Positions 1 to 64,000 of a stretch of DNA of 64,000 nt are shown here, in pieces. The stretch covers positions 1,984,001-2,048,000 of the forward strand of contig JBLDXI010000029.1 of NCBI GenBank assembly GCA_047495785.1. Reading direction: 5' to 3'. Numbering within the stretch: position 1 is the first letter of the stretch; every line of letters starts with the position of its first letter. Both the position numbers and the translations under genes were made by a program. The notes below the pieces were generated by a model. That model ran no database searches. It had not been told where the DNA came from and worked only from the letters and a program-made list of their open reading frames with translations. Origin of the DNA: Lepidodermella squamata. Its lineage: Eukaryota; Animalia; Gastrotricha.

Positions 1-2509
1 ATGATCGCCTTTCAAGGCTATTTTATATTTCAGTGGTTTTCAAACTATTTTCGCTCCCGGCCAAAAATGGCGGCTGGCTGGTTACTTTTCCGGCCGCATT
101 GTCGCCTGAACCCTTAACCAGCCGCTTGGAATGATAAAACAGGTCCCTCCGGGGCCGCACGCCGCTATTATCAAGGTTCGAAGTTTTGAGCGCGCTTTTA
201 TGCGAAAGAAAGCGTATTTTGAAGCAGTACTTGGGCGTATAAAATAGCCACTACTGTAACGCAGTCCTTTTTCGGGCAGGGTAATTTTGGATACTTTTGG
301 CTGTGAGCGTCAGCTTCACCACAGCCCTGGTAGATAGAAACACCGTTCACAATGACACCTCAAACATGAGAAACGGATTTCTTTACGAATACTGGTTTCA
401 CTTTTCCGCAGGTGAGCATCGAGGTACAAATTATTAACTTCCTCAAATGGCAGTATTGTTTGCCGGATATAAGAGATATGAGAATTCAATCGACAGGTTT
501 CAAACTTTAATATGACCGCTGCAAAGTGAAAAGTGGATCTTGGCGAATTTTTTCACATTTCGGAATGAGAGTTCGGATGTGGGGTGTTGGCCATGACATC
601 CCGAGTCGATTGGTGAAAACCGTTCGAAAAAATACCTGAAAATGACGGAGATATCGCGTTTAGAAGTTTAGAGAACATTTTCCCACATTTTGAGAAAAAT
701 GTAAAATTAAAAACCTTATTTTGCGCACAAAAAATGTATTTGCACAAGTTTTCACCGTCATTATCTCCGCATTTCTAAATCGTATTTCTATAAATTGTAT
801 TCCGTTCGAATGAGCGAGACAAGGCGCTTTTCACACCAGCATTCAATTGGAAAATCAATATAAAATGCCGAAGCCTAAAATTTGTCGGCATTCTTATTTA
901 AATTTGAATTCCAGCGCGTAATTCCCACTGACATTGATACCTGAAAGTTCCAGGCATTCCAGGACCTATGGCTTGCTATTCTCGATCCCCTAGTGTATTC
1001 TTGTAGCAAGGTCCATGCAAATGTCACTCATCGCGTGTTTGAATACGCAATTGCACACAATAATGTGAGTGGCGATTTAGAGGACTGCGTCTATTACGGC
1101 TGTTGCAGTTTCAAGGGCCAAAAAACGCGAGCGTTGGCAAATGAGGGCGGCTTTTGCTTTTATTGCACACCGGCGAAATGCTAAAACATCGTTTGAGCTT
1201 TCAATGTGCACAAATGTTGATGTCTGCCTCTTAAACAATGCGTACAAAAATGTAGAAAAAAATCGCAAATTAATGCTTCAAAGATTAATGCAAATTTGAG
1301 GTGGATCCGTAGGTCCTATGTAGTTGGGGACGTGAAATTCGGAACCTGCATAAAACTGGATAAGGTTATAAGTTGAAGCCAGAACAGCCTTGGTTGACCC
1401 CGAGACTTGTTTTTCTGGTTGCTGAAAATTATTGAAAAATCGTCAAGATACACTTGGCAGCGGCCATATTTTAGTGAGAATAGCACTGAACTGCGTTGAG
1501 AGCACCAATTCGCCATCGGGGGTTTAAATTCGAAACCATCAACATGCAATCCCTTTAAATCAACAAATTTTATCTCGCTTTAGTGTGAACCTAACTAAAT
1601 TTTTACACTGAGCTGTCCGAAATGACCCCAGTTCTGTCAGTAATTAGCATAAGTATAAGTATAAGTATAATTAACATTCAAATAGCTCAGATCTGACATC
1701 AAATTCTTGATTCCAATATACCTTAAAGCTAAAATTACAGAGAAGACAATGTTTATTGCTAAAAATCCGTTCCCCCGTCTCTGGTGGCTACCCTAGTAGG
1801 GTAGCGTCCAGCCAATGGAATTGTACGTGGCGAAAAACCTTGACCCCGTAAACTTGGCCTGTGCGGCTCACTGCCTCGTTGTCGTCGTATTGACTGGTCC
1901 CGCTGCCAAACCAGAATATGACGAGCGGTTAATCCTGGCTTCCTCGAGCCGATGCCCGCTTGAGCTCATCCGTTTTAGTAATCTAATACTTGGGAGTGAA
2001 TCTTTAACCTTATGAAATGTGTGGCCTTAACAAAACGGCTTGCAAAACCTCAAACAAAGAATGGCTTGATCATTTTCATGCAGTCATTATTTTTAGGGCA
2101 ACGAAGAATCAAGTTAATTCAATTTAAGTGCTATGCTCGGCGGAAACCAGCTAACTCAGGACTTCGATCGAAAGATTCCAACTTGCAAGTAAAATGTTGC
2201 ATAAGTTACATATATTGCGCGATATAAGTAAGAGGCGAAGTCTTTGTAAGAGGCGGTACGACCCGCTAACCAATCAGCGTAAGTATTTTTTTAACTTCAA
2301 CTTCATCTTCAAAAAATATTGCCCGAGAAGATAATGAAACATTTTATATTATATATATATAAGTGAAGCGTGAGCACATTCTTCCGTCGTTCCTTTATTC
2401 CCCGTTATTCCGTCTAATTATTGCCGAGAGCCATGTATTTTTCTCGCTTTTTTCACATAATTTTCTCAGTCGAAAGGCGTTTTCAGCAACCACATCAGCC
2501 TCCTCCTCC

Positions 2510-3620
2510 TTAACTTTCCGCTTGAAAAACAAAGAGTTAAAACACAAACAAGAACCAAATTTGATAAAAGATTGGGAATTGGAAATTATGACTTACCCCG
2601 GATTGCCCTTTGCCGAGCGCTCTCTGCCATCTCCATATGAACTTCAGGGTCAGCCGCATAAGCAGCAGAAAGGCAGCACAGCAGAGCCGAGTCTCGATTT
2701 GGTTTTCCAATCAATTGTCGATTGCTGCATTTGCAACACATTGTAAAGCAAACGATGATGTAGCTCAATGTCAGCAACGACTGGGCTGCGACGATCGCCA
2801 AGCCGATGGGCCACGAAATCAAGGTGGGGTCAAAGCTTGGCCTCGTTAGGGTGTAGACAAATCCGGCAACGGATGGTGCGTATAATATTGTCAGGAGAAT
2901 ATCCTGCAGTTGAAAACAGCATATTACTTAAAGGATCAATACTTTTTTGATGATTTATTCATACAAAGGAGCCACATTTTATTTAATTGAAAAATATATA
3001 TCTCTTACCGAAACCATGTCGTATGCCCAGCTGTGGCATTTTTTGACCAAAAGCTGTAGGACAGCGGCCAAGAGGCCGAAGAAAAACGGCGTGATCACCC
3101 ATCCTGAGTACGGCCAACTCTGCTGTAGTAGGTACTCAGCACCAACTTTGTCAGCTTTTTCTTCATAACGGCGCAGATCGACAATATAGACTATCGATAG
3201 TGCGATGCAATAAATGTTGAGCGTAAGCTGTAGCAGTCTTGCGATCCCATAACCTGATCGCAATCTTATTATTAAGCTCGGCGGAGACTTGACATGTTCA
3301 ACATTCATATTGGCTGAGTGTCCTTGAATGGTGGGCCTCGCTCTGACATAAACCGGAGTTCGATGAGAACTAAAATGCTGCTCATTATGTTTCATTTGGT
3401 TGGCTGGTGGAAAATCATAAACCGTTGGCCAATGGGTAGAGAATTGCTGGTCGTCAGGATGAAAACGGTGAGCAAGTGGAGGATAATTGTGAACTGGCCG
3501 ATGACTAGCTGACTGATGCTCATTGCCATAAAATTGGAGAAGCAGCTTGAAGCGACATCCAAATTTTTTTGTAGATTGGATACGAGAGCAGTCGAGAAGC
3601 ATTGAAAAAGCTGCGGGCAT
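2510..3620 (-). CDS. Tetraspan (MARVEL-like) family copy G1; exons 3620-3009, 2903-2597, 2520-2510; tail truncated by TAA
   Basis: Spliced translation with GT/AG sites at paralog-equivalent positions. An 11-nt deletion after the usual MSLQ start puts the upstream ATG at 3620 in frame. Exon 3 reads (A)ES* before a degenerate Gly tract. Confidence 0.65.
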
Positions 3621-4296
3621 AATGATTGACTCATGGTTGACTCATGGTTGCAGCACATCGTCCGGCAAAGCTACTTTTTAGTCTAGGGTATGTTGGCGTA
3701 AAAGTACGTAAAAGTTCACTTTTGCTAACACTACTTGCCGTTGCACAAAATCTTGATGCCTCCATGGCTCCCAAAAAGAGTCTGAAACCAGAAACGTATG
3801 AGAAAGCATAATTAGTTCTTGACCCAACTTCAACCAGTACTCAATTTATTAATGCCTCCGAACTTCATACATTCAAGTCGGACAGAATAGATTCTTGAAT
3901 TAAGTTCAATTTATTCCAATCGCTGTAACTACAGAACAATCAACGAGGAGATTATGAGAGGTGATGCCATGAGGGTGGCATTCAACAATGAGAATCCGGG
4001 AGGTATTCGGCCAAAAAATATTATATAAATGACTATGAAACTAGTTCCTGCATATTTCTTCCGGTGAAAGAGCCTTGGAAAGTGTGGATAATGTTTGGGA
4101 AATTAGTTTCGTTGTCTAAAAATTGGCTATAAATCCCGACAAAGTTCTAAAATTAAAGCCTTATCCGCAATGGATCTGTATTAAAATCGACTGAATATAA
4201 AATAATAAGAGAAAAATAAGCGAAAATGAATAAAAAAGACATTTTCGATTATTTTTTAAAGTTCTCTATCATACGAATATGTATAGGGTAAGTATT

Positions 4297-5977
4297 TCAG
4301 CAACCACATCTGTCTCCTCCACATCCTCCTCCTCCTCCACCACCGTCTCCTCCTCCTCCTCCACATCCTCCTCCTCCGTCTCCTCCACCACTGTACGCTT
4401 AAAAAGAGAGCAAAGAGAAAGGAAAAACGAGTACATACTAGGAGAGTCAAAAATAAGGGAATTGCGACTTACCCCGGTCTTCGCGTTGCCGTTCCTGCTC
4501 TGCTTCGATCTCCTGCTGCACTTCAGGGTCGTCATTATATGCAGCAGGAAGGCAGCACATCCACGATGAGTATAAAGCCGGTTTTCCAATCAGTTGTCGA
4601 TTGCTGCATTTGCAACACATCGAGAACCAAACGATGATGTAGCTCCTTGTCAACAAAGATTGAACTGCGACGATTGCCCAGCCGATGGGCCATGAAATCA
4701 ATAAAGTATGTTCGAAGCATGGTCTCGTTAGAGTGTAGATGAATCCGAAAAGGAACGATGTGTACAATATAGCCAGAAGAACATCCTGCAGTAAAACACA
4801 TAACGTTAAAAGTTATAGGAAGCCTTTGAAAAGATGCTAAGTTACTTTCTTAGTATAGGAAAGTATAGGCACATAAATCTACATATAATTTGTCCATTTT
4901 TTAACACCACGATGCATCCTAGGCTCCAAAAAAGAGTTAGAAACCAGAAACCATATGAGCCAGAAACCAGAAAGCATTTTGCCTAACTTCACCTTGCCTT
5001 GCCTTGCACTTACCTACCCAATTTGAAATGACGCGTCCGAGCTTCGATAAATTAAGTCGCACCGGTAGCGGGTCAATCTAGTTTAGTCCTGTTGGGGAGT
5101 CCGAAGCGTGCCCGTTCACGCTACGGCAAGCCCGAGCCCGTCGGGGAATCAGTGTTTTGCCTGTCCGCGCCCGGGTCGCTTCAATAAAATACTGCCTTTG
5201 CGCAACGTCTATGCTAAATCGAATGGATTTAAACAAAACTCGCATAAGCGAACGCGGGCAAGCGCAGGTGCTAAGCCGGGTGCGGGTAGAGAGCAATAGG
5301 TAGGCCAGTGTATTGCTGTGCGCGCTCAACTCCGCCGTGTTCGGGCATCAGGTTGCGACACCCGAGAGCGAAGGGCGATGATCACAGGCACGATCGTCGG
5401 CGGCTCAAGTGCGGACAAGCGTTCAACAATAGCACGGGTTTCCATTGTTTCCCGGCATGCTGGGCCCAAAACCTCACTTGGCCCGTGTGCATTGAAGCAA
5501 GATTTGGTTGAAAAAAATCACTCCTACCGAAAACATATCGTAAGCCCAGCTGTAGCACCTTTTGACCAAAAGCTGCAAGACAGCGGCCGCAGAAGGCCCA
5601 AAACGGATTGCAAAAACCCATGCCGACAGTAGCCAATGCTGATAACGCTGCATAGCGCAGTTTTTGGCAGCTTTGTCTTCGTAACGGTTTAGATCGACGA
5701 TGTGGGCTATCGAAAGAGCCATGAATACTAAGTTGAGTAAAAGCTGTAGCAGTCTTGCGATTCCATAGCCTGATCGCAGCCTAATACAAATTAAGCCAGG
5801 TTCCTTTTTCATGATGGGCAAGTGTGCTGGAACGCCCGGCATCGCTATGACGTAAACTTCCGGTCGATGAGTATCGAACAGTTGCCAATTCCGATGAAAT
5901 TGGCAAGCAGGTGGAGAAAAAGCTTGAAACGGAATTGAAAATGTGTCGATTGAGTAAAAAGCGCAAGCATGGTGCAT
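4297..5977 (-). CDS. Tetraspan family copy G2, apparently intact; exons 5977-5528, 4785-4473, 4397-4297
   Basis: All exons open with canonical splice sites; tail AYSGGGDGGGGCGGGGGDGGGGGGCGGDRCGC*. The usual start codon is ATT here, but an in-frame ATG lies at 5977. Confidence 0.75.
5089..5505. mobile_element. Degenerate GC-rich element related to the TGT...ACA MITE at 23691, in intron 1 of G2
   Basis: Begins ctgttgggg and ends with sequence resembling 24081-24160 (ccattgtt...ggcccgtgtgc...tgaagc..gattt). A homologous relic lies at 43277-43605. Confidence 0.55.
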
Positions 5978-6264
5978 TTAAATAGCTGAAGGCATCGTGA
6001 CAAACTCATGCCTGTAATCGCGTAATCGCTCTTAATTCAGAGCTTCCGATTTGGCTGAACTTTTGGTGGCAGGTTAGAGAACCGCTATACGCCACTGCGA
6101 AGGGCTGTCTATCAGCCTAGATTGACTAAACACTACATTCCTGTTCTTGCTTATAAAATGACAATTAAGTTATTTTTTTCAATGACTCGTGACTCACATT
6201 CAACTAACGTAAATGTAAAAATACTAACCCTGGTTTTTAGCAAATTTAGTAGTATGCAGTTAAT

Positions 6265-6600
6265 CACAGTCTCCTCGCAGTGCGCACTGCTTCCTCGCAT
6301 TGTCGTCTCCACAGGTCACGTCCCAATGCAGAACCTCGAAGTCAAGCCCCGGCTTAGCTCCTCATTGAAAGCGATTCTCAGCCAGACCTTTCGTGGAAGA
6401 CATCGGAAAGCATCCAACTTGTTGACGTCAGTCCTTAGTTAGCGCCATCACCCCGAGCCATATAACGAGACCGTCCAGTTGTTGACACGCAGAATTTCTT
6501 CAGTCGAGAGGCTATATTCATTTGAGCTCTGCTAAGGCTGATGATACTGCCAAGTTATAAAATGGCTCCACTTTTTCTCACGTTCTTTTACGCCTCAACC
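6265..6600 (-). mobile_element. RTE-clade non-LTR retrotransposon 3' relic
   Basis: Broken translation gives LGSIIS...INKLDAF..CL..ivW...NEEL, typical of the RTE RT C-terminus. Paralogous relics at 44350-44600 and ~31770-31950. Confidence 0.65.
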
Positions 6601-7285
6601 CTCACAAAACTGCCGAAGGTTCCTAAAATTGTCGACATTCTCATGCATAGTTATATAACCTCGATAATTAACGCAGCGCGACGACCCGACTGAAAATAAT
6701 GACCTGGCTGGCATTAGATTTCGATTTTTTCGACTGAGTCATTCGATTCGATTCGGCAAAAAGGGTCAATTTTTTGTTGGATAATTGTTGGTTAAGTAGG
6801 TATTGGTTTATTATAGAAATCGATTCCGTGCAGCTAGCAGTGCCGGAATATGACCTCAGAAATCGGCCCCGGTCCGTTTGGTAAACTTTTGTACGAGACC
6901 CATTCCCATCCAACTAATGCTCAACATCAGCTAGTTACTCTGTTACAAAAGTTGAACTTAAACTGGCCACCGATTTGCTAGATATTCGAAGTGAGATTGG
7001 TCCATGGGGCCGGCATAAAATGGTGTGAACCTGATAGTTATCTGGCGAATGACAGCGGCGTGGCCACAGATTTTCCGATGAATACCCCAAAAGCTAGCTT
7101 TTTTGTTCTTATTTTATTTATGAAGCTCAGGATATCATACTATCCATAGAGATCAGATTAACCTGAACTCTTTGCATACAATTTAGTAAAATGATTGCTG
7201 AGGGAAATTTTTTATTTTGCACATTTGGGCATTATCATTCAGAAAACATTGAACAGATCGTGAATTTCTGCGCTGAAACTCAATT

Positions 7286-9115
7286 TTAGCAACCGCCACC
7301 AGCACCACAACCTCCCCCACCACCACCACCACCAACGCCACCACCACCGAAACCTCCTCCTCCTACCCAACCTCCGGTCGCTACAAAAAACAAGTAGAAA
7401 AAGGGAATTGATAACACAAACTACGTGAGCGAAATCAACGTCAGTGATATAGAAAATAGTCTCTCGATTGGGAACTTGTTGATCATAGACAATGATGTTA
7501 CATCATTGTCTATGTTGTTGATACATGAGCATTGATTTAGGAGGGTCAAATTTAAGAAAATTACGACTTACCCCGGATTGCGCGTTGTCGTTCATTCTCT
7601 GCCGCTATCTCCTGCTGCACGTCAGGTTCGGCCGCGTAGGCAGCAGGAAGGCAGCACATACACGATGAGTAGTGATCCGGTTTTCCAACCTTTTGTCGAT
7701 TGCTGCATTTGAAACACATCGAAAACCAAACGATGATGTAGCTCACCGTCAGCAGAATTTGAACCGCGAAGATTGCCCAGCCGATAGGCCAGGATATCAA
7801 AGTATGATTGAAGCATGGTCTCGTCAGGGTGTAGACAAACCCGGCAAGGAAGGATGTGTACAATATGGCCAGAAGAATATCCTGTAAAGTGTAACATCAT
7901 GTTTTAAGGAAGTACCATAGCTCATACAGGTATCTTAGAAGCTCCACCAGTAATTGTTCACAATTCAATAAAAAACCATTCGTCATGACAATAATAAAGC
8001 TCTCCTACCAAAAGCATATCGTAAGCCCAGCTGTAGCATCTCTTGACCAATAGCTGTAGGACAACGGTCATTAAGCCAAACAATGACGGCATGATGATCC
8101 ATCCTGAGTACGGCCATTTCTGCTTTAGTAGATGCTCCGCGCCAACTTTGGCAACTTTTTCTTGATAACGGCTCAGGTCGACAATATAGGCTATTGATAG
8201 AGCTAAGCCTACAATGTTGAGTACAAGCTGTAGGAGTCTGGCGATTCCATAGCCCGATCGCAGTCTAATTGAAATTATGCTCGGCGATGGAATGTCGGGC
8301 CTCGCTATTGCCATTTGTTGATTGCTCTCTGCTCTCTCCAGCTGAACTTCAGGGTCGGCCGCATAGGCAGCAGAAAGGCAGAACATGAAAACTGAGTAGT
8401 GATCAGGTTTTCCAATCAGTTGCTGATTGCTGCATTTGCAAAACATCGAGGACCAAACCGCGATGTAGCTAATCGTTAACAAAAATTGAACTGCAAAGAT
8501 TGCCCGGCCGATGGGCCACGAAATCAAAGTATGTTCGAAGCTTGGCCTCGTTATGATATAGACAAATGCGACAAGGAACGGTATGTACACTATTGCCAGA
8601 AGAACATCCTGTAAAATATAACAAAATGCTTTGTAGAAGCTACACAAATTATTTTTTTGCAAATCGATCCAATAATCTTTAGAGTAGAGAAATAATTTTG
8701 TAAAGTAAAGCTCCATTACCGAAGCCATGTTGTATGCCCAGCTGTAACATCTTTTGGCCAAAAGCTGTAGGACAGCTATTAATAGGCCAAAGAATGACGG
8801 CGTGATGACCCATCCTGAGTACAGCCAATTCTGCTGTAATAGATACTCTGCGCCAACTTTGACAGCCTCGTCTTTATAACGGCTCAGATCGACAATATAG
8901 GCTATTGATAGAGCTATATATACAATGTTGAGTATAAATTGAAGCAGTCTCGCAATTCCATAGCCCGATCGCAGTCTAATTGAAATTACGCTCGGTTCAT
9001 TTGTGACGGGTGGGTGTGCTGGAATGGTAGGCCTCGCTAAAACAATAACTGCCGGCTGATGAGTGGAGAACTGAACCTCGTTGCGATAAAATTGATGAGC
9101 AGCTTGAAATGGCAT
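7286..9115 (-). CDS. Fused double-domain (8-TM) copy G3; exons 9115-8720, 8608-8009 (chimeric exon 2/exon 1), 7881-7572, 7380-7286
   Basis: ORF 7958..9133 shows the exon 2 end (ESNQQMAI) running in frame into a second exon 1 (ARPDIPSPSIISIRLRSG). All splice sites are canonical; the tail ends GGCGAGGGC*. Confidence 0.8.
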
Positions 9116-10131
9116 TGAAAATATATGAATCAAGCATGCTCATGCGAGTTGCTTGATTCAAAGAATGTATTAGGTCTGACTCATACCTGAGTGAAATTGT
9201 TCTCAAGTTGCGACATAACAAGTCTTCAGATTTAGCGGAACATTTGGTTTATAACATTGGTTGACACGTTTAAGATCCGCTACACATCAAGCTAGTGCAA
9301 AGAGCTACGCATGAGCAAAGACTGACTAAATGCAACACTTCTATATACTTTTTACGTATATACATGTATATTTCTGTTCTATAGTTTTAGTGACTTTTGG
9401 AGAGCAGAGAGTCGTTTTTTCCTGCTTCATTACTCATGGATCACAGCGAAACTGATAAAAATTTCGACTTTGCGCTCGTCCCTCTGATTGCTTCCGGAAA
9501 GCTTGGCATTTGGCAGGAGACGTAGCTAGGACGCCGAAGCTTGATCCCTGCCATACAAAGTGACACGTTGGTGTTATGCATGATTCTGAACACTTTACCT
9601 TTTGCAAACATTAAATTTTCAGGGTTCAATAAAAATAATTAATTCCTGAATTTAATAAATCGAAGTGGATGTTCGTACATAATTATGTACAACTATTTAA
9701 CTATTCATACAATTCAGTCACAATTTTCAAATTTCCGCTAGATGATAAAAAGAGCACGAACATTTAATGAGGTGATTCATCTCACTATTTTCAAAAAGCG
9801 ACCTTTGACACTAATTATTCTAAATTATTCTAAATATTTGCCGAGGAAGCAGTAAGTGACGCCTCAAATCCTGTTTCCTCAAAGCTTGTCGCTGAACTTT
9901 CTGTTGTTGCGAGAAAATGGCTTGATTTAGCCCTGAAGAGGAACACCTGAAATGCCTTTATTTAGGTACAAAATGAGGACAGTAAATCGTCAAGCCTTTT
10001 CAGCTTCTTTAAAAGCGATTCAGATTAATACGATTAGCTGGTTATTGTCTGAAACAAGCTCAGCAGGCCAAGCTAAGCAACTCAGCTTAATAGTCGTCAA
10101 GTCCCGCGTATTCCATTGCTGAAACCTATTT

Positions 10132-11741
10132 TTAGCCACCACCACATCCTCCACATCCACCTCCACATCCTCCACCACATCCTCCACCACATCCTCCTCC
10201 GCCATCACCTGCACCACTTGCCGCTTGAAAAAACAAAGAGACGAGTTTCAAATATCTGAGACTCATAGATAGGAGAATATGACTCACCTCGCTTCGCGCT
10301 TTGCAGAGCCATCTCTGCTCTTATCAGCTGAACTTCAGGTTCGGCCGCGTAGGCAGCAGATAGGCAGCAGATGCACGTGTTAACCGAGTAGTGATCTGGT
10401 TTTCCAACCAGTTGTCGATTGCTGCATTTACAACACATCGAGAACCAAACGATGATGTAGCTCACCGTCAGCAGAATTTGAACCGCGAAGATTGCCCAGC
10501 CGATAGGCCAGGATATCAAAGTATGTTTGAAGCATGGTCTCATTAAGGTGTAGACAAATGCGGCAAGCAACGGTATGTACAATATCGTCAAGAGAATATC
10601 CTTTAAAATATATCACATTTCAGGAAGCTCCATCAGTGATTGTTCGCAGTTGAAAAAATCTATATGTCCAAACAGTAATAAAACTCACCGAAACCATATC
10701 GTAAGCCCAACTGTAGCAGGTTTTGACCAAGAGCTGTAGGACAGCGACCAAGACACCGATGAAAGACGGCGCAACTACCCATCCTGAGTACAGCCAATCC
10801 TGTGGACCAACTTTGTCTTGATAACGGCTCAGATCGACCATATAGACTATTGATAGAGCTATGTATAAAATGTTGAGCGTAAGCTGAAGCATTCGGGTGA
10901 TTCCATAACCTGAATGCAGTCTTATCGAAATTAAACTCGGTTTAGGTTTGACATCCTCAACATCAATTACGGATGGCTGGGATAGAATGTTCGGCCTCGC
11001 TATGGCGTAAACGTGCGAACGGTGATCAGTGATGAACCGTTGCTCGCTGCGATGAAATTGGTGGGCAATTGGAGGATAATTATCAACACGTCGGTGAATA
11101 GATGGCTGTTGCTTGTTGCGATGACATGGGTGAGGTTGAGGAACAGCTTGAAAAGTGTGGCGCTGGCTGCTTCTAGACTCAGAACAGTAGTTGAGGGCCA
11201 TCGTTGACGCTCGTGGGGTGACGATGGTGGCGCTCGTCGCCTTAACGGTCGGTTTGGAGCGCGCAACGAGCCTCTGAGACGGCGCAACCCTGGCACGCTC
11301 GCGCTTGTGTAACGCCCGGATCGCTAAATACAAGGCGTGGCGCCGACGCTTTTCAGGGCCGTCATCCATCTCAGCCAATTCTCTGCCTTCCGATTTCAGC
11401 CAGTCTTTGCGAGCATCAGGCGGCATTCGTTGTAGCCGCCTCTCGAGTTGCCGGTCCAGGCTGTCAGCGCGGGCGTTGGGCCGAGCACTCTGTTGCAAAG
11501 ACCAGACGCCCTCATGCTTGCGAGCCAGGGACGTTTGGTGTTCCCATTCGGGCGTAGCAGGTTCATAAGCACCACGAGTTGCGGCTGAACGACTTCGGCG
11601 AGGCTTTCTCAGAGGCGAATGTGCTGTTACGGCGAGCATGGTGCCCTTGGAGGGACTTGTAGTGAACGTTGAGTCCCCGCCCGTCGCTGGCGGGTAAGTC
11701 ATAAGCGTCTTGGGAGTTTTTGTTGTCTTCTTGCCGGTCAT
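10132..11741 (-). CDS. Copy G4 with long basic N-terminal extension; exons 11741-10689, 10600-10288, 10223-10132
   Basis: Open 373-aa ORF ending in the family exon 1; exon 2 has an AAG acceptor; tail AASGAGDGGGGCGGGCGGGCGGGCGGCGGG*. Confidence 0.75.
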
Positions 11742-12164
11742 GCTGCTTTGTCCGGACGATGCACCAGTTGTGGTGTTGGCTGCTTATGGAATGAAAAGAA
11801 GACGTTTCGTCGAGAAGCAGATTCCAATTTATTTAAAAGCACAAGACCTGGACGGGAAATTGTTCAAAAATGAAAATATCACACACAAAAATGGGCGCGG
11901 TCGCCTCAAGGACAGATGGAACTGTTAGCCGGGCGAGATGGAAAATACGGATTCTCAGTCTGAGGATCTACACAAAATGTGGCGTGGATTGAATAAGTGC
12001 AGTCCAGGCACCTAAAAAGAGCCTGCATGCATCATTGCTGACTCATTCCTGAGTATATTCGCCCTCCATGTTATTTGGCTGAATATACGGCATGTTTCGT
12101 GTTTCTAGTTACTGGAAATTTGGTTACAATTTTGATGGCAAAACTGACAATACACTCATTTCCG

Positions 12165-12335
12165 ATTTCACATGGTGAACCAAACGATGATGTAGCTCAT
12201 CGTCAGCAACGATTGCACTGCGACGATCGCTCAGCCGATGGGCCTCGAAATCAAAGTATGTTCGAAGCATGGTCTCGTTAAGTTGTAGACAAAGCCGGCA
12301 AGAAATGGTACGTATAATATAATTAGACGAAAATT
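12165..12335 (-). pseudogene. Orphan 5' half of exon 2 (G5)
   Basis: Homologous to exon 2 (TRPCFEHTLIS.PIG*AIVAVQSLL), with an in-frame stop, truncated and without exon 1. Confidence 0.8.
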
Positions 12336-12423
12336 CTGTAAAAAACATAGCTGTTTAATTTAGTGAACGTTTCGTGGACGACTTTCCGTACGGCACCGAT
12401 TGAACTGCATCTTAGTCTGGATA

Positions 12424-12614
12424 TGCAGTGTCAAAGTCCAACTACTTGTTGCTGGGTCGGTCGCGATAGTGGGGCTGGTAGGGTTGGTGGGTGTGAATTT
12501 TTTTCACACTATGTTAATCAATTGATAGAATCGCGTGCTGCCAAGCCCCATTGATCCCATTGATGCTATCATATCGACCATCAGAGCAACACGTAGTTGG
12601 ACTTTGACTCCGCA
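12424..12614. mobile_element. Small MITE-like element
   Basis: Inverted termini gtcaaagtccaactac / gtagttggactttgac. Confidence 0.5.
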
Positions 12615-13212
12615 AAATCCGGCCTAAGATGTGGTGGGGATGATTCCTACCATCCCTAGCGGTACTTCGCTGTAGCGGTAGTTTCGATCGTTGATATGAC
12701 TCCCGGACGAAACATGGTCGTGCGATACATCGGATGTTTTGCAACAAGTTTGTTTTGCCGCTGTAATTTTCACCACGATTAATGTGGAGTTTACGCTCGT
12801 GGTCAATGGAAACCGTGCATGAAGTGTGGCAAAGTCATTTTTTACATAAATAAAAATAATTTATTATTGGATCGTGTCATTTGTTTGTGTCATCTGCCGG
12901 AGTCAAAGAAACGATGAATGGACACAAGTTTATTTCGATTACATCGCGGAAGAACTTGCACTTCGGTGAAAGTCCGGCATTAGACCGAGTACAGTAATTG
13001 TAAGAATCCTGAAAAACTACAGTCAACCAACCGTACTCGACTGTACTGAAATCAGAAAAAAACACCATCAGAAAAGTGCGAGGTCTTCCGCGACGTGAAC
13101 GATGTATGAGGCATGAGATAGCAAGTTATTTCGTCAGATTTGCCGGGTACGATTTATTTTTCGCTTGTTAACAAGTTCGCTTCGCTTTCGCTTGTTTCAT
13201 CGCATTACTTTT

Positions 13213-14325
13213 TTAGCAACCTCCTCCTCCGCATCCCCCTCCGCCTCCACATCCTCCTCTTCCTCCACCACATCCCCCACCACTTGCCGCTTGAAAAACA
13301 AGAAGAAATTGCGGGTGAAAACAAAAACTGAGTGTTCAGTGATATATTCATCTAAGACTTAACGATAGGATTTACTTTGCATTGCGTTTTGCCTATCTAT
13401 CTCTGCTCTCTCCACCTGAACTTCAGGGTCGTCCGCATAGGCAGCAGAAATGAAGCACATGTTAACTGAGTAGTGATCCGGTTTTCCAACCAGTTGTCGA
13501 TTGCTGCATTTGCAACACATCGTAAAGCAAACGACGAAGTAGCTCACCGTCAGCAAAGACTGAACTGCGAAGGTTGCCCAGCCAATGGGCCAGGATAGCA
13601 GCTCATGTTTGAAGCATGGTCTCGTTAGAGCTTGGAGAAATCCGACAAGGAACGATATGTACATTATGGCCAGAAGAATATCCTATAAAATATCTTGTTA
13701 AAATAACAACAAACATTTAAAGAAAATCTCATAGAAGCTCCGCCACTTAGTTTTTGCAATTCAATAAAATAATCTGTATATCAAAAAAGGTGTGAGCGAA
13801 TCCGCCACGGAACTGTATGAATAATATGGTCACGAGAATATCCTGGGACAGAAAGGGACGCATTTTGTATGTATGTTGATTTCTAATGTTTAATAGAAAG
13901 CGTATATCTCTCAGCGAAGTCATATTGTAGGCCCAGCTGTAGCATCTTTTGACCAAAAGCTGCAGAATAGCGGCTAAAATGCCTAAGAAAGACGGCGTGA
14001 TGATCCATCCTGAGTACGGCCAATTCTGCTGTTGTAAATTCACCGCATCAACTTTGTCTTTATAAAGGCTTAGATCGACGATATAGACTATCGCTAGAGC
14101 CATGTATACAATGTTGAGTACAAGTTGAAGCAGTCTTGCGATTCCATAGCCTGATTACAGTCTTATTGAAATCAAGCTCGGTTTAGGTCTGACTATCTCA
14201 ACATCAATGATGGGTGGTTGGGCGTAAATGGTGGGCCTGGCTATGAGACATAAACTGCCGGTCGAAGAGAAGCAAGCTGCTGCTCATTTTGCTCAGGACC
14301 GTACACCGCTAGCGGATGGGTTGAG
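13213..14325 (-). pseudogene. Copy G6; exon 1 5'-truncated with a dead donor; exons 13682-13376 and 13289-13213 intact
   Basis: Exon 1 donor reads tcg|CTgag instead of GT, with a 2-nt insertion in AVYV(I) and no promoter. Tail TASGGGCGGGRGGCGGGGGCGGGGC*. Confidence 0.7.
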
Positions 14326-17300
14326 AGTGAAAACAAAAACTGAGTGTTCAGTGATATATTTATCTAAGGCTTAATGATAGGACTTACGTTTCATTGTGTT
14401 TAGCCTAGCTATCTCTGCTCTCTCCGCCTGAACTTCAGGGTCGTCCGCATAGGCTGCAGAAATGAAGCACATGTTAACTGAGTAGTGATCCGGTTTTCCA
14501 ACCAGTTGTCGATTGCTGCATTTGCAACACATGGTGAACCAAACGACGAAGTAGCTCATCGTCAGCAACGATTGCACTGCGACGATCGCCCAGCCGATGG
14601 GCCACGAAATCAAAGTATGTTCGAAGCCTGGTCTCGTTAAGTTGTAGACAAAGCCGGCAAGAAATGGCGCATACAATATAGCCAGGAGAGAATCCTGTTA
14701 AATATGTTAACATGTCGTTAGAAACGTTGAATAACTCGGATTTAGGTTTGTTTACTTCCATTTCATGATGATAGGTGACAAGTATAAAGTCTTTTGTTAT
14801 TGCCTCGTCAATCCACGTTAAAAAGCCGCTTTTTACTTGTCACCCGTGCCCTTCGACCGGATATAAACAAGCCGAAATCCGAGTTATTCAACGTCGCTAA
14901 CGATGTTTTTAACAAAATCTCATAGAAGCTCCGCCAGTTAGTTTACGCAATTTAATCGAATAATCTGCATATCAAATAAGGTGTAAGCGAATCCGCCACG
15001 GAATAGCATGAATAACATGGTAAGGAGAATATCCTGTTGTGAAAATTATCATGCTACTCATACGTTTCTAGTGATTCATTCATATAAGAGAGATAAATTA
15101 AGCGTATCCTAATTATTATTCCTAGGTAATTAATATAATTATTAGTAGAAAAACATATCTCTCTTACCGAAATCTTATCGTAGGCCCAACAGTGGCAACT
15201 TTTGACCAGAAGCTGCAGGACAGCGGCTAAAAGGCCGAAGAAAGACGGCGTGATGATCCATCCTGAGTACGGCCATTCCTTCTGAAATATTGAAGCATCA
15301 CCAGCAGCAACAACTTTGTCTTTATAAAGGCTCAGATCGATGATATAGACTATCGCTAGAGCCATGTATACAATGTTGAGTACAAGTTGAAGCAGTCTTG
15401 CGATTCCATAGCCTGATTACAGTCTTATTGAAATCAAGCTCGGTTTAGGTCTGACTATCTCAACATCAATGATGGGTGGTTGGGCGTAAATGGTGGGCCT
15501 GGCTATGAGACATAAACTGCCGGTCGAAGAGAAGCAAGCTGCTGCTCATTTTGCTCAGGACCGTACACCGCTAGCGGATGGGTTGAGAGTGAAAACAAAA
15601 ACTGAGTGTTCAGTGATATATTTATCTAAGGCTTAATGATAGGACTTACGTTTCATTGTGTTTAGCCTAGCTATCTCTGCTCTCTCCGCCTGAACTTCAG
15701 GGTCGTCCGCATAGGCTGCAGAAATGAAGCACATGTTAACTGAGTAGTGATCCGGTTTTCCAACCAGTTGTCGATTGCTGCATTTGCAACACATGGTGAA
15801 CCAAACGACGAAGTAGCTCATCGTCAGCAACGATTGCACTGCGACGATCGCCCAGCCGATGGGCCACGAAATCAAAGTATGTTCGAAGCCTGGTCTCGTT
15901 AAGTTGTAGACAAAGCCGGCAAGAAATGGCGCATACAATATAGCCAGGAGAGAATCCTGTTAAATATGTTAACATGTCGTTAGAAACGTTGAATAACTCG
16001 GATTTAGGTTTGTTTACTTCCATTTCATGATGATAGGTGACAAGTATAAAGTCTTTTGTTATTGCCTCGTCAATCCACGTTAAAAAGCCGCTTTTTACTT
16101 GTCACCCGTGCCCTTCGACCGGATATAAACAAGCCGAAATCCGAGTTATTCAACGTCGCTAACGATGTTTTTAACAAAATCTCATAGAAGCTCCGCCAGT
16201 TAGTTTACGCAATTTAATCGAATAATCTGCATATCAAATAAGGTGTAAGCGAATCCGCCACGGAATAGCATGAATAACATGGTAAGGAGAATATCCTGTT
16301 GTGAAAATTATCATGCTACTCATACGTTTCTAGTGATTCATTCATATAAGAGAGATAAATTAAGCGTATCCTAATTATTATTCCTAGGTAATTAATATAA
16401 TTATTAGTAGAAAAACATATCTCTCTTACCGAAATCTTATCGTAGGCCCAACAGTGGCAACTTTTGACCAGAAGCTGCAGGACAGCGGCTAAAAGGCCGA
16501 AGAAAGACGGCGTGATGATCCATCCTGAGTACGGCCATTCCTTCTGAAATATTGAAGCATCACCAGCAGCAACAACTTTGTCTTTATAAAGGCTCAGATC
16601 GATGATATAGACTATCGCTAGAGCCATGTATACAATGTTGAGTACAAGTTGAAGCAGTCTTGCGATTCCATAGCCTGATTACAGTCTTATTGAAATCAAG
16701 CTCGGTTTAGGTCTGACTATCTCAACATCAATGATGGGTGGTTGGGCGTAAATGGTGGGCCTGGCTATGAGACATAAACTGCCGGTCGAAGAGAAGCAAG
16801 CTGCTGCTCATTTTGCTCAGGACCGTACACCGCTAGCGGATGGGTTGAGAGTGAAAACAAAAACTGAGTGTTCAGTGATATATTTATCTAAGGCTTAATG
16901 ATAGGACTTACGTTTCATTGTGTTTAGCCTAGCTATCTCTGCTCTCTCCGCCTGAACTTCAGGGTCGTCCGCATAGGCTGCAGAAATGAAGCACATGTTA
17001 ACTGAGTAGTGATCCGGTTTTCCAACCAGTTGTCGATTGCTGCATTTGCAACACATGGTGAACCAAACGACGAAGTAGCTCATCGTCAGCAACGATTGCA
17101 CTGCGACGATCGCCCAGCCGATGGGCCACGAAATCAAAGTATGTTCGAAGCCTGGTCTCGTTAAGTTGTAGACAAAGCCGGCAAGAAATGGCGCATACAA
17201 TATAGCCAGGAGAGAATCCTGTTAAATATGTTAACATGTCGTTAGAAACGTTGAATAACTCGGATTTAGGTTTGTTTACTTCCATTTCATGATGATAGGT

Positions 17301-17872
17301 GACAAGTATAAAGTCTTTTGTTATTGCCTCGTCAATTCACGTTAAAAAGCCGCTTTTTACTTGTCACCCGTGCCCTTCGACCGGATATAAACAAGCCGAA
17401 ATCCGAGTTATTCAACGTCGCTAACGATGTTTTTAACAAAATCTCATAGAAGCTCCGCCAGTTAGTTTACGCAATTTAATCGAATAATCTGCATATCAAA
17501 TAAGGTGTAAGCGAATCCGCCACGGAATAGCATGAATAACATGGTAAGGAGAATATCCTGTTGTGAAAATTATCATGCTACTCATACGTTTCTAGTGATT
17601 CATTCATATAAGAGAGATAAATTAAGCGTATCCTAATTATTATTCCTAGGTAATTAATATAATTATTAGTAGAAAAACATATCTCTCTTACCGAAATCTT
17701 ATCGTAGGCCCAACAGTGGCAACTTTTGACCAGAAGCTGCAGGACAGCGGCTAAAAGGCCGAAGAAAGACGGCGTGATGATCCATCCTGAGTACGGCCAT
17801 TCCTTCTGAAATATTGAAGCATCACCAGCAGCAACAACTTTGTCTTTATAAAGGCTCAGATCGATGATATAG
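14080..17872. repeat. Near-perfect tandem triplication, unit 1262 bp (contains chimeric partial copies G7 and G8)
   Basis: Identical ORFs at 14371/15633/16895 and 15054/16316. I saw only one substitution (caatccacg vs caattcacg near 17336). Both ends fall in exon 1 coding homology. Confidence 0.95.
14715..14903. mobile_element. 189-bp MITE with TCGTTAG termini and TG 2-bp TSD in intron 1 (repeated at +1262 and +2524)
   Basis: TIR tcgttagaaacgttgaataactcggattt / aaatccgagttattcaacgtcgctaacga; absent from paralogous introns (13.7 kb, 55.9 kb). Confidence 0.8.
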
Positions 17873-18285
17873 GCTATTGATAGAGCCATGTATACAATGT
17901 TGAGTATAAGTTGAAGCAGTCTTGCGATTCTATAGCCTGATCGCAATCTAATTGAAATTAAGCTCAGTTTAGGTCTGACTATCTCAACATCAATGATGGG
18001 TGGTTCGACATTCTCAGCATTCATGACGGTTGGGTGTGCTTGAATGGTTGGCCTCGATATGAAATAAACCGGCGGTCGATGAGAAGCTAACTGCTGCTCA
18101 TATTGTTGAGCTTTGTTGGCTAGTCGAGACTCATAAACCACTGGCCGGTTGGTAGAGAGCTGCAGGTGGTCGGGATGAAATTGGGTAGCGACTGGAGGAC
18201 CACTATGAACCGGTTGATGAATTGCGAACGGAGGCTCATTGCCATTGAATTGGCGAGCAGATGGAGGGGCAGCTTGAAGCTCCAT
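16765..18285 (-). CDS. Copy G9; exons 18285-17692, 17218-16912 and a possible substitute last exon 16832-16765
   Basis: Promoter, uORF and exons 1-2 are intact. The native Gly/Cys exon is missing downstream; a cryptic tag| acceptor gives PVYGPEQNEQQLASLRPAVYVS*. Confidence 0.6.
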
Positions 18286-18343
18286 TTAAAATGTTATGTG
18301 AATTGGATATGTGGATTCGAGACGCTTTTGAAAGCTGAAGGCG

Positions 18344-18358
18344 TCATGGCTGACTCAT
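18344..18358 (-). promoter_or_regulatory. Conserved 4-codon uORF (ATG AGT CAG CCA TGA) overlapping an AP-1 site TGAGTCA; representative of 13 copies
   Basis: Same element at 3631, 9170, 12032, 25886, 32950, 39304, 46695, 49650, 51576, 53844, 56709 and 57015. Confidence 0.6.
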
Positions 18359-18469
18359 TCCTGAGCATGAACAACGTGTTTTCTAAGTCGGTTAGTTCAA
18401 TATCTATGTTCAATATAAATGTTTGCGGGCTCAATATACCTTAGAAGATACTCCGAGGAGCAATGCATT

Positions 18470-18507
18470 AGTCAAGACTGACTAAATGTTTGATTCCGCC
18501 TTTTATA
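18470..18507 (-). promoter_or_regulatory. TATA box + Initiator core promoter of the family (G9)
   Basis: Minus strand TATAAAA-N15-TTAGTCAGTC, with TATA 28 nt upstream of the Inr A. Same spacing at 57158-57189; related motifs near 6120, 9320, 26025, 46820, 51690, 53970 and 56852. Confidence 0.7.
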
Positions 18508-19362
18508 GCGTTTGTAATGACGACTAGGAAACATTTTTCCCCATGACTGATCAGATTGACACATTTCATGTTGGGTTACTACACGTTTCACGTTTCACAC
18601 TGGGATAGCTGTTTATTAGGATAGTTTTCGAAGAGGTTCTACGCTCAGATATTTGGACCGTCTTGAGATCAGAATGTTGCTATTCATGTAGCCAAAATAT
18701 CGGGCCAGACTGAATATTAATGATTTGCTCTCAAAAGCCGCTTTTGCTAAACAATTTGCAAATTTAAATTGGTGTTACTTAGGTATATGGAAAATGATAT
18801 TTATTTATTTATTTCAATCCTGATGCGCCCTTCGGCACTTTTAGAAAATGGGGTTAATACGCTGGCTAACGGAGTGGCTAAGACGCTGGCTACCACGGCG
18901 GTGATGGGTTTCACACCCTGGACTCTCCTGGTGCGCGACATGCTTGCGGGAACTGAGCGCACAGCCCGCATTCGTTTTTTTCCGCCACGCAGACACGAAT
19001 GGCGACAGTACGGGGGTTCCCCCCATCGCGTAACAGCTGATTCGACATATGGGTACATGAGTGCATCTTATTCATTTCGTTTCAATCAGGGCAGCACCGT
19101 TGCCAATCGAGTTTCTTTTTCTTCAATTCGATTTGCGGGCAGTATCGGGAATTCGATAAAAAAACTCGAACCAGTAAAAACCAGTCCTAAAAATTATGTT
19201 TGCAAATTGATTCATGGATTGCGCGATTAAGGTAAAAAGCGGACTCATGGGTACGAATCGACGCACGGCTTTTTTAACTTACAGCCTCAAACACAATGCA
19301 TGAGTAAATAACAAAACTCAATTTTATTGATAAAGTGCGAAGTGTCATCGGCCTCTACATCA

Positions 19363-20147
19363 TTATCCTCCTCCACTGCATCCCCATGTAGATTCCCATT
19401 TAAATCTCCGACCACTTGCATCCTGAAAAACACACAGAGAACACATCAGAGACTTAGTGATAGGAAATTGTGACTTACCTCGAATTGCGCGTTGCCGAGC
19501 GATTTCTGCTCTCTCCAGCCGAACTTCAGGGTCGGCCGCGTAGGCAGCAGAAAGGCAGCACATTTTAGGTGAGTATCGATTTGGTTTTCCGACCAGGTGT
19601 CCGACCAGCAAACGATGATGTAGCTCATCGTCAGCAACGATTGCACTGCGACGATTGCCCAGCCGATGGGCCATGAGATCAAAGCATGTTCGAAGCATGG
19701 CCTCGTTAGGGTGTAGACAAAGGCGATAACGAATGGTATGTACAATAAAGTCAGAAGAAAATCCTGTAAAAAATGAATTTCAAAGAGAGGTCTTATTTTC
19801 GCAATTGGATATAATGATCTTTGAGACGAACAATACAGTGCTGAATCTTTATAACGAACTTCTTTAATGCTAGTAAAAAATGTTCGTTATAACAACAATT
19901 TGTTATGAAGATTCTGCATCAAAATCATATCGTAAGCCCAGCTGTAGCACGGTTTGACCAAAAGCTGTAGGACAGCGGCCAAGAGACCGAAGAAAGACGG
20001 TGTAATGACCCATCCCGAAAATCGCCACTGCTGATAGCGTCGATACAGTTCGAGAGATCTATCGTTATGCAGAGCGCCATCTTTGAGCTATTTATCTTCA
20101 TAGTGGCTCAGGTCGACTATATTGACTATTGCTAAGGCTATGTACAT
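19363..20147 (-). pseudogene. Copy G10, decayed
   Basis: Exon 1 is 5'-truncated and has lost its donor; exon 2 lacks FTMCCKCSNRQ and is frameshifted; exon 3 is out of phase. Confidence 0.8.
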
Positions 20148-20567
20148 TCAACATCAGCTAGTGACACTGCTAATATACAAGTTTTACTAAAAGTTAAATC
20201 GGGCCGTGGGCTGGCATACAATGATGTGAACCTGATAGTTATCCTGCGAATGACAGCAGCGCGGCCACAGATTTTCCGATGAATATTCCAAAAGCTAGCC
20301 TTCTTGTTCTTATTTTATTTATGAAGCTCGGGATATGATACTATTTAGTAAAATGATTGCCGAGGGCTCTACAGCTACTACCAACTCCTTCTCCCCCTCC
20401 ACCACTTCCAATACCAGCAGCTACGCCACCGCATCCACCAAATCCACCTAATCCTCCCCCACCAGCGACCGCTACAAAAAAAACAGAAAGTGGGATTGAA
20501 AACACAAACTACGAGAGCGAAATCAACGGAGCAATAATATAGAAAATTATGCTGTAACTTGTTTGTA

Positions 20568-20609
20568 AATGAGCAATGAGCAATGAGCAATGAGCAATGA
20601 GCAATGAGC
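20568..20609 (+). repeat. (AATGAGC)6 at the LINE 5' junction
   Basis: Six exact heptamers matching the target-site sequence, followed by a recopy of the flank tgtttgtaaat. Confidence 0.9.
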
Positions 20610-20622
20610 AATGTTTGTAAAT

Positions 20623-23505
20623 CGATCCAACGTCCAACGGAGGTGGCGTAGGACTGTTGATCTACAAGCTATATAATGTTATTTGCGACCGAGTCATCGC
20701 TTCAACGAAAATTGAAAATCAGCAATGCATAATTAAGCTGCCGTCTGGTAAAACTCTAGCACTAACCGCCATTTACCGAAGGCCAAGTGATAGCGAGACC
20801 TTCACAGCATCTGACGCTGACGAAGTTGAGGCGTTTTTGACTGAATGCTTAACAACTAAGGCCGACTATCACATAATTACTGGTGACTTCAATTGGAATC
20901 TTCTTAACCCGAAGGTTGCAGAGGCGATGAAGGAAGTTTTTAATGACTTTGGCCTGCATCCGGCCTATGCTAACTTGGTAACACGTCCTGCTTCTGGAAA
21001 GTGCCTGGATCATTTCTGGTCAAACGTTCCTGACTCGGAAGTGGCAATGGCTGGGACAGTAGTCGGGCTCAGCGACCATTACGGAACGACAATGGTTCTT
21101 GAGAACAGTGGCGTTACTGAAACGAAAAATGCAGATGTTCGCGTAATACGTGACCTGCGCAACGTTGACTCGAATCGTTTAAATTGCATTCTGGGAGCTA
21201 AATTAGATTCGATCGATCAGAAGGCATTTCATGACTGTGAAAGCTATTGGAAAATTATCAAAGCCTACATACTGGAAGCGGTCAACGAAGTTGCCCCGTT
21301 GATTGTGAAGAAGCCCAATCAACCAAACAAAAAGCGGAAGCCCAGTGTTGACCCGACCCTATCACGGCGTGAAAGGAAAAGAATACGTCGAAAAATGCGT
21401 CGAGAAAAATATCACAAGCGTCTGACTGAAGCAGGTCGAGATCCGCGCAAAATATGGCGCGTGATAAATGATTTCAGACCGAAACCCAAACGCGGTGGAC
21501 CCTTTCAAGAGCTCGGTGGAAATGAGTCATTGGAAAAGGCAAATGCTTTCAATGTATTTTTCGCGCAAGCCGGCGCGAAAGTTGCTCAAACATTAGCGGC
21601 GAGCCTCAGCTTTGTTAGGCGCCGAAAAAAGTATCCTAACCTCGAATTTCGGTCTGTCTCGCTAGCTGAAGTGGAGGCAGCTATCGATAAACTATCCTAC
21701 AAAGCGACAACTGGCTATGACGGCATACCTGAGTGCGTTGTAAAGATGACCAAATCCACAATCTCCTGTCATCTGGCGAGATTATTCAACATGGGAATCG
21801 CGGAAGGAGTCTTTGTTTCAGACTGGAAGATTTCGATCGTATCTCCTCTTCACAAATCGGGAAACCGTACTGACCTAAGCAATTATCGTCCCATATCAAT
21901 AACATCACCGATCGCCCGTACATTTGAGCGATGCTTGTCATTCCAACTAAAAAAGCATCTTTTCGAATTCTGGACACCGGCACAGCATGGATTTAGGGAG
22001 AAGCATTCCACAGACACCTGTGTCGGCGAATTCACTGAGGACTGGAGACGTTCTATGTGTGAAGGCAAGGTCGTTGGTGCCATTTCAATCGACCTATCAA
22101 AGGCATTCGATACGTTGAACCATGGTGGCATCATCGAGTCATTCAAAAGTGCGGGTCTTTCAACAAGCGCCCTGAATCTACTGAGTAACTACCTGAGCGA
22201 TCGCCGCCAGGCTACAAAGATTAACAGCGCACTATCTGCCTTCGAAGAAATTCACCATGGTGTGCCTCAGGGCTCAGTTTTAGGGCCACTTATGTTTACA
22301 GTGTACGTAAATGAACTATCACTCGTCGTTACGCGCTGCGGAATCAAACAATACGCAGACGATATAACAATTTATTTCGCCAGTCGGAACGTCAACGAAC
22401 TCAGATCGGTTCTTCAACAGGAAATCAATCGGGTTTGTTGCTGGTTGAAATCCAACTCCTTGCAGGTTAACGGTAAAAAGTCGCAATTTTTGATATTGAA
22501 ATGCGCGATGCCTACGGCTCCGGATTTCTGTATTAAAATCGGCGACGCAATTGTTAAGCCGTCAAGTGCAATGGTAACACTTGGCTTTACGATCGACAAT
22601 AAACTGTCTTTCAAGAAGCACATAAATGGTGCCAAAAGCAAAGCAAGAAGAGGTTTGTTTGCTCTCAAGCTGGCCTCGAAGTTCGTAAGTCGTAGGACTG
22701 CTATCTTAATGGCCAATGGTTTGATATTTAGTCACTTGAATTACGGTGACCTGACCTTGGGCCAAGCTGCCCCGACCACACTGGCCAGGCTTCAATCGAC
22801 GCAAGACCGAGCAGTTCGAGTTATTTGTGGCGCTCATCCGCTCGCTGATGCTCAACCACTGCGACATCGCCTTGGCTGGGTTGACGTGGAACAAAAACAC
22901 GCCATCCACCTGGCCACCTTCATATGGAAGTGCCTTAACAAGCAAGCACCGGCTGCAATGCAAGCGCTTTTTTGTCTGAACCCGCCTCCCCGATACGAGG
23001 TTCGAAATTCCGAACCCATGTTCAAGCCGAAATGCGACTCAAAACGAGAAATGCTTAGTCTGAGTTACAGAGGTCCCGAACTGTGGAATCAACTGCCTAT
23101 TGAGGCACGGCAGGCCGAGTCAGCTGACATGTGCCGTTCAATTGCTCACGCTTTTTTCTACAACAAAAATGCCTCTAGTTTAGCACTTTAATAAATTGAT
23201 TGCACTCTATTTTTTTACTGTTGTGAAGCTATTATGAGCTGCTACTGCCTTTTATGAAGTTGTTGAGATTTTGTTTTAATATTATCTTTATTATTTTTAC
23301 ACACTATGTACTACTGATCCAAATTGTTGACTGATCACTGCTACATATTAAAACGATGAATGGTCCAAACCTTTGTTTCGTCTCACTGTGTTCACTTTTC
23401 CTGTCCTAAATCTGAACCTGTCCTGAAATTATCTGTTGCTTTTTCCTTCAAACATTGTCAAGCTGCCCTCTCTTGGGTGTCATAGCTTCTAAATAAATAA
23501 ATAAA
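20623..23505 (+). mobile_element. 5'-truncated LINE (CR1/L2/Daphne-group-like) with APE endonuclease-RT ORF and (TAAA)n tail
   Basis: APE motifs GGGVGLLI, ITGDFN, LDHFW, SDHY; RT motifs YRPIS, QHGFR, DLSKAFD, GVPQGSVLGP, YADD; 3' aaataaataaataaa. Confidence 0.93.
20657..23191 (+). CDS. LINE ORF2 (endonuclease + reverse transcriptase), N-terminally truncated
   Basis: 844-codon stop-free frame that starts inside the endonuclease domain with no true initiator ATG. Confidence 0.9.
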   Translation: MIYKLYNVICDRVIASTKIENQQCIIKLPSGKTLALTAIYRRPSDSETFTASDADEVEAFLTECLTTKADYHIITGDFNWNLLNPKVAEAMKEVFNDFGLHPAYANLVTRPASGKCLDHFWSNVPDSEVAMAGTVVGLSDHYGTTMVLENSGVTETKNADVRVIRDLRNVDSNRLNCILGAKLDSIDQKAFHDCESYWKIIKAYILEAVNEVAPLIVKKPNQPNKKRKPSVDPTLSRRERKRIRRKMRREKYHKRLTEAGRDPRKIWRVINDFRPKPKRGGPFQELGGNESLEKANAFNVFFAQAGAKVAQTLAASLSFVRRRKKYPNLEFRSVSLAEVEAAIDKLSYKATTGYDGIPECVVKMTKSTISCHLARLFNMGIAEGVFVSDWKISIVSPLHKSGNRTDLSNYRPISITSPIARTFERCLSFQLKKHLFEFWTPAQHGFREKHSTDTCVGEFTEDWRRSMCEGKVVGAISIDLSKAFDTLNHGGIIESFKSAGLSTSALNLLSNYLSDRRQATKINSALSAFEEIHHGVPQGSVLGPLMFTVYVNELSLVVTRCGIKQYADDITIYFASRNVNELRSVLQQEINRVCCWLKSNSLQVNGKKSQFLILKCAMPTAPDFCIKIGDAIVKPSSAMVTLGFTIDNKLSFKKHINGAKSKARRGLFALKLASKFVSRRTAILMANGLIFSHLNYGDLTLGQAAPTTLARLQSTQDRAVRVICGAHPLADAQPLRHRLGWVDVEQKHAIHLATFIWKCLNKQAPAAMQALFCLNPPPRYEVRNSEPMFKPKCDSKREMLSLSYRGPELWNQLPIEARQAESADMCRSIAHAFFYNKNASSLAL

Positions 23506-23690
23506 CATTGATTTAGGAGAGTCAAAAATAAGGAAATTACGACTCACCCCGGATGGCGCCTAGCCGATCATCCTCTGCTCTTATCTCCACTTGCACTTTA
23601 GGGTCTGCCGCGTATGCAGCTGAAAGGCAGCACATGCCAACTGGGTAATGATCCGGTTTTCCAATCAGATGCCGATTGCTGCATTTGCAA

Positions 23691-24299
23691 TGTTGGGGCC
23701 CGAGCCCGATGTCGGCCCGTATGCGTTCGGGCCGGCCTGTGTGCGACCGGGTAATAGCAATTTTCCACTCCGCGCTCCGGCCGCTTTAAAACATGCCCGT
23801 ATGCGACGATTACTGTAAATTTAACAAATTCGATGAAATCACGCTTCACCGCACACGGGCCTGTCAAGGTGTTGGCCCGAGCACGGCGGAGAACAATGGG
23901 ATCCAGCGCTATTGTTCAGCGCCGCACTCGGGCCGCCGGGCTCGGGCCTCTGGAATCGATCGCCCGGTTTGGGCCGCCGGGCTCGGGTCATCCTACAACC
24001 AAAGCCCTATCCGGTAACTGTATCAAGTCCCGGCCCAAACCCGACGGCCCGAGTACGGCGCGCGCGAATGCCTAACAATAGCGCTGGATCCCATTGTTCT
24101 CCGCCGTGCTCGGGCCAACACCTTGGCCGGCCCGTGTGCGGTGAAGCGTGATTTCATCGAATTTGTTAAATTTACAGTAAACGTCGCATACGGGCATGTT
24201 TTAAAGCGGCCCGAACGCGGAGTGGCAAATCAATGTTACCCGTCTGCGTACGGGCCGGCCCGAACGCGTACGGGCAGAATTCGGACTCGGGCCCCAACA
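23691..24299. mobile_element. 609-bp fold-back MITE, TGTT...AACA termini, GCAA 4-bp TSD (Ginger-like signature), inside exon 2 of G11
   Basis: ttGCAA|tgttggggcccgag...ctcgggccccaaca|GCAAcacatcg; the empty site gcatttgcaacacatcg is present in paralogs. Confidence 0.9.
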
Positions 24300-24482
24300 G
24301 CAACACATCGTGGAGCAAACGATGATGTAGCTCATTGTCAACAAAGACTGAACTGCGATGATTGCTAAGAAGATGGGCCACGAGATCAATGTGTGTTCGA
24401 GGCTTGATCTCGTTAGGGTGTAGACAAATCCGGCAAGGAGCGATAATATGTACATTATGGCCAGAATAATATCCTGTAAAAT

Positions 24483-25080
24483 ATAGAATTGTCGTCAAAA
24501 ATATAGGTCGAGTCGCTATGACAATTCGATATTTTACGGTATAACATTCGTAAATCGTTCATATCTGAACTCGCCGCACTCGATTTACTCATCGCAACTC
24601 GCCTCCGGCTCGTTCCGACTCGTAAATCTCGGGCGGCTCCGTACAGATATAAACGTTTTACTCATGTCATACCATACAAATAGAATTGTCCCCAGAAATA
24701 TAGGTCGAGTAGCTTTGACAATTCGATATTTTACGGTATAACATTCGTAAATCGTTCATATCTGAACTCGCCGCACTCGGTTTACTCATCGCAACTCGCC
24801 TCCGGCTCGTTCCGACTCGTAAATCTCGGGCGGCTCCGTACAGATATAAACGTTTTACTCATGTCATACCATACAAATATAGCATTCATTTCAAAATTAT
24901 AGTGTTAGTAGATGTGCTCATGCAATATTTTTTGATACAGCACTCGTAAATCGTTTATATCTGAAATCGCCGTACTCGATTTACTCATCACCCCTCGTCT
25001 TCGACTCGTTCCGATTCGTAAATCTCGGCCGGCTCCGTTCAGAAATGAACTCTTTACTCGTGCTATATCAGACAAATATG
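24483..25080. repeat. Tandem ~197-bp units each containing a ~150-bp imperfect palindrome (two near-identical, one diverged)
   Basis: atagaattgtc recurs at 24483 and 24680; palindromic arms flank the centre tcgcctccggctcg. Confidence 0.8.
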
Positions 25081-26439
25081 AAACATATTGTCTCGGAGAA
25101 GCTCCACCAGTTTTCGCAGTTCAATCAAATAATCTTTAGGGCGAAACTATAAATGGGTTAATTAAAGCTCTCTTACCGAAGCCATGTTGTATGCCCAGCT
25201 GTAACATCTTGGAGACAAAAGCTGTAGGACAGCGATCATTAGGCCGAAGTAAGACGGCGTGATGACCCATACTGAGTACAGCCAATTCTGCTGTATTAAA
25301 TCCTCAGAACCAACTTTGACAGCTTCATCTTCGTAGCGGGTCAGATCGACAATATAAGCTATTGATAGAGCTAAGTATACAATGTTGAGTACAAGCTGTA
25401 TCAGTCTGGCGATTCCATAGCCTGATCGCAGTCTTATTGAGATGAAACTCCATTTAGCTTCGGCATGCTCGACATTAATGATGGGTGGGTGTTCCTGAAT
25501 GGTGGGTCTCGCAATGACGTATACTGCCGGCCGATTATCAGTGATCTGTTGCTCGCTGCGATAAAACTGTTTAACAGGTGGAGAATTATAAACCTCGGGC
25601 GGATGGGGTTTATTATCGAACTGCTGGTCGCCGGGATGAAATTGGAGAGCAAGCTGGGGATAATTATCAACTTGTTGCTGAATAGCTAGTTGTTGCCCAT
25701 AGCGATGGAATCGGTGAGCAGATGGAGGAGCAGCTTGCAGCGTCATGCAATATTTTGTGAGAATTCGATATATGTTTTCAAGGGGCACCTAAAACGTTCA
25801 CATGAAAAAACACCTAAATTCATGCAAAAAGTAACCAAGCTTTTGTAGGAGAGTATTTTTATGTATTATTATGCAGCTGAAGGCATCATGGGTGACTCAT
25901 TTCTGAGCGTAGCCTCCCTGCGGCTATTTCCTGAATCGGTTTATTTGTATTTGTTGGAATTTGGTTTAGCTTTTGTGGGAGATTTCTCTTGAAGCTGCTC
26001 TAATGAGCTGTGCATGAGTCAAAACTGACTAAATCCTTTTATTAGCTTAAATAATAAGGAGCCGTCATTTCTCTAAGAATTATGACTTATGAATCACAGT
26101 TAACAATTTCCTTTGTAATGCTAGAATCAGCTATGGGCATTACTTCTCACGGTGTTGGGTTCGATGATCCTTCCGACTCATATTCATTTTTGCGAGTTGC
26201 CCCGGATATGTGTAAAGCCATTAAACCATTCAGGCTACTTCAGCTAAGATTTTGTAAAAAAATGCTGGCGTCCGAATCGAATTATTATTCGTGTATTATC
26301 GAAAAAGCTTTATCGAATTTCTGCACAGTGATTCGTATTCGTTAATTCCTTCAAATGGTACCATGATAAGGATTAGGTGCAGATGAAAATTTAACAACGA
26401 GTTGTTCCATGTAAATGTTTTTGTTACTAATTGTCTTCG

Positions 26440-26709
26440 TTATGTGACCACTTTTTAGGCGGGAAACAGCGCCTTCTCCTATTGGTTAATTCAAATACTA
26501 CGCGGGCGATTCAAATGATCATTTTTGCATTAAAAAAATAGGCTTGGCAATCATTTAGCGCTATATGGCGCTATTTTATCGAAAACGCGTACCAATTGTA
26601 GTAAAAACGATCATTTTCCACAAAAAACAACTGTTTGAATCGCCCGCATAGTATTTGAATGAACCAATAGGAGACGGCGTTGTTTCCCGCCTAAAAAGTG
26701 GTCACATAA
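26440..26709. mobile_element. MITE with ~75-bp TIRs
   Basis: ttatgtgaccactttttaggcgggaaac... / ...gtttcccgcctaaaaagtggtcacataa. Confidence 0.8.
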
Positions 26710-26711
26710 TG

Positions 26712-27117
26712 CATGAGACGTACCAGGACGCGGCGGCTTCGAAGCTCCCGTTATCCGGGTTTGCGTAAAAAATCACGTGACGTGTTTAGCATAAGTGTGC
26801 ATAATAATTACTTTCGATGGCAAATTTTGTATTGAGTATAAAATTAATTTGCCATCGAAAATAAAAATTATAATTGAAAACAAAATAACCGATCGTTTCG
26901 CGACCCCGCCGTTTTCTTTAATATCGAGATCTTCAGGCCACTGCAAAAAACTGATCTTTGCGTAAATACGGGATTTTCATGAATGAGATTTTTTGCTGGC
27001 CGCAGAAGAAAAATAACGATCGCTGCTAATGAGGTTATTTTTAGCTACAACGACCTTTGGACCTTATTAAAATAAACACAAAAATGAGGCATCTAAATCG
27101 AGGCGCCGCGTCTCATG
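26712..27117. mobile_element. hAT-like non-autonomous element
   Basis: TIR catgagacg / cgtctcatg; 8-bp TSD acataatg / acataata (7 of 8 match). Confidence 0.55.
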
Positions 27118-27881
27118 ACATAATATTGCTGCTAAATCAATCTACAAGACAGGGTCAATAAAATCACCGAGCTGCGACTTAAAAATGTGTACCTTTCTGG
27201 CAGCAATCGTGAATATTTTAAGGTCTCATCGTTTAAGGTCAACATGAAATCGTCATCAAGTCATTGTTCGCGTCGAATGTGGCTACATCGAACCCTGATA
27301 TGGAAGCCATGTCGTATAACATAAAACGTGCTTTCTGACTGAAATGATACCTTCCACTTGAGTTCCATTTGAGTACCTGCTCTTTAAGGATAGGTCGTAG
27401 GATGATCTAAACCAAGGATCTAACCCAATACATATTGGTGCAATCATCACGTCTCGCACGTCGGCTGGTCGCTGATCAGCTCATGAACATGTTGAGCAGT
27501 CCGGCCCTAACTTTGAGGCACAATGGGTGCTGCAAGAATTATATTTTCAAACAATAAAACAATTTCATTGCCGCTATCGCCAGAGAAGCGGGTTGTTACC
27601 GTTAGTATGTTAGTAATCGCGCGGCCAGAAGCAGTTCCAAAGTTGTTGCGCCTTATTGTTAAATGTTAAATGCGCGATCGGATAGTGAGCCGTCAAAAAA
27701 GCACTAACCTAGTTATCTGACAATAAAATACCCGACTGCAGATTCTACCCTGAGTTCATAAAAATCTTGTTTCAGCATGAACTATTTTATTTTTCAGTGT
27801 GAGATGCTTTGTATAATTATAGGAAGCATTATATATTTTTCACTCTTTTTGCATGAACCAGCTCAGAAACCAATCAAAATA

Positions 27882-28062
27882 TCGTTAGCGACGCGCCAAA
27901 ACAACCAGTTTGATGATTCATTCGATCGTACTTCAGAGAGCCTAGCGCCTAGCGTATGGATGAAGTACTTTTTATTTAGCGCATTTACGTTCAATGGCCG
28001 AACCTACTTTCCCAGAAAAATCTATACATAGTAAAGTGGTTGCTTTGGCGCTTCGCTAACGA
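27882..28062. mobile_element. MITE with TCGTTAGCG termini and TA TSD
   Basis: TA|tcgttagcgacgcgccaaaacaacca...tggttgctttggcgcttcgctaacga|TA; a related left end lies at ~41296. Confidence 0.75.
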
Positions 28063-28085
28063 TATCATAACAATGACACCTTAAC

Positions 28086-31000
28086 TTCAGCAACCACCTC
28101 TTTCTTCATTATCCTCTCTCCTGCATATTCCTAACCGCTTGCCGCTTGAAAAACAGAGAGAAAGTGCGAGTGAAAACACAAATGGGAACAAAATCAGAGA
28201 GTCATCAGTGACAGGAAATATTGGATATATATTTCAGCAACCACCATCAGCAGCCACATCCTCCGTCTCCTCCTCCACATCCTCCTACTCCAGGTCCTAC
28301 TCCGAATCCCCACCACTTGCCGCTGGTAAAGCAAAAAGACGAATTGCGAGTGAAAAGATAAAGGAGAACAAACTAGGAGAGTCGTAAATAAGGAAATTAA
28401 GACTTACCCCGGATGATCGCTGCCGATCGGCCTCTGCTGCTTTCCCCAACTGAAATTCCGGTTCGGGGATCCGGTTTGCATTTGAAACACATTGCGGAGG
28501 AAACGATGATGTAGCTCATTATCAGCAATGACTGGACTGCGACGATTGCCCAGCCGATGGGCCACGAAATCAATGTGCGGTCGAAGCATGGCACAGTCAA
28601 GCCACGGGCCATGACGTATATATACAAAACGTGCCATAAAGAATACTGAACATCCTGCAGTAAAAAACATAATTTGACAGGTTACTGGAAGCTTTTATCG
28701 AGGGAGTGCTGTAATCAAGTATGTCAATTGTCAATGGGTTTGAAAAACTCCTGGGAAATCTTGTCCAACCGGGTTAAATACCAAAAATGACCGAACCAGT
28801 TATCATCGGGGGTTTTTCGGCTCAATCGGGCACGTATTAGTTCCGTCCGGGCCCCAAGCGTCGATTGCGCAATTGAAGGTTTAAAATGGACAAAACGCTT
28901 GGAGGGATAGAGATGGAGTGAGCACTCTATCTTCCCATGCTGCGTGTGCGCGCTACTGATCACCGCGTGGAATTTAGATTGCGGTTCTTCCGAGGATTTA
29001 CCAGTAAATCTAGTACTATGTAATTTTCTTCTGTAAAACTAAGGGTAAAGGAAATTTTCTCCGTAGAAAGTATGGTTGAATTTTCTACACAAAGTTGCAA
29101 CATACGGGACACTGTAATTTCTGTACATTCCTCTATTTTCTGTAGCGATTGCAAATTCTTGAGCTGGATGGCCGCTATTAGACCAAACGATTGGTCGTTA
29201 CAAACGAATTTTGTCCACTAGAAAAAGCTCCGAAACCTCCTAAAAATGAGGATATAGCAGGATTTTCCAGACGTTATGATTTTGGTTTTTACATTTCGTC
29301 CGATTGGTTGTTAAGGGCGATTCACAAACTCGTGTTTTCCACATGAATGATGCAAAAGATTTTTTGCAGGCTCACTTGAATCATGAACGATGATCCAAAC
29401 CCTTTCACATAATTCATGATTCAAATAACTGCTTAGCCAATTTTTTCTTTTTATATGCGGTCAAAAAAGGAATGCGGTCGTAAGGCATGGGACTTTTTCA
29501 AATTCTGCAAGTCAAAACAAAAATGGAAGATAATGACAGGAACGCCATCAGCCACCGAAGCTCGCTAGTTGTATAGGGGTTTAGCTCTGAGCATGCGAAA
29601 CCAACATCATGGGTTCTGTGCTCAGTGGCGGCTTCGTTTTTTCGATCAACACTCAGTCGCAAACAAAAACATCGTTATTTGAATCATGAATTATGACTAA
29701 TAATTTGTGAAAGGGTTTCGTTCATCGTTCATGATTCAAATGGCTTCTCGGCAGTTTTTTGCAAGAGATGAATTTTGCGCATAAAAAAGAACGATGAATC
29801 ATGAATGTGTATTTTACACACGAGTTTGTGAACCCCACTTTAAATTGTAATATTATGTGTAACATGCTTAAACCAACACCGCATTTACCCTTTATAAGAT
29901 ATATAGTTATACTGTTATATAGTTGTAGTGTTTTACTTAATGACTACGAGCAATGATGTCTTGATAAGAGCAAGGAATTAGCTGCACTGTGGAACCACTC
30001 AAAAGTCCATTCCTGACGCGCACGCCTATTGGTCAATCGATCGTTGCTATGACTCCTGGATGAAACGTTCAGTCGTGCGATCCATAACAGTTTTTGCAAC
30101 AATGTTTTTTGCCGCAGTAATTTGCCACGATTAATATGGAATTTACGCAAGTGGTCAATGGAGGGTGTGGCAAGGTCATTTTTAACATAAATTAAAGGGT
30201 GTTGCTATCGGCACATAATTATGTGCCTCTTATTGGCTATTGGCACATACATTATGTGCCCCTTAATGGCTATTGGCACATAACGCTAATTTCAATGTTC
30301 GATGTTTTAGAAAGTCATGCATCGAATTGTTCCACGAGTATTGCTACTGGGGTTTTCGTCAACGGGGAATCGAATGGCGATATCGAAACTGCAGTCATGG
30401 GCCCGCGAATCGGGGTTTCCGTCATCTAATGGGTAGCCCAAGTAGAGTATCTGAGGTCTATCGCACAGTTACCTGAAATCCGACGATTCCAGTGAATTCG
30501 CCGCCTCTAGATTGCTAATGTAAGGTTGAAACGCTGGTATCTGAGAATTAAACTCCCGAAAAAAGCAGTTAAATGGAAAATGTTATGTGCCAATAGCCAT
30601 TAAGGGGCACATAATGTATGTGCCAATAGCCATTAAGGGGCACATAATTATGTGCCAATAGCCACACCGTAAATTAAAAATAAAATTTATTAGTGGATCG
30701 CACGACGGAAATGTTTCATCACGGAGTCATAGCAACGATCTATTGGCCAATCAGCGTGCGCGCCAAAGTTCAACTTTTTAGTGGTTCCACAATGTGATAC
30801 ATTTTTGGTTAGAAAAAGATAATCTGTTACCAGAACCATTTCGGAAGTCCAGCTTTCGTCCTTTATGGACATTAGATGATAGAGGGCCCCGAATAGGCTG
30901 ACGGAAGGCGGAAAAAAGAAGGTCCAATCGTCGGGGTGCCGACGTAGCATTGTTTGGCAATGAGAACCATCTTTGAGAGTTTTGCTTTCATATCGGCGCA

Positions 31001-31250
31001 TATCTTCTCTAATAACAATCAATAGAGCAATGTGTACAATACTAAGTACAAGTTGTAGCAGTAGCGCGATTCCACAGCCTGATCGCAGTCTGATTGAAGT
31101 TAAGCTCGGTTTAGGTTTGACATGCTTATGCCAGTTCATGATCGGCAAGTGTGCTGGAACGCCGGGAATCGCTATGACGTAAACTTCCGGCCGATTAGTA
31201 TCGAACAGTTGCTCATTGCGAAGAAATTGCTGAGCACCTGTAAGCGGCAT
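28086..31250 (-). CDS. Highly divergent copy G12; exons 31250-30831, 28654-28408, and two tandem defective exon 3 copies (acceptors 28322, 28144)
   Basis: Exons 1 and 2 are open with GT/AG sites despite heavy divergence; both tail exons stop early (AASGGDSE*, AASG*). Confidence 0.55.
29315..29838. mobile_element. MITE, PIF/Harbinger-like (GGG start, TAA context)
   Basis: ttcacaaactcgtgt / acacgagtttgtgaa termini; internal inverted tcatgaa-rich blocks. Confidence 0.6.
29985..30794. mobile_element. CMC/EnSpm-like MITE (CAYTGTGGAACCAC termini, 2-bp TSD TG) hosting a nested element
   Basis: TG|cactgtggaaccact...agtggttccacaatg|TG. Complete family member at 52980-53317; fragments at ~12680-12875, ~52785-52835 and ~55135-55320. 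Confidence 0.75.
30197..30669. mobile_element. Mutator-like MITE with 9-bp TSD and subterminal ggcacata/tatgtgcc repeats, nested in the previous element
   Basis: TSD taaattaaa at 30188-30196 and 30670-30678; ~90-bp TIRs. Confidence 0.85.
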
Positions 31251-31963
31251 TGAAAATACTTGGGATTAAAAATACTCGCACGTGAGGTGCATATACGTGG
31301 TTGAAGGCATCATGACCCACTATTCCTGTAAACGCGCTGTCGCTCTCAAATTACAGCTTCAGGTTTGGCTGAACTTTTGGTGGCAGGTTGGAAATCCGCT
31401 ACAGGCCACTGCGTGAAGCTCTGTATCAGCCTGGGCTGACTAACTGCTACACTCTTGTTACTTGCATAAGTGTATAATGACAAGTTAGTTATTTTTACAT
31501 TCCTGTTATTTGCAGGTATGAACAAAAGAGTTTATTTTCAGTTCTATGATTCGTAGATCACATTCAACTACCATAGGTGTGAAAATACTAACCCGGGCTT
31601 ATGCAAATTTAGTAGTAGTTCTAGTATAGTCCCCTTGCGGCAGGCCTAGTCAACCGTGGCGATTTTTTTTAATTTTCAAATTTCAAAGTACCAGCTTCCG
31701 CTCAGATTTCGCCCAATTATATGAGTATGTTTATAATTGAAAATGTTTGCTTTACGGCCGGCGTCACCAGATTGTTCAAATACAGAGGAATAGTATTTTG
31801 AATGGCGGAGAGTCGTTTGGTGTAAACGGAGGCATCGCTCGTAGAACTAATCCATCTTGTCCGCGCTATTACTCAGAGCCATATAAAAATACAACGTTGA
31901 GCATTCAGATGAAGACACGCATCTTGGTCGCCTTGCTGAGCTGCTTCGACCACTAAACCACGC

Positions 31964-32877
31964 TCAGCGAGGAGAATGGCAGCATAGTAGAGCCGAGTCT
32001 CGATTTGGTTTTCCAACCAATTGTCGATTGCTGCATTCGCAACACATTGTAAAGCAAACGATGATGTAGCTGAATGTCAGCAAAGACTGGACAGCGACGA
32101 TCGCCAAGCCGATGGGCCACGAAATCAAGGTGGGGTCAAAGCTTGGCCTCGTTAGGGTGTAGACAAATCCGGCAACGGATGGTGCGTATAATGTGGTCAG
32201 GAGAATATCCTGCATTGAAAAACATCATGCTACTTGAAATGATCAATACGTTTTGGATGATTCATTCATACAAAGGAGCAACATTTTGTTTAATCGAAAA
32301 AACAGATATCTCTTACCGAAATCATGTCGTATGCCCAGCTGTGGCATTTCTTGACCAAAAGCTGTAGGACAGCGGCCAAGAGGCCGAAGAAAAACGGCGT
32401 GATCACCCATCCTGAGTACGGCCAACTCTGCTGTAGTAGGTACTCGGCACTAACTTTGTCAGCTATTTCTTCATAACGGCGCAGATCGACAATATAGACT
32501 GTCGATAGAGCGATGCAATAAATGTTGAGTGTAAGCTGTAACAGTCTTGTGATTCCACAGCCTGATCGCAGTCTTATTATTAAGCTCGGCTGAGACTTGA
32601 CATGTTCAACATTCATATTGGCTGAGTGTCCTTGAATGGTGGGCCTCGCTCTGACATAAACCGGAGTTCGATGAGAACTAAAATGCTGCTCATTATGTTT
32701 CATTTGGTTGGCTGGTGGAAAATCATAAACCGCTGGCCAATGGGTAGAGAATTGCGGGTCGTCAGGATGAAATCGGTGAGCAAGTGGAGGATAATTGTGA
32801 AATGGCCGATGACTAGCTGACTGATGCTCATAGCCATAAAATTGGCGAGCAGGTGTAGAAGCAGCTTGAAGCGACAT
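31964..32877 (-). CDS. Copy G13 (sister of G1), 3'-truncated; exons 32877-32317, 32209-31964
   Basis: Open exons 1-2 end at ...SALLCCHSPR* next to an RTE relic; no exon 3. Confidence 0.6.
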
Positions 32878-33445
32878 CCAAAATGTTTTGTAGATTGGAT
32901 ATGAGTGCAGTTGAGGCGCATTGAAAAAGCTGCAGGCATAATCATTGATTCATGGTTGACTCATGGTTGCAGCACATCGTCAGGGAAAGCTACTTTTTGA
33001 GTCTTGGGTATGTTGGCGTAAAAGTACGTAAAAGTTCACTTTTGCTAACACTACTTGCCGCACTGCAGGTATAATGCTTAACTCATGGCTGCAGCACATC
33101 GCCGAGGAAAGCTAATTTTTTAGTATATGGTATGTTGATGTAAACGTTCGATACTGCTTGTTGTTGCACAAAATCATGATGCCTCCTTGGCTCCCCAAAA
33201 AGAGTCTGCAACCAGAAACCGTATGAGAACGCAAAGGTTTTCGATCTAACTTCAACCAGTACTCAATTTATTGATGCCACCGAACATTGTAATATATTCA
33301 AATCGGACGAATATATCCTTGAATTAAGTTCAATTTATTACAATCGATGTGAGACCCCCTATTTTGTGTCTGTGATAGGAAATGTAGGATATTATAATCA
33401 GCTGCAACCTTCGAATCCTCCGCCTCCTTCTCCGTCGCATCCTCA

Positions 33446-35486
33446 TCATGCTCCTCCCCCGATATAATCCATATTATACACTGTCCCGAAAAACAAAAAG
33501 GAATAAAAACGAGAATTGACTAGGAGAGTCAGAAATAAGGAAATTGCGACTTACTCCGCATTGCGCGTTGTCGTTCATCCTCTGCTGCCATCTCAAGCTT
33601 AACTCCAGGGTCGGCCGCGTAGGCAGCATGAAGGCAGCACATACAAGTTGAGTAGTGATCCGGTTTTCCAACCAGTTGCCAATTGCTGCATTTGCAACAC
33701 ATCGTAGAGCAAACGATGATGTAGCTCACCGTTAACAAAGATTGGACTGCGACAATTGCCCAGCCGATGGGCCACGAAATCAAGGTGTGTTCGTAGCATG
33801 GCTTCGTTAGCGTAAAGACAAAGGCGATAATGAATGGTATGTACAGTATAGTCAGAAGAACATCCTGAATTGAATAGCGTAATGTTATAAGCACCTTTAT
33901 AACAAGTGTAAAGCGTGGGTTAAGTTGATCTGACGTCAAACAAGCTCACTTTTCTAATACTTCCACATTTCTATTCCACAACGCATAAAGCCTCCTTAGT
34001 TCCAAAAAGAGTCAAAATCCATTTGAGTAAAAGCATGAAACGTAGTGACGCCGAAATTTCGCCGCAAGCTAAAATCTACCCTTATAGCAGCACGCAGGAA
34101 AAGGTCTTACAGGCTGATGTTTGTATTCGAAAATGGTTTCGTAAATAAGGACTTTAGCGCTTTTAGCGTGGCATTGAATGCCACATGGTCAACATAAATT
34201 CATCAACTACCAATTTTAATCATGCCTCAGACTTTCGATGCATTTAATTCAGACGACCCCCGAAAATACCTGAAATATCTTCGTCCGATTTATAATTTTG
34301 CCAAGGAGTGCCGCGATATGGTACAAAATTGGCTCAGCATGTTGTATGAACATGAACTCATCATCTTAACACTTTAACCGCCAAAAATAGACTGCGATGT
34401 CCTAATAATCCTGGGTCTGTCAAAAAGTTCTTTTTTCGGGTCAACGATGCGTCGTAGTGCAGAATGCCTGACATCAAACATGTAGCCTGACATGTAGTCC
34501 ATGGCCCGGCGGTTCTTTTGACACCGAATTCGGGGCCAAAGACTTCAAGGAACGCACAGAAAACAACTTGTAAAAACAGTGAAATTTCGATTGTTGCGCC
34601 ACAATCTGGGTCTATTAATTAGGTCCAATTCCGAGTCTGATTTTTGGCTCTAATCCAAAATGTCGACGCTATTTTTCAATGACCTGCTCAGACCTTGAGG
34701 CCCCGAATTCTGTGTCAAAAGAACTGCCGGATCATGTCCGTCTGTCAGGCATTTTCCCTGCTCTACGACGCATCGTTGACCCGAAAAAAAACTTTTCGAC
34801 ATACCCAGGGTTTAAACCCAAATGTCGGATCTCCAATGTATTTTTGGCAGTTAAAGTGTTAAGGTAATTTTACTGATAATTTAGGGAGCCCTAATGAGAA
34901 TTCATATTTTCTCTTATTTACAATGACGTGTACGGCAAGGAATTTGCTGATGCACTTGTTGAGCTACTAAGATGGGTCCTTTAATGTTCAAAGGGGGAAG
35001 TTCAGGAGACAGGAGACCTGACGGTCAGGGCGGGTGCAGTGTCTCAAAAAGCTGTAGGTATTTACTAGGTATTTATAGTATAGGTAACCTAATTAGCCTA
35101 ATTTATAAAAATGATGCAAGCTCTCATACCGAAGCCATGTCGTAAGCCCAGCAGTAGCATCGTTTGAGCAAAAGCTGTAGGACAGCGGCCAAGAGGCCAA
35201 AGCAAGACGGCGTTATGACCCATCCGGAGTATATCCATCGCTGCCACAGCATACACTCAGCATCAGCGCTGACGAATTTGTTTTTACATTGGCCCCGATC
35301 GACGATGTAGACTATCGATAGAGCCATATTTACAATGTTGAATAAGAGCTGAAAAAGTCTTGCGATTCCATAGCCTGATCGCAGTCTGGTTGAAATAAAG
35401 TTCGGTTCAAAGTCGGCCGTCGCTAAGTCGTAAACTTGCGACCGATGAATATTGAACAAGTTGCTCATTACAGTTCGAAACGACAT
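33446..35486 (-). CDS. Copy G14; exons 35486-35130, 33864-33555, 33480-33446; short tail
   Basis: Open exons with canonical splice sites; tail MYNMDYIGGGA*; MITE in the 5' leader. Confidence 0.6.
34370..34858. mobile_element. piggyBac-type (TTAA) MITE, older copy
   Basis: TTAA|cactttaaccgccaaaaata...tttttggcagttaaagtg|TTAA; same family as 35532 in inverted orientation. Confidence 0.85.
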
Positions 35487-35531
35487 TGGAAATGTGCGAA
35501 TTAAATATACGCGCATGCGAGGTGCATTTAA

Positions 35532-36036
35532 CACTTTAAATGCCAAAAATAGACTGCGAGGTCCGATATTTGGGTCTAATTCCTGGGTCTGTCAAACAGT
35601 CTTTTATTTCGGGTCAACGATGCGTCGAGGGGCAAAATGCCTGACGGCAAAGTGTAGGCCATGACCTGGCGGTTCTTTTGACACCGAATTCGGGGCCACA
35701 AGGTCTGAGCAGGTCATTGAAAATGACAGTGAAATAACGTCGAAAATTTTGGATTGGAGCCAAAAATCAGACCCAAGAATTGGACCTAATTATTAGACCC
35801 AGATTATGGCGCAACAATCGAAATTTCACTGTTTTTCAAGTTTGATTTCTGTGCGTTCGTTGAAGTCTTTGGCCCCAAATTCGGTGTCAAAAGAACCGCC
35901 AGGTCATGGCCTACACTTTGCCGTCAGGCATTTTGCCCCTCGACGCATCGTTGACCCGAAATAAAAGACTGTTTGACAGACCCAGGAATTAGACCCAAAT
36001 ATCGGACCTCGCAGTCTATTTTTGGCATTTAAAGTG
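35532..36036. mobile_element. piggyBac-type (TTAA) MITE with ~165-bp apparently perfect TIRs in the 5' leader of G14
   Basis: TTAA TSD; the empty site ggtgcatTTAAatag is present in paralogs at 5971 and 44075. Confidence 0.93.
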
Positions 36037-36390
36037 TTAAATAGTTGAAGACTAATTATCTTGTAATCGCTTTATCGCGCTTAAATTAGAGCTTCCGATT
36101 TGGCTGAACTTTTGGTGACAGGTGCGCTATAGGCTACGGTGAAGGGCTATGTATCAGCCTAGACTGACTGAAGGCTAAATTCCTATTATTTGCTTATAAT
36201 GACAATTCAGCTATTATTTCCGTTCTATGACTCGTGGGTCACATTCAACTAACGCATGTCAAAATACTAACCCGAGCTTATGCTGCAAATGTATGCTGCG
36301 CCTCATCTCCATACCAAAATCTCGCTATTATGCCAACTGGTTTATTTTGAGCAGGCTACTAGCTCAGTCCATAGCTAAATTAGATCTTAA

Positions 36391-37641
36391 CCCTTTAATG
36401 GCGGAATTATTCATCTCCGGGAGAAAACATATTTGACGGCAGTTTTATGGGTTTTTCAAGGCCCTGGTCACGATTTTGAAATCCGTTTGTTGTATCTATC
36501 ACCTTTAAGGCTGTTCGAAAACTGGCCAATATCGTCCCATCCACCCAGCTGATTTCAGGCGATTTTTTGAGCACCCTAATTTCTGTGTCAGGTGACTTTA
36601 GCTTTGGAATTTTAGATTCCAAATTACTCCCATGAAGATCCCCCTCACTTATATCACCGAAAAAAGTTATTTTAGACAAGTTTTAGAGGCTATAGGCTCA
36701 GCATTCAGCTTTTCCAGTATTTCCTCTCGGAAAGTTATTGCAGCACAATAATCACGTACTCCGCCTGTATAATTCTGAGCGGATAGGGTGAATTTGGCCG
36801 GTTTGATTGAATTTTAATAGCGCCATCATTTTTAATTTCCAACTTTAATTTCCACTTTAATTTATGTCAATGAGACTATGGCGGACACGGTGGTATTTTT
36901 TGCTAGATCAAAAAGATCGGAGACCTGTGACTGAATGGTTAAGCGTCCGCAGTGCTTTCTCAGAAGGTCAGTGGTTCGCTTCCAAGTCACGGCGCGTGTG
37001 TAACTGAGCAGAGCACTTTTACCCCTACTGCTCCGGCTGAGTGGCGGCAATACACCCTTGGTCACCGATCCTTCTCGTCGGAACTAATCACCTCGGTCAG
37101 CAATAGCCGAGCGAAGCCTCACGACATCCGTCTAGGTCGGTATGGTGCCAATGGAGCTTGCAGTGTCGCACGGTGCAAAAGTTCTATTGCGCAAATGGAC
37201 GCCGACACGGACAGCAATACCCGTTGATCTGCGACATCACACCCTCTGGTTCACACCCTATACGGTATACGGCGCAGCAACCCGACATCCTCTGCCTTCG
37301 GCCAGCAATAGCCACTAGAATAACACTTGAGTGTCTGTGATAAGTTATGCCTTACTATGTGCTAAAATCATGCCAATGATAATTGCACGCCAAAAAAGTT
37401 TTCAAGTTTTCAAGTATGAAAATTCAAGTTGAATAAATCGAAATTTCAATCTCAGGTTGGCTATTATCAAATTGCTAGTATATCCTGACCGTGCAAGAAA
37501 ACGGCGTCCGGGTTTCAAAATCACGTAGTTAACATCGAAAAGCAATATTCGTCAGAAAGACGATCAAGAATTCATGAAACTCAATTTTCTGCGAATTTTC
37601 GAAGTTGAATTTCCGAAATCGTCCTTCCCGCCGTGAAAGGG
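36391..37641. mobile_element. Non-autonomous piggyBac-like element (1.25 kb)
   Basis: TTAA|ccctttaatggcggaa...ttcccgccgtgaaaggg|TTAA; CCC...GGG termini; no transposase ORF seen. Confidence 0.75.
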
Positions 37642-37857
37642 TTAACAGTATTGGCTTTTAGCTGCAAATTATTGAGTGCATGTCCCCATCTGATTACGAT
37701 TTGAGAAGATTTCGCCCATGATCACTGATATACCCCCTGCCTAATGAACATTATTATTGTATTCAACCCTATCGAGCACGTGGGCTATCACCAAGTAAAA
37801 AGACAGCAAAAATCTTGTTTCTGCCTTTTGGTGGCCGAAATCTATGACACAACGATA

Positions 37858-38030
37858 CAGGGTGGCAAAAATTCTGCAGAAGGCGAATTCGATGCGTATC
37901 ATTTCAATGAGTTGCAGGAAATTCACGAGTTACATTGGCAATAGAATGCTTGAAATTTTTCAACTTCTTAAAACTCCTCATTAAGATGATACGCATCGAA
38001 TTTGCATTCTGCAGAATTTTTGGCCCCCTG
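37858..38030. mobile_element. Tc1/mariner-type MITE
   Basis: TA|cagggtggcaaaaattctgcagaa...ttctgcagaatttttggccccctg|TA. Confidence 0.85.
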
Positions 38031-38191
38031 TAGAGAACACGTAAGAAAATCCAGTCTTTTTGCTCTTAGTTTATTTATGAAGCTCGAAATATCATACAAT
38101 TTAGTAGAATTATTGCCGAGGGCGATGTATTTTTTTGCTCTTTTCGGCATTATCCTTCAGAAGCCAATGAACAGATCGCGACGCTGAAACC

Positions 38192-39247
38192 TTAAATACC
38201 AATTCCTCCTCCTCTCCATGCTTCCCAACCGCCACCGGGACCACCAACGCAAACACCACCAGCTACAACAAAAACAGAAAGTGAAAGAAAAAAGACTAAC
38301 TACTAGAGCGAAGTCGACGGAGTCAGTGATATAGAAAATAATGTCTTCGATAGGGAAATAGTTGTTATATAGGCATTGATTTACGACAGTCAAAAAGAAG
38401 GAAATTTCGACTTACCCCGGATAGCGCGTAGCCGTTCATCCTCTGCTTTCTTCTCCGCCTGAACTTCAGGGTCGGCAGCGTAGGCAGCAGAAAGGCAGCA
38501 CATGCAAGCTGAGTAGTGGTCCGGTTTTCCAACCAATTGTTGATTACTGCATTTGCAACACATTGTAAAGCAAACGATGATGTAGCTCAATGTCAACAAC
38601 GATTGAACTTCGACAATTGCCCAGCCGATGGGCCATGAAATCAAGTTGCGGTCGAAACTTGGCCTCGTAAGAACGTATAGATATCCGACAAGGAACGATG
38701 TGTACAATATGGCCAGAATTATATCCTGTAAATATGACAAAACGTTTTTAATGAAGTCTCGTAGGAGCTCAACCAGTTAGTTTTCCCTATTCAATCAAAA
38801 ATCAGTAGGGCAAAACAACAAGTTTGTTAAAGAAAGCTCTCTTACCCAAACCATTTCGTATGCCCAGCTGAGGCAATTTCTGTCCAAAAGCTGTAAGACA
38901 GCGATCAATAGGCCGAAGAAAGACGGCGTGATGATCCATCCTGAGTACAGCCAATTCTGCTTTAGTAGATACTCATCACCAACTTTGACAGCTTCATCTT
39001 TATAGCGGGCCAGATCTACAATATAGGCTATTGATAGAGCTAAGTATACAATGTTGAGTACAAGCTGTAACAGTCTTGTGATTCCACAGCCTGATTGCAG
39101 TCTAATTGAAATTAAACTCGGTTCCTTCGTGGTAGGTGGGCGTGCTGAAATGTCGGGCCTCGCCAGAACAATAACCGCCGGCTGATGAGTAGAGAACTGA
39201 ACCTCGTTGGGATAAAATTGAGGAGCAGCTTGCAATGGCATAGACAT
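38192..39247 (-). CDS. Copy G15, intact; exons 39247-38846, 38725-38416, 38262-38192
   Basis: Open and canonically spliced; variant tail AGGVCVGGPGGGWEAWRGGGIGI*. Confidence 0.8.
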
Positions 39248-40330
39248 AGAAAATTCATGAATTAAAATGCTTATGCGATGTGCTTTATTCAAAGCTGAAT
39301 GTATCATGCCTGACTCATTCCTGAGTGAAATCGTCCTCAAGGTAGAGCTTTACACTCGGCTGAACATTTGGTGACCAGTTTATTACCAGCTACACAACAG
39401 CCTACTGCAAAGAACTACGTTTGAGCAAAGAGTGACTAGGTGCAACACTTTCTCTATAACATATTTTCATGTATACTTATGTGTTTTATTTATATATACA
39501 GTGACTATTGAAGAGTCATTTTTTATGGTTCATGACTCGTGAATCATTGCGATAACAGGATAGCAAATAGTTGTGCATTATTATATGAATTATGTTAGTC
39601 CTGGTTGTCGCACCAAAGTTCACAACAGTTATGAGATTGGACTGTTCTCTGTCAAAAATGCAAGTGAGGTCTTCGCATAAATTGTCTATCCCATACCCGC
39701 TTTTGTACGCGTTCCTAATATTGAAGTCAATTATTACCCTGCCCATGTGGATAATTCCTTCATGCTTTCTATATTCATAACACGAATACGTTTGCAATGA
39801 AGTCCGTGTGGTTTCTTTAACTTGCGTTTTATTTTGAAAAAGACATGATCCTAGCGAAAAGCAGCCGAGAGTAGCTAGCAACCACTGGGAAAGGGCGATA
39901 AATAGCAGAGCTAAATAGTAAGCAGCTGCATATTTTAAACGCGATAAGATGTTTCAGCAACCACCAAATCCTCCTACTCCTCCTCCTCCACCACCAACAC
40001 CGCCCACGCCACCACCAGCAAATCCACCCCTTCCTCCGGCCGTTACAAAAAACAAACAGAAAGGGACATTGAAAACACAAACTACAACAGCGAAGTCAAC
40101 ATAGTCAGTGATACAGAAAATAGTTCTTCAATCGGGAACATGTTGGTACATGGGTATTGATTTAGGAAATTTAAAAGAACATGTCTTACCACAAACTCGT
40201 TTCTCATTTTCCTCATGCGTATGCGAGGAAACACATACACACGAAGCAAAAAGCATACAGCCCCCGTTCACAAACTGAAATTTTCCTTCAACCTGTATAT
40301 ATTTTTTCCGACCGGAGATGCCACTGAAAA

Positions 40331-40415
40331 AGGAGCGGTGGCGCTGGGAGACGAACCCTTGACGACTTCTTAAACATCGATTATTATATCGAGTTGGCTA
40401 TGCCGTTGAGCGTAA
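40331..40415 (-). other. Degenerate tRNA-like / SINE-head sequence
   Basis: Minus strand gctcaacggcatagc (A-box-like) and gggttcgtctccc (B-box-like); no intact cloverleaf. Confidence 0.3.
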
Positions 40416-40694
40416 TGTGACCTATAAATTAGGCTTCAAGGCGAGAAATGCGTTGATAAAGGCGTCAACAAACAAGTCTAAGATTAATAATTCATGCCCG
40501 CTCCTGACTCAGAAAACCTGACCCGCACCTGTTTTATAGCTACGCTATTTATTAATATTGTCATGCTTATGTTACGACCGAAGTCCGAAAGCGACCACGT
40601 CGCGCTCTGGTCGATCAGGATGCGACGGGCCTGCAATCTCTCTTATCAAACACCTTTGTCGGGCTTCGGCTTGTAGGTGTCAACCCATGTACGG

Positions 40695-41188
40695 CGGTCT
40701 CTAAATCGAGAACAATGGACGTGTGCGCGCATTGTCCCGCCGCGCTCTGGCTCAAACGCGCGCGCTTGAGCCAGAGCCCGACTACGTTTGATTTCAAATT
40801 TTTACTAGTCATTCTATTTTTTATCTCCATGGAAGCGTAGTAGAAAAAGTGTATTTTAGTGTTTATTAATCCCTGAGCGGCCATAAAAATAACAGAATAT
40901 TTGAAAAAATTGCTCGATTATTAATACAACACCAGAGGAAATAAAAATCGCGAGTCAGTTAATGGGCCCTGAATATAGATCGTTTGACTACAGCGCGTGA
41001 AGCATACAGCTTGTGACTTCATCATTTTTGGTACAATTTAATTAAAAAAATTTATTAATTAAAAAAATGCTCGGTCACTCGACTTAGTCGATAAGCGCGG
41101 TCGGGCTCTGGCTCGCGCGCAAGAAGTGTGAGCCGGAGCACGGCGGGACAATGCGCGTGCACGTCCATTGTTCTCGATTTAGAGACCG
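40695..41188. mobile_element. MITE with ~60-bp GC-rich TIRs
   Basis: cggtctctaaatcgagaacaatggacgtg... / ...cacgtccattgttctcgatttagagaccg. Confidence 0.8.
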
Positions 41189-44100
41189 TTTACTCGAGTT
41201 TACTCGAGATTATTAAAAAATCCGCCGTTAAGGCGAATTTTTTTCTAATTACGCGTTTTCTCGATTAGAATCAAAACTCGGTGTTCTAACATATATCGTT
41301 AGCAACCCGCCAAAACAACCACTTTACTATTTATAGCTTTTTTATGGAAAGTACGCTCGACTTTTGAACGTAAATTCAAATTACGATGAGTACGATCAGT
41401 GCTCAAAAAGCCGAACGTACTCCCTCTTTACGTTCGGCTCGTCATACGAAATTGAAAAGCAGGTTCTCAAAGTTTTTAAAGCTCTGATTTATGAGGAAAT
41501 ATTTATGATACTGCTTCAAAATTTGTATGGTTGAATAGAGCGTGAAAAGTTGCACTAGATCGTGAAACCTTATGTCTGCATCGTGAAAACTCAAGGCGCA
41601 ATTAAAACACAAAGTTAGTGTGCGGATAAAAAACAATTTTTTTTATTTCGGCAGTATTAAATAAGCGTGAGAGTCCAGTCTCTTATTATTTGTCTATGTA
41701 TGCTCCATAGATAACGTAGTGATCAGAAAAAAGACTTCCTATCTCGTAATGGCAACAAATTACATTCAAATACCGAGTAAAAAGTCCACCATAAAAGTGT
41801 TGACAGCTTTTATTCGATTTTTCATTTTTCGATTTTCACGCACTCCGTTCTCTATGTGTATATATTGGACATATTTACGACTCCAAGTCCAATATTTGCA
41901 TATACCCCGAGGCATAGTAGTATCTACCGAGTGTCAGGGCTCCGTTGAAATACCTAGCCCCACGTGGCGAAGGTTAAAAAATCATGGAAAATGGGAAAAT
42001 AAAACATCCAACTTAATTTTTCATCAAAAAGTGAGCTTTTCGCCTTTTTTAAATCCAACGCTCATTCGGTCGATTTTCATTTTGATTTTCACTCGCTTTT
42101 TTGCCGCCGGATCTTCGCGTCAAACTGGCATGCTGCTACGATGAAGAATCGCACAATGGGTCGAGCTATTTGAACTGTCGGCTCATCAAATCAACCAGGC
42201 GAGTGAATTCGGCTCATGGCAACTAGTTCGCCGATCTGGTTATTGTCGATCTCAAGCTCAAACAAGGTTTCGATCCCGTACGAGGAAGCGTGTCGTCGAA
42301 CCAGTTCGAGCCAGGAACGAAGGCTGATGGAATGGTACGAAATGCAAGCCGAATACGGCGCCGTTTTGACAATTTCCAGGGTCCAGGATGAATGCTGCGC
42401 GATTTTCTCAACATTGAGGGCGACTGCTACTCGGATTTCGCAAGTGTCCCGGTGGAGTTCTGGGTTTTATGGACATCGGAGCTGACTGCTGCTCGATTTT
42501 CACTGAATTGTGGCCGAATGCTGCTCGATTTTCTCGAAATTTGGGGTGAATGCTGCCAGATTTTCGAGCCGCCCCAGCTTTTCCAAGAGATTGTTTGATT
42601 TTGAAAAATAAAGCTGTACCTCGGGTTTCTCGGGTTTCATGAGTTTCATGGGTCTGAACAATAGACAACTGTCCAATATGTGCTCCTTCTTAAACAATTA
42701 AGTGTCCAATATGTAAAAATCAACTGTCCATTATGTAAAATTATAATTACATATAATTACATATAGCCCTAACATATACTTGGCCTAGGGGTATATAAAG
42801 ATGAAAATTGCAAATTTGAGGCGAAATTCTCTGCTCACGAATAAAGGTGGATTTTTTATTACACGAAATCTTGGTGTTCAAAGTTGTACTTTTGGGGTAC
42901 CCCTTGCCAAATCCTCACGCTTGCGAATTTCCGAGAATAAAACATATCAGGGTGTTACGCAAGGCGGCCCAGTCGAAATACGTTGAAAACCCGACCAAAG
43001 TCGCATCTGCTGAACTTACACAGCACATTTAAATTTGCATGGACGTAGGTGTTCAAAGTTGTACCGGATTACAATTATTAATTTTTTCTAACACTACGGT
43101 GGCTCCTAGGCTCTCAAAAAGAGTCAGATACCAGAATCCATATGATCTAGAAAGCAGAAAGCCAAATGGGAGCTTTCGGCCGAACTTCATACACTACCCA
43201 ATTTAATAATGCTTCCGAACTTTGATAAATTAAAGCCGGACGACGCGCACCGGAAACGGGTCAATCCATGTTAGTCCTGCTGGGGCCCAAGGCCCAAGTC
43301 TGAGACGTGCCCGTTTCTCGCTGCGGCATGTAAAGGTTCGATGAAAATCGAATGAATTTTTGCAAATATATAAAACACAGGCAAGCGCAGGTGCCAACCC
43401 GAGTGCGGGGAGAGAACAATTGCTAGGCCAGCGTATTGCTGAGCGCGCTTAACTCCGCCGCGCTCGGACATCGGGATGATAAAGAGCGATGTCGTTGACC
43501 CGAGAGCGGCGCGCGCAAGCGCTCAACAATAGCATTGGGTTCCATTGTTTACCGGCATACTCGGCCTAACACCTCGCCTAGGCCGTGTGCAATGAAGCGA
43601 GATTTGTTTGAAAAAATATCTCTCCTACCCAACACATTTCTTAAGCCCAGCTGTAGCACGTTTTGGCCAGAAGTTGTGGCACAGCGACCAAGATGCCAAT
43701 AACTGACGGCACAATGACCCATTCCGAGTCTGACCAATGTGGCCACCGTCGAAACACAACGCCAAATTTAACAGCATTGTCTTTATAACGCCTCAGATCG
43801 ACGACAAAGGATATCGCTAGAGCCATGAATACTATGTTGAATAAAAGCTGTATCAGTCTTGCAATTCCATAGCCCGATCGTAGCCTAATGCGAATTAAGC
43901 TGGGTTCTGTTTTCATGATGGGCAAGTGTGCCTGAACGCCGGGCAACGCTATGACGTAAACTTCCGGCCGTTGTGTATCGAACAGCTGCCAATTCCGATG
44001 AAATTGGTAAGCAGGTGGAGAAAAAGCTTGTAACGGCATTTATAATTTGTCGATTGAGTAAAAAGCGCAAGCGAGGTGCATTTAAATAGTTGAGGTATGA

Positions 44101-44349
44101 GGCATCGTGACTCATGCCTGTAATCGCGCAATCGCTCTTAATTTAGATCTTCCGATTTGGCTGAACTTTTGGTGGCAGGTTAGAGATCCGCAACGTATCA
44201 GCCTAGACTGATTGAACACTACATTCCTCTTATTTGCTTATATAATGACAATTAGTTTATTTTTCTATGACTCGTGGATCACATCCAACTGGCGTATGTG
44301 TAAAAATACTAAACCTGACATTTATGCAAATTTAGTAGTATTTAGTTAA

Positions 44350-44600
44350 TTACAGTTCCCCTTGCGGTGCGTACTGCTTCCTCGTCGTCTCCACTGGTCA
44401 CAGTACCAAGCGAGAACCTCGTAGTCGAGCCCCAGCTTAGTTCCTCATTGAAAGCGATTCTCGCCCAGAATATTCGCGGAAGACATCGGTTTTGGAAAGC
44501 ATCCAACTTGTTGATGTCAGTCCTTACCCAATCAACCCGAGCCATATAACGAGACCGTGCAGTTGCAGGCACGCATCTTGGTCGCCATAGAGATCAGATT
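44350..44600 (-). mobile_element. RTE-clade LINE relic (paralog of 6265-6600)
   Basis: ORF 44342..44572 contains DINKLDAFQNRCLPRIFWARIAFNEEL. Confidence 0.7.
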
Positions 44601-45116
44601 AACCGTCGCCATATTGATCATTGCTGAGCTGAACCGCGGTTTTAACGTCTCTGGATTGCTTAAGTCCAGAGGCCAGAGGCTTGAGCTGACCTCGATAGTT
44701 AACGCAACGACGACCCGATTTAAAATGGCCTGACTGGCTTTAGATTTTGAATTTCAACGGCCGAGTCGTTCAAAAAACTTCGCGTAATAATTGGCGAGGT
44801 TTTGCCAGAGGTCTGTACGATACTGCCGAAGTCTACACATTTTCGTTCGGGGGTGAAATGAAAAGAAATTTTAGATGAAATACCAATGACGCCCGAGCCA
44901 GTTATAATTTCCAGGTTTTTTCGAGTAAATTTCAGAATTCTTCTGTGATATTGCATGCTGTGCATCTGAAAAGGTTTTCCCGGGTTCCATCTCGAAGAAA
45001 TATAATATAATATGTGGCAAAAGGGGCAAACTCTTATTAGATAGTTGTGGTTAAGTAGGTATCGATTCATTATTGAACTCGATTCCGTGCAGCTGTAAGC
45101 TAGCAATGCCGGAATA

Positions 45117-45297
45117 TCGCGGAGTGGGCGACAGAACTACCTGACTAAAATAGAAACAAATGGAGTAAAACTATTTTTGCATCTCCGCCAAGTCAGTCGC
45201 GTGCCGGAAAAACTGAGCGCCAGTTTTTTCTGTGCATCAATTGCATTACGCCATTTGTTTCTATTTTAGTCAGGTCGTTCTGTCGCCCACCCAGCGA
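45117..45297. mobile_element. MITE with TCGC termini and TA (or ATAT) TSD
   Basis: ~50-bp TIRs; the empty site gccggaaTAtgacc is at 6842-6855. Confidence 0.85.
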
Positions 45298-45557
45298 TAT
45301 GAACCCAGAAATCGGCCACGGTCCGTTACGTAAACCGCTGATCGAGCCCTCATCTCCATCCAACTAAACTTCCATGACCACAGATTTTCCGATGAATATT
45401 CTTGTTCTTATTTTATTTATGAAGCTCCGGATATCATACTAAACATTAAGTAAAATGATTACCGAGGGCAATGTATTATTTTGCACATTTCGGCATTATC
45501 ATTCAGAATTCAGAAACCAATGAACAGATCGTGAATTTTCTGAGCTGAAACCTTATC

Positions 45558-46634
45558 TTAGCAACCACCAACTCCTCCTCCTCCTCCTCCCCCACCACCA
45601 CCAGCACCGCAACCGCCAACACCACCCAATCCTCCGGCAGCTACAAAGACACAAACCGAAATAGGCATGAAAACACAAACTACGAGAGCGAAATTAACGG
45701 AGTCAGTGATATAGAAAATAAGGTCTTCAATCGGAAACGTTTTGGTATGTGAGCATTGATTTAGGAGAATCAAAAATAAGGAAATTGCGACTTACCCCGA
45801 ATTGCGCGTTGCCGTTCATTCTCTGCTGCCATTTCCAGCTCAACTTCAGGGTCGGCCGCATAGGCAGCAGAAGGACAGCTAATACAAGGCGAATAGTGAT
45901 CCGGTTTTCCAACGAGTTGTCTATTGCTGCATTCGCAACACATCGTGGAAAAAACGATGATGTAGCTCGTCGTCAACAACGATTGGACTGCGACGATCGC
46001 CCAGCCGATGGGCCACGAAATTAAAGTGTGGTCGAAGCATGGTCTCGTTAGGACATTGTTGACAAACGCGGCAAGGAAGGATGTGTACAATATGGCCAGA
46101 AAAATATCCTGTAAAATGTAACACCATCTTTTAAGGAGGGTTTCATATCTCGTAGAAGTATCTTAGAAGCTCCGCCAGTAATTGTTCGCAATCAATAACA
46201 GAAAACTATAAGCCATAACAATAATAAAGCTCTCCTACCAAAAGCATATCGTAAGCCCAGCTGTAGCACCTCTTGACCAAAAGCTGTAGGACAGCGGCCA
46301 ATAAGCCGAACAATGTCGGCGTAATGACCCAGCCAGAGTACGGCCAATTCTGCTTTAGTAGATACTCAGCACCGAATTCGGCAACTTTGTCTTGATAACG
46401 GCTCAGATCGACAATATAGGCTATGGATAGAGCCAAGTATACAATGTTGAGTACAAGCTGTAGCAGCCTGGCGATTCCATAGCCTGATTGCAGTCTAATG
46501 GAAATCAAACTCGGCTTATTCGTGTTGGATGGCCTCGCTGTAATGGCGGGCCTCGCTATAACGATAACCGCTGACCCATGAGTAGAGAACTGAGGCTCGT
46601 TGGGAAGAAATTGGTGAGCAGCTTGAATCGGCAT
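45558..46634 (-). CDS. Copy G17, intact; exons 46634-46239, 46108-45796, 45640-45558
   Basis: Open and canonically spliced; tail AAGGLGGVGGCGAGGGGGGGGGGVGGC*. Confidence 0.85.
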
Positions 46635-47648
46635 TGAAAATACATGATTTCAGAATGCTCATCATGCAATGGAATTCATTCAAAGCTAAATGTATTACGT
46701 CTGACTCATTCCTGAGTGAAATCGTTCTCAACTTAGGGCTTCACATTTGTTGAACATTTGTTGACAGCTTTGTGATCCGCCACACAACAGACTACTGCAG
46801 ATAGCTACGTATGAGCAAAGACTGACTAAATGCAACACTTCTATATGTATAACATATTTTCATGTATCATTGTGTGATTTACTTATTACTCATTATACAG
46901 TGACTATTGAAGAGTCGCTTTTTTCTGCTTCATGACTCATGAATCATAGCGATAACAGGATAGTAAATAATATTATATGACTCATAGTTTGTCCTGGTAT
47001 TCGTAACAAAGGTGATACCCCTTTTTCGCGCGGCGGCCAATGTTCGAATTAATCGAAAGGCGACTAAAAAATCAAGTTCCACTTTCCGAGCCAAGGCACA
47101 ATTATGACTTCCTGGTCACTGAAGGTTCGATGTCGTTATTACAGACGCGTAATTGATTTTGACAAGTCTGATGTTAAAGATTCCCCATGCTTCCAAAATG
47201 GCGTCAAATTAAATTGATTTTTTTGCACAGTAATAAGCAGATTAATTACAAAACGCATCGCTTGTTTGGCCTTTACTCACTCTTGCGCGGCCTAAAGCAC
47301 ATTGTCGTAGATAGCCTTTATCTAGGCACATTGTGATACAGGCTCATTTTGTGTAGAATAACATTCGATTATATTTCGAAGATATATTTGCCAGAGAACA
47401 TTGGTTGCTGCCTAGTTAATTCCTCCTGATTGAGAGGAGTGATTCTCCTATGATTGAGGCTAAAACACGATACAGAAATAGTGTTTCTGTATTCCTGTAC
47501 AATACAGAAACACTTTTATTAAGATGGACTTTTTATTATCGCATTTTCCTATATAAATGGCGTACAAGATCACTTTTTCCCGCACTTTCTAGCTACGTTT
47601 GTCCGAGTTTTTAGCAGATACAGAGGAGAAAAGCAATCTCGGATTTAC

Positions 47649-49577
47649 TCAGAATAAAGAAACACTTTTCTTGTACGAATGACTGTATGAATCGAGGTTC
47701 CGCAGGAACCGAAGATGAATACAGTCATGAGTATTGAAAAAAAGAGAAATTGAGAGTGAAAACAAAAACACGAGCGAAATCTGAGTGATAGGAAAAAATG
47801 ATAATTTACCTCGTATTGCGATTTGCCGATCAATATCCGCTCTCACCAGCTGAACTTCAGGGTCAGCCGCATAGGCAGCAGAAATGCAGCACATGTTAAC
47901 GGAGTAGTGATCCGGTTTTCCAATCAGTTGCCGATTGCTGCATTTGCAACACATCGAGAACCAAACGATGATGCAGCTTATTGTCAGCAAAAATTGAACT
48001 GCAAAGATTGCCCAGCCGATGGGCCAGGATATCAGATTATGTACGAAGCATGGTCTCGTTAGAGTGTAGAGAAATCCGGCAAGGAACGATATGTTCAATA
48101 TGGCCAGAACAATATCCTGTGAAATATGGCAACTTAACTTTTCAAAAAAGCCTCTTAGAAGCTCTGAATTCGATCAAATAATCTGTAGGGCAGAAAAATA
48201 AGTTGGTTGAATAAGCACACTTACCGAAACCATGTCGTAAGCCCAGCTGTGGCATCTTTTGACCAAAAGCTGTAGGACAGCAACCAAGAGGCCGAAGAAA
48301 GACGGCGTAATGACCCAGCCGGAGTATAGCCAATGCTGCCGTAGTCGATACTCATCGCCAACTTCGACAACTTCGTCTTTATAAAGGCTCAGATCGACGA
48401 TATAGGCTATCGCTAGAGCCATGTATGCAATGTTGAGTAAAAGCTGAAGCAGTCTTGCGATTCCATAGCCTGATCGCAGCCTGATTGAAATTAGGCTCGG
48501 TTTAGGTTTGACATCCTCAATATCAATCACTGATGGCTGTGATTGAATGTTCGGCCCCGCTATGACGTAAATCGCCGACCGAGGATCAGTGAACTGCTGC
48601 TCGCTGCGATGTAATTGGTTAGCAGAATCATAAACAGCCGATCGATTGATGTTATTATTGATCTGCTGGTTGCTGGGAGAAAGTCGGTAAGCAAATGGAG
48701 GATAATTGCGATGAAATTGGTAAGCAGGTGGTGAATCAGGTTGAAACGTGTGCTGGTGTCTGCTTCTAGACTCAGAACGGTGTGGAAGGGCACGCGTTGA
48801 TGCTGGGCGACTGACTGGGGTAGCGCTCGTCGCTTCAACGGCCGGCTTTGGTCGCGCCACGGGGTCCTGAAACGGCGCAACCCGGGCACGCTCGCGCTTG
48901 TGTAAGGCCCGGATCGCTAAATAGCGGACGTGGCGTCGTAGCTTTTCGGGGCTATCATCCAGCTCAGCCAATTCTCGGCGCTCTATTTTCAACCAGTCTT
49001 TGCGAGCATCAGGCGACATGAGTTGTAGTAGCCAATCAAGTTGACGGTCCAGGCTGTCGGCGCGGGCGTTGGGCCGTGTACACCGTCGGGGAGAGCCAGC
49101 GGCCTCACGGGTGAAAGCCGTCGTTTGCAGTTTCGACTCGGGCGTAACGGGTTCATAAGCGCCACAGGTTGCAGCAGAACGACTCCGGCGAGGCTTTTCC
49201 AGAGGCAACTGTGCTGCAGCTGAAGCGGCCGGCTTGAGCTTGTCCTTGGAGAGACTTTTATTCAACGTTGAGGCCCCGCCCGTCGCTGGCGGGTAAGCCG
49301 TAAGCGTCTTGGGCACCTTCGTTTTTGCTGCTGTTTTCTTGCCGGTCATGTTGCTTTTCTCGGCCGATCCACCAGTTGTGGCGGGGACTGGTTCTAGAAT
49401 CAAAACGAGACGTTTCGTCGAAAAGCAGCTTTTATTTTATTTGATAAAACAGGCCCTGAGCGGGAAATCGTTCAATAATGAAAATATCATACGAACAGGT
49501 GGACACGTTCGCATACCGGGTTCGTGGGCAGGTGGAGCAGTTGGCCGGACGAGATAGAAAATAAGACTGGTTCTCAT
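47649..49577 (-). CDS. Copy G18 with captured N-terminal domain; putative exons 49577-49517, 49393-48225, 48116-47810; Gly/Cys exon lost
   Basis: 409-aa ORF paralogous to G4. An upstream mini-exon MRTSLIFYLVRPTAPPAHEP splices in phase (gtatgc...tag). The exon 3 acceptor is replaced by unrelated sequence; read-through stop at 47649. Confidence 0.65.
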
Positions 49578-50146
49578 TCTGAGGATCTACGCAAAATGCG
49601 GCGTGAATATTGGATACGTGCAATCCAGGCGCATAAAAAGCTGAATTCATCATGGCTGACTCATTCCTGAGTGTATTCGCCCTCATGTTATATTTGGCTG
49701 AATCGGTTTGTTTTTATTCGTTGGATAGTTGGTTGAACTAAAAAGGCATGTTAAAGGCTGGAAAAACACTTTCCGGTTTTTCACACACAGAGTGATTCCA
49801 TTCTCAAATAATGATATATTATCAATAGGTATTAGTTGATTATAATATTGATGCACCAGCACATTCAAAGCAATAGTACTGATACAGTGTGTCCTCATGA
49901 TAAGCCGAAATATTTTGCAATATCGCTTTTCTTGCCCTGTAAATCATGGGTAGTCATGGGTACGACCCATCTAGCTAACCAATCAGCAGATTCTTTTCAG
50001 CTTACAACCTCAAACGAAATGCCTGAGTAAATAATTGAACAAAAGGTCATTAATGAAGCGTGAGATATCAAGTTATTTCGTCTAATTATTGCCGAAAGCG
50101 GTGTAATTTTCGCTTGTTTCATCATTTCATCGCTTAAACCCCTTTC

Positions 50147-51517
50147 TCAGCAACCGCCTCCTCCGCACTCTCCCCCTCCACAACCTCCTCCTCCGCCACA
50201 TCCGCCTCCTCCTCCACCACATCCGCCTCCTCCTCCGCCACATCCCCCTCCGATTTCCCTATTAATTGCCGCTTAAAAACAGAGAGACGAGTTAAAAACA
50301 CAAAAAAATTGAGCGATAGGAAATGATGACGTACCTTGAATTGCTCTTCGCCGAGCTATCTCCGCCCTCTCAAATTGGACTTCTGGGTCGGCCGCATAGG
50401 CAGCAGAAATGCAGCACATTATAGTTGAGTATCGCTTCGGTTTTCCGATCAGTTGTCGATTGCTGCATTTGCAACTCATCGTGAAGCAAATGATGATGTA
50501 GCTCAATGTCAGCAACGATTGAAGTGCGACGATCGCCCAGCCGATGGGCCAGGATATCAGATTATGTTCGAAGCATTGTCTCGTTAGAGTGTAGACAAGG
50601 CCGGCAAGAAATGGTACGTATAAAATGATCAGAAGAAAATCCTGTAACGAAATTAGCATTACATTTTATGGAAAGTATTGTACAAGTTCTACTGTTTCGG
50701 TCAGATAAAACAATACAGTGCAGCATCGTTACTACGAACTCCTATAATGCGAGTAAAAGTTCGTTTTGAAAGTTCGTTATAGCGATTCTGCACTGGATTT
50801 TGATCATAGCTCTCCTACCGAAATAATATCGTAAGCCCAGCTGTAGCAAGTTTCGACCAAAAGTTGCAGGAGCGCGGCTATGATGCCGAAGAAAGACGGC
50901 GTAATGACCCAGCCCGAGTATAGCCAATGCTGCCGTAGTCGATACACATCGCCAACTTTGACAACTTTGTCTTTATAAAGGCTTAGATCGACGATATAGG
51001 CTATCGCTAGAGCCAAGTATGCAATGTTGAGTATAAGTTGAAGCAATCTTGCGATGCCATAGCCTGATCGCAGTCTAATTGAAATTAAGCTTGGTTTAGG
51101 TTTGACATGCTCAACATCAATGGTGGGTGGTTGTGTGTAAATAGTAGGTCTTGCTATTACATAAACCGCCGGCTGATGAGCAACAGCTCGCCACTCATCA
51201 GCCGGCTGGGGATCGGGTGGAGAACCATAAACCGCTGGCCGATGGGTCGAGAACTGTTGGTCGCCGGGATAATATCGGCGAGCGTGTGGAGGATAATTGT
51301 GAACCGACCGATGAATGGCAAACTGTTGCTCATTGCCATTAATTTGGTGAGCAGATTGAGGACCATACACCGCTTGTCGATGGTTAGAGAACGGCTGGTC
51401 GCCGGAATGAAATCGGTGAGCCAGTGGTGGATAATTTTGAACCGGCCGATGAATTGCGAACTGTTGCTGGTTGCGATGAAATTGGTAAGCAGATTGAGAA
51501 GCAGCTTGAAGCTCCAT
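50147..51517 (-). CDS. Copy G19, intact; exons 51517-50819, 50641-50335, 50271-50147
   Basis: Open and canonically spliced; longest N-terminal repeat tract; Gly/Cys tail with six Cys ending GGGGC*. Confidence 0.85.
50716..50795. mobile_element. 80-bp Tc1/pogo-like mini-MITE in intron 1 (shared with G10 at ~19836-19920)
   Basis: ta|cagtgcagcatcgtta...tatagcgattctgcactg. Confidence 0.5.
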
Positions 51518-52979
51518 TGAACATTTTGTGTGAATTGGATACGTGGATTCGAGGCGCATTTAAAAGCTGATTTCATCATGGCTGACTCATTCCTGAGCGT
51601 CATCGCCCTCAGCTTGGTTTATTTTAATTTATTGCAGATTCGAGTGAAATTTTGGTCTTCACTCAAATCTGCATCTCTGTATGAGTCAAGACTGACTAAA
51701 TGCTTAAATCATTCAGTATATTTACCGATGGTTACCTGATTTGAATAGCACTCTTCGTACAGGATTTTAATGCTTGATTTTCATGTTCAGTACATTAGGA
51801 GAAAAAATCTTTTCACTTAGGTTTTGAACCGCCTTGACATCCGAAAGCGCAGCCAAATGGGCCAGGCTAAAAGTTTTGCTCTCCAACAGGCAATTAGGCC
51901 GAGATTGGACTTTGCAAACAGGATGCATGATGTATTTCGTCTTTCAAATACTTCTGGGGGCTTAACTTATACATGGAACGTAAGGAGGGATTGATGTATG
52001 AGCACGCAGAGCGCTATTACAACTATACCTATATCACGTTCGCTACATTGGCAACGAATGAGTACTGAGTCATTCATGACTCAAAGCCACACTTTTTCAG
52101 TACTATAGGCCACATAGCGCCTCCGGAGTTTTCAACAAATAATAAGCAGATGTAAATAGCGTTGCCACTTTTGGCACGAGATTTAGCTTTTTCCGACTTA
52201 AAGAGTCTAAATGGCTGCATGTCGTATTTTCTGAAATACTAACCCGGCTTGTGCAAAATTGAAGCTTCGAAAACTAGTAAAACTTAGGCTTCTATTCAAG
52301 ACCAGGCTTCTCGAGATAGGGCTATGCAACCCGGAAGCAGCCAAGTCAGTCTTTCAACACTCAGCAGTTTTGAAGCACGAAAACACGCATCCCGCCTGTA
52401 TAACGTCTGGGCCGATAGGACGATTTCGACCACTTAACCAAAATCAAGGCAGCGCTGTCGAAAGTTGACAAAATTATACACACTATAGTCATTGAGACTA
52501 TGCCGGACACTGTAGTATTTTTTGAATGACCGGATAATGAGATGAGGTTACCTTAATTTCAATTTGAAAAAAATCGGAATTTCACACCTCGGTTACCAAT
52601 TTTAAAATAGCCATATTTTCAAAACCGTGTAGGATAGCGGTCTGATTGTTTCAAATTCTTGTAGCCAACATCGATAAGGAGTATTGCTAGAAAGGGCGAT
52701 CAAAAATAAATCAAAATGAAATGTTGGTGCACTGTCGAAGTCAGAATTTCGAAATCGCCCTTATGGCCATTTTAGGGTTAATCTTTGACCCGCGCGCTGA
52801 TTGGTCAATTTTTTTGCTATGACTCCGGGATGAAACAATTTAGTAACCTTACCCTAGATGCGATCTGAGTTTTAAAAAATGGCAATTAGCGTTCTTTTTT
52901 CAACTTCAACTTCAAACGAAATTTCTGAGTAAATAATTGAACTTGAGACTTAAGTTTATTTATGAAGCATGAGAAGCAT

Positions 52980-53317
52980 CATTGTGGAACCACTGGTAAG
53001 TTGAACCTTGGCGCGCACGCTGATTGGTCAGTTTATCGTTGCTAATGACTCCGGAATGAAACATTTCCGTCGTGCGATCCACTAATAAATTATTTTATAT
53101 TTATGAAAAAAATGACCTTGCCACACCCTCTGCCCGGTTTCCATTGACCACGAGCGTAAACTCCATATTAATTGTGGTAAATTGCTGCGGCAAAAAACAC
53201 TTGTTGCAAAAAATCTTATGGATCGCACGACAGAACGTTTCATCCGGGAGTCATAGCAACGATCGATTGACCAATCAGCGTGCGCATTGGATTGGACTTT
53301 TAAGTGGTCACACAATG
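52980..53317. mobile_element. CMC/EnSpm-like MITE, complete copy
   Basis: AT|cattgtggaaccact...agtggtcacacaatg|AT. Confidence 0.8.
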
Positions 53318-53719
53318 ATCAAGTTATTTTTTCAAATAATGCCGATGGCGATGTGTTTTTCGCCTGATTTTTATTTTTTTACGGGGTTTCCCCCATCACA
53401 TAACAGCTAAATCGACATATGGGTACATGAGTACATCTTATTCATTTCGTTTCAATCAGGGCAGCACCGTTACCAATCGAGTTTCTTCAATTCGATTCAA
53501 TGATTTGCGGGCAGTATCAGGAATTCGATAAAAAACATTCCAACAACCATGTAGGTATAAACCAATCCTAAGAATTATGTTTGCAAATGATTCATGGATT
53601 TGGTAAAAAGCTGAGTCAAGGGTACGAATCGACGTACGGCTATTTCAACTTACAACCTCAAACATAAAACACAATGCCCGAGTAAATAATTGAACACAAG
53701 TTTAATATACAAATTATAC

Positions 53720-54330
53720 AGGGCGTTCACATGAATATACTCAGAATGAGCAAAAATAGCTATAAAAACCTTCTATGCATGCAACAAGTAGTCAAGCTTT
53801 TGCAGGGAGAGTATTGTTATGTATTATTATGTAGATGAAGGCATCATGGGTGACTCATTTCTGAGCGTAGCCTCCCTCCTGCTATTTCCTGAATCGGTTT
53901 ATTTGTATTTTTTGGAAATTTGGTTTAACTTTTAGTGGCAGACTTCTCTAGAAGCTGTGCATGAGTCAAGACTGACTAAATGCTCAATTCCTTTTATCAG
54001 GGCTGCAAAACATGCGGAGCTTTCTGCGCAGAAACTCCTATTTTCCTATGAAATACCCAATATCACAATTTCGTGGTGAAAATTGATAAAAGCAATCGAA
54101 GTCGAAAATCGCTAATCACCGATAATCGAAGTCGATCTGGAATATCAAAAAACTGATAGCGCCTTTGAATTCCCGTTGAATTCGGCTTAATTTCAAAAAT
54201 TTCCTGCGCTACCCATGCGCCATTTCTGCATGTTTTGCAGCCCTGCCTTTAATAAGCTTGAAAAATGAGGAACCGTTATTTCTCTAGAAATTATGACTTG
54301 AATCACATTCAACGATTTCCTTTGAAATGC
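53720..54330 (-). pseudogene. Orphan promoter/5' leader of the family without a CDS
   Basis: Colinear with 25790-26130 (G11 upstream), including the uORF at 53844-53858. Confidence 0.75.
53998..54245. mobile_element. hAT-type MITE inserted at the TATA position of the orphan promoter
   Basis: TIR cagggctgcaaaacatgc / gcatgttttgcagccctg; TSD ccttttat / cctttaat; empty site at ~26035. Confidence 0.85.
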
Positions 54331-55424
54331 TAAGATCTTCAAAATCGATGATTTTTCAATGCAAGCATAGAGCGAAGTAGGACCGCGGAACTGGTTGGGA
54401 TTACAAAAATCGGCATAAGGGTCAATGACTGAGCTTTGACTGAGCTCAACTTAGGGACCGATGGAACTGGCAAGGATGATCCCTACCATCCCTAACGGTA
54501 CTTCGCTCTCTGAATGCAAGTATGCGATCTCCCTCTCGTTAAAAAAGCGTGAGAAGTAAACAGGCAGGCTCGCCAATCCCCTGAAGCTGATGCAATTTTA
54601 CACTACGGAAGAACTGTAAATTTCCAATCTTGTATTATTGTCTATGACTATACCTATTATAGCACGTTCGCTACATTGACAAAGAATGAGAATGGCTTGA
54701 CTCAAAGCCACACTTCTTTAGTTAGCCACATAGCGCCTCCAAGGTTTTCAAGAAATAATAAGCTGTTGTAAATAGCGTTGCCACTTTTAGGTTTTTCCGA
54801 GTTAAGGAAATAGTCCAAATGACCTACAAAAAATATATTTTATTCGAAAAATGGAAGAATGATAAACCCCAAAGTAAGGGCAGCACAATGGCAATTAGGT
54901 ATATTCGGTTTCAGTTACTTCTTCAAACATGGCAACCATTTTTCGAAGTTCGACATCCAAAATGATGATGTATTTTTCTGAAAAACTGACTTCGTATGGT
55001 TCTAACGGTCGCCTGATTTACAGTCGACAATCTCGAAAATTTAAAATTCTGTATTGCATCATATAAGGAAAATCGACACAAGAGTCCCCCCTTTGGTCTT
55101 TGACTGAGTTCACCTTGCTAATAGATTGAACTGTTAGCGATGTGTTTTGCCGCTGTAATTTACTACGAATAATGTGGAGTTTACGCTCGAGGTCAATCGA
55201 AACTAGAAACCGTGCAGCTTCTTGCAAAGGGTGTGGCAAGGTCATTTTTTACATAAATATGAAAAAATTTATAAGTGAATCGTGCGACAAAATTGTTTCA
55301 TCCCTTAGTCATAGCAAGAATGAATAGATAAAAGTTTATTTTTTATGAAGCATGAGATAGCAAGTTATTTCATATTTTTCGCTTGCCTTGCTCGCTCGCA
55401 TTTTTCATCGCCGAAACCTCTTTT

Positions 55425-56648
55425 TTAGCAACCACCTCCGCAACCGCCCCCTCCGCATCCTCCTCCACCTCCGCATCCTCCTCCACCCCATCCCCCACCA
55501 CTTGCCGCTTAAAAAAAGAGAAATTGCGAGTGAAAACAAAAAAAGAGTGTTCAGTGATTCGAATATCAGACTTTCCTGATAGGATTTACCTTGCATTGCG
55601 CTTTGCCTATTGGCCGTCTCTACAATCTCCAGCTGAACTTCAGGGTCGGCCGCATAGGCAGCAGAGAGGCAGCACATGTAAACGGAGTAGTGATCCGGTT
55701 TGCCAACCAGTTGTCGATTGCTGCATTTGCAACACATCGTGAAGCAAACGATGAAGTAGCTGACCGTCAGCAACGACTGAACTGCCAATATTGCCCAGCC
55801 GATGGGCCAGGATATCAGATTATGTTTGAAGCATGGTCTCGTTAGAGTGTAGAGAAATCCGGCAAAGAACGATACGTAAAATATGGCCAGAAAGATATCC
55901 TGTAAAATATGGCCACAAAGTTTTTAAGAAAATCTCGTAGATAGTTTTCGCAATTCAATCATATATTCTGCATATGAAATCAGGTGTGAACAAATCCACA
56001 AAGGAACGGTATGAAATAATATGGTCAGGAGAATATCCTGGGACACATTATGTATATTAATTCCTAATTATTAACAGAAAAACATATATCTCTTACCGAA
56101 GCCCTATTGTAGGCCCAGCTGTAGCACCTTTTGACAAAAAGCTGCAGGACAGCGGTTAAAATCCCGAAGAAAGACGGCGTGATGATCCATCCTGAGTACG
56201 GCCAATTCTGCTGTAGCAAATTCAAAGCACCAACTTTGTCTTTATATAGGCTTAGATCGACGATATAGGCTATCGCTAGAGCCATGTATGCAATGTTGAG
56301 TATAAGTTGAAGCAGTCTTGCGATGCCATAGCCTGATTGCATTCTTATTGAAATTATGCTCGGTTTAGGTTTGACATGCTCAGAATTCATGACGGTTGGG
56401 TGTGCTTGAATGGTGGGCCCCGCTATGACATAAATCGCCGGTCGATGAGAAACAAACTTCTGCTCATTTTGTTGAACTTGGTTGGCTGGTCGAGAATCAT
56501 AAACCGCTGGCTGATGGGTAGAGAGCTGGTTGTCGGGTTGAAATTGGGTAGCGACTGGAGGATCATTATGAACCGGTTGATGAATTGCGAACGGAGGCTC
56601 ATTGCCATATAATTGGTGAGCAGATGGAGGAGCAGCTTTAAGCTCCAT
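55425..56648 (-). CDS. Copy G20, intact; exons 56648-56097, 55899-55590, 55507-55425
   Basis: Open and canonically spliced; tail AASGGGWGGGGCGGGGGCGGGGCGGGC*. Confidence 0.85.
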
Positions 56649-56905
56649 TCAAAATGTTGAATGAATTGGATATATGTGGATTCGAGGCGCATTTGAAAGC
56701 TTGAGGCATCATGGCTGATTCATTCCTGAGCGTGAACAACGTGTTTTCTGAGTCGGTTTGTTTAATATATTTTGTTGGAATTTCGGCTCAGCTTCCGGTA
56801 GTGGGTTTTATATACCTTAGAAGATACTCCGAGGAGCTATGCATTAGTCAAGACTGACAAAATGTGTAATTCCGCCTTCTATAGCATTTGTAATGACGAC
56901 TGGGA

Positions 56906-57200
56906 AGCTCATTGCCATTTAATTGGTGAGCAATTGGAGGAGCAGCTTGAAACGGCATGGAAAATGTTCAAATGAATTGGAAACGTGCAGTCGAGGCGCA
57001 TTGAAATAGCTGCATCATGACTGACTCATTCCTGAGCATAAAAAACGTTTTTTCTTAGTCGGTTCGTTTAAATTTTGTTGGAAATTTGGTTTAACTTTTC
57101 ATAGCGGATTTAATTTACCTTAATGGAAGCTACTCCGAAGAGATAAGCATGAGTGAAGACTGACTAAATGTTCAATTCTACCTTTTATAGCTGATGTAAT
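56906..57200 (-). pseudogene. 5' fragment G21: promoter, uORF and first ~17 codons (MPFQAAPPIAHQLNGNE)
   Basis: Tandem duplicate of the G20 upstream region, joined at the gggaagctc microhomology. Confidence 0.75.
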
Positions 57201-58629
57201 AACGACTGGGAAGCTCCATGACTCTTCACATTCACGAATTTCATCATGGTGGGTTACCTGAAATGCACTTTTACACGCAGGGATAGCTGTTTATTGGGAT
57301 AGTTATCTTAGAGGAGGTTCTACGCTTATATTTTTAAACGTCTTGAGACTCGAAAGCAGCTATTTATGTGGCCCATATATCAAGCCAGACTGAATATTAA
57401 TGTTTTGCCCTCAAAAGGCGCTTTTGCTAAACAATTGCACATTTCAATGTAACTTGCTGTAACTTATAGGTATGGTAAATGATATTTATTTATTTATTTT
57501 AATGCTGTTACGCGCCAGAGAGAGCAGCTAGGCGATGTTAGGGTAAACAACATATATGTAATTGCAAGACAGATTCAGTTAGGGCAGGAAAGGCATACTC
57601 GTCGTTTCGTTAGTAACAAGCGTCACTTATCTTGCGGTTGGTCACTCCTCGGTTTTGTGCAAAGCCATGATACCAACTAAGGCTACTTCTATAAGAAATG
57701 TCAGGCGAATCGTCGATAAAACTCGATTGCCTGCCTGGAGGCATCAGTCGATTGATATCATTCATCGACATATTCGACCTCGATGTGATCGGAAACATAG
57801 AAAGACATCTTCGAGTGGCTGTTGCAAGAAGTATCGCTGCAATGCGAAACAGGTTATTCATTTTCGTTTCTTGAGAACTATAAGCTATCGCTAGAAAATC
57901 AGCAGGTTATTTTAGAAGACATATAGCACGAGGTTTTTTCGGAATATCGAATATCAATTTAACAACGCCACTGGACCTACGAGCATACAAATTAGTGATC
58001 GACGTGATTTTATTCGCGAAAGTTCCGCGTAGTAATAAAGATGGTGATCGGATGGCTAAATATAACTTCTTCACGTGATATCGTTTTTCGTGCATTTTCT
58101 CACGGTTATGTTTGTTAGTATTTATTGCTAGTAATGTTTACGAATACCGCCTGCATTGGAGTTCATAGAACTGGTTTCAGATCTGCGTTTCAGATTCAGA
58201 CATCCTTCGCCTTACTGATCTGATTTCAAGGGGAATTCGAGACACATTTAAAATGAAATTATAGGCTTATTTTCCGATATCAAAGCTTAAAAATTGGCTA
58301 AAATCAGACTAGAAACAACTCTAGGAACTAGGAAACTATATACAGTCAGAGTATATCGATATACAGTCGATATAGTACACCTCGTTTTTGTACAATTTCC
58401 GCCAAGGTACAAAGTTTTCGCCGGTCCCGTGTACACATGAATATACGTGTTGCCGACCCGGTTTAGTACAATATTCGCTAAGGTACAACTTTTTTCAATA
58501 TCCCTTGAAATTGTACTATCGTGAGGTCTGACTGTACCAACTGAAAAAAGTAACAAGCTCTATGCCGATTTTATTTTGCAAATCAGCTGATTGAAGCTCA
58601 TCTAGCGAGTGTAGGAAAGTCACTTCGAA

Positions 58630-60687
58630 CTAATTTTTAGAGAATGATCCTCGCATTGTCTCATTAGCAAACTGCAGTGGTATCTGTATGTTTCTAACCG
58701 TAGCCATGTTAACAGCTGACACTCTAGCGAAAGGGAAGTTTAGAATCGATTCCGCGGCAGGAGCATCCTGCATTTTAATATAGAGCAGGCTGGAGACTCC
58801 ACTGGAAACAAGGAACATTCCAATGCTGATCGAAATCTCTAGCAAAGTCGATGTTTTTGCAACAAATATGAGTAGAACTACGGCAACGTAAATCGTGAAG
58901 ACCACTATAACAGCGATAAGGTATCGTTTAACCCAAGGGTACAAAATGAGCTGAGGGTTCGATTTTAGCTTGAAGACCTGGACTAGACCAATTAGAAGCA
59001 TACAGAAATTGAGGGTCAGAATTGTAATTATCCAAATGTTTTCCCATCTCGATCGACAAGCTGCTGAGTAGGTTTCGAAATAAGTGTCCACAGATTCATC
59101 ATAGTACCTTGATTTGGATTTATCGGTGACAACAGCCTGAAGTGGGTCTATTGCTGACCAGCAAATAACTATGACCAGATTCAATCCAGTGAATGTAGCT
59201 GATTTCATAGAAATCCGAAATTCCGGTAGAGACATTTCAGCGAAACAACTCAACTGCCCGCCAACAGATTTCCGGATCTTATTCCTCTTGAAAAAGTTCG
59301 CAAATGTAATCAACCTGAACGAGATAGTCGAGAATAAAAGAGACATTCCGATCGGAATGAAATAGGTGCTAGCTAGACAGCTAGGGGTTGTTCTGGAACT
59401 AGTAGTCGTGATAACTAAGAGCGAACTGATGTCCATGGCAGCGAAGCAAATCAGAAGCGAAATATGACGATGTGTTTCACTCTTCATCAACTTTCTTGAG
59501 ATAGCCATGCATTTGATTAGGAAAATCGCCATCACCACTGAAGCGAATGGAGCGAAAAATTCCAAAGGAACCCCGCCAATTATTGTCAGCTCCAAGCCTG
59601 CGTCCCTTGGCAAGGAACCGGGAGAAAAGGGTTCGTTCGCTCGAAGAAAGTAATTGACAGGGTCCATAGGATCACTTGCGTTATCCTTCAGAGTTATCAA
59701 GTACTTTGCGCGGAGAGATTTGGTTTCCGAGCTCCACGCAGCAACAACTTGAGGCTCGAAGTCCACCTCAAGCCTTTCTGAGTAACGAAACGGGCCAAGC
59801 CTCAGACTGTTGATCTTGATGTTACGAGCAGTGTCATTCGCGACTAACATCACCTTCCTGGGTTCATGTCGATAGCTAAGCAGGCTCAAATTCTGCGTCT
59901 TCAGCTGAAGATCGGTTTTGTGTAGAATCATTATCCCAAGCAAAGCGACGTCATAGGCTAAGTACCTGTAAGAAATGTCAGGGGTGCGGATTGAGTTGTT
60001 GGTATAGGTTGAGAACGCTCTGTCGAATTCTGGTATGGTGAATCCCAACTCATCTCTCCCACCTTGCGGAACCATTACAGGAACAGGAGTGCTGATGTAT
60101 AAGGTGATTTCCAATTGCTCCATGTAATTCTGTTTGCTGCAACCTCGAGGAAATGCAGAATCAGGAAAGAGCATAGGATCCACAAATGAGGACAATTGAG
60201 TGATGAAGATATATTTAGACCCGCGCAGTCCAACTTCGTAAGTATGGCAAAGAAATCGAAGCATAAAATCGAAGTATGCCGCCTCAACCATAATTATTCT
60301 GACGTCAGAACGTTTTAGCTCTAAAAGAAACTCGTCGTTCAAATCGTAGTTTGCCTCGAAATAGGCGATATTGAACCCTGAATTTGAGGCAAGGGAATAA
60401 AACAAGCTTGAAGAGTCGTATCCAAAAGTGGTTGTTTCATCAGCCGCCGCCAGTATTCCTATTTTGACCCATTTCGGAATTTTTGCCATGAATAGCATGC
60501 GAGCGGGTAGAGATATCCCATATGGTGACCGAACCCTATACAAGTTTGGATACTTATCCCGTCTAGCTGTTTGGCTGGTTGAAATGCAACTCAAAGCGAC
60601 TGTAACCATGTTCATATGATGGACAGTGGACCCCCTGCAAATCAAGCAGGGAAAAATGAATAAATTGACTGCGAAAAATGGTTTCAT
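58630..60687 (-). CDS. Class C GPCR, GABA-B-receptor-like (Venus-flytrap/ANF-receptor domain + 7TM); 5' end uncertain
   Basis: RRDKYPNLYRV, DVRIIMV, FLCHTYEVGLRGSKYIFI and YLAYD motifs; seven hydrophobic segments including VICWSAIDPL; no Cys-rich domain between the VFT and 7TM, as in GABA-B receptors. Confidence 0.85.
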   Translation of the reverse strand: MKPFFAVNLFIFPCLICRGSTVHHMNMVTVALSCISTSQTARRDKYPNLYRVRSPYGISLPARMLFMAKIPKWVKIGILAAADETTTFGYDSSSLFYSLASNSGFNIAYFEANYDLNDEFLLELKRSDVRIIMVEAAYFDFMLRFLCHTYEVGLRGSKYIFITQLSSFVDPMLFPDSAFPRGCSKQNYMEQLEITLYISTPVPVMVPQGGRDELGFTIPEFDRAFSTYTNNSIRTPDISYRYLAYDVALLGIMILHKTDLQLKTQNLSLLSYRHEPRKVMLVANDTARNIKINSLRLGPFRYSERLEVDFEPQVVAAWSSETKSLRAKYLITLKDNASDPMDPVNYFLRANEPFSPGSLPRDAGLELTIIGGVPLEFFAPFASVVMAIFLIKCMAISRKLMKSETHRHISLLICFAAMDISSLLVITTTSSRTTPSCLASTYFIPIGMSLLFSTISFRLITFANFFKRNKIRKSVGGQLSCFAEMSLPEFRISMKSATFTGLNLVIVICWSAIDPLQAVVTDKSKSRYYDESVDTYFETYSAACRSRWENIWIITILTLNFCMLLIGLVQVFKLKSNPQLILYPWVKRYLIAVIVVFTIYVAVVLLIFVAKTSTLLEISISIGMFLVSSGVSSLLYIKMQDAPAAESILNFPFARVSAVNMATVRNIQIPLQFANETMRGSFSKN

Positions 60688-61132
60688 CGATCTTGACTTT
60701 TTCAGATTTGCTAATGCAGCTGCTATCCCGATGAACAGGTTTTTATAGATGGCATAGTGCAATCAATACTGCTGATTAATTTCATTTTCAATCGATCTAT
60801 CCAAGGGCGGTATCCAGCTGGAACAGAGACGTGACTTTGGGCATCAATTCATGTATATAGCTGTGATGATTTGCTCATTAATACTTGTGGAGTGCTCGGA
60901 ACATTGAACTGGAAATTTTATTGCCTCAACGTAATTACTGATTGCCTGAGTTGAGGATTTGAGACTATTTTGCTTGAAAGCTTAAAATTCCTTCGACAAT
61001 GTGCGTTGGTTTCAAAAGCCGGACAATTTGAAAGACGAGCTTGTGGCGCAATTCGTCACGAAGATCTGCTGGATTCAAAATATGCTGATGTGCTCCGGAG
61101 CATATGACATTGGATTACTATGTTTGGATTAC

Positions 61133-61212
61133 ATGTTTGGTTTATACTTATTTCGACAACAAACTTCAAACTACAAGAAAGAAACGCTCGGAAATAAGTA
61201 TAAACCAAACAT
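61133..61212. repeat. Perfect 22-bp inverted repeat with 36-nt spacer
   Basis: atgtttggtttatacttatttc / gaaataagtataaaccaaacat. Confidence 0.85.
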
Positions 61213-62483
61213 AGCAGGAAGTAACGGAGGGATTGAGTCCCCAGTTCGCAAGACCAAGGTGGAAAACCTCCAAAACACCAAAGAGGGGACCCATTGTCGT
61301 AAAATTTGGGCCCGAAAATACCCCCAAGTTCAAGCATCCTTCTTCGCGCACTGAAACCAAATTGCAGATTTCAACTCGGAAGATTCACCCTTCGCAAAAG
61401 GCAAAGCAACTATTTTTCAAAACATCTTTCATTCATTATCGTTTAAGAATTATCTTCTAAATTATAATTTATTCTTTAGCCTTGCAAGAAAGTATCTCGA
61501 ACCAGATTCATATTTGACATCATCACTGAGCATTCGTTGAACATTCCGATACATTATCAATAAAAACATTGGGCTCCTAACAATTTAAGAAAAAAAGTGG
61601 CAATTGAGTGAATTTTCCCTTAAGCATTCCAAGCTAAAAGCTGAGGGTCTATGGTACTGATCTGGACAATTTTTCGCATCGGAGCCTATCTGGAGATCTT
61701 TATATAGGCGATATATAGATACCTATGGAGAATTCTTTATATTAATGGATAAAATTCGGGGCTAGAGGACGTGGACAAAATTTTCGTGACAAATTAGCTT
61801 CCTCATTAGTGGATGAAACAGAGTCAAGTTTTCGACCTAGTTCGCGGGTATACGATGTTAAGTGAGTATTCATCGTTGTTGAATTTTTAGGAACGAGTGT
61901 CAAACTGCACAAGATTCTTCGCTCTATGATTATTAATTATTGAAATTATAAACGCTAAAGTTTCTTCCGAAGTTCAAGTTTCTGCCCTATTATTGACTTG
62001 CTTGAAAGTGCTGGGCTATTTTTGTTCCACTAATACTATTCTGCTCATTACTGTTTTTATCATAGAAAAATTGCTTCGGGAAATAAAGGCTCTGCTATAA
62101 ACCCGCAGTGAATACATCAGAAGTCAGTATTTTTTTGTTTCCTGGGTTCTGCAAAGTTCTATTAAGCTCTTCGAAACTCCGTGTTTTTGAGCTCTGACGT
62201 CTGACGGATTGCACGCGGATATTTTGAATTTAATAGCAGGAAGGTGACAAGGTATTCTTAGAAAAGCGTGCGGGAAAATCTCCCTTGATGGTCACCGACG
62301 ACGTCGCAGGTTTATGAGCAAATCAAAGGCGTGCCAAAATAAGATTGCATCTGGGGCATCAGTTTCCGCTAAAATATGCGTGGAATGTTTTGTCATTGCC
62401 TGCTTTTAAGGTGTCAAGTTCTGGCAATCCTCTCTGTCAAAGCGACAGCAATAGAAAATCATTATTCTGTTATTAATTCGAAA

Positions 62484-64000
62484 ATGATTTTTCCACACCT
62501 TCTTGCGTTCGTACTATCGGCATCTGCAATTGTAACAGAGGCGCGCAAGCCCTATCGTTTGCGCACCCTCTTTCACATTCCCCTATCACTGAATGTGGGA
62601 GATTACCGCAACTGTCGAGGGGCTGTTCAGACAGCATACGATTTCGCTAACAATCGAAGCGATATCTTACCCGATTACAACCTCGAATACGACTATCGCG
62701 ACGAAGGCCCCCAGAGCATGGCAGCAACTTCTTCGAGTATTAGCTACATTCGCAAAATGTTCGATTCCGAAGAGCCTGATCTCTTCATGTCCCCACTTAC
62801 TGTCGGAGTATCGGCCACGCCAGGCTGCAAAAGCTGGGGTCGGGTTGCGTCTCACATGAACATGGTAATGATATCAGCCGCCTGCATTTCGCCAACCCAG
62901 GTTGATCGGCGGGATGCCTACCCGAACTTGTGGCGAATCAGAGCATCGGCTCAATTGATTATAATGGCACGCCTAAGCTTCATATTGAAAGCAACAACCT
63001 GGAAAAAGGTAGCAATTATTTTCCCAGCTAGTGACAACGCTTTCGGTTTCGAAGCTGCTACTTACTCGATATCAGTCAACAATCGATTCGGCCTTGCGAT
63101 TCAAACAATTGAAGCTAGTTCTGATTTCAACGACGAATTTATGCAGAGCTTCGTGCAGAAAGACATCCGGATTTTCTCACTGGAAAATGGCGACTCAATA
63201 ATCATGATCCAATTCCTCTGTCAGGCCTATTTCAATGGTATTAAGGGCGATAAATATATCTTTCTAACTCTGATAAATTCCTATGTTGACCCTAACCTTG
63301 TCCCCGCGGCTTTCTACCCGAAAAATTGCAATTCGACGATTTACAAGGAGCAAATCGTTAGGGTTTTGTACTTTGGTGCTCTATCTCAACTTCCAGTTGC
63401 GAATGATGGGAAATCTAAAGATTACCTCGGCAACACATTGTCAGAATTTGATACATATCTCAAGACGAATTTCCCAGTCGATGTCAGAATGGTGGATTAT
63501 TCTGTGAGATATATATGCTACGATTTGGCTCTTCATTCAATAGTTGTCCTCAATGATTCTGAAAGTCGACTGAAAACGCTAAATATGTCACTCAGCGATT
63601 ACCGTGGGGATCCAAGGAACGTCATGTTGGCTGTTAACAGAAGCGTTGGAGGGGTTAGGTATCGAAATCAACAGCATGGCTTCTTCCACTACTCATCGAG
63701 AATGGAAATGGACTACGAAGCTCAGTTGGTCGTAACCTGGTCTCAGTCGACAGGTTTGAAAGCAAGATATATAATTCAGCTAGACGAAAACGCTACCTCA
63801 AGCAACGATATTTCTTCATTCAAAATTCGAGAATTATCAGGCTTCGAACCCGGATTTCTGCCAAAAGACTCGGCGTTTGAAGATATTTTTGATATAGGGG
63901 TTCCAATCGTTGCTTTTGTATTTCTCTCCGCAACAGCATTCATCATACTTCTTATTCAAATCGGTGGCATATCTTGGGTTATATCGGCTGAGGGCAAGAC
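62484..64000 (+). CDS. Second GABA-B-like class C GPCR, runs off the window end (not in the ORF track)
   Basis: Hand translation is open from ATG 62484: signal peptide MIFPHLLAFVLSASAIVTEA, then NNRSDILPDYNL, RRDAYPNLWRI, DIRIF, FLCQAYFNGIKGDKYIFL and TM1 at the window end; colinear with the 58630 paralog. Confidence 0.88.
   Translation, partial: MIFPHLLAFVLSASAIVTEARKPYRLRTLFHIPLSLNVGDYRNCRGAVQTAYDFANNRSDILPDYNLEYDYRDEGPQSMAATSSSISYIRKMFDSEEPDLFMSPLTVGVSATPGCKSWGRVASHMNMVMISAACISPTQVDRRDAYPNLWRIRASAQLIIMARLSFILKATTWKKVAIIFPASDNAFGFEAATYSISVNNRFGLAIQTIEASSDFNDEFMQSFVQKDIRIFSLENGDSIIMIQFLCQAYFNGIKGDKYIFLTLINSYVDPNLVPAAFYPKNCNSTIYKEQIVRVLYFGALSQLPVANDGKSKDYLGNTLSEFDTYLKTNFPVDVRMVDYSVRYICYDLALHSIVVLNDSESRLKTLNMSLSDYRGDPRNVMLAVNRSVGGVRYRNQQHGFFHYSSRMEMDYEAQLVVTWSQSTGLKARYIIQLDENATSSNDISSFKIRELSGFEPGFLPKDSAFEDIFDIGVPIVAFVFLSATAFIILLIQIGGISWVISAEGK

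Follow-up and report, generated by a model that had tools for sequence, protein, structure and literature searches.

A 55-kb cluster in the genome of Lepidodermella squamata carries, head to tail, about 22 loci of one small four-pass membrane-protein gene. The cluster lies in the 64,000-nucleotide stretch analysed here (the window) and is best explained, on balance, as a lineage-restricted family undergoing birth-and-death turnover, the core of which is most likely a very divergent proteolipid domain of the MARVEL/MAL type. As judged from its sequence, the array at present amounts to an orphan family that is well documented, not to a new system; if expressed, it would rank with the animal's larger private families of membrane proteins.

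Extent and turnover of the array

With one exon-1 and one exon-2 translation as queries, tblastn found 20 exon-1 and 21 exon-2 segments between 2586 and 56390, and a six-frame scan found exactly ten Gly/Cys-rich tail ORFs; all of these are on the minus strand, and every family copy is co-oriented (Table 1). An earlier sequence-only reading had counted about 21 tandem copies, a figure that the segments and the approximately 22 loci bear out. Each tail ORF lies downstream of family exons or fragments, with the sole exception of an orphan at 39954-40127, which may be part of locus R, where exon 2 was not found. The six clearly intact genes are DC, E, Q, S, U and V. Gene B is doubtful: its exons are open, but the family start codon reads ATT and TM2 is divergent. 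Four loci have kept the membrane core and lost the tail, and the remaining ~10 are pseudogenes or fragments, several of them interrupted by transposons.

Table 1. Loci of the array and upstream motif matches (window coordinates; aa, length of the spliced product)
Feature	Position	Strand	Details
Whole tandem array	2510..57034	−	tblastn matches, tail-exon scan and promoter motif matches
Gene V, intact	55425..56648	−	exon 1 56648-56097, exon 2 55899-55590, tail exon 55507-55425; 315 aa, tail terminus GGGC; promoter motif 56715-56728; AATAAA 84 nt past stop
Gene U, intact	50147..51559	−	exon 1 51559-50819 (51517 the likelier start than 51559), exon 2 50641-50335, tail exon 50271-50147; 41-aa tail with six Cys
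Gene T, tail-less	47810..49349	−	exon 1 49349-48225, exon 2 48116-47810
Gene S, intact	45558..46634	−	exon 1 46634-46239, exon 2 46108-45796, tail exon 45640-45558; 264 aa
Locus R	43629..44039	−	exon 1 with in-frame stop (SWA-stop)
Gene Q, intact	38192..39307	−	exon 1 (start 39247 or 39307)-38846, exon 2 38725-38416, exon 3 38262-38192
Gene P, core intact	33398..35516	−	exon 1 35516-35130, 1265-nt intron, exon 2 33864-33555
Locus O	31979..32877	−	exon 2 truncated at 31979
Locus N	30831..31250	−	degenerate exon 1, 45% identity; no exon 2
Locus M	28247..28600	−	exon-2 fragment and tail exon, terminus GGCGC
Locus L	20341..25746	−	exon 1 25746-25177; tail exon end 20341; two insertions
Locus K, pseudogene	19479..20147	−	exon 1 truncated, donor lost, exon 2 frameshift
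Gene J, tail-less	16912..18285	−	exon 1 18285-17692, 473-nt intron, exon 2 17218-16912
Three 1262-bp tandem units	13433..17218	−	each with exon 2 and partial exon 1 with TAA stop
Locus G	13213..14283	−	exon 2 13682-13376, tail exon 13289-13213
Locus F	12171..12335	−	exon-2 fragment, in-frame stop
Gene E, intact	10132..11741	−	exon 1 11741-10689, exon 2 10600-10288, tail exon 10223-10132; 486 aa
Gene DC, fusion	7286..9115	−	exons 9115-8720, 8608-8009 (fused), 7881-7572, tail 7380-7286
Gene B, doubtful	4297..5977	−	exons 5977-5528, 742-nt intron, 4785-4473, tail 4397-4297
Locus A, decaying	2510..3620	−	exon 1 to 3009, exon 2 2903-2597, tail exon 2520-2510
Conserved promoter block, example	46701..46714	−	CAGGAATGAGTCAG, AP-1-type TGAGTCA core
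Further 14-mer block starts	6001, 9176, 12038, 18350, 25892, 39310	−	motif matches
Further 14-mer block starts	44107, 49656, 51582, 56715, 57021	−	motif matches

Gene DC is an in-frame head-to-tail fusion of 467 aa with eight TM helices, in which exon 2 of D is joined straight to exon 1 of C within a stop-free ORF (7958-9133). Genes E and T carry K/R-rich N-terminal extensions, that of E comprising about 200 aa of exon 1. Gene T retains an intact 4-TM core and has lost its tail exon; the exon-3 acceptor is the exact point at which a high-copy repeat with inverted repeats begins, and read depth across 47370-47763 is 2700-5000. Gene J has an intact start and 4-TM core and no tail exon, and is followed by the 1262-bp pseudo-units, the first two of which are 100% identical and the third 85%. 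The tail of gene Q is divergent (Gly/Trp-rich, with one Cys and an Ile terminus), while the tail exon of gene P is degenerate, with stops within former Gly/Cys codons.

Among the broken loci, exon 2 of locus L is split by a ~610-bp foldback element (23691-24299) and a LINE lies inside intron 2. Exon 1 of locus G contains a stop, and its GT donor has become CT; exon 2 and the tail exon are still open. In locus A, the family start codon is followed by an 11-nt deletion that shifts the frame; the 4-TM core is open and the tail exon is shortened to AES-stop. Position 2510, from which the sequence-only reading counted the array, is the last base of this stop codon. Locus O is a recent duplicate of A, with 92% amino acid identity over the 106-aa exon-1 core. 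The array would have grown by tandem duplication and unequal crossing-over and would now be in birth-and-death turnover, the signs of which are stops, frameshifts, lost donors and transposon insertions.

Gene structure and the conserved upstream block

The predicted family gene has three exons, separated by GT-AG introns of phase 0 and phase 1. Exon 1 ends in SWAYDMxS before the GT donor (phase 0), exon 2 starts with GAT (D-I-L-L) after the ag acceptor and ends in AIRG before GTAAGT (phase 1), and exon 3 is preceded by a pyrimidine tract and carries a Gly/Cys reading frame. Splice sites fall at identical codon positions among the copies in which they are intact, and splicing in silico yields one uninterrupted frame of 264-486 aa for each of B, DC, E, Q, S, U and V.

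A conserved block with a perfect AP-1-type TGAGTCA site precedes each gene; in DC, J, S, U and V it sits 61-67 nt before the M(E/P)LQAA start. It has been kept among paralogs while its flanks diverged. The sequence ATGAGTCAG occurs eight times versus 0.5 expected; each occurrence lies on the minus strand, upstream of a family gene. We infer that each gene is its own transcription unit with a conserved putative promoter, and the AP-1-type bZIP site suggests inducible (stress, wound or immune) expression.

On sequence evidence the family genes look genuine, because dN/dS is about 0.35, the exons are conserved relative to a random-level intron 1 and each gene has the conserved upstream block, and because splice sites and phases, the tail frame with its terminal Cys and an AATAAA after the stop are also kept. 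Over 66 paralog pairs at dS ~0.5, dN/dS has a median of 0.37 in the exon-1 core and of 0.34 in exon 2, which is moderate constraint only. Nucleotide identity among paralogs is 76% and 80% in the two exons versus 55% in intron 1, where the random level is 58%. All ten tail exons read the Gly/Cys frame, eight with Cys immediately before the stop, and AATAAA follows 54-169 nt past the stop in five genes. These features tell against an array of mostly dead DNA that would serve no function today, as a duplicated segment in decay or as cargo of transposons. Such a reading would fit the breakage of over half of the loci, the two identical 1262-bp units and the transposons inserted in exons and introns, and is rendered very improbable by the constraint, the contrast between exons and introns and the retained frame, terminal Cys and promoter block.

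Protein architecture and possible kinship with MARVEL proteins

Kyte-Doolittle profiles of the spliced models show four hydrophobic segments per domain, a non-hydrophobic N-terminus and no signal peptide. The four regions are clean in S; in A, DC, E, U and V they appear once TM4 peaks that overlap are merged, while gene B has three only, with TM2 below threshold. The sequence-only reading had described such a protein, with the same intron phases, a description that is confirmed here. Four long helices are also present in both AlphaFold2 (AF2) models, which are of low quality (pLDDT 65 and 67, pTM 0.30 and 0.37), one input containing 37 intron-coded residues and the other being a permuted stretch of the fusion gene.

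The N-terminus is 36-290 aa long and holds a variable number (1-6) of H/Q/P/Y repeats. Basic residues lie beside TM1, the TM2-TM3 loop and TM4, and loop 1 is basic too. A CCKCS...MCC cluster directly follows TM4 and is followed by a (G3-7C)n tail of 24-41 aa with 2-6 Cys, usually Cys-terminated, which has grown in length by slippage units of 12-33 nt. The TM1-TM2 loop has ~25 residues without a Cys pair, and the TM3-TM4 loop ~12 residues (T-L-T-R-P-C-F-x-H-T-L-I-S) with at most one Cys. The family thus lacks the large second outer loop with a CCG motif of tetraspanins and the ~50-aa first outer loop with W-GLW-C-C of claudins and PMP22, neither of which gave a Pfam match. MS4A/CD20 (PF04103) gave no Pfam match at E<=10 and a single Atlas cluster at 0.79.

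PF01284 (MARVEL) was the only recurrent Pfam match in scans of separate exon products, found in register from profile position 2 in 11 of 14 exon-1 products. The best match (E=0.0022, 18.5 bits) is below the 32.8-bit gathering cutoff and aligns residues 12-84 with profile positions 2-59 of 135, about half of the domain; a read-through ORF scored 12.8 bits. Exon-2 products (TM3-TM4) gave no PF01284 match, and noise Pfam matches on them reached E=0.015, about ten-fold worse than the MARVEL match. In the ESM-Atlas, MARVEL clusters were the nearest named clusters (ranks 1, 3 and 5, scores 0.81-0.84), scores below 0.9 being leads only and four of ten matches in one family being graded 'probably wrong' by the Atlas itself. 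Sequence-profile searches of the PDB returned no MARVEL protein, and a fold search with the two poor AF2 models gave no match at TM>0.5. The MARVEL likeness proposed in the sequence-only reading is weakly supported by the exon-1 matches and the Atlas neighbours, while exon 2 and the PDB are silent.

The family resembles MAL, plasmolipin and CMTM proteins in its small size, four TM helices, short TM2-TM3 loop and possible cytosolic location of both ends, in the basic L-R-S-G...R-L-L-Q-L lead-in to TM1 that aligns from profile position 2, and in G-W-V at the start of TM2; it differs in its sub-cutoff Pfam score, confined to the first half of the domain. The TM2 start consensus is L-Y-S-G-W-V-I-T-P-S, and the MAL-family signature is (Q,Y)GWVM(F,Y)V(S,A)(V,L) (PMC8682038). 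The likeness amounts to three residues with a one-residue offset: G-W-V is common to both, Ile replaces Met and one extra residue separates Y and G. MARVEL proteins have an M-shaped topology with both ends cytosolic (PMC8682038), which the long N-terminus without signal peptide fits. Kinship with MARVEL proteins thus has weak, convergent support, and would, if correct, show domain drift beyond sequence detection.

No homolog was found by phmmer among 1.84 billion representative proteins, by a word-indexed profile search of a 5.8-billion-protein index even at E<=10, or in the PDB and metagenome contigs. The earlier proposal of a lineage-specific expansion fits this total absence, and the protein databases may instead lack this lineage, because a neighbouring ANF-receptor-like ORF is likewise unmatched. 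A new four-helix family born in this lineage, with MARVEL signals produced by hydrophobic-helix convergence, would also explain the missing homologs, the sub-threshold half-domain match, the silent exon 2 and the doubtful Atlas grades. Three independent kinds of weak signal nevertheless agree on MARVEL (the in-register profile matches, the top named language-model neighbour and the MAL-like GWV), and we regard such an independent origin as possible, though the less probable account.

MYADM-type proteins are double-MARVEL, and gene DC similarly holds two complete four-helix domains in one chain. The doubling in DC differs in being a recent in-frame deletion that joined two neighbours, and not an old family trait.

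Possible roles of the Gly/Cys tail

The combination of a repeat N-terminus, a Cys cluster and a Gly/Cys tail pointed out in the sequence-only reading is real, and full-text literature searches found no description of an architecture with repeats, four TM helices, Cys cluster and Gly/Cys tail. H/Q/P/Y repeats, a CCKCS...MCC cluster or a Gly/Cys tail exon were likewise not found described for MARVEL proteins, nor this type of tail for any tetraspan protein.

Cysteine-string protein and other multiply S-acylated proteins have dense Cys beside the membrane, packed in a string. The array family shares the dense Cys next to the membrane, likely substrates of DHHC acyltransferases, and differs in that its tail Cys are spaced by 3-7 glycines. 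Under the preferred MARVEL/MAL-type reading, the core would have a cytosolic N-terminus, four helices, a short cytosolic TM2-TM3 loop and a cytosolic C-terminus, with the H/Q/P/Y repeats acting as a docking region in the cytosol. The CCKCS...MCC cluster and the flexible tail would provide multiple S-acylation sites, or thiol cross-linking, and either modification would pin the tail to the inner leaflet. MAL and plasmolipin partition into or scaffold ordered membrane patches, and a pinned tail would favour the same. Each gene would be transcribed on its own from an AP-1-type bZIP promoter, giving inducible expression.

Loricrin and KRTAP5-type proteins are Gly/Cys-rich structural proteins, soluble or cross-linked, without a membrane domain. 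They share with the family the long Gly runs broken by Cys and growth by repeat slippage, whereas the 24-41 aa tail of the array family sits on an integral membrane protein. The tail could, instead of being acylated, be a structural or redox module, forming a rigid layer of disulfide-linked glycine loops under the membrane, like loricrin or KRTAP5, or a thiol/metal buffer, a reading that draws on the (G3-7C)n repeat with 2-6 Cys, its slippage expansion and the conserved AP-1-type site, mammalian cornified-envelope Gly/Cys proteins being AP-1 regulated. The cytosol is reducing, however, the Cys spacing is unlike the C-X-C or C-C clusters of metallothionein, and CCKCS at the membrane edge is a classic context for S-acylation, so that we consider such a module unlikely.

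Less likely still is a new kind of membrane-integral 'glycine-loop' system in which AP-1/bZIP-induced MARVEL-like tetraspans line the inner face of the plasma membrane with a reinforced layer, knitted by their multi-Cys Gly tails through acyl chains or disulfides; it would be a lineage-specific barrier or stress armour for which no counterpart has been described. The role in stress, barrier or immunity raised by the sequence-only reading is speculation, for which the conserved AP-1-type promoter site is the one hint. Under similar promoters, the array offers a natural series for tail function at the membrane, with intact, tail-less, doubled and K/R-extended forms.

Array architecture and the predicted protein

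The four-pass membrane-protein genes, lettered A to V by position, form an array that is real and unusual, and whose family assignment is weak. A tblastn search of the window with one exon-1 and one exon-2 translation found 20 segments of exon 1 and 21 of exon 2, which lie between 2586 and 56390 and without exception on the minus strand, in eukaryotic DNA of about 42% G+C. Exon borders are identical across the copies with intact splice sites, bearing out the conserved intron phases (0 and 1) proposed in the sequence-only reading: exon 1 ends four codons past S-W-A-Y with GT immediately after (phase 0), exon 2 starts at GAT (D-I-L-L) behind a ...ttacag acceptor and ends at ...A-I-R-G before GTAAGT (phase 1), and exon 3, preceded by a pyrimidine tract, reads A-A-S-G-G-G... 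and continues as a glycine run with a cysteine every 4–8 residues. Exactly ten such Gly/Cys-rich ORFs were found in a six-frame scan of the window, nine of them with a family exon or fragment upstream and the tenth an orphan (Table); all are on the minus strand, and eight have a cysteine directly before the stop. Tail exons contain tandem units of 12–33 nt, which argues for tail growth by slippage.

Scripted splicing of B, E, Q, S, U, V and DC (genes D and C fused in frame) predicts single open frames of 264–486 residues, each domain of which has four hydrophobic segments, and the N-terminus is not hydrophobic, in agreement with the earlier proposal that the fragmented ORFs join into one such protein. 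The N-terminus carries one to about six degenerate repeats resembling Q-Q-F-S-T-H-R-P-A-V-Y, a region in which gene U shows a 138-nt tandem duplication. TM1 is preceded by I-R-L-R-S-G-Y-G-I-A-R-L-L-Q-L and is separated from TM2, which opens with W-(L/P)-Y-S-G-W-V-I, by a loop of about 25 residues that varies more than any other part of the core. The TM2–TM3 loop (K-R-C-Y-S-W-A-Y-D-M) and the TM3–TM4 loop are each about 12 residues long, and the opening of TM4, L-I-S-W-P-I-G-W-A-I, is near-invariant; there follow M-C-C-K-C-S-N-R-Q-L-V-G-K-P-D-H-Y-S, a second M-C-C, S-A-A-Y-A-A-D-P-E-V, a short helix and the tail. Genes E and T have an additional N-terminal stretch of about 200 residues, rich in K/R and encoded by G+C-rich DNA, which has no family match in Pfam or the ESM Atlas; the two are 57% identical over the aligned N-terminal regions containing it, and in both, the start codon that the family normally uses behind its promoter block has been destroyed.

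The cysteine cluster at the membrane edge and the Gly/Cys tail would be the likeliest sites of S-acylation, which would anchor the C-terminus at the inner leaflet and promote partitioning into ordered domains or scaffolding. The tail could instead have a cross-linking or redox role, compatible with either reading of the core discussed below; with the cluster sitting at the membrane edge, this role is considered unlikely, and acylation is preferred. A PDB profile match of the cluster to the cereblon CULT zinc site (E=0.1) does not keep the CxxC spacing and is ascribed to chance. An internal duplication (TM1–2 versus TM3–4), suggested by MAFFT repeatedly stacking exon-2 products on exon-1 columns, was rejected on an hhalign probability of 1%, Smith-Waterman comparison against shuffles (p=0.03–0.5) and cross-HMM scores of about 0–4 bits; W-P-x-G-W is the sole motif common to the two exon products.

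Possible relationship to MARVEL proteins

The description of the family as MARVEL-like is weakly supported. Pfam searches with long pieces gave MARVEL at E=0.13 only, whereas PF01284 was the only recurrent family when exon-1 products were scanned singly (11 of 14 copies). The best match (E=0.0022) scores 18.5 bits, below the cutoff of 32.8, and aligns exon-1 residues 12–84 with profile positions 2–59 of 135, thus placing the first half of the protein on the first half of the domain. The nearest named ESM Atlas clusters are also MARVEL (ranks 1, 3 and 5), with scores of 0.84–0.81 that are leads only by the tool's calibration. According to a review of plasmolipin (PMC8682038), MAL-family proteins are M-shaped with cytosolic ends and share the signature (Q,Y)GWVM(F,Y)V(S,A)(V,L), which TM2 of this family, opening with Y-S-G-W-V-I, matches in part and with an offset. 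In contrast, the matches of exon-2 products are to scattered DUFs alone, with E-values reaching 0.015, the noise level for such scans, and no MARVEL protein appeared in profile searches of the PDB.

Structural models were made of two stretches. The first is gene D translated across its 111-nt intron, which is in frame and free of stops (pLDDT 65, pTM 0.30); here TM2 extends over the 37 residues that the intron encodes. The second is the naturally joined exon 2 and exon 1 of the fusion gene (pLDDT 67, pTM 0.37). Fold searches with these poor models gave no match above TM 0.5. Membership of the tetraspanin, claudin/PMP22 or MS4A families fails on loop length, motifs and Pfam. Taken together, the sequence comparisons lean towards a family of divergent, MARVEL/MAL-like proteolipids; a four-helix family that is truly new, with which the blank second half would agree and the recurrent PF01284 match would not, is the more doubtful reading.

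No homologs were found among 1.84 billion representatives (phmmer), in a word-indexed set of 5.8 billion proteins even at E<=10 (queries D and profile A4), in the PDB or in metagenome contigs. A neighbouring ORF resembling an ANF receptor (Table) is equally blank in the word-indexed search; the lineage may simply be absent from the protein sets searched, and the expansion, proposed to be lineage-specific, is therefore not proven to be so. Full-text literature searches found no description in animals of such a tail on a MARVEL or tetraspan family, or of such an array.

Intact and damaged copies

DC, E, Q (with a divergent tail), S, U and V are clearly intact. In DC, exon 2 of D passes without a break into exon 1 of C inside a single ORF of 391 codons, so that the product would have eight TM helices. 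Gene B is doubtful: its family start codon is ATT, its sole upstream ATG sits within the TATA-like box and its TM2 is divergent. A, J, P and T keep the core and have lost or degenerate tails; J is without a tail exon, P has stops within the former tail and in T a high-copy repeat, probably a MITE, begins exactly at the exon-3 acceptor, while A carries an 11-nt frameshifting deletion past the start. Among the broken loci, F, K, M, N and O survive as fragments or as truncated or degenerate copies. In G the GT donor reads CT and there is a stop; R also carries a stop, and L is interrupted by inserted elements (Table). The two identical tandem units either arose by very recent duplication or are an artefact of the assembly.

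Over 66 pairs (dS ~0.5), pairwise dN/dS has a median of 0.37 in the exon-1 core and 0.34 in exon 2, and nucleotide identity between paralogs is 76% and 80% in these exons, against 55% in intron 1 (58% for random 105-mers). That the array is functionless and decaying, as its damaged loci might suggest, is very improbable beside these values. AATAAA lies 54–169 nt past the stop in five genes. The paralog tree is star-like, C–S being the only supported pair. Read contigs aligned to the window also cover intergenic DNA and are without intron-skipping joints. A run whose label names another organism gave short pieces, mostly 90–95% alike and mainly over exons 1 and 2, which may come from a relative carrying the family.

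Coordinates of features in and around the array
Feature	Position	Strand	Description
K/R-rich N-terminal extension, gene E	10968-11741	-	shared with gene T
K/R-rich N-terminal extension, gene T	48528-49349	-	shared with gene E
Two 1262-bp units	14695-17218		100% identical; TAA stop in partial exon 1
LINE	20657-23191	+ (opposite to locus L)	844-aa ORF inside intron 2 of L; reverse-transcriptase (E=5e-31) and endonuclease domains
Foldback element, 610-bp, G+C-rich	23691-24299		226-nt inverted arms, 91% complementary; splits exon 2 of L
197-bp tandem repeat	24483-25078		three copies, 86% match; intron 1 of L
Orphan Gly/Cys ORF	39954-40127	-	
Short repeat with inverted ends	47370-47763		at gene T; contig depth 2700-5000 vs ~100-200 nearby
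Diverged promoter motifs	52065-52078; 53850-53863	-	no family exons behind
306-bp tandem duplication	56593-57216		upstream of gene V; second promoter motif 57021-57034
710-aa single-exon ORF	58630-60762	-	ANF_receptor ligand-binding domain, E=4e-5, just below cutoff
Stops followed by 3' block	7286; 10132; 45558; 55425	-	

Promoter block and possible 3' element

Nearly every copy has a conserved block, (A/G)CTCAGGAATGAGTCAGCCATGATGCCTTCAG, upstream of it, with a TTTAAAT-like box behind the block; the distance from block to M-(E/P)-L-Q-A-A start codon is 61–67 nt in DC, J, S, U and V. In the window, CAGGAATGAGTCAG occurs 16 times at <=3 mismatches, all on the minus strand (4.9 expected), and ATGAGTCAG exactly 8 times (0.5 expected), counts that are not independent, the copies being paralogs. 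The argument lies in the block being kept while the sequence around it diverged, rather than in motif counts. Its core, TGAGTCA, matches the classical AP-1/TRE heptamer, and GCTGACTCAT, on the opposite strand, is compatible also with NF-E2/MARE-type sites. The AP-1-type element suggests that expression could be inducible.

The duplication upstream of gene V has produced a second block with its own M-P-F-Q-A-A-like start and without a gene body. The two diverged motifs are probably remnants of deleted genes. Rfam has no match within the window. In several genes a conserved GGTTTCAGC-like block lies 6–10 nt past the stop codon and may be a 3'-UTR element.

Follow-up and report, generated by a model that had tools for sequence, protein, structure and literature searches.

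The ATG-containing motif that recurs upstream of an orphan family of tandemly arranged genes for four-pass membrane proteins is probably a family-specific composite bZIP promoter element acting at the DNA level, and the short upstream open reading frame (uORF) spelled by its letters is probably a by-product. In the predicted composite, the conserved 5' flank CTCAGGA precedes an invariant AP-1/bZIP-type heptamer, A-TGAGTCA; a spacer of 4 nt that is free to vary then leads to a second conserved block with the consensus TGATGC. The ATG would consist of the preferred 5' A and the TG of the heptamer, and the "stop" of the TGA with which the second block opens. Two half-sites 11 bp apart would thus yield the four-codon ORF as a by-product. 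The first-pass annotation had read the motif as a conserved uORF under stress-dependent translational control and had named a DNA element, GGAATGAGTCA, as the alternative. The sequence evidence favours this alternative over a translational switch, because variation tracks heptamer, spacer and second block, the pattern recurs in inverted orientation, and AP-1-like heptamers are about 9-fold enriched.

The window (the whole 64-kb stretch of DNA that was analysed) contains 12 copies of ATGAGTCA-N4-TGA/TAA on the minus strand, 69–87 nt (154 nt in one copy) 5' of start codons, and these exact matches stand at coordinates given in the first-pass annotation, which counted 13 leaders. The pattern ATGAGTCANNNNTRA was found 15 times in the window, compared with 0.07 matches expected from shuffles. 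Twelve of these lie on the minus strand (3631, 9170, 12032, 18344, 25886, 32950, 39304, 46695, 49650, 51576, 53844 and 57015) and three on the plus strand (26014, 51681 and 53961). Genome-wide, 196 matches were counted vs 87 for a reversed control, and since 15 of the 196 fall inside this 64 kb, the pattern was regarded as family-specific. A thirteenth leader (G21, 56709..56723, minus strand) reads ATGAATCAGCCATGA; as annotated, its heptamer is changed (to TGAATCA) and ATG and TGA are retained. One further, dispersed copy (C33) on another contig keeps the motif at only 60% protein identity. Four sense codons and a stop are present in the 12 copies, the G21 variant and C33. Near-matches on C1, C7, C10, C17 and C24 were rejected as instances of the same composite (dissimilar surroundings, no gene start behind them). 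Paired full heptamers showed no preference for a 4-nt spacer genome-wide, and the 11-bp pairing with the TGATGC block is particular to the family.

All features described below lie on the minus strand. In the representative intact copy G19, the proximal motif ATGAGTCAGCCATGA (51576..51590) comprises the AP-1-like heptamer, the 4-nt spacer and the TGA that opens the second block, here TGATGAA. The main start codon of this gene (51515..51517) opens the signature M-x-x-Q-A-A common to the family. The 15-mer of G18 (49650..49664) is identical. The second block reads TGACGCC in G8 (18344..18358), TGATACA in G15 (39304..39318) and TAATACA in G17 (46695..46709); TAA instead of TGA is found in G17 and G3 (9170..9184), in agreement with the first-pass annotation. 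In G4 (12032..12046) the motif is ATGAGTCAGCAATGA, the heptamer and GCA flank of which fit an NF-E2/ARE-type site. The motif of G10 (25886..25900) is the one located 154 nt from its start codon, owing to an insertion of approximately 80 nt 3' of the motif. Three of 13 motif copies precede broken or truncated genes, namely G1 (frameshifted), G20 (53844..53858; no more than a promoter, with a high-copy repeat behind it) and G22 (57015..57029; the downstream gene ends after 36 codons). Heptamer pairs 11 nt apart were found in G1 (3620..3645; two perfect TGAGTCA) and in G13 (32939..32964); both pairs stem from an 11-nt tandem duplication. In both copies the earlier count had taken the tandem duplicate, and the homologous heptamer is followed by TTA in place of a stop. 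The frame in G1 is therefore open; in G13 the homologous (downstream) heptamer is TGAATCA, and a TGA occurs one codon early, ahead of the TTA. This duplication of 11 nt (one helical turn) counts for a DNA element. The pattern is gone from the G2, G12, G14 and G16 copies, as had been claimed. G16 (44101..44115) keeps the heptamer, which is followed by a 4-nt deletion and no stop, and this copy looks degenerate.

For the conservation analysis, the 13 homologous copies were aligned. Positions 1–4 and 6–8 (ATGA.TCA) and an upstream TCA are invariant; the heptamer is TGAGTCA in 11 of the copies and TGAATCA in 2. Every one of positions 9–12 varies, and the variable fourth codon described earlier is borne out in the motif copies. 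Conservation of positions 13 and 15–18 (T.ATGC) equals that of the "stop", the middle base of which is G in nine copies, T in two and A in two. This second block has the consensus TGATGC, and the "stop" is its first half-site, TGA. From -6 to +8, 10 of 14 columns are invariant, compared with 2 of the 28 other scored columns. Variation thus tracks heptamer, 4-nt spacer and second block and not codons, which favours a binding-site layout. The copies are paralogues of approximately six promoter lineages and therefore not independent. Coding-core branch lengths between them amount to 0.1–0.5 changes per site, and an 8-mer that stays invariant is therefore not neutral. The window holds 44 AP-1-like heptamers, 27 of which are located inside 14 promoter segments that account for 6.6% of its length (expectation 2.9, ~9-fold enrichment). 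The stretch running from CTCAG to the start codon is conserved in all intact copies, as no other part is; these copies include C33, G13, G4 and G18, which have no distal TATA box.

Approximately 100 nt 5' of the proximal motif, the 15-nt pattern recurs in inverted orientation in the distal elements of G10 (26014..26032), G19 (51681..51699) and G20 (53961..53979). The G19 element, TTAGTCA-GTCT-TGACTCAT, lies 103 nt 5' of the proximal motif and fits the "uORF" pattern if read on the plus strand; G20 has the same sequence, and the G8 element (18467..18485) reads TTAGTCA-GTCT-TGACTAAT. Being on the opposite strand, the inverted pattern cannot act as a uORF of the gene. Two candidate core promoters were recognized. 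The first is marked by the distal TATA box, TATAAAAGG in G8 (18499..18507, 28 nt before the A of TCAGTC) and in G22 (57181..57189). In about 12 copies the best canonical TATA box (TATAAAAGG, TATATAGAAG or similar) stands 5' of the distal element, in many of them 24–28 nt upstream. The second candidate consists of a weak TATA-like, T/A-rich box 10 nt after the motif (TTTTAAAT in G19, 51558..51565) and an Inr-like TTCA (51531..51534), conserved as (A/T)TCA 11–25 nt before the start codon. In several lineages the proximal box makes a poor TATA. Transcription starting at the proximal box and TTCA puts the motif 5' of the start site; a start at the distal TATA box does not, and the motif would then lie within the primary transcript, which counts against a promoter element. 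The leader of only 11–25 nt that results from a start at TTCA also counts against it. Histone H3 promoters, tried as a calibration of the TATA-to-ATG distance, were uninformative. TCAGT as a general initiator behind TATAAAAG was rejected, as it was not enriched (20 sites vs 144 for the reversed control).

In the genome, 14 bZIP_1 and 7 Maf/CNC-type matches were found for bZIP genes and one gene for the TEA domain; the Jun N-terminal family gave no match in a genome search whose control was uninformative. Under the preferred promoter-element reading, genome-encoded bZIP factors would bind the proximal sites and the second, inverted pair, TTAGTCA-GTCT-TGACTCA, about 100 nt further upstream, and could switch on the whole array together. 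Stress, injury or a developmental cue would be a plausible trigger. Transcription would most simply start 3' of the proximal pair, at the T/A-rich box and TTCA, so that control by stress, should there be any, would act on transcription and not on translation.

The main competing explanations place the motif in RNA. If M-S-Q-X-stop were translated as the first AUG of an mRNA that starts at the distal TATA box, or that receives a spliced leader at YAG/G three bases before the ATG, it would damp the main ORF or let ribosomes scan past nearby out-of-frame AUGs, its letters doubling as a transcription factor site. This is considered unlikely, even with the distal TATA boxes and the following observations on its side. 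CAG/G immediately precedes the motif in 11 of 13 copies (TTACAG/G in a divergent subfamily), and in lineages A and E its acceptor score of 6.6–8.7 comes near the 8.7–10 of the family's own intron acceptors. In all intact copies each heptamer ATG is closed within four codons, which holds across one change from TGA to TAA and, in G13, the gain of a stop, and open versions of the frame are found in degenerate copies; such closure is by our estimate only about 10-fold likelier under a stop constraint than by chance and counts against a promoter-only function. Translation, however, explains neither why AGTCA is invariant nor the spacer, which is not a codon. Acceptor-like quality is poor in G19, G18, G4, G10 and C33, the intact G13 has no AG before its first heptamer, any shielding would be defeated in G3 and G17 by further out-of-frame AUGs near the main start, and a TCAGT behind TATAAAAG is no general layout of promoters in this genome. 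Leaders from the distal site would also contain 4–8 upstream ATGs each. Between motif and TTCA site, 38 upstream ATGs were counted in 677 nt (0.056 per nt vs a background of 0.019, approximately three times commoner), the opposite of a scanned leader; as a locator of the start site, their density before vs after the TTCA site differs in the expected direction without reaching significance (p = 0.15), a point against the promoter reading. Hardly credible is the delayed reinitiation of ATF4/GCN4 type proposed in the first-pass annotation, by which a permissive uORF1 and an inhibitory, CDS-overlapping uORF2 would let eIF2-alpha phosphorylation raise main-ORF translation. The uORF1 of human ATF4 is likewise four codons long (PMC12839439). 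ATGs at +11 and +14 in G19, G21 and C33 open out-of-frame ORFs into the CDS, and the annotated ORF 51157..51603 is present and enters the coding sequence out of frame. The claimed second ATG at the stop was recovered: a second or third ATG overlaps the stop (ATGA) or shares its last base (TGATG), and the second lies 0–3 nt away. Its claimed out-of-frame overlap with the CDS was found in only 3 of 9 intact copies examined (the ATG at +11 in G19, G21 and C33). The second-ATG ORF stops short of the main start in the intact copies G8, G10 and G13 and in G22 and is in frame with the main ORF in G15, and the second ATG is absent from G3 and G17, so that its fate is not conserved across paralogues. 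A gap of 0–3 nt offers delayed reinitiation no scanning distance, and ribosomes would therefore bypass the second AUG with or without stress. In most copies the main ATG follows the stop after only 54–58 nt (139 nt in G10). The ATF4 layout was thus not upheld in two of its defining features.

There is little chance that the motif is an RNA-processing signal, in which CTCAG/GAATGAGTCA would supply the acceptor for trans-splicing or for a 5'-UTR intron, along with the first exon bases, and be kept for splicing. In G19 the CTCAG (51593..51597) is located directly 5' of the motif; it is conserved as YAG/G across lineages despite differing preceding bases (CTCAG vs TTACAG) and is acceptor-like in some lineages only. 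Good pyrimidine tracts were found in G8, G21 and G22, and a possible donor (AAG/GTATAT or AAG/GTAAAT) approximately 80 nt upstream in these three only; a search for a conserved donor in the remaining lineages found none. Further points against splicing are the weak acceptor scores of the five copies named above, the invariant downstream TGAGTCA, which acceptors do not require, and the inverted distal pattern, which is left unexplained. Nematode SL1 was searched for both as its Rfam family and by sequence, and no match was found. Two public sequencing runs were checked on 48100–54099. X2 is a DNA run of about 95-fold coverage from another individual; X1 (2015, guessed to be RNA) yielded patchy, 2–5-fold short contigs that also cover the predicted G18 intron and intergenic DNA. 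Neither run had a listed joint or loose end at the motif, and the short contigs gave no clear RNA signal. A dual use is comparably improbable: YAG/G would be a spliced-leader acceptor, mRNAs would begin with the leader followed by GA and AUG AGU CAN NNN UGA, and the motif would serve as bZIP site in DNA and as cap-proximal uORF in RNA. Very improbable is the absence of any function, i.e. a motif common to recent duplicates and homogenised by gene conversion. The copies are indeed paralogues of one array, with mosaic relationships (G3 clusters with G17 in its second domain). Against this, spacer and flanking promoter positions vary freely around the 10 invariant positions, the dispersed C33 keeps the motif, and degenerate copies have lost it.

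Word-index protein searches for homologues in other species, run with exon 1 of G19 and of G17, returned none; an exact look-up of the G3 ORF and Pfam gave no match for the family. A motif scan of metagenomes returned one match, which was unrelated and attributed to chance. The motif is most likely an ordinary kind of promoter element. If so, it represents a clean family-wide promoter module with core elements and with bZIP-type sites that stand in pairs at two positions, predicts co-regulation of approximately 15 tandem copies of orphan membrane-protein genes, and provides a handle for finding the inducer of the array. To our knowledge, gastrotrichs are a phylum with almost no regulatory annotation. 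As a caution, an optimal AP-1 site (A-TGA-G-TCA) followed by another TGA half-site mimics a conserved mini-uORF. Wider interest would arise only under the minority reading that the motif lies at the 5' end of trans-spliced mRNAs; dual use, if true, would couple one stress pathway to transcription and translation of a whole gene array. We know of no description of trans-splicing or uORF control in Gastrotricha.

The element was compared with known systems. In ATF4, ribosomes scan roughly 90 nt between uORF1 and the second uORF. The family resembles ATF4/GCN4 in its four-codon first ORF 5' of the main ORF and, in some copies, an overlapping out-of-frame second ORF; it differs in lacking the spacing between uORF1 and second AUG, in its unconserved second ORF and in its AUG-rich leader, and presence of the motif in mRNA is putative. 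TEAD (GGAATG)/AP-1 and ETS (GGAA)/AP-1 composites occur in vertebrate and viral enhancers. Here GGAA(T) likewise abuts the heptamer and GGAATG is present in 9 of 13 aligned copies, and a TEA-domain gene exists, whereas three copies read GAAATG and others GGTATG, GGCATG or CCATG; since the TEAD and AP-1 cores overlap by the letters ATG, simultaneous binding is doubtful. NF-E2 or antioxidant-response elements, bound by CNC-small Maf dimers, read (A/G)TGA(C/G)TCAGCA. The G4 sequence is ATGAGTCAGCA, ATGA(G/A)TCAGC(C/T) is seen in five further copies, and Maf/CNC-type genes exist; GC thus follows the heptamer in 6 of 13 copies, with the full GCA only in G4. The GC flank is missing in the other 7 (GG, GA, GT, AA/AT, CC) and is therefore not defining for the family element. 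AP-1 or TPA-response elements, TGA(G/C)TCA, occur in inducible promoters of animals, frequently as several copies and in either orientation. The sites of the family are putative ones, and their fixed pairing with a TGATGC block at 11-bp pitch is particular to it. Alike are the exact heptamer with the preferred 5' A, conserved above its flanks, the several copies per promoter in both orientations, the position of the proximal pair 10 nt 5' of a T/A-rich box, and the bZIP genes of the genome.

The motif examined here consists of an AP-1-like heptamer with a preceding A (A-TGAGTCA), four nucleotides and a stop-like TGA or TAA, and had been read in the first-pass annotation as a conserved four-codon upstream ORF (uORF). 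Its pattern, ATGAGTCANNNNTRA, had 15 exact matches in the window against 0.07 expected. Twelve were on the gene strand, just where they had been annotated; downstream of each, at 69–87 nt (G10: 154 nt), comes a start codon from which the conserved M-x-x-Q-A-A is read. A thirteenth copy with mutated heptamer (TGAATCA) was recovered in G21 (56709–56723), as were the described codon-4 variants, the TAA stops at 9170 and 46695 and the loss of the motif in G2, G12, G14 and G16. In G1 and G13, the motif copy originally counted belongs to an 11-nt tandem duplication, of which it forms one half; TTA follows the homologous heptamer. The copies represent about six promoter lineages and are not independent.

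The window holds a tandem array of a single gene, with about 20 copies, every one on the minus strand. In each copy, an N-terminal Q/P/H-rich stretch is joined by four predicted membrane passes, divided between two exons, and by a short exon for a Gly/Cys tail. No Pfam match to the family was found, nor were relatives in word-index protein searches with single-exon, unspliced queries. In the whole 121-Mb assembly (published genome: 122 Mb, 157 contigs, 43% GC; PMC11660948), the family is found in this array, at about 20 kb upstream of the window, as a single copy on contig C33 and nowhere else. G1, G20 and G22 are broken or truncated. At 13909–16780, three near-identical units with identical scores in the genome search for the family lie head-to-tail; each has a TAA within its exon-1-like part and is preceded, in the promoter's place, by exon-2-like sequence. 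G18 (49349–49600) and G4 (11741–11990) carry GTAG in place of the ancestral start codon. In G18, a new ATG (49577) stands directly behind an acceptor-like CCTCAG, and a possible 123-nt intron (49394–49516) would link it in frame to a 409-codon ORF bearing a captured K/R-rich domain. An 844-codon non-LTR retrotransposon ORF (20657–23191, plus strand; endonuclease and reverse transcriptase) is inserted within the array and adjoins a family fragment at 19917–20147. The array is flanked by a 710-codon ORF (58630–60762, minus strand) with a weak ANF_receptor match; in the protein atlas, the clusters nearest to this ORF are class C GPCRs of the metabotropic glutamate or GABA-B type.

In gene sense, the promoters begin with a distal TATA box (TATAAAAGG, TATATAGAAG, TATATAAGC and similar; about 12 copies), followed after 24–28 nt by a distal element, TTAGTCA-GTCT-TGACTCAT, and after about 95–140 nt more by the proximal block CTCAGGA-ATGAGTCA-N4-TGATGCC-TTCAGCT. 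A T/A-rich box (TTTTAAAT, TATTTAAAT, TTTCAAT and similar) comes next, then about 30 nt later an (A/T)TCA site and 11–25 nt after that the start codon. Only the stretch from CTCAG to the start codon was found in every intact copy; a recognisable distal TATA box is missing in C33, G13, G4 and G18. G4 has the proximal block without the distal box because a truncated paralogue lies upstream, its exon-2-like coding sequence fused straight to the G4 promoter (12150–12250). The G14 promoter contains a foldback element (35526–36042; 173-nt arms, 99% complementary, 171 nt apart); the TTAA at its insertion point in the proximal T/A-rich box suggests a target site of piggyBac type. Just downstream of G20, a copy reduced to its promoter, lies a very high-copy repeat (52900–53300), with a summed word depth of 20,000–50,000 against about 95 elsewhere in DNA run X2. 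A further perfect heptamer pair with 4-nt spacer (TGAGTCA-TTCA-TGACTCA; 52066–52083) precedes the proximal motif of G19 by about 480 nt.

Two candidate boxes for transcription start were compared. By canonical standards the distal TATA box is the better of the two; a start from it would place the motif about 100–140 nt into a primary transcript with 4–8 upstream AUGs per leader, counted from the distal element. With the proximal T/A box and TTCA, the only elements common to all intact copies, activator sites, box, start and short leader follow one another in the classical order; several lineages have a weak box, however, and a start at TTCA would leave a leader of only 11–25 nt. TATAAAAG followed by TCAGT was rejected as a general design of the genome (20 sites vs 144 for the reversed control). 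Public run X1 gave sparse short contigs, also over intron and intergenic sequence (one 6,000-nt stretch examined), and run X2 is DNA of another individual. All ten histone H3 genes sampled (L007–L016) have TTGTCGGTT about 60–70 nt upstream of the start codon, and in half of them CAG|CA immediately precedes the ATG. The former may be a start-site motif, the latter a trans-splice acceptor.

Among the 13 homologous copies, the upstream TCA and ATGA.TCA are invariant. Positions 9–12 all vary, forming a 4-nt spacer across the boundary of codons 3 and 4. Positions 13 and 15–18 (T.ATGC) are as conserved as the 'stop', and therefore conservation extends through and past the stop as a second block, which in G1 is itself a perfect TGAGTCA. 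Nine copies have G as the middle base of the 'stop', two have T and two A. On the plus strand, the pattern's three matches correspond to the distal elements of G10, G19 and G20 in reverse; thus the heptamer, four bases and TGA occur twice per promoter in opposite orientations, and, judged from the sequence, one of the two cannot be a uORF. Promoter segments, 6.6% of the window, hold 27 of its 44 AP-1-like heptamers, an enrichment of about 9-fold. The genome encodes bZIP_1 factors, Maf/CNC-type factors and one TEA-domain factor; genes for bZIP proteins lie at C29:390823, C17:932617 and C21:360985. The conserved unit looks more like DNA sites than like a reading frame. It is probably a family-specific composite promoter element of bZIP type, in which a mini-ORF arises as a by-product of the letters; stress control of any kind would then act on transcription.

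A generic uORF that is translated but not of ATF4 type is unlikely. It would fit the closure of each heptamer ATG within four codons in every intact copy, the change from TGA to TAA in one lineage, and the gain in G13 of a TGA one codon early after the homologous triplet had turned TTA. Copies in which the frame is open (G1 at its second heptamer, G2, G16 and one upstream of the window) are damaged by frameshifts, premature stops or loss of the start codon. We estimate that a constraint on the stop makes these stop-keeping events only about 10-fold likelier than chance does. The 'stop' middle base changes most often from G to A, and of 27 single changes possible in the three codons before the stop, 3 yield a new stop. 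That the motif is an RNA-processing signal is improbable; CAG|G just before it is acceptor-like in lineages A and E (6.6–8.7 vs 8.7–10 for family introns) and of poor acceptor quality in G19, G18, G4, G10 and C33. Neutral sharing between recent duplicates has very little probability; C33, with only 60% protein identity, keeps the pattern.

In ATF4, a four-codon uORF1 precedes a long uORF2 overlapping the main ORF, and reinitiation hinges on the time to reacquire ternary complex while scanning between the two (PMC12839439). The first-pass annotation had proposed this layout; two defining features of the ATF4 family were tested and neither was found, and an ATF4-type switch is extremely improbable. 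The first ORF likewise has four codons, but each following ATG either overlaps the stop (ATGA) or has the stop's last base in common with it (TGATG), and therefore no scanning distance is left. The annotated ORF at 51157..51603 exists; such an out-of-frame ORF into the coding sequence is confined to G19, G21 and C33 among intact paralogues, whose next ATGs differ in fate, against an ATF4-type switch. The ORF ends before the main ATG in G8, G10 and G13, the ATG is in frame with the main ORF in G15, and G3 and G17 lack it. Between the motif and the TTCA site, upstream ATGs show no depletion (38 in 677 nt vs a background of 0.019 per nt). The composite promoter element is a new example of a kind of element that is already known.

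What the first reader, a model, noticed from the sequence alone, without database searches (positions are those of the whole stretch)
7286..9115. In-frame head-to-tail fusion creating an 8-TM double-domain protein
Seen: a deletion joins the end of exon 2 of one copy to mid exon 1 of the next (QQMAI|ARPDIP), removing the tail, intergenic DNA and promoter. Both halves are open, and they resemble different paralogs (first half G15/G11-like, second half G17-like). Intron 1 (111 nt) is also stop-free and in frame. Known: MYADM has two tandem MARVEL domains. Inference: convergent origin of a covalent dimer, which hints that family members oligomerise.
Basis: partly seen in the sequence, partly recalled or inferred. 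Interest (0 to 1): 0.75.

Follow-up and report, generated by a model that had tools for sequence, protein, structure and literature searches.

The report
Two neighbouring membrane-protein genes fused
In a small invertebrate's fast-changing array of about 20 four-helix membrane-protein genes, a deletion of roughly 1-2 kb has welded two neighbouring copies in frame into one intact gene for an eight-helix, two-unit protein. It is a clean textbook-style example of how tandem-domain proteins arise, but nothing yet shows that it is expressed.

Summary
On the minus strand, exon 2 of one paralog stops 5 nt before its splice donor and runs directly, in frame, into codon ~26 of exon 1 of the next paralog (8306|8305, QQMAI|ARPDIP). 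The resulting 4-exon model (9115-8720, 8608-8009, 7881-7572, 7380-7286) has 466 codons, no stop, canonical splice sites, 4+4 hydrophobic helices, a ~69-residue linker and one Gly/Cys-rich tail.

The join has only 2-3 nt of microhomology, so it is a non-homologous deletion, not unequal crossover.

Terminal-branch dN/dS is 0.30 and 0.35, against a family median of 0.36. If the gene were dead, the intact frame would limit the fusion's age to about 2% neutral divergence.

Three points argue for caution:
- The same array holds a second, clearly dead head-to-tail junction, amplified as identical 1262-bp units.
- Skipping the 600-nt fused exon would give an ordinary single-unit protein.
- No transcript, read or relative could be reached, because this species is absent from the databases.

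MARVEL membership is only sub-threshold. The "covalent dimer, so the family oligomerises" inference is plausible but untested. This is a new instance of a known kind of event, of moderate interest.

The parts
9116..9445 (-). Upstream (promoter-proximal/5'UTR) region of unit A, retained
   Evidence: It is 75-77% identical to the upstream regions of g39 and g46 over ~300 nt. Blocks are conserved across six paralogs, including two TGAGTCA motifs, and the start context is the same (MPFQAA.. / MPLQAA.. / MPIQAA..).
8720..9115 (-). Exon 1a: N-terminal region, TM1 and TM2 of unit A (132 codons, ends in phase 0, donor GTAATG)
   Evidence: Hydrophobic segments at residues 57-75 and 102-120. Terminal-branch omega 0.12 (95% CI 0.06-0.24).
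8609..8719 (-). Intron 1a, 111 nt, GT..AG, open in frame (37 codons), GC 0.26
   Evidence: The intron position is conserved in all paralogs. The open frame is compatible with chance (1 of 14 introns).
8306..8608 (-). Exon 2 part of unit A (TM3, TM4, cytosolic CKC / KPDHYS / AAYAADPEV motifs); breaks off 5 nt before the family's donor site
   Evidence: All 21 family-invariant exon-2 positions are retained. Omega 0.51 (0.24-1.13).
8303..8308 (-). Deletion junction (8306|8305; ..QQMAI|ARPDIP..), 2-3 nt microhomology AT/ATA
   Evidence: DNA alignments with paralog exon-2 ends and exon-1 middles.
8009..8305 (-). Exon 1 part of unit B, from about codon 26 onward (TM1, TM2); lacks ATG and promoter; 21-nt in-frame gap in the pre-TM1 linker relative to its sister g46
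   Evidence: Sister to g46 at 99/97. Omega 0.40 (0.19-0.97).
7882..8008 (-). Intron 1b, 127 nt, GTAGGA..TTTACAG, contains stops
7572..7881 (-). Exon 2b (TM3, TM4 and C-terminal cytosolic region of unit B), complete, ends in phase 1 with donor GTAAGT
   Evidence: Omega 0.31 (0.16-0.63).
7381..7571 (-). Intron 2b (191 nt) with a perfect 15+15-nt palindrome at 7484-7514
   Evidence: The palindrome has copies on five other contigs.
7286..7380 (-). Exon 3: Gly/Cys-rich tail (31 residues, ends ..GGGC) plus TAA stop; the only tail left in the fused gene
   Evidence: The same kind of tail exon follows exon 2 in g56, g51, g46, g14, g11 and g06.
14386..18171 (-). Comparator: a second, independent head-to-tail junction type (intron 2 joined to mid exon 1), present as three 1262-bp units, two of them 100% identical; the exon-1 pieces carry a TAA stop and a 2-nt insertion

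Best explanation
This is a real, lineage-specific gene fusion caught at an early stage.

The setting is a tandem array of about 20 co-oriented paralogs. Each encodes a four-helix membrane protein (MARVEL-like in its first two helices) with a short Gly/Cys-rich tail. A non-homologous deletion of about 1.1-1.8 kb, with 2-3 nt of microhomology, removed everything between the penultimate codons of exon 2 of one copy and about codon 26 of exon 1 of the next copy.

The join fell exon-to-exon and in frame. The locus now has one family-type upstream region, four exons, three canonical introns and one tail. If it is transcribed and spliced in the usual way, it gives a 466-residue protein with two complete four-helix units joined by a ~69-residue cytosolic linker.

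A four-helix unit has both ends on the same side of the membrane. The second unit can therefore insert in its native orientation, and the product would be a covalent tandem of two different paralogs.

Shown: the junction, the gene model, the ancestry of the halves, the intact frame and splice sites, and purifying selection along the halves' terminal branches.

Inferred: that it is transcribed, that the fused exon is included, and that the product works as a two-unit protein.
For: - Junction and gene model.
- Spliced model: 466 codons, no internal stop, 4+4 hydrophobic segments.
- Tail: a family-type tail exon is present only after unit B.
- Upstream region: the family-type region and start codon are retained before unit A.
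- Ancestry: the halves derive from different, old paralog lineages. Unit B matches g46 at 80% over ~980 nt, including both introns and the tail. Unit A matches g39 at 80% over ~780 nt.
- Conservation: both halves keep all 21+21 family-invariant residues. They have only 2 and 3 private changes at otherwise invariant columns, against 1-5 in intact paralogs.
- Selection: terminal-branch dN/dS is 0.30 (unit A) and 0.35 (unit B), against a family median of 0.36 and 0.61 for the stop-bearing g14.
- Decay bound: under neutrality the whole gene would stay intact with P<0.05 beyond ~2% divergence, while the terminal branches have dS of ~0.25.
- Assembly: a join between non-homologous positions is not what a repeat collapse produces.
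Against: - No transcript, raw read or orthologue could be reached. The species and its close kin are absent from the protein and contig collections: the control gene's best hit is only 57% identical, and the family searches were blank.
- The in-frame outcome has a 1/3 prior.
- The array is demonstrably unstable. It holds very recent events (100%-identical 1262-bp units) and another head-to-tail junction that is dead, so a young non-functional deletion is quite possible.
- The inner, fused exon has a higher terminal-branch omega (0.45, CI 0.25-0.80) than the outer exons (0.20, CI 0.11-0.33), with P(inner<=outer)=0.011. This would fit use of an exon-skipped single-unit isoform.
- Unit A's intron-1 donor (GTAATG) departs from the family's usual GTAAGA/GTAGGA.
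- There is no second haplotype copy in the assembly to confirm the junction.
Confidence: 0.5

Rival explanations
1. Young, non-functional by-product. The deletion is real but recent (less than ~2% neutral divergence ago). The frame is intact only because there has not been time for decay, and the in-frame join is a 1-in-3 accident. The locus is on its way to becoming one more pseudogene of the array.
For: - The array contains many broken copies: g44, g32, g25, g20, g12, g14, u15 and u16.
- It contains very recent rearrangements: two 1262-bp units with 0 differences, and g18 versus u16 at dS 0.02.
- It contains a second junction type that is dead.
- Terminal-branch omega mostly reflects pre-fusion history, so it cannot exclude this reading.
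- The inner exon's omega is somewhat raised.
Against: - The time window is narrow: P(intact)<0.05 beyond ~2% divergence.
- If the raised inner omega were due to post-fusion neutrality (~0.066 substitutions per site), the 600-nt exon would be open with only ~1-8% probability. The two arguments for decay therefore cannot both hold.
- There is no excess of private changes at conserved columns.
- The promoter region and all six splice sites are intact.
Confidence: 0.27
2. Functional locus, but as a single-unit hybrid. Exon 1 ends in phase 0, exon 2 starts in phase 0 and the fused exon is 600 nt. Splicing e1a (9115-8720) directly to e2b (7881-7572) plus e3 gives an ordinary four-helix protein with a tail (~266 residues). 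The fused exon would then be a skipped or minor cassette.
For: - Phases and lengths allow it.
- Outer exons show stronger constraint (omega 0.20) than the inner exon (0.45), P=0.011.
- The neighbouring g18-to-g14 block has the same logic. g18's exon 2 has no tail exon of its own, and the next compatible tail acceptor lies ~3.6 kb downstream, beyond dead internal units.
Against: - Both splice sites of the fused exon are canonical and family-typical, so there is no reason from sequence to expect skipping.
- The inner exon is still under purifying selection overall, with P(omega>=1)=0.006, and is fully open.
- Per-exon omega values of 0.4-0.8 also occur in intact paralogs, so the inner/outer contrast may be noise from ~100-codon samples and a post-hoc test.
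Confidence: 0.15
3. Assembly artefact or a somatic or minor-haplotype deletion. The junction does not exist in the germline genome as assembled.
For: - Tandem arrays are hard to assemble.
- Two 1262-bp units nearby are 100% identical.
- No second copy of the locus exists in the assembly to cross-check.
- No independent contig carries the junction.
Against: - Mis-assemblies in repeats join homologous positions. This join links non-homologous positions (exon 2 end to exon 1 middle) of units that are only ~70-80% identical at the DNA level, with 2-3 nt of overlap.
- Sequence on both sides is unique within the genome, with the next best match at 80%.
- Unit B carries its own private 21-nt in-frame gap and substitutions, which are typical of a real locus.
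Confidence: 0.05

Closest known systems
MYADM (myeloid-associated differentiation marker), MAL family
   Same: One polypeptide with eight TM segments arranged as two tandem four-helix units. [quoted passage not shown]
   Different: - There is no detectable sequence relationship. No database hit of any kind was found, and MARVEL is only sub-threshold.
- MYADM is ancient and conserved. This fusion is confined to one genome, is flanked by its single-unit parents' relatives, and has not been shown to be expressed.
- Here the two units come from different paralog lineages and are joined by a long (~69 aa) linker made of one unit's C-terminal region and the other's truncated N-terminal region.
Canonical MARVEL-domain proteins (PF01284: synaptophysin, synaptogyrin, MAL, CMTM, occludin)
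   Same: - Four hydrophobic helices per unit.
- A TM1 entry motif that aligns with MARVEL.
- 11 of 15 exon-1 pieces hit PF01284 positions 2-58.
- MARVEL clusters rank first among named look-alikes in the ESM atlas.
   Different: - Scores are 14-17 bits against the 32.8-bit cut-off.
- Exon 2 (TM3-TM4) gives no MARVEL signal.
- hhalign against this genome's own canonical MARVEL domains is not significant.
- The family adds a membrane-proximal CCKC motif, KPDHYS and AAYAADPEV motifs and a Gly/Cys-rich tail ending in Cys.
Fusion (chimeric) genes formed from tandem neighbours by deletion of the intervening DNA, the classical route to internally duplicated membrane proteins (own knowledge, not checked in the literature here)
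   Same: - Two adjacent paralogs.
- Loss of the stop, terminator, intergenic DNA and promoter.
- The frame is preserved.
- An even number of helices per unit, so topology is kept.
   Different: Most known cases are inferred long after the event. Here the single-unit relatives, the exact breakpoint with its microhomology, and a failed sister event are all visible in the same array. Unlike Lepore-type hybrids from homologous unequal crossover, the join is between non-homologous positions and adds a domain instead of swapping parts.

Membership tests
MARVEL domain superfamily (Pfam PF01284) | Score over the Pfam gathering threshold (32.8 bits) for the domain model | tested here: not met
   Exon 1a scores 17.2 bits (E 0.005) and exon 1b 14.2 bits (E 0.044). 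Exon 2 pieces give no hit. The 369-aa contiguous read scores 13 bits. In all, 11 of 15 paralog exon-1 pieces hit below threshold, with a best E of 0.003. The exons could only be tested apart, which lowers the scores.
MARVEL domain superfamily (Pfam PF01284) | Four transmembrane helices per domain with both termini on the same side | tested here: met
   The Kyte-Doolittle scan of the locally spliced model finds helices at 57-75, 102-120, 134-152 and 165-183 in unit A, and at 257-275, 302-320, 330-348 and 365-383 in unit B. Which side the termini face was not determined.
MARVEL domain superfamily (Pfam PF01284) | Profile-level or fold-level similarity to bona fide MARVEL proteins | tested here: inconclusive
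   - hhalign of the exon profiles against three canonical MARVEL domains of the same genome gives probabilities of 0.2% and 0.1%, with only the TM1 motif aligned.
- PDB profile searches give nothing relevant.
- The AF2 single-sequence model is too poor for a fold search (pLDDT 53).
- In the ESM atlas the best named cluster is MARVEL (0.85, 170 features), but only 5 of the 10 best named hits agree.
MYADM-type tandem double-MARVEL proteins | Two complete four-helix units in one open reading frame | tested here: met
   The spliced model has 466 codons with no stop and 4+4 helices. The junction is in frame.
MYADM-type tandem double-MARVEL proteins | Sequence homology to MYADM/MAL family members | tested here: not met
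   There are no hits at E<=0.001 in 1.84 billion representatives or in the word searches. Any likeness is convergent architecture, not membership.
MYADM-type tandem double-MARVEL proteins | Expressed as a single polypeptide | not testable with these tools
   No RNA or protein data for this species could be reached. The control shows that the species is absent from the collection.
Fusion gene from tandem paralogs by intergenic deletion | The breakpoint joins the 3' part of one complete paralog to the 5' part of the next, with intervening tail, intergenic DNA and promoter missing | tested here: met
   Alignments with 12 exon-2 ends and 18 exon-1 sequences. Tail exons are present in single-unit paralogs. 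Neighbour spacing is 1.06-1.7 kb.
Fusion gene from tandem paralogs by intergenic deletion | The two halves have separate ancestry (not a recent internal duplication) | tested here: met
   - In the exon-1 tree, FUS_B is sister to g46 (99/97) and FUS_A groups with g39 and g25 (84/83).
- The halves are 0.23-0.29 substitutions per site apart.
- DNA matches are 80% to g46 and to g39, including introns.
Fusion gene from tandem paralogs by intergenic deletion | A transcript spans the junction | not testable with these tools
   An exact 24-nt junction scan of metagenome contigs found nothing, and records of this genome may be hidden there. No protein fragment was found in any collection.

The most novel reading that the evidence does not exclude
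The 466-residue protein is made and works as a covalent heterodimer of two diverged paralogs. That would mean the single-unit members of this orphan Gly/Cys-tailed four-helix family normally act as side-by-side oligomers. It would also be an independent, datable re-run of the step that produced eight-helix MYADM from a four-helix MARVEL ancestor, with the parental lineages, the exact breakpoint and a failed sister event all preserved in one array.
Probability: 0.3. Interest if true: 0.55.

Novelty: new member of a known kind. Interest (0 to 1): 0.35.

Why it matters
Internal duplication by fusion of neighbouring genes is thought to be the main way multi-domain membrane proteins arose. It is nearly always inferred from ancient products.

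Here the event can be read base by base: the breakpoint and its microhomology, the lost parts, the surviving promoter, splice sites and tail, the single-unit relatives of each half, and a second junction in the same array that failed.

If the fused gene is expressed, it offers a natural experiment on three questions:
- whether members of this orphan family pair up in the membrane;
- how a new linker and a lost tail are tolerated;
- whether constraint shifts between the inner and outer parts after fusion.

If it is not expressed, it is simply one more casualty of an unstable array. It then mainly illustrates how often such arrays throw up in-frame chimeras.

Tried and rejected
(1) Relatives and transcripts.
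- Word searches with unit A (270 aa by reference, intron read through) and with the fused exon (200 aa) gave nothing.
- An exhaustive phmmer of unit A against 1.84 billion representatives gave 0 hits.
- An exact 24-nt junction scan and a family-profile scan of metagenome contigs gave nothing.
- A positive control showed why: this animal's conserved synaptophysin-like gene has a best hit of only 57% identity. These blanks therefore say nothing about expression and little about taxonomic range.

(2) Structure.
- MAFFT placed the exon-2 fragments onto exon 1 when they were given as partial rows, so no usable alignment could be built by reference.
- The single-sequence AF2 model of unit A was poor (pLDDT 53, pTM 0.32), so no fold search was run.
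It was assembled only inside local scripts from window coordinates, for length, hydropathy and codon statistics.

(3) Ancestral reconstruction. I did not work around this. I used pairwise Nei-Gojobori distances with a three-point branch decomposition instead.

(4) Ideas rejected.
- Intron 1a's open frame is not meaningful.
- Homologous unequal crossover is not the mechanism, because the joined positions are not homologous.
- The two halves are not recent copies of each other.

(5) Other points.
- I searched for an allelic second copy of the locus in the assembly, and there is none.
- The contig is not human: the genome is 121 Mb and earlier notes call it a small invertebrate.

Full report
**What is there**

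The window is G000:C29:1984001-2048000, from a 121-Mb, 151-contig eukaryotic genome. Earlier notes of this scan call it a small invertebrate, probably a gastrotrich, with spliced-leader trans-splicing. I did not verify that. It is not human.

From about 2.6 to 56.5 kb the minus strand carries roughly 20 copies of one gene family. Outside the window there is one further broken copy 19 kb away and one intact copy on contig C33.

The canonical gene has three exons:
- Exon 1 holds a variable P/Q-rich N-terminus plus two hydrophobic helices and ends in phase 0.
- Exon 2 holds two more helices and a conserved cytosolic region with CCKC, KPDHYS and AAYAADPEV motifs. It ends in phase 1.
- Exon 3 is short and encodes 25-41 residues of Gly/Cys-rich tail that always ends in Cys.

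A LINE (endonuclease plus reverse transcriptase) is inserted at 20.7-23.2 kb, and an unrelated receptor-type ORF lies beyond the array.

At 8306|8305 the coding sequence of one copy's exon 2 runs straight into the middle of the next copy's exon 1. Alignment with the exon-2 ends of 12 paralogs shows that unit A stops 5 nt short of the conserved donor. Alignment with 18 exon-1 sequences shows that unit B resumes at the ATAGCGAGGCC block, about 25 codons after the usual ATG.

Only 2-3 nt (AT/ATA) are shared at the join, and the two positions are not homologous. The event was therefore an end-joining or slippage-type deletion, not unequal crossover.

Judged from the spacing of neighbouring genes, about 1.1-1.8 kb were lost: intron 2, the tail exon, the 3' end, the intergenic DNA, the promoter and the 5' end of unit B.

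The resulting model is 9115-8720, 8608-8009, 7881-7572 and 7380-7286. It has 466 codons without a stop and three GT-AG introns. It predicts eight hydrophobic helices in a 4+4 arrangement, separated by a ~69-residue linker, and one tail.

I assembled this spliced model only inside local scripts, from window coordinates.

**Ancestry of the halves**

The exon-1 tree puts unit B as sister to g46 (99/97) and unit A with g39 and g25 (84/83). The exon-2 tree is star-like, with different nearest neighbours (g48, g11), which points to mosaic evolution in the array.

At the DNA level:
- Unit B matches g46 at 80% over ~980 nt, including both introns and the tail exon.
- Unit A matches g39 at 80% over ~780 nt, including intron 1.

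A neighbouring note places a captured N-terminal domain on G4 and G18. Only g11 and g48 carry such extensions.

The open 111-nt intron is the only open one among 14. With a per-intron chance of about 0.02, it is unremarkable.

**Is it alive?**

Several results fit a working gene:
- Both halves keep every family-invariant residue (21 in exon 1, 21 in exon 2).
- Their private changes at otherwise invariant columns number 2 and 3, within the 1-5 range of intact paralogs.
- Nei-Gojobori distances with a three-point branch decomposition give terminal-branch dN/dS of 0.30 (unit A) and 0.35 (unit B). The family median is 0.36, and the stop-bearing g14 gives 0.61.
- The upstream 330 nt of unit A is 75-77% identical to that of g39 and g46 and shares conserved blocks and the start context.

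These terminal branches (dS about 0.25) mostly predate the fusion, which cannot be dated. What can be said is a bound. With 5% of substitutions creating stops, and an assumed (not measured) indel-to-substitution ratio of 0.05-0.2, a neutral copy would keep its frame, start and six splice sites with P<0.05 beyond about 2% divergence. So the gene is either maintained by selection or very young.

**Reasons for caution**

First, the array is visibly unstable. Eight or more copies are broken. A second kind of head-to-tail junction, with intron 2 joined to mid exon 1, sits at 14.4-18.2 kb as three 1262-bp units. Two of them have no differences at all, and their exon-1 pieces carry a TAA stop and a 2-nt insertion. 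Deletions between neighbours therefore recur here, recent events exist, and one of two junction types is dead. An in-frame exon-to-exon join is a 1-in-3 accident among such events.

Second, exon 1 ends in phase 0, exon 2 begins in phase 0, and the fused exon is 600 nt. Skipping it would give an ordinary single-unit hybrid with a tail. In line with that, the outer exons show an omega of 0.20 (0.11-0.33) and the inner exon 0.45 (0.25-0.80), with P(inner<=outer)=0.011 in 1000 codon bootstraps.

That contrast is post hoc and rests on ~100-codon pieces. Values of 0.4-0.8 also occur in intact paralogs, and the inner exon is still below 1 (P=0.006). Moreover, if neutrality after the fusion had raised omega that much, the 600-nt exon should by now be closed with ~92-99% probability.

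Third, nothing external could be brought to bear. All searches for relatives, fragments or the junction itself were blank. The positive control shows that the species and its near kin are simply not in the collections, since the best hit for a conserved synaptophysin-like gene is 57% identical. The assembly holds no second, allelic copy of the locus.

**Family identity**

Evidence bearing on MARVEL membership:
- PF01284 hits 11 of 15 exon-1 pieces, always over profile positions 2-58, which is the correct half. The scores are only 14-17 bits against a cut-off of 32.8, and exon 2 gives nothing.
- The genome has canonical MARVEL genes at 40-71 bits.
- hhalign of the family's exon profiles against three of those canonical domains is not significant. 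Only the TM1 entry motif aligns.
- PDB profile searches are empty or irrelevant.
- The ESM atlas ranks MARVEL clusters first among named families, but below its own reliability marks.
- A single-sequence AF2 model was too poor to use, and a by-reference alignment could not be built because MAFFT misplaced the exon fragments.

I therefore call it an orphan four-helix family with a MARVEL-like first half, and membership is inconclusive.

The MYADM parallel is correct as architecture: MYADM has eight TM segments as two tandem MARVEL domains, both needed for plasma-membrane targeting (PMC3078064). There is no homology to MYADM.

**Verdict**

- The mechanistic reading (an in-frame deletion fusing two diverged neighbours) is sound.
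- The functional reading (a covalent dimer that reveals oligomerisation) is possible but untested. The long linker, the 1/3 prior, the dead sister junction and the exon-skipping alternative all weaken it.
- My probabilities are: real fusion encoding, and probably making, the two-unit protein, about 0.5; young dead by-product, about 0.27; functional only as an exon-skipped single-unit hybrid, about 0.15; artefact, about 0.05.
- It is a new instance of a well-known kind of event, unusually legible and of moderate interest.

Noticed in passing
window:14386-18171 (minus strand): There are three tandem 1262-bp units in which exon 2, its donor and ~55 nt of intron 2 run into mid exon 1 of the next unit. 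Units 14386-15647 and 15648-16909 are 100% identical. The internal exon-1 pieces carry a TAA stop (IRL*SGYG) and a 2-nt insertion. g18 (ATG at 18285) has no tail exon of its own, and the next Gly-tail acceptor is g14's, ~3.6 kb downstream.
   Followed up: partly
window: exon 3 of g56, g51, g46, g14, g11, g06 and the fusion (e.g. 7286-7380): All single-unit paralogs with a findable third exon end in a 25-41-residue Gly/Cys-rich tail whose last residue is Cys (..GGGC, or CGC in g06). A conserved CCKC motif also follows TM4. Both look like candidate lipidation sites. Each fusion half has lost one Cys of the CC pair (FCKC in unit A, CFKC in unit B).
   Followed up: no
window:11067-11741 and 48632-49403 (minus strand): g11 and g48 have long N-terminal extensions (225 and 257 residues) in frame with exon 1, with no Pfam hit. 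This is the 'captured domain' of another note on this window. It is a further kind of chimera in the same array.
   Followed up: partly
window:7484-7514: A perfect 15+15-nt palindrome (1-nt spacer) lies inside intron 2 of the fused gene. Copies of 31-49 nt at 85-100% identity sit on contigs C33, C17, C13, C2 and C10, matching on both strands. It may be a small foldback or MITE-like repeat.
   Followed up: no
window:20657-23191 (+ strand): An 844-aa ORF with endonuclease (Exo_endo_phos_2) and reverse-transcriptase (RVT_1, 108 bits) domains. This is a LINE inserted in the array on the opposite strand, next to the broken copies g20 and g25.
   Followed up: partly
window:9116-9445 and the equivalent regions upstream of g39, g46, g44, g06, g31: The upstream regions of six paralogs align, with conserved blocks including two TGAGTCA (AP-1/TRE-like) motifs. 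g06 has ATT where the others have the ATG start.
   Followed up: partly
window:32721-33555 (minus strand): g35 has no Gly-tail exon that I could find. An AG 690 nt after its exon-2 donor would read in phase into exon 1 of g32 with an open frame of 191 codons. This may be another conjoined pair or mere chance. g32's exon 2 is itself truncated and runs into GC-rich sequence.
   Followed up: no
window: whole array (exon 1 versus exon 2 trees): Exon 1 and exon 2 of the same genes have different nearest relatives. Examples are FUS_A (g39/g25 by exon 1, g48 by exon 2) and g14 (5' like u15/u16, 3' like g56). This points to gene conversion or recombination mosaics across the array.
   Followed up: partly
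L003 (G000:C24:1801272-1801874) and L005-L007: The genome has canonical MARVEL genes, including a synaptophysin-like one in a single 323-aa open frame. Its nearest database relative is only 57% identical and sits on unnamed environmental contigs (ENA ERZ27332993, Logan SRR10912804).
   Followed up: partly
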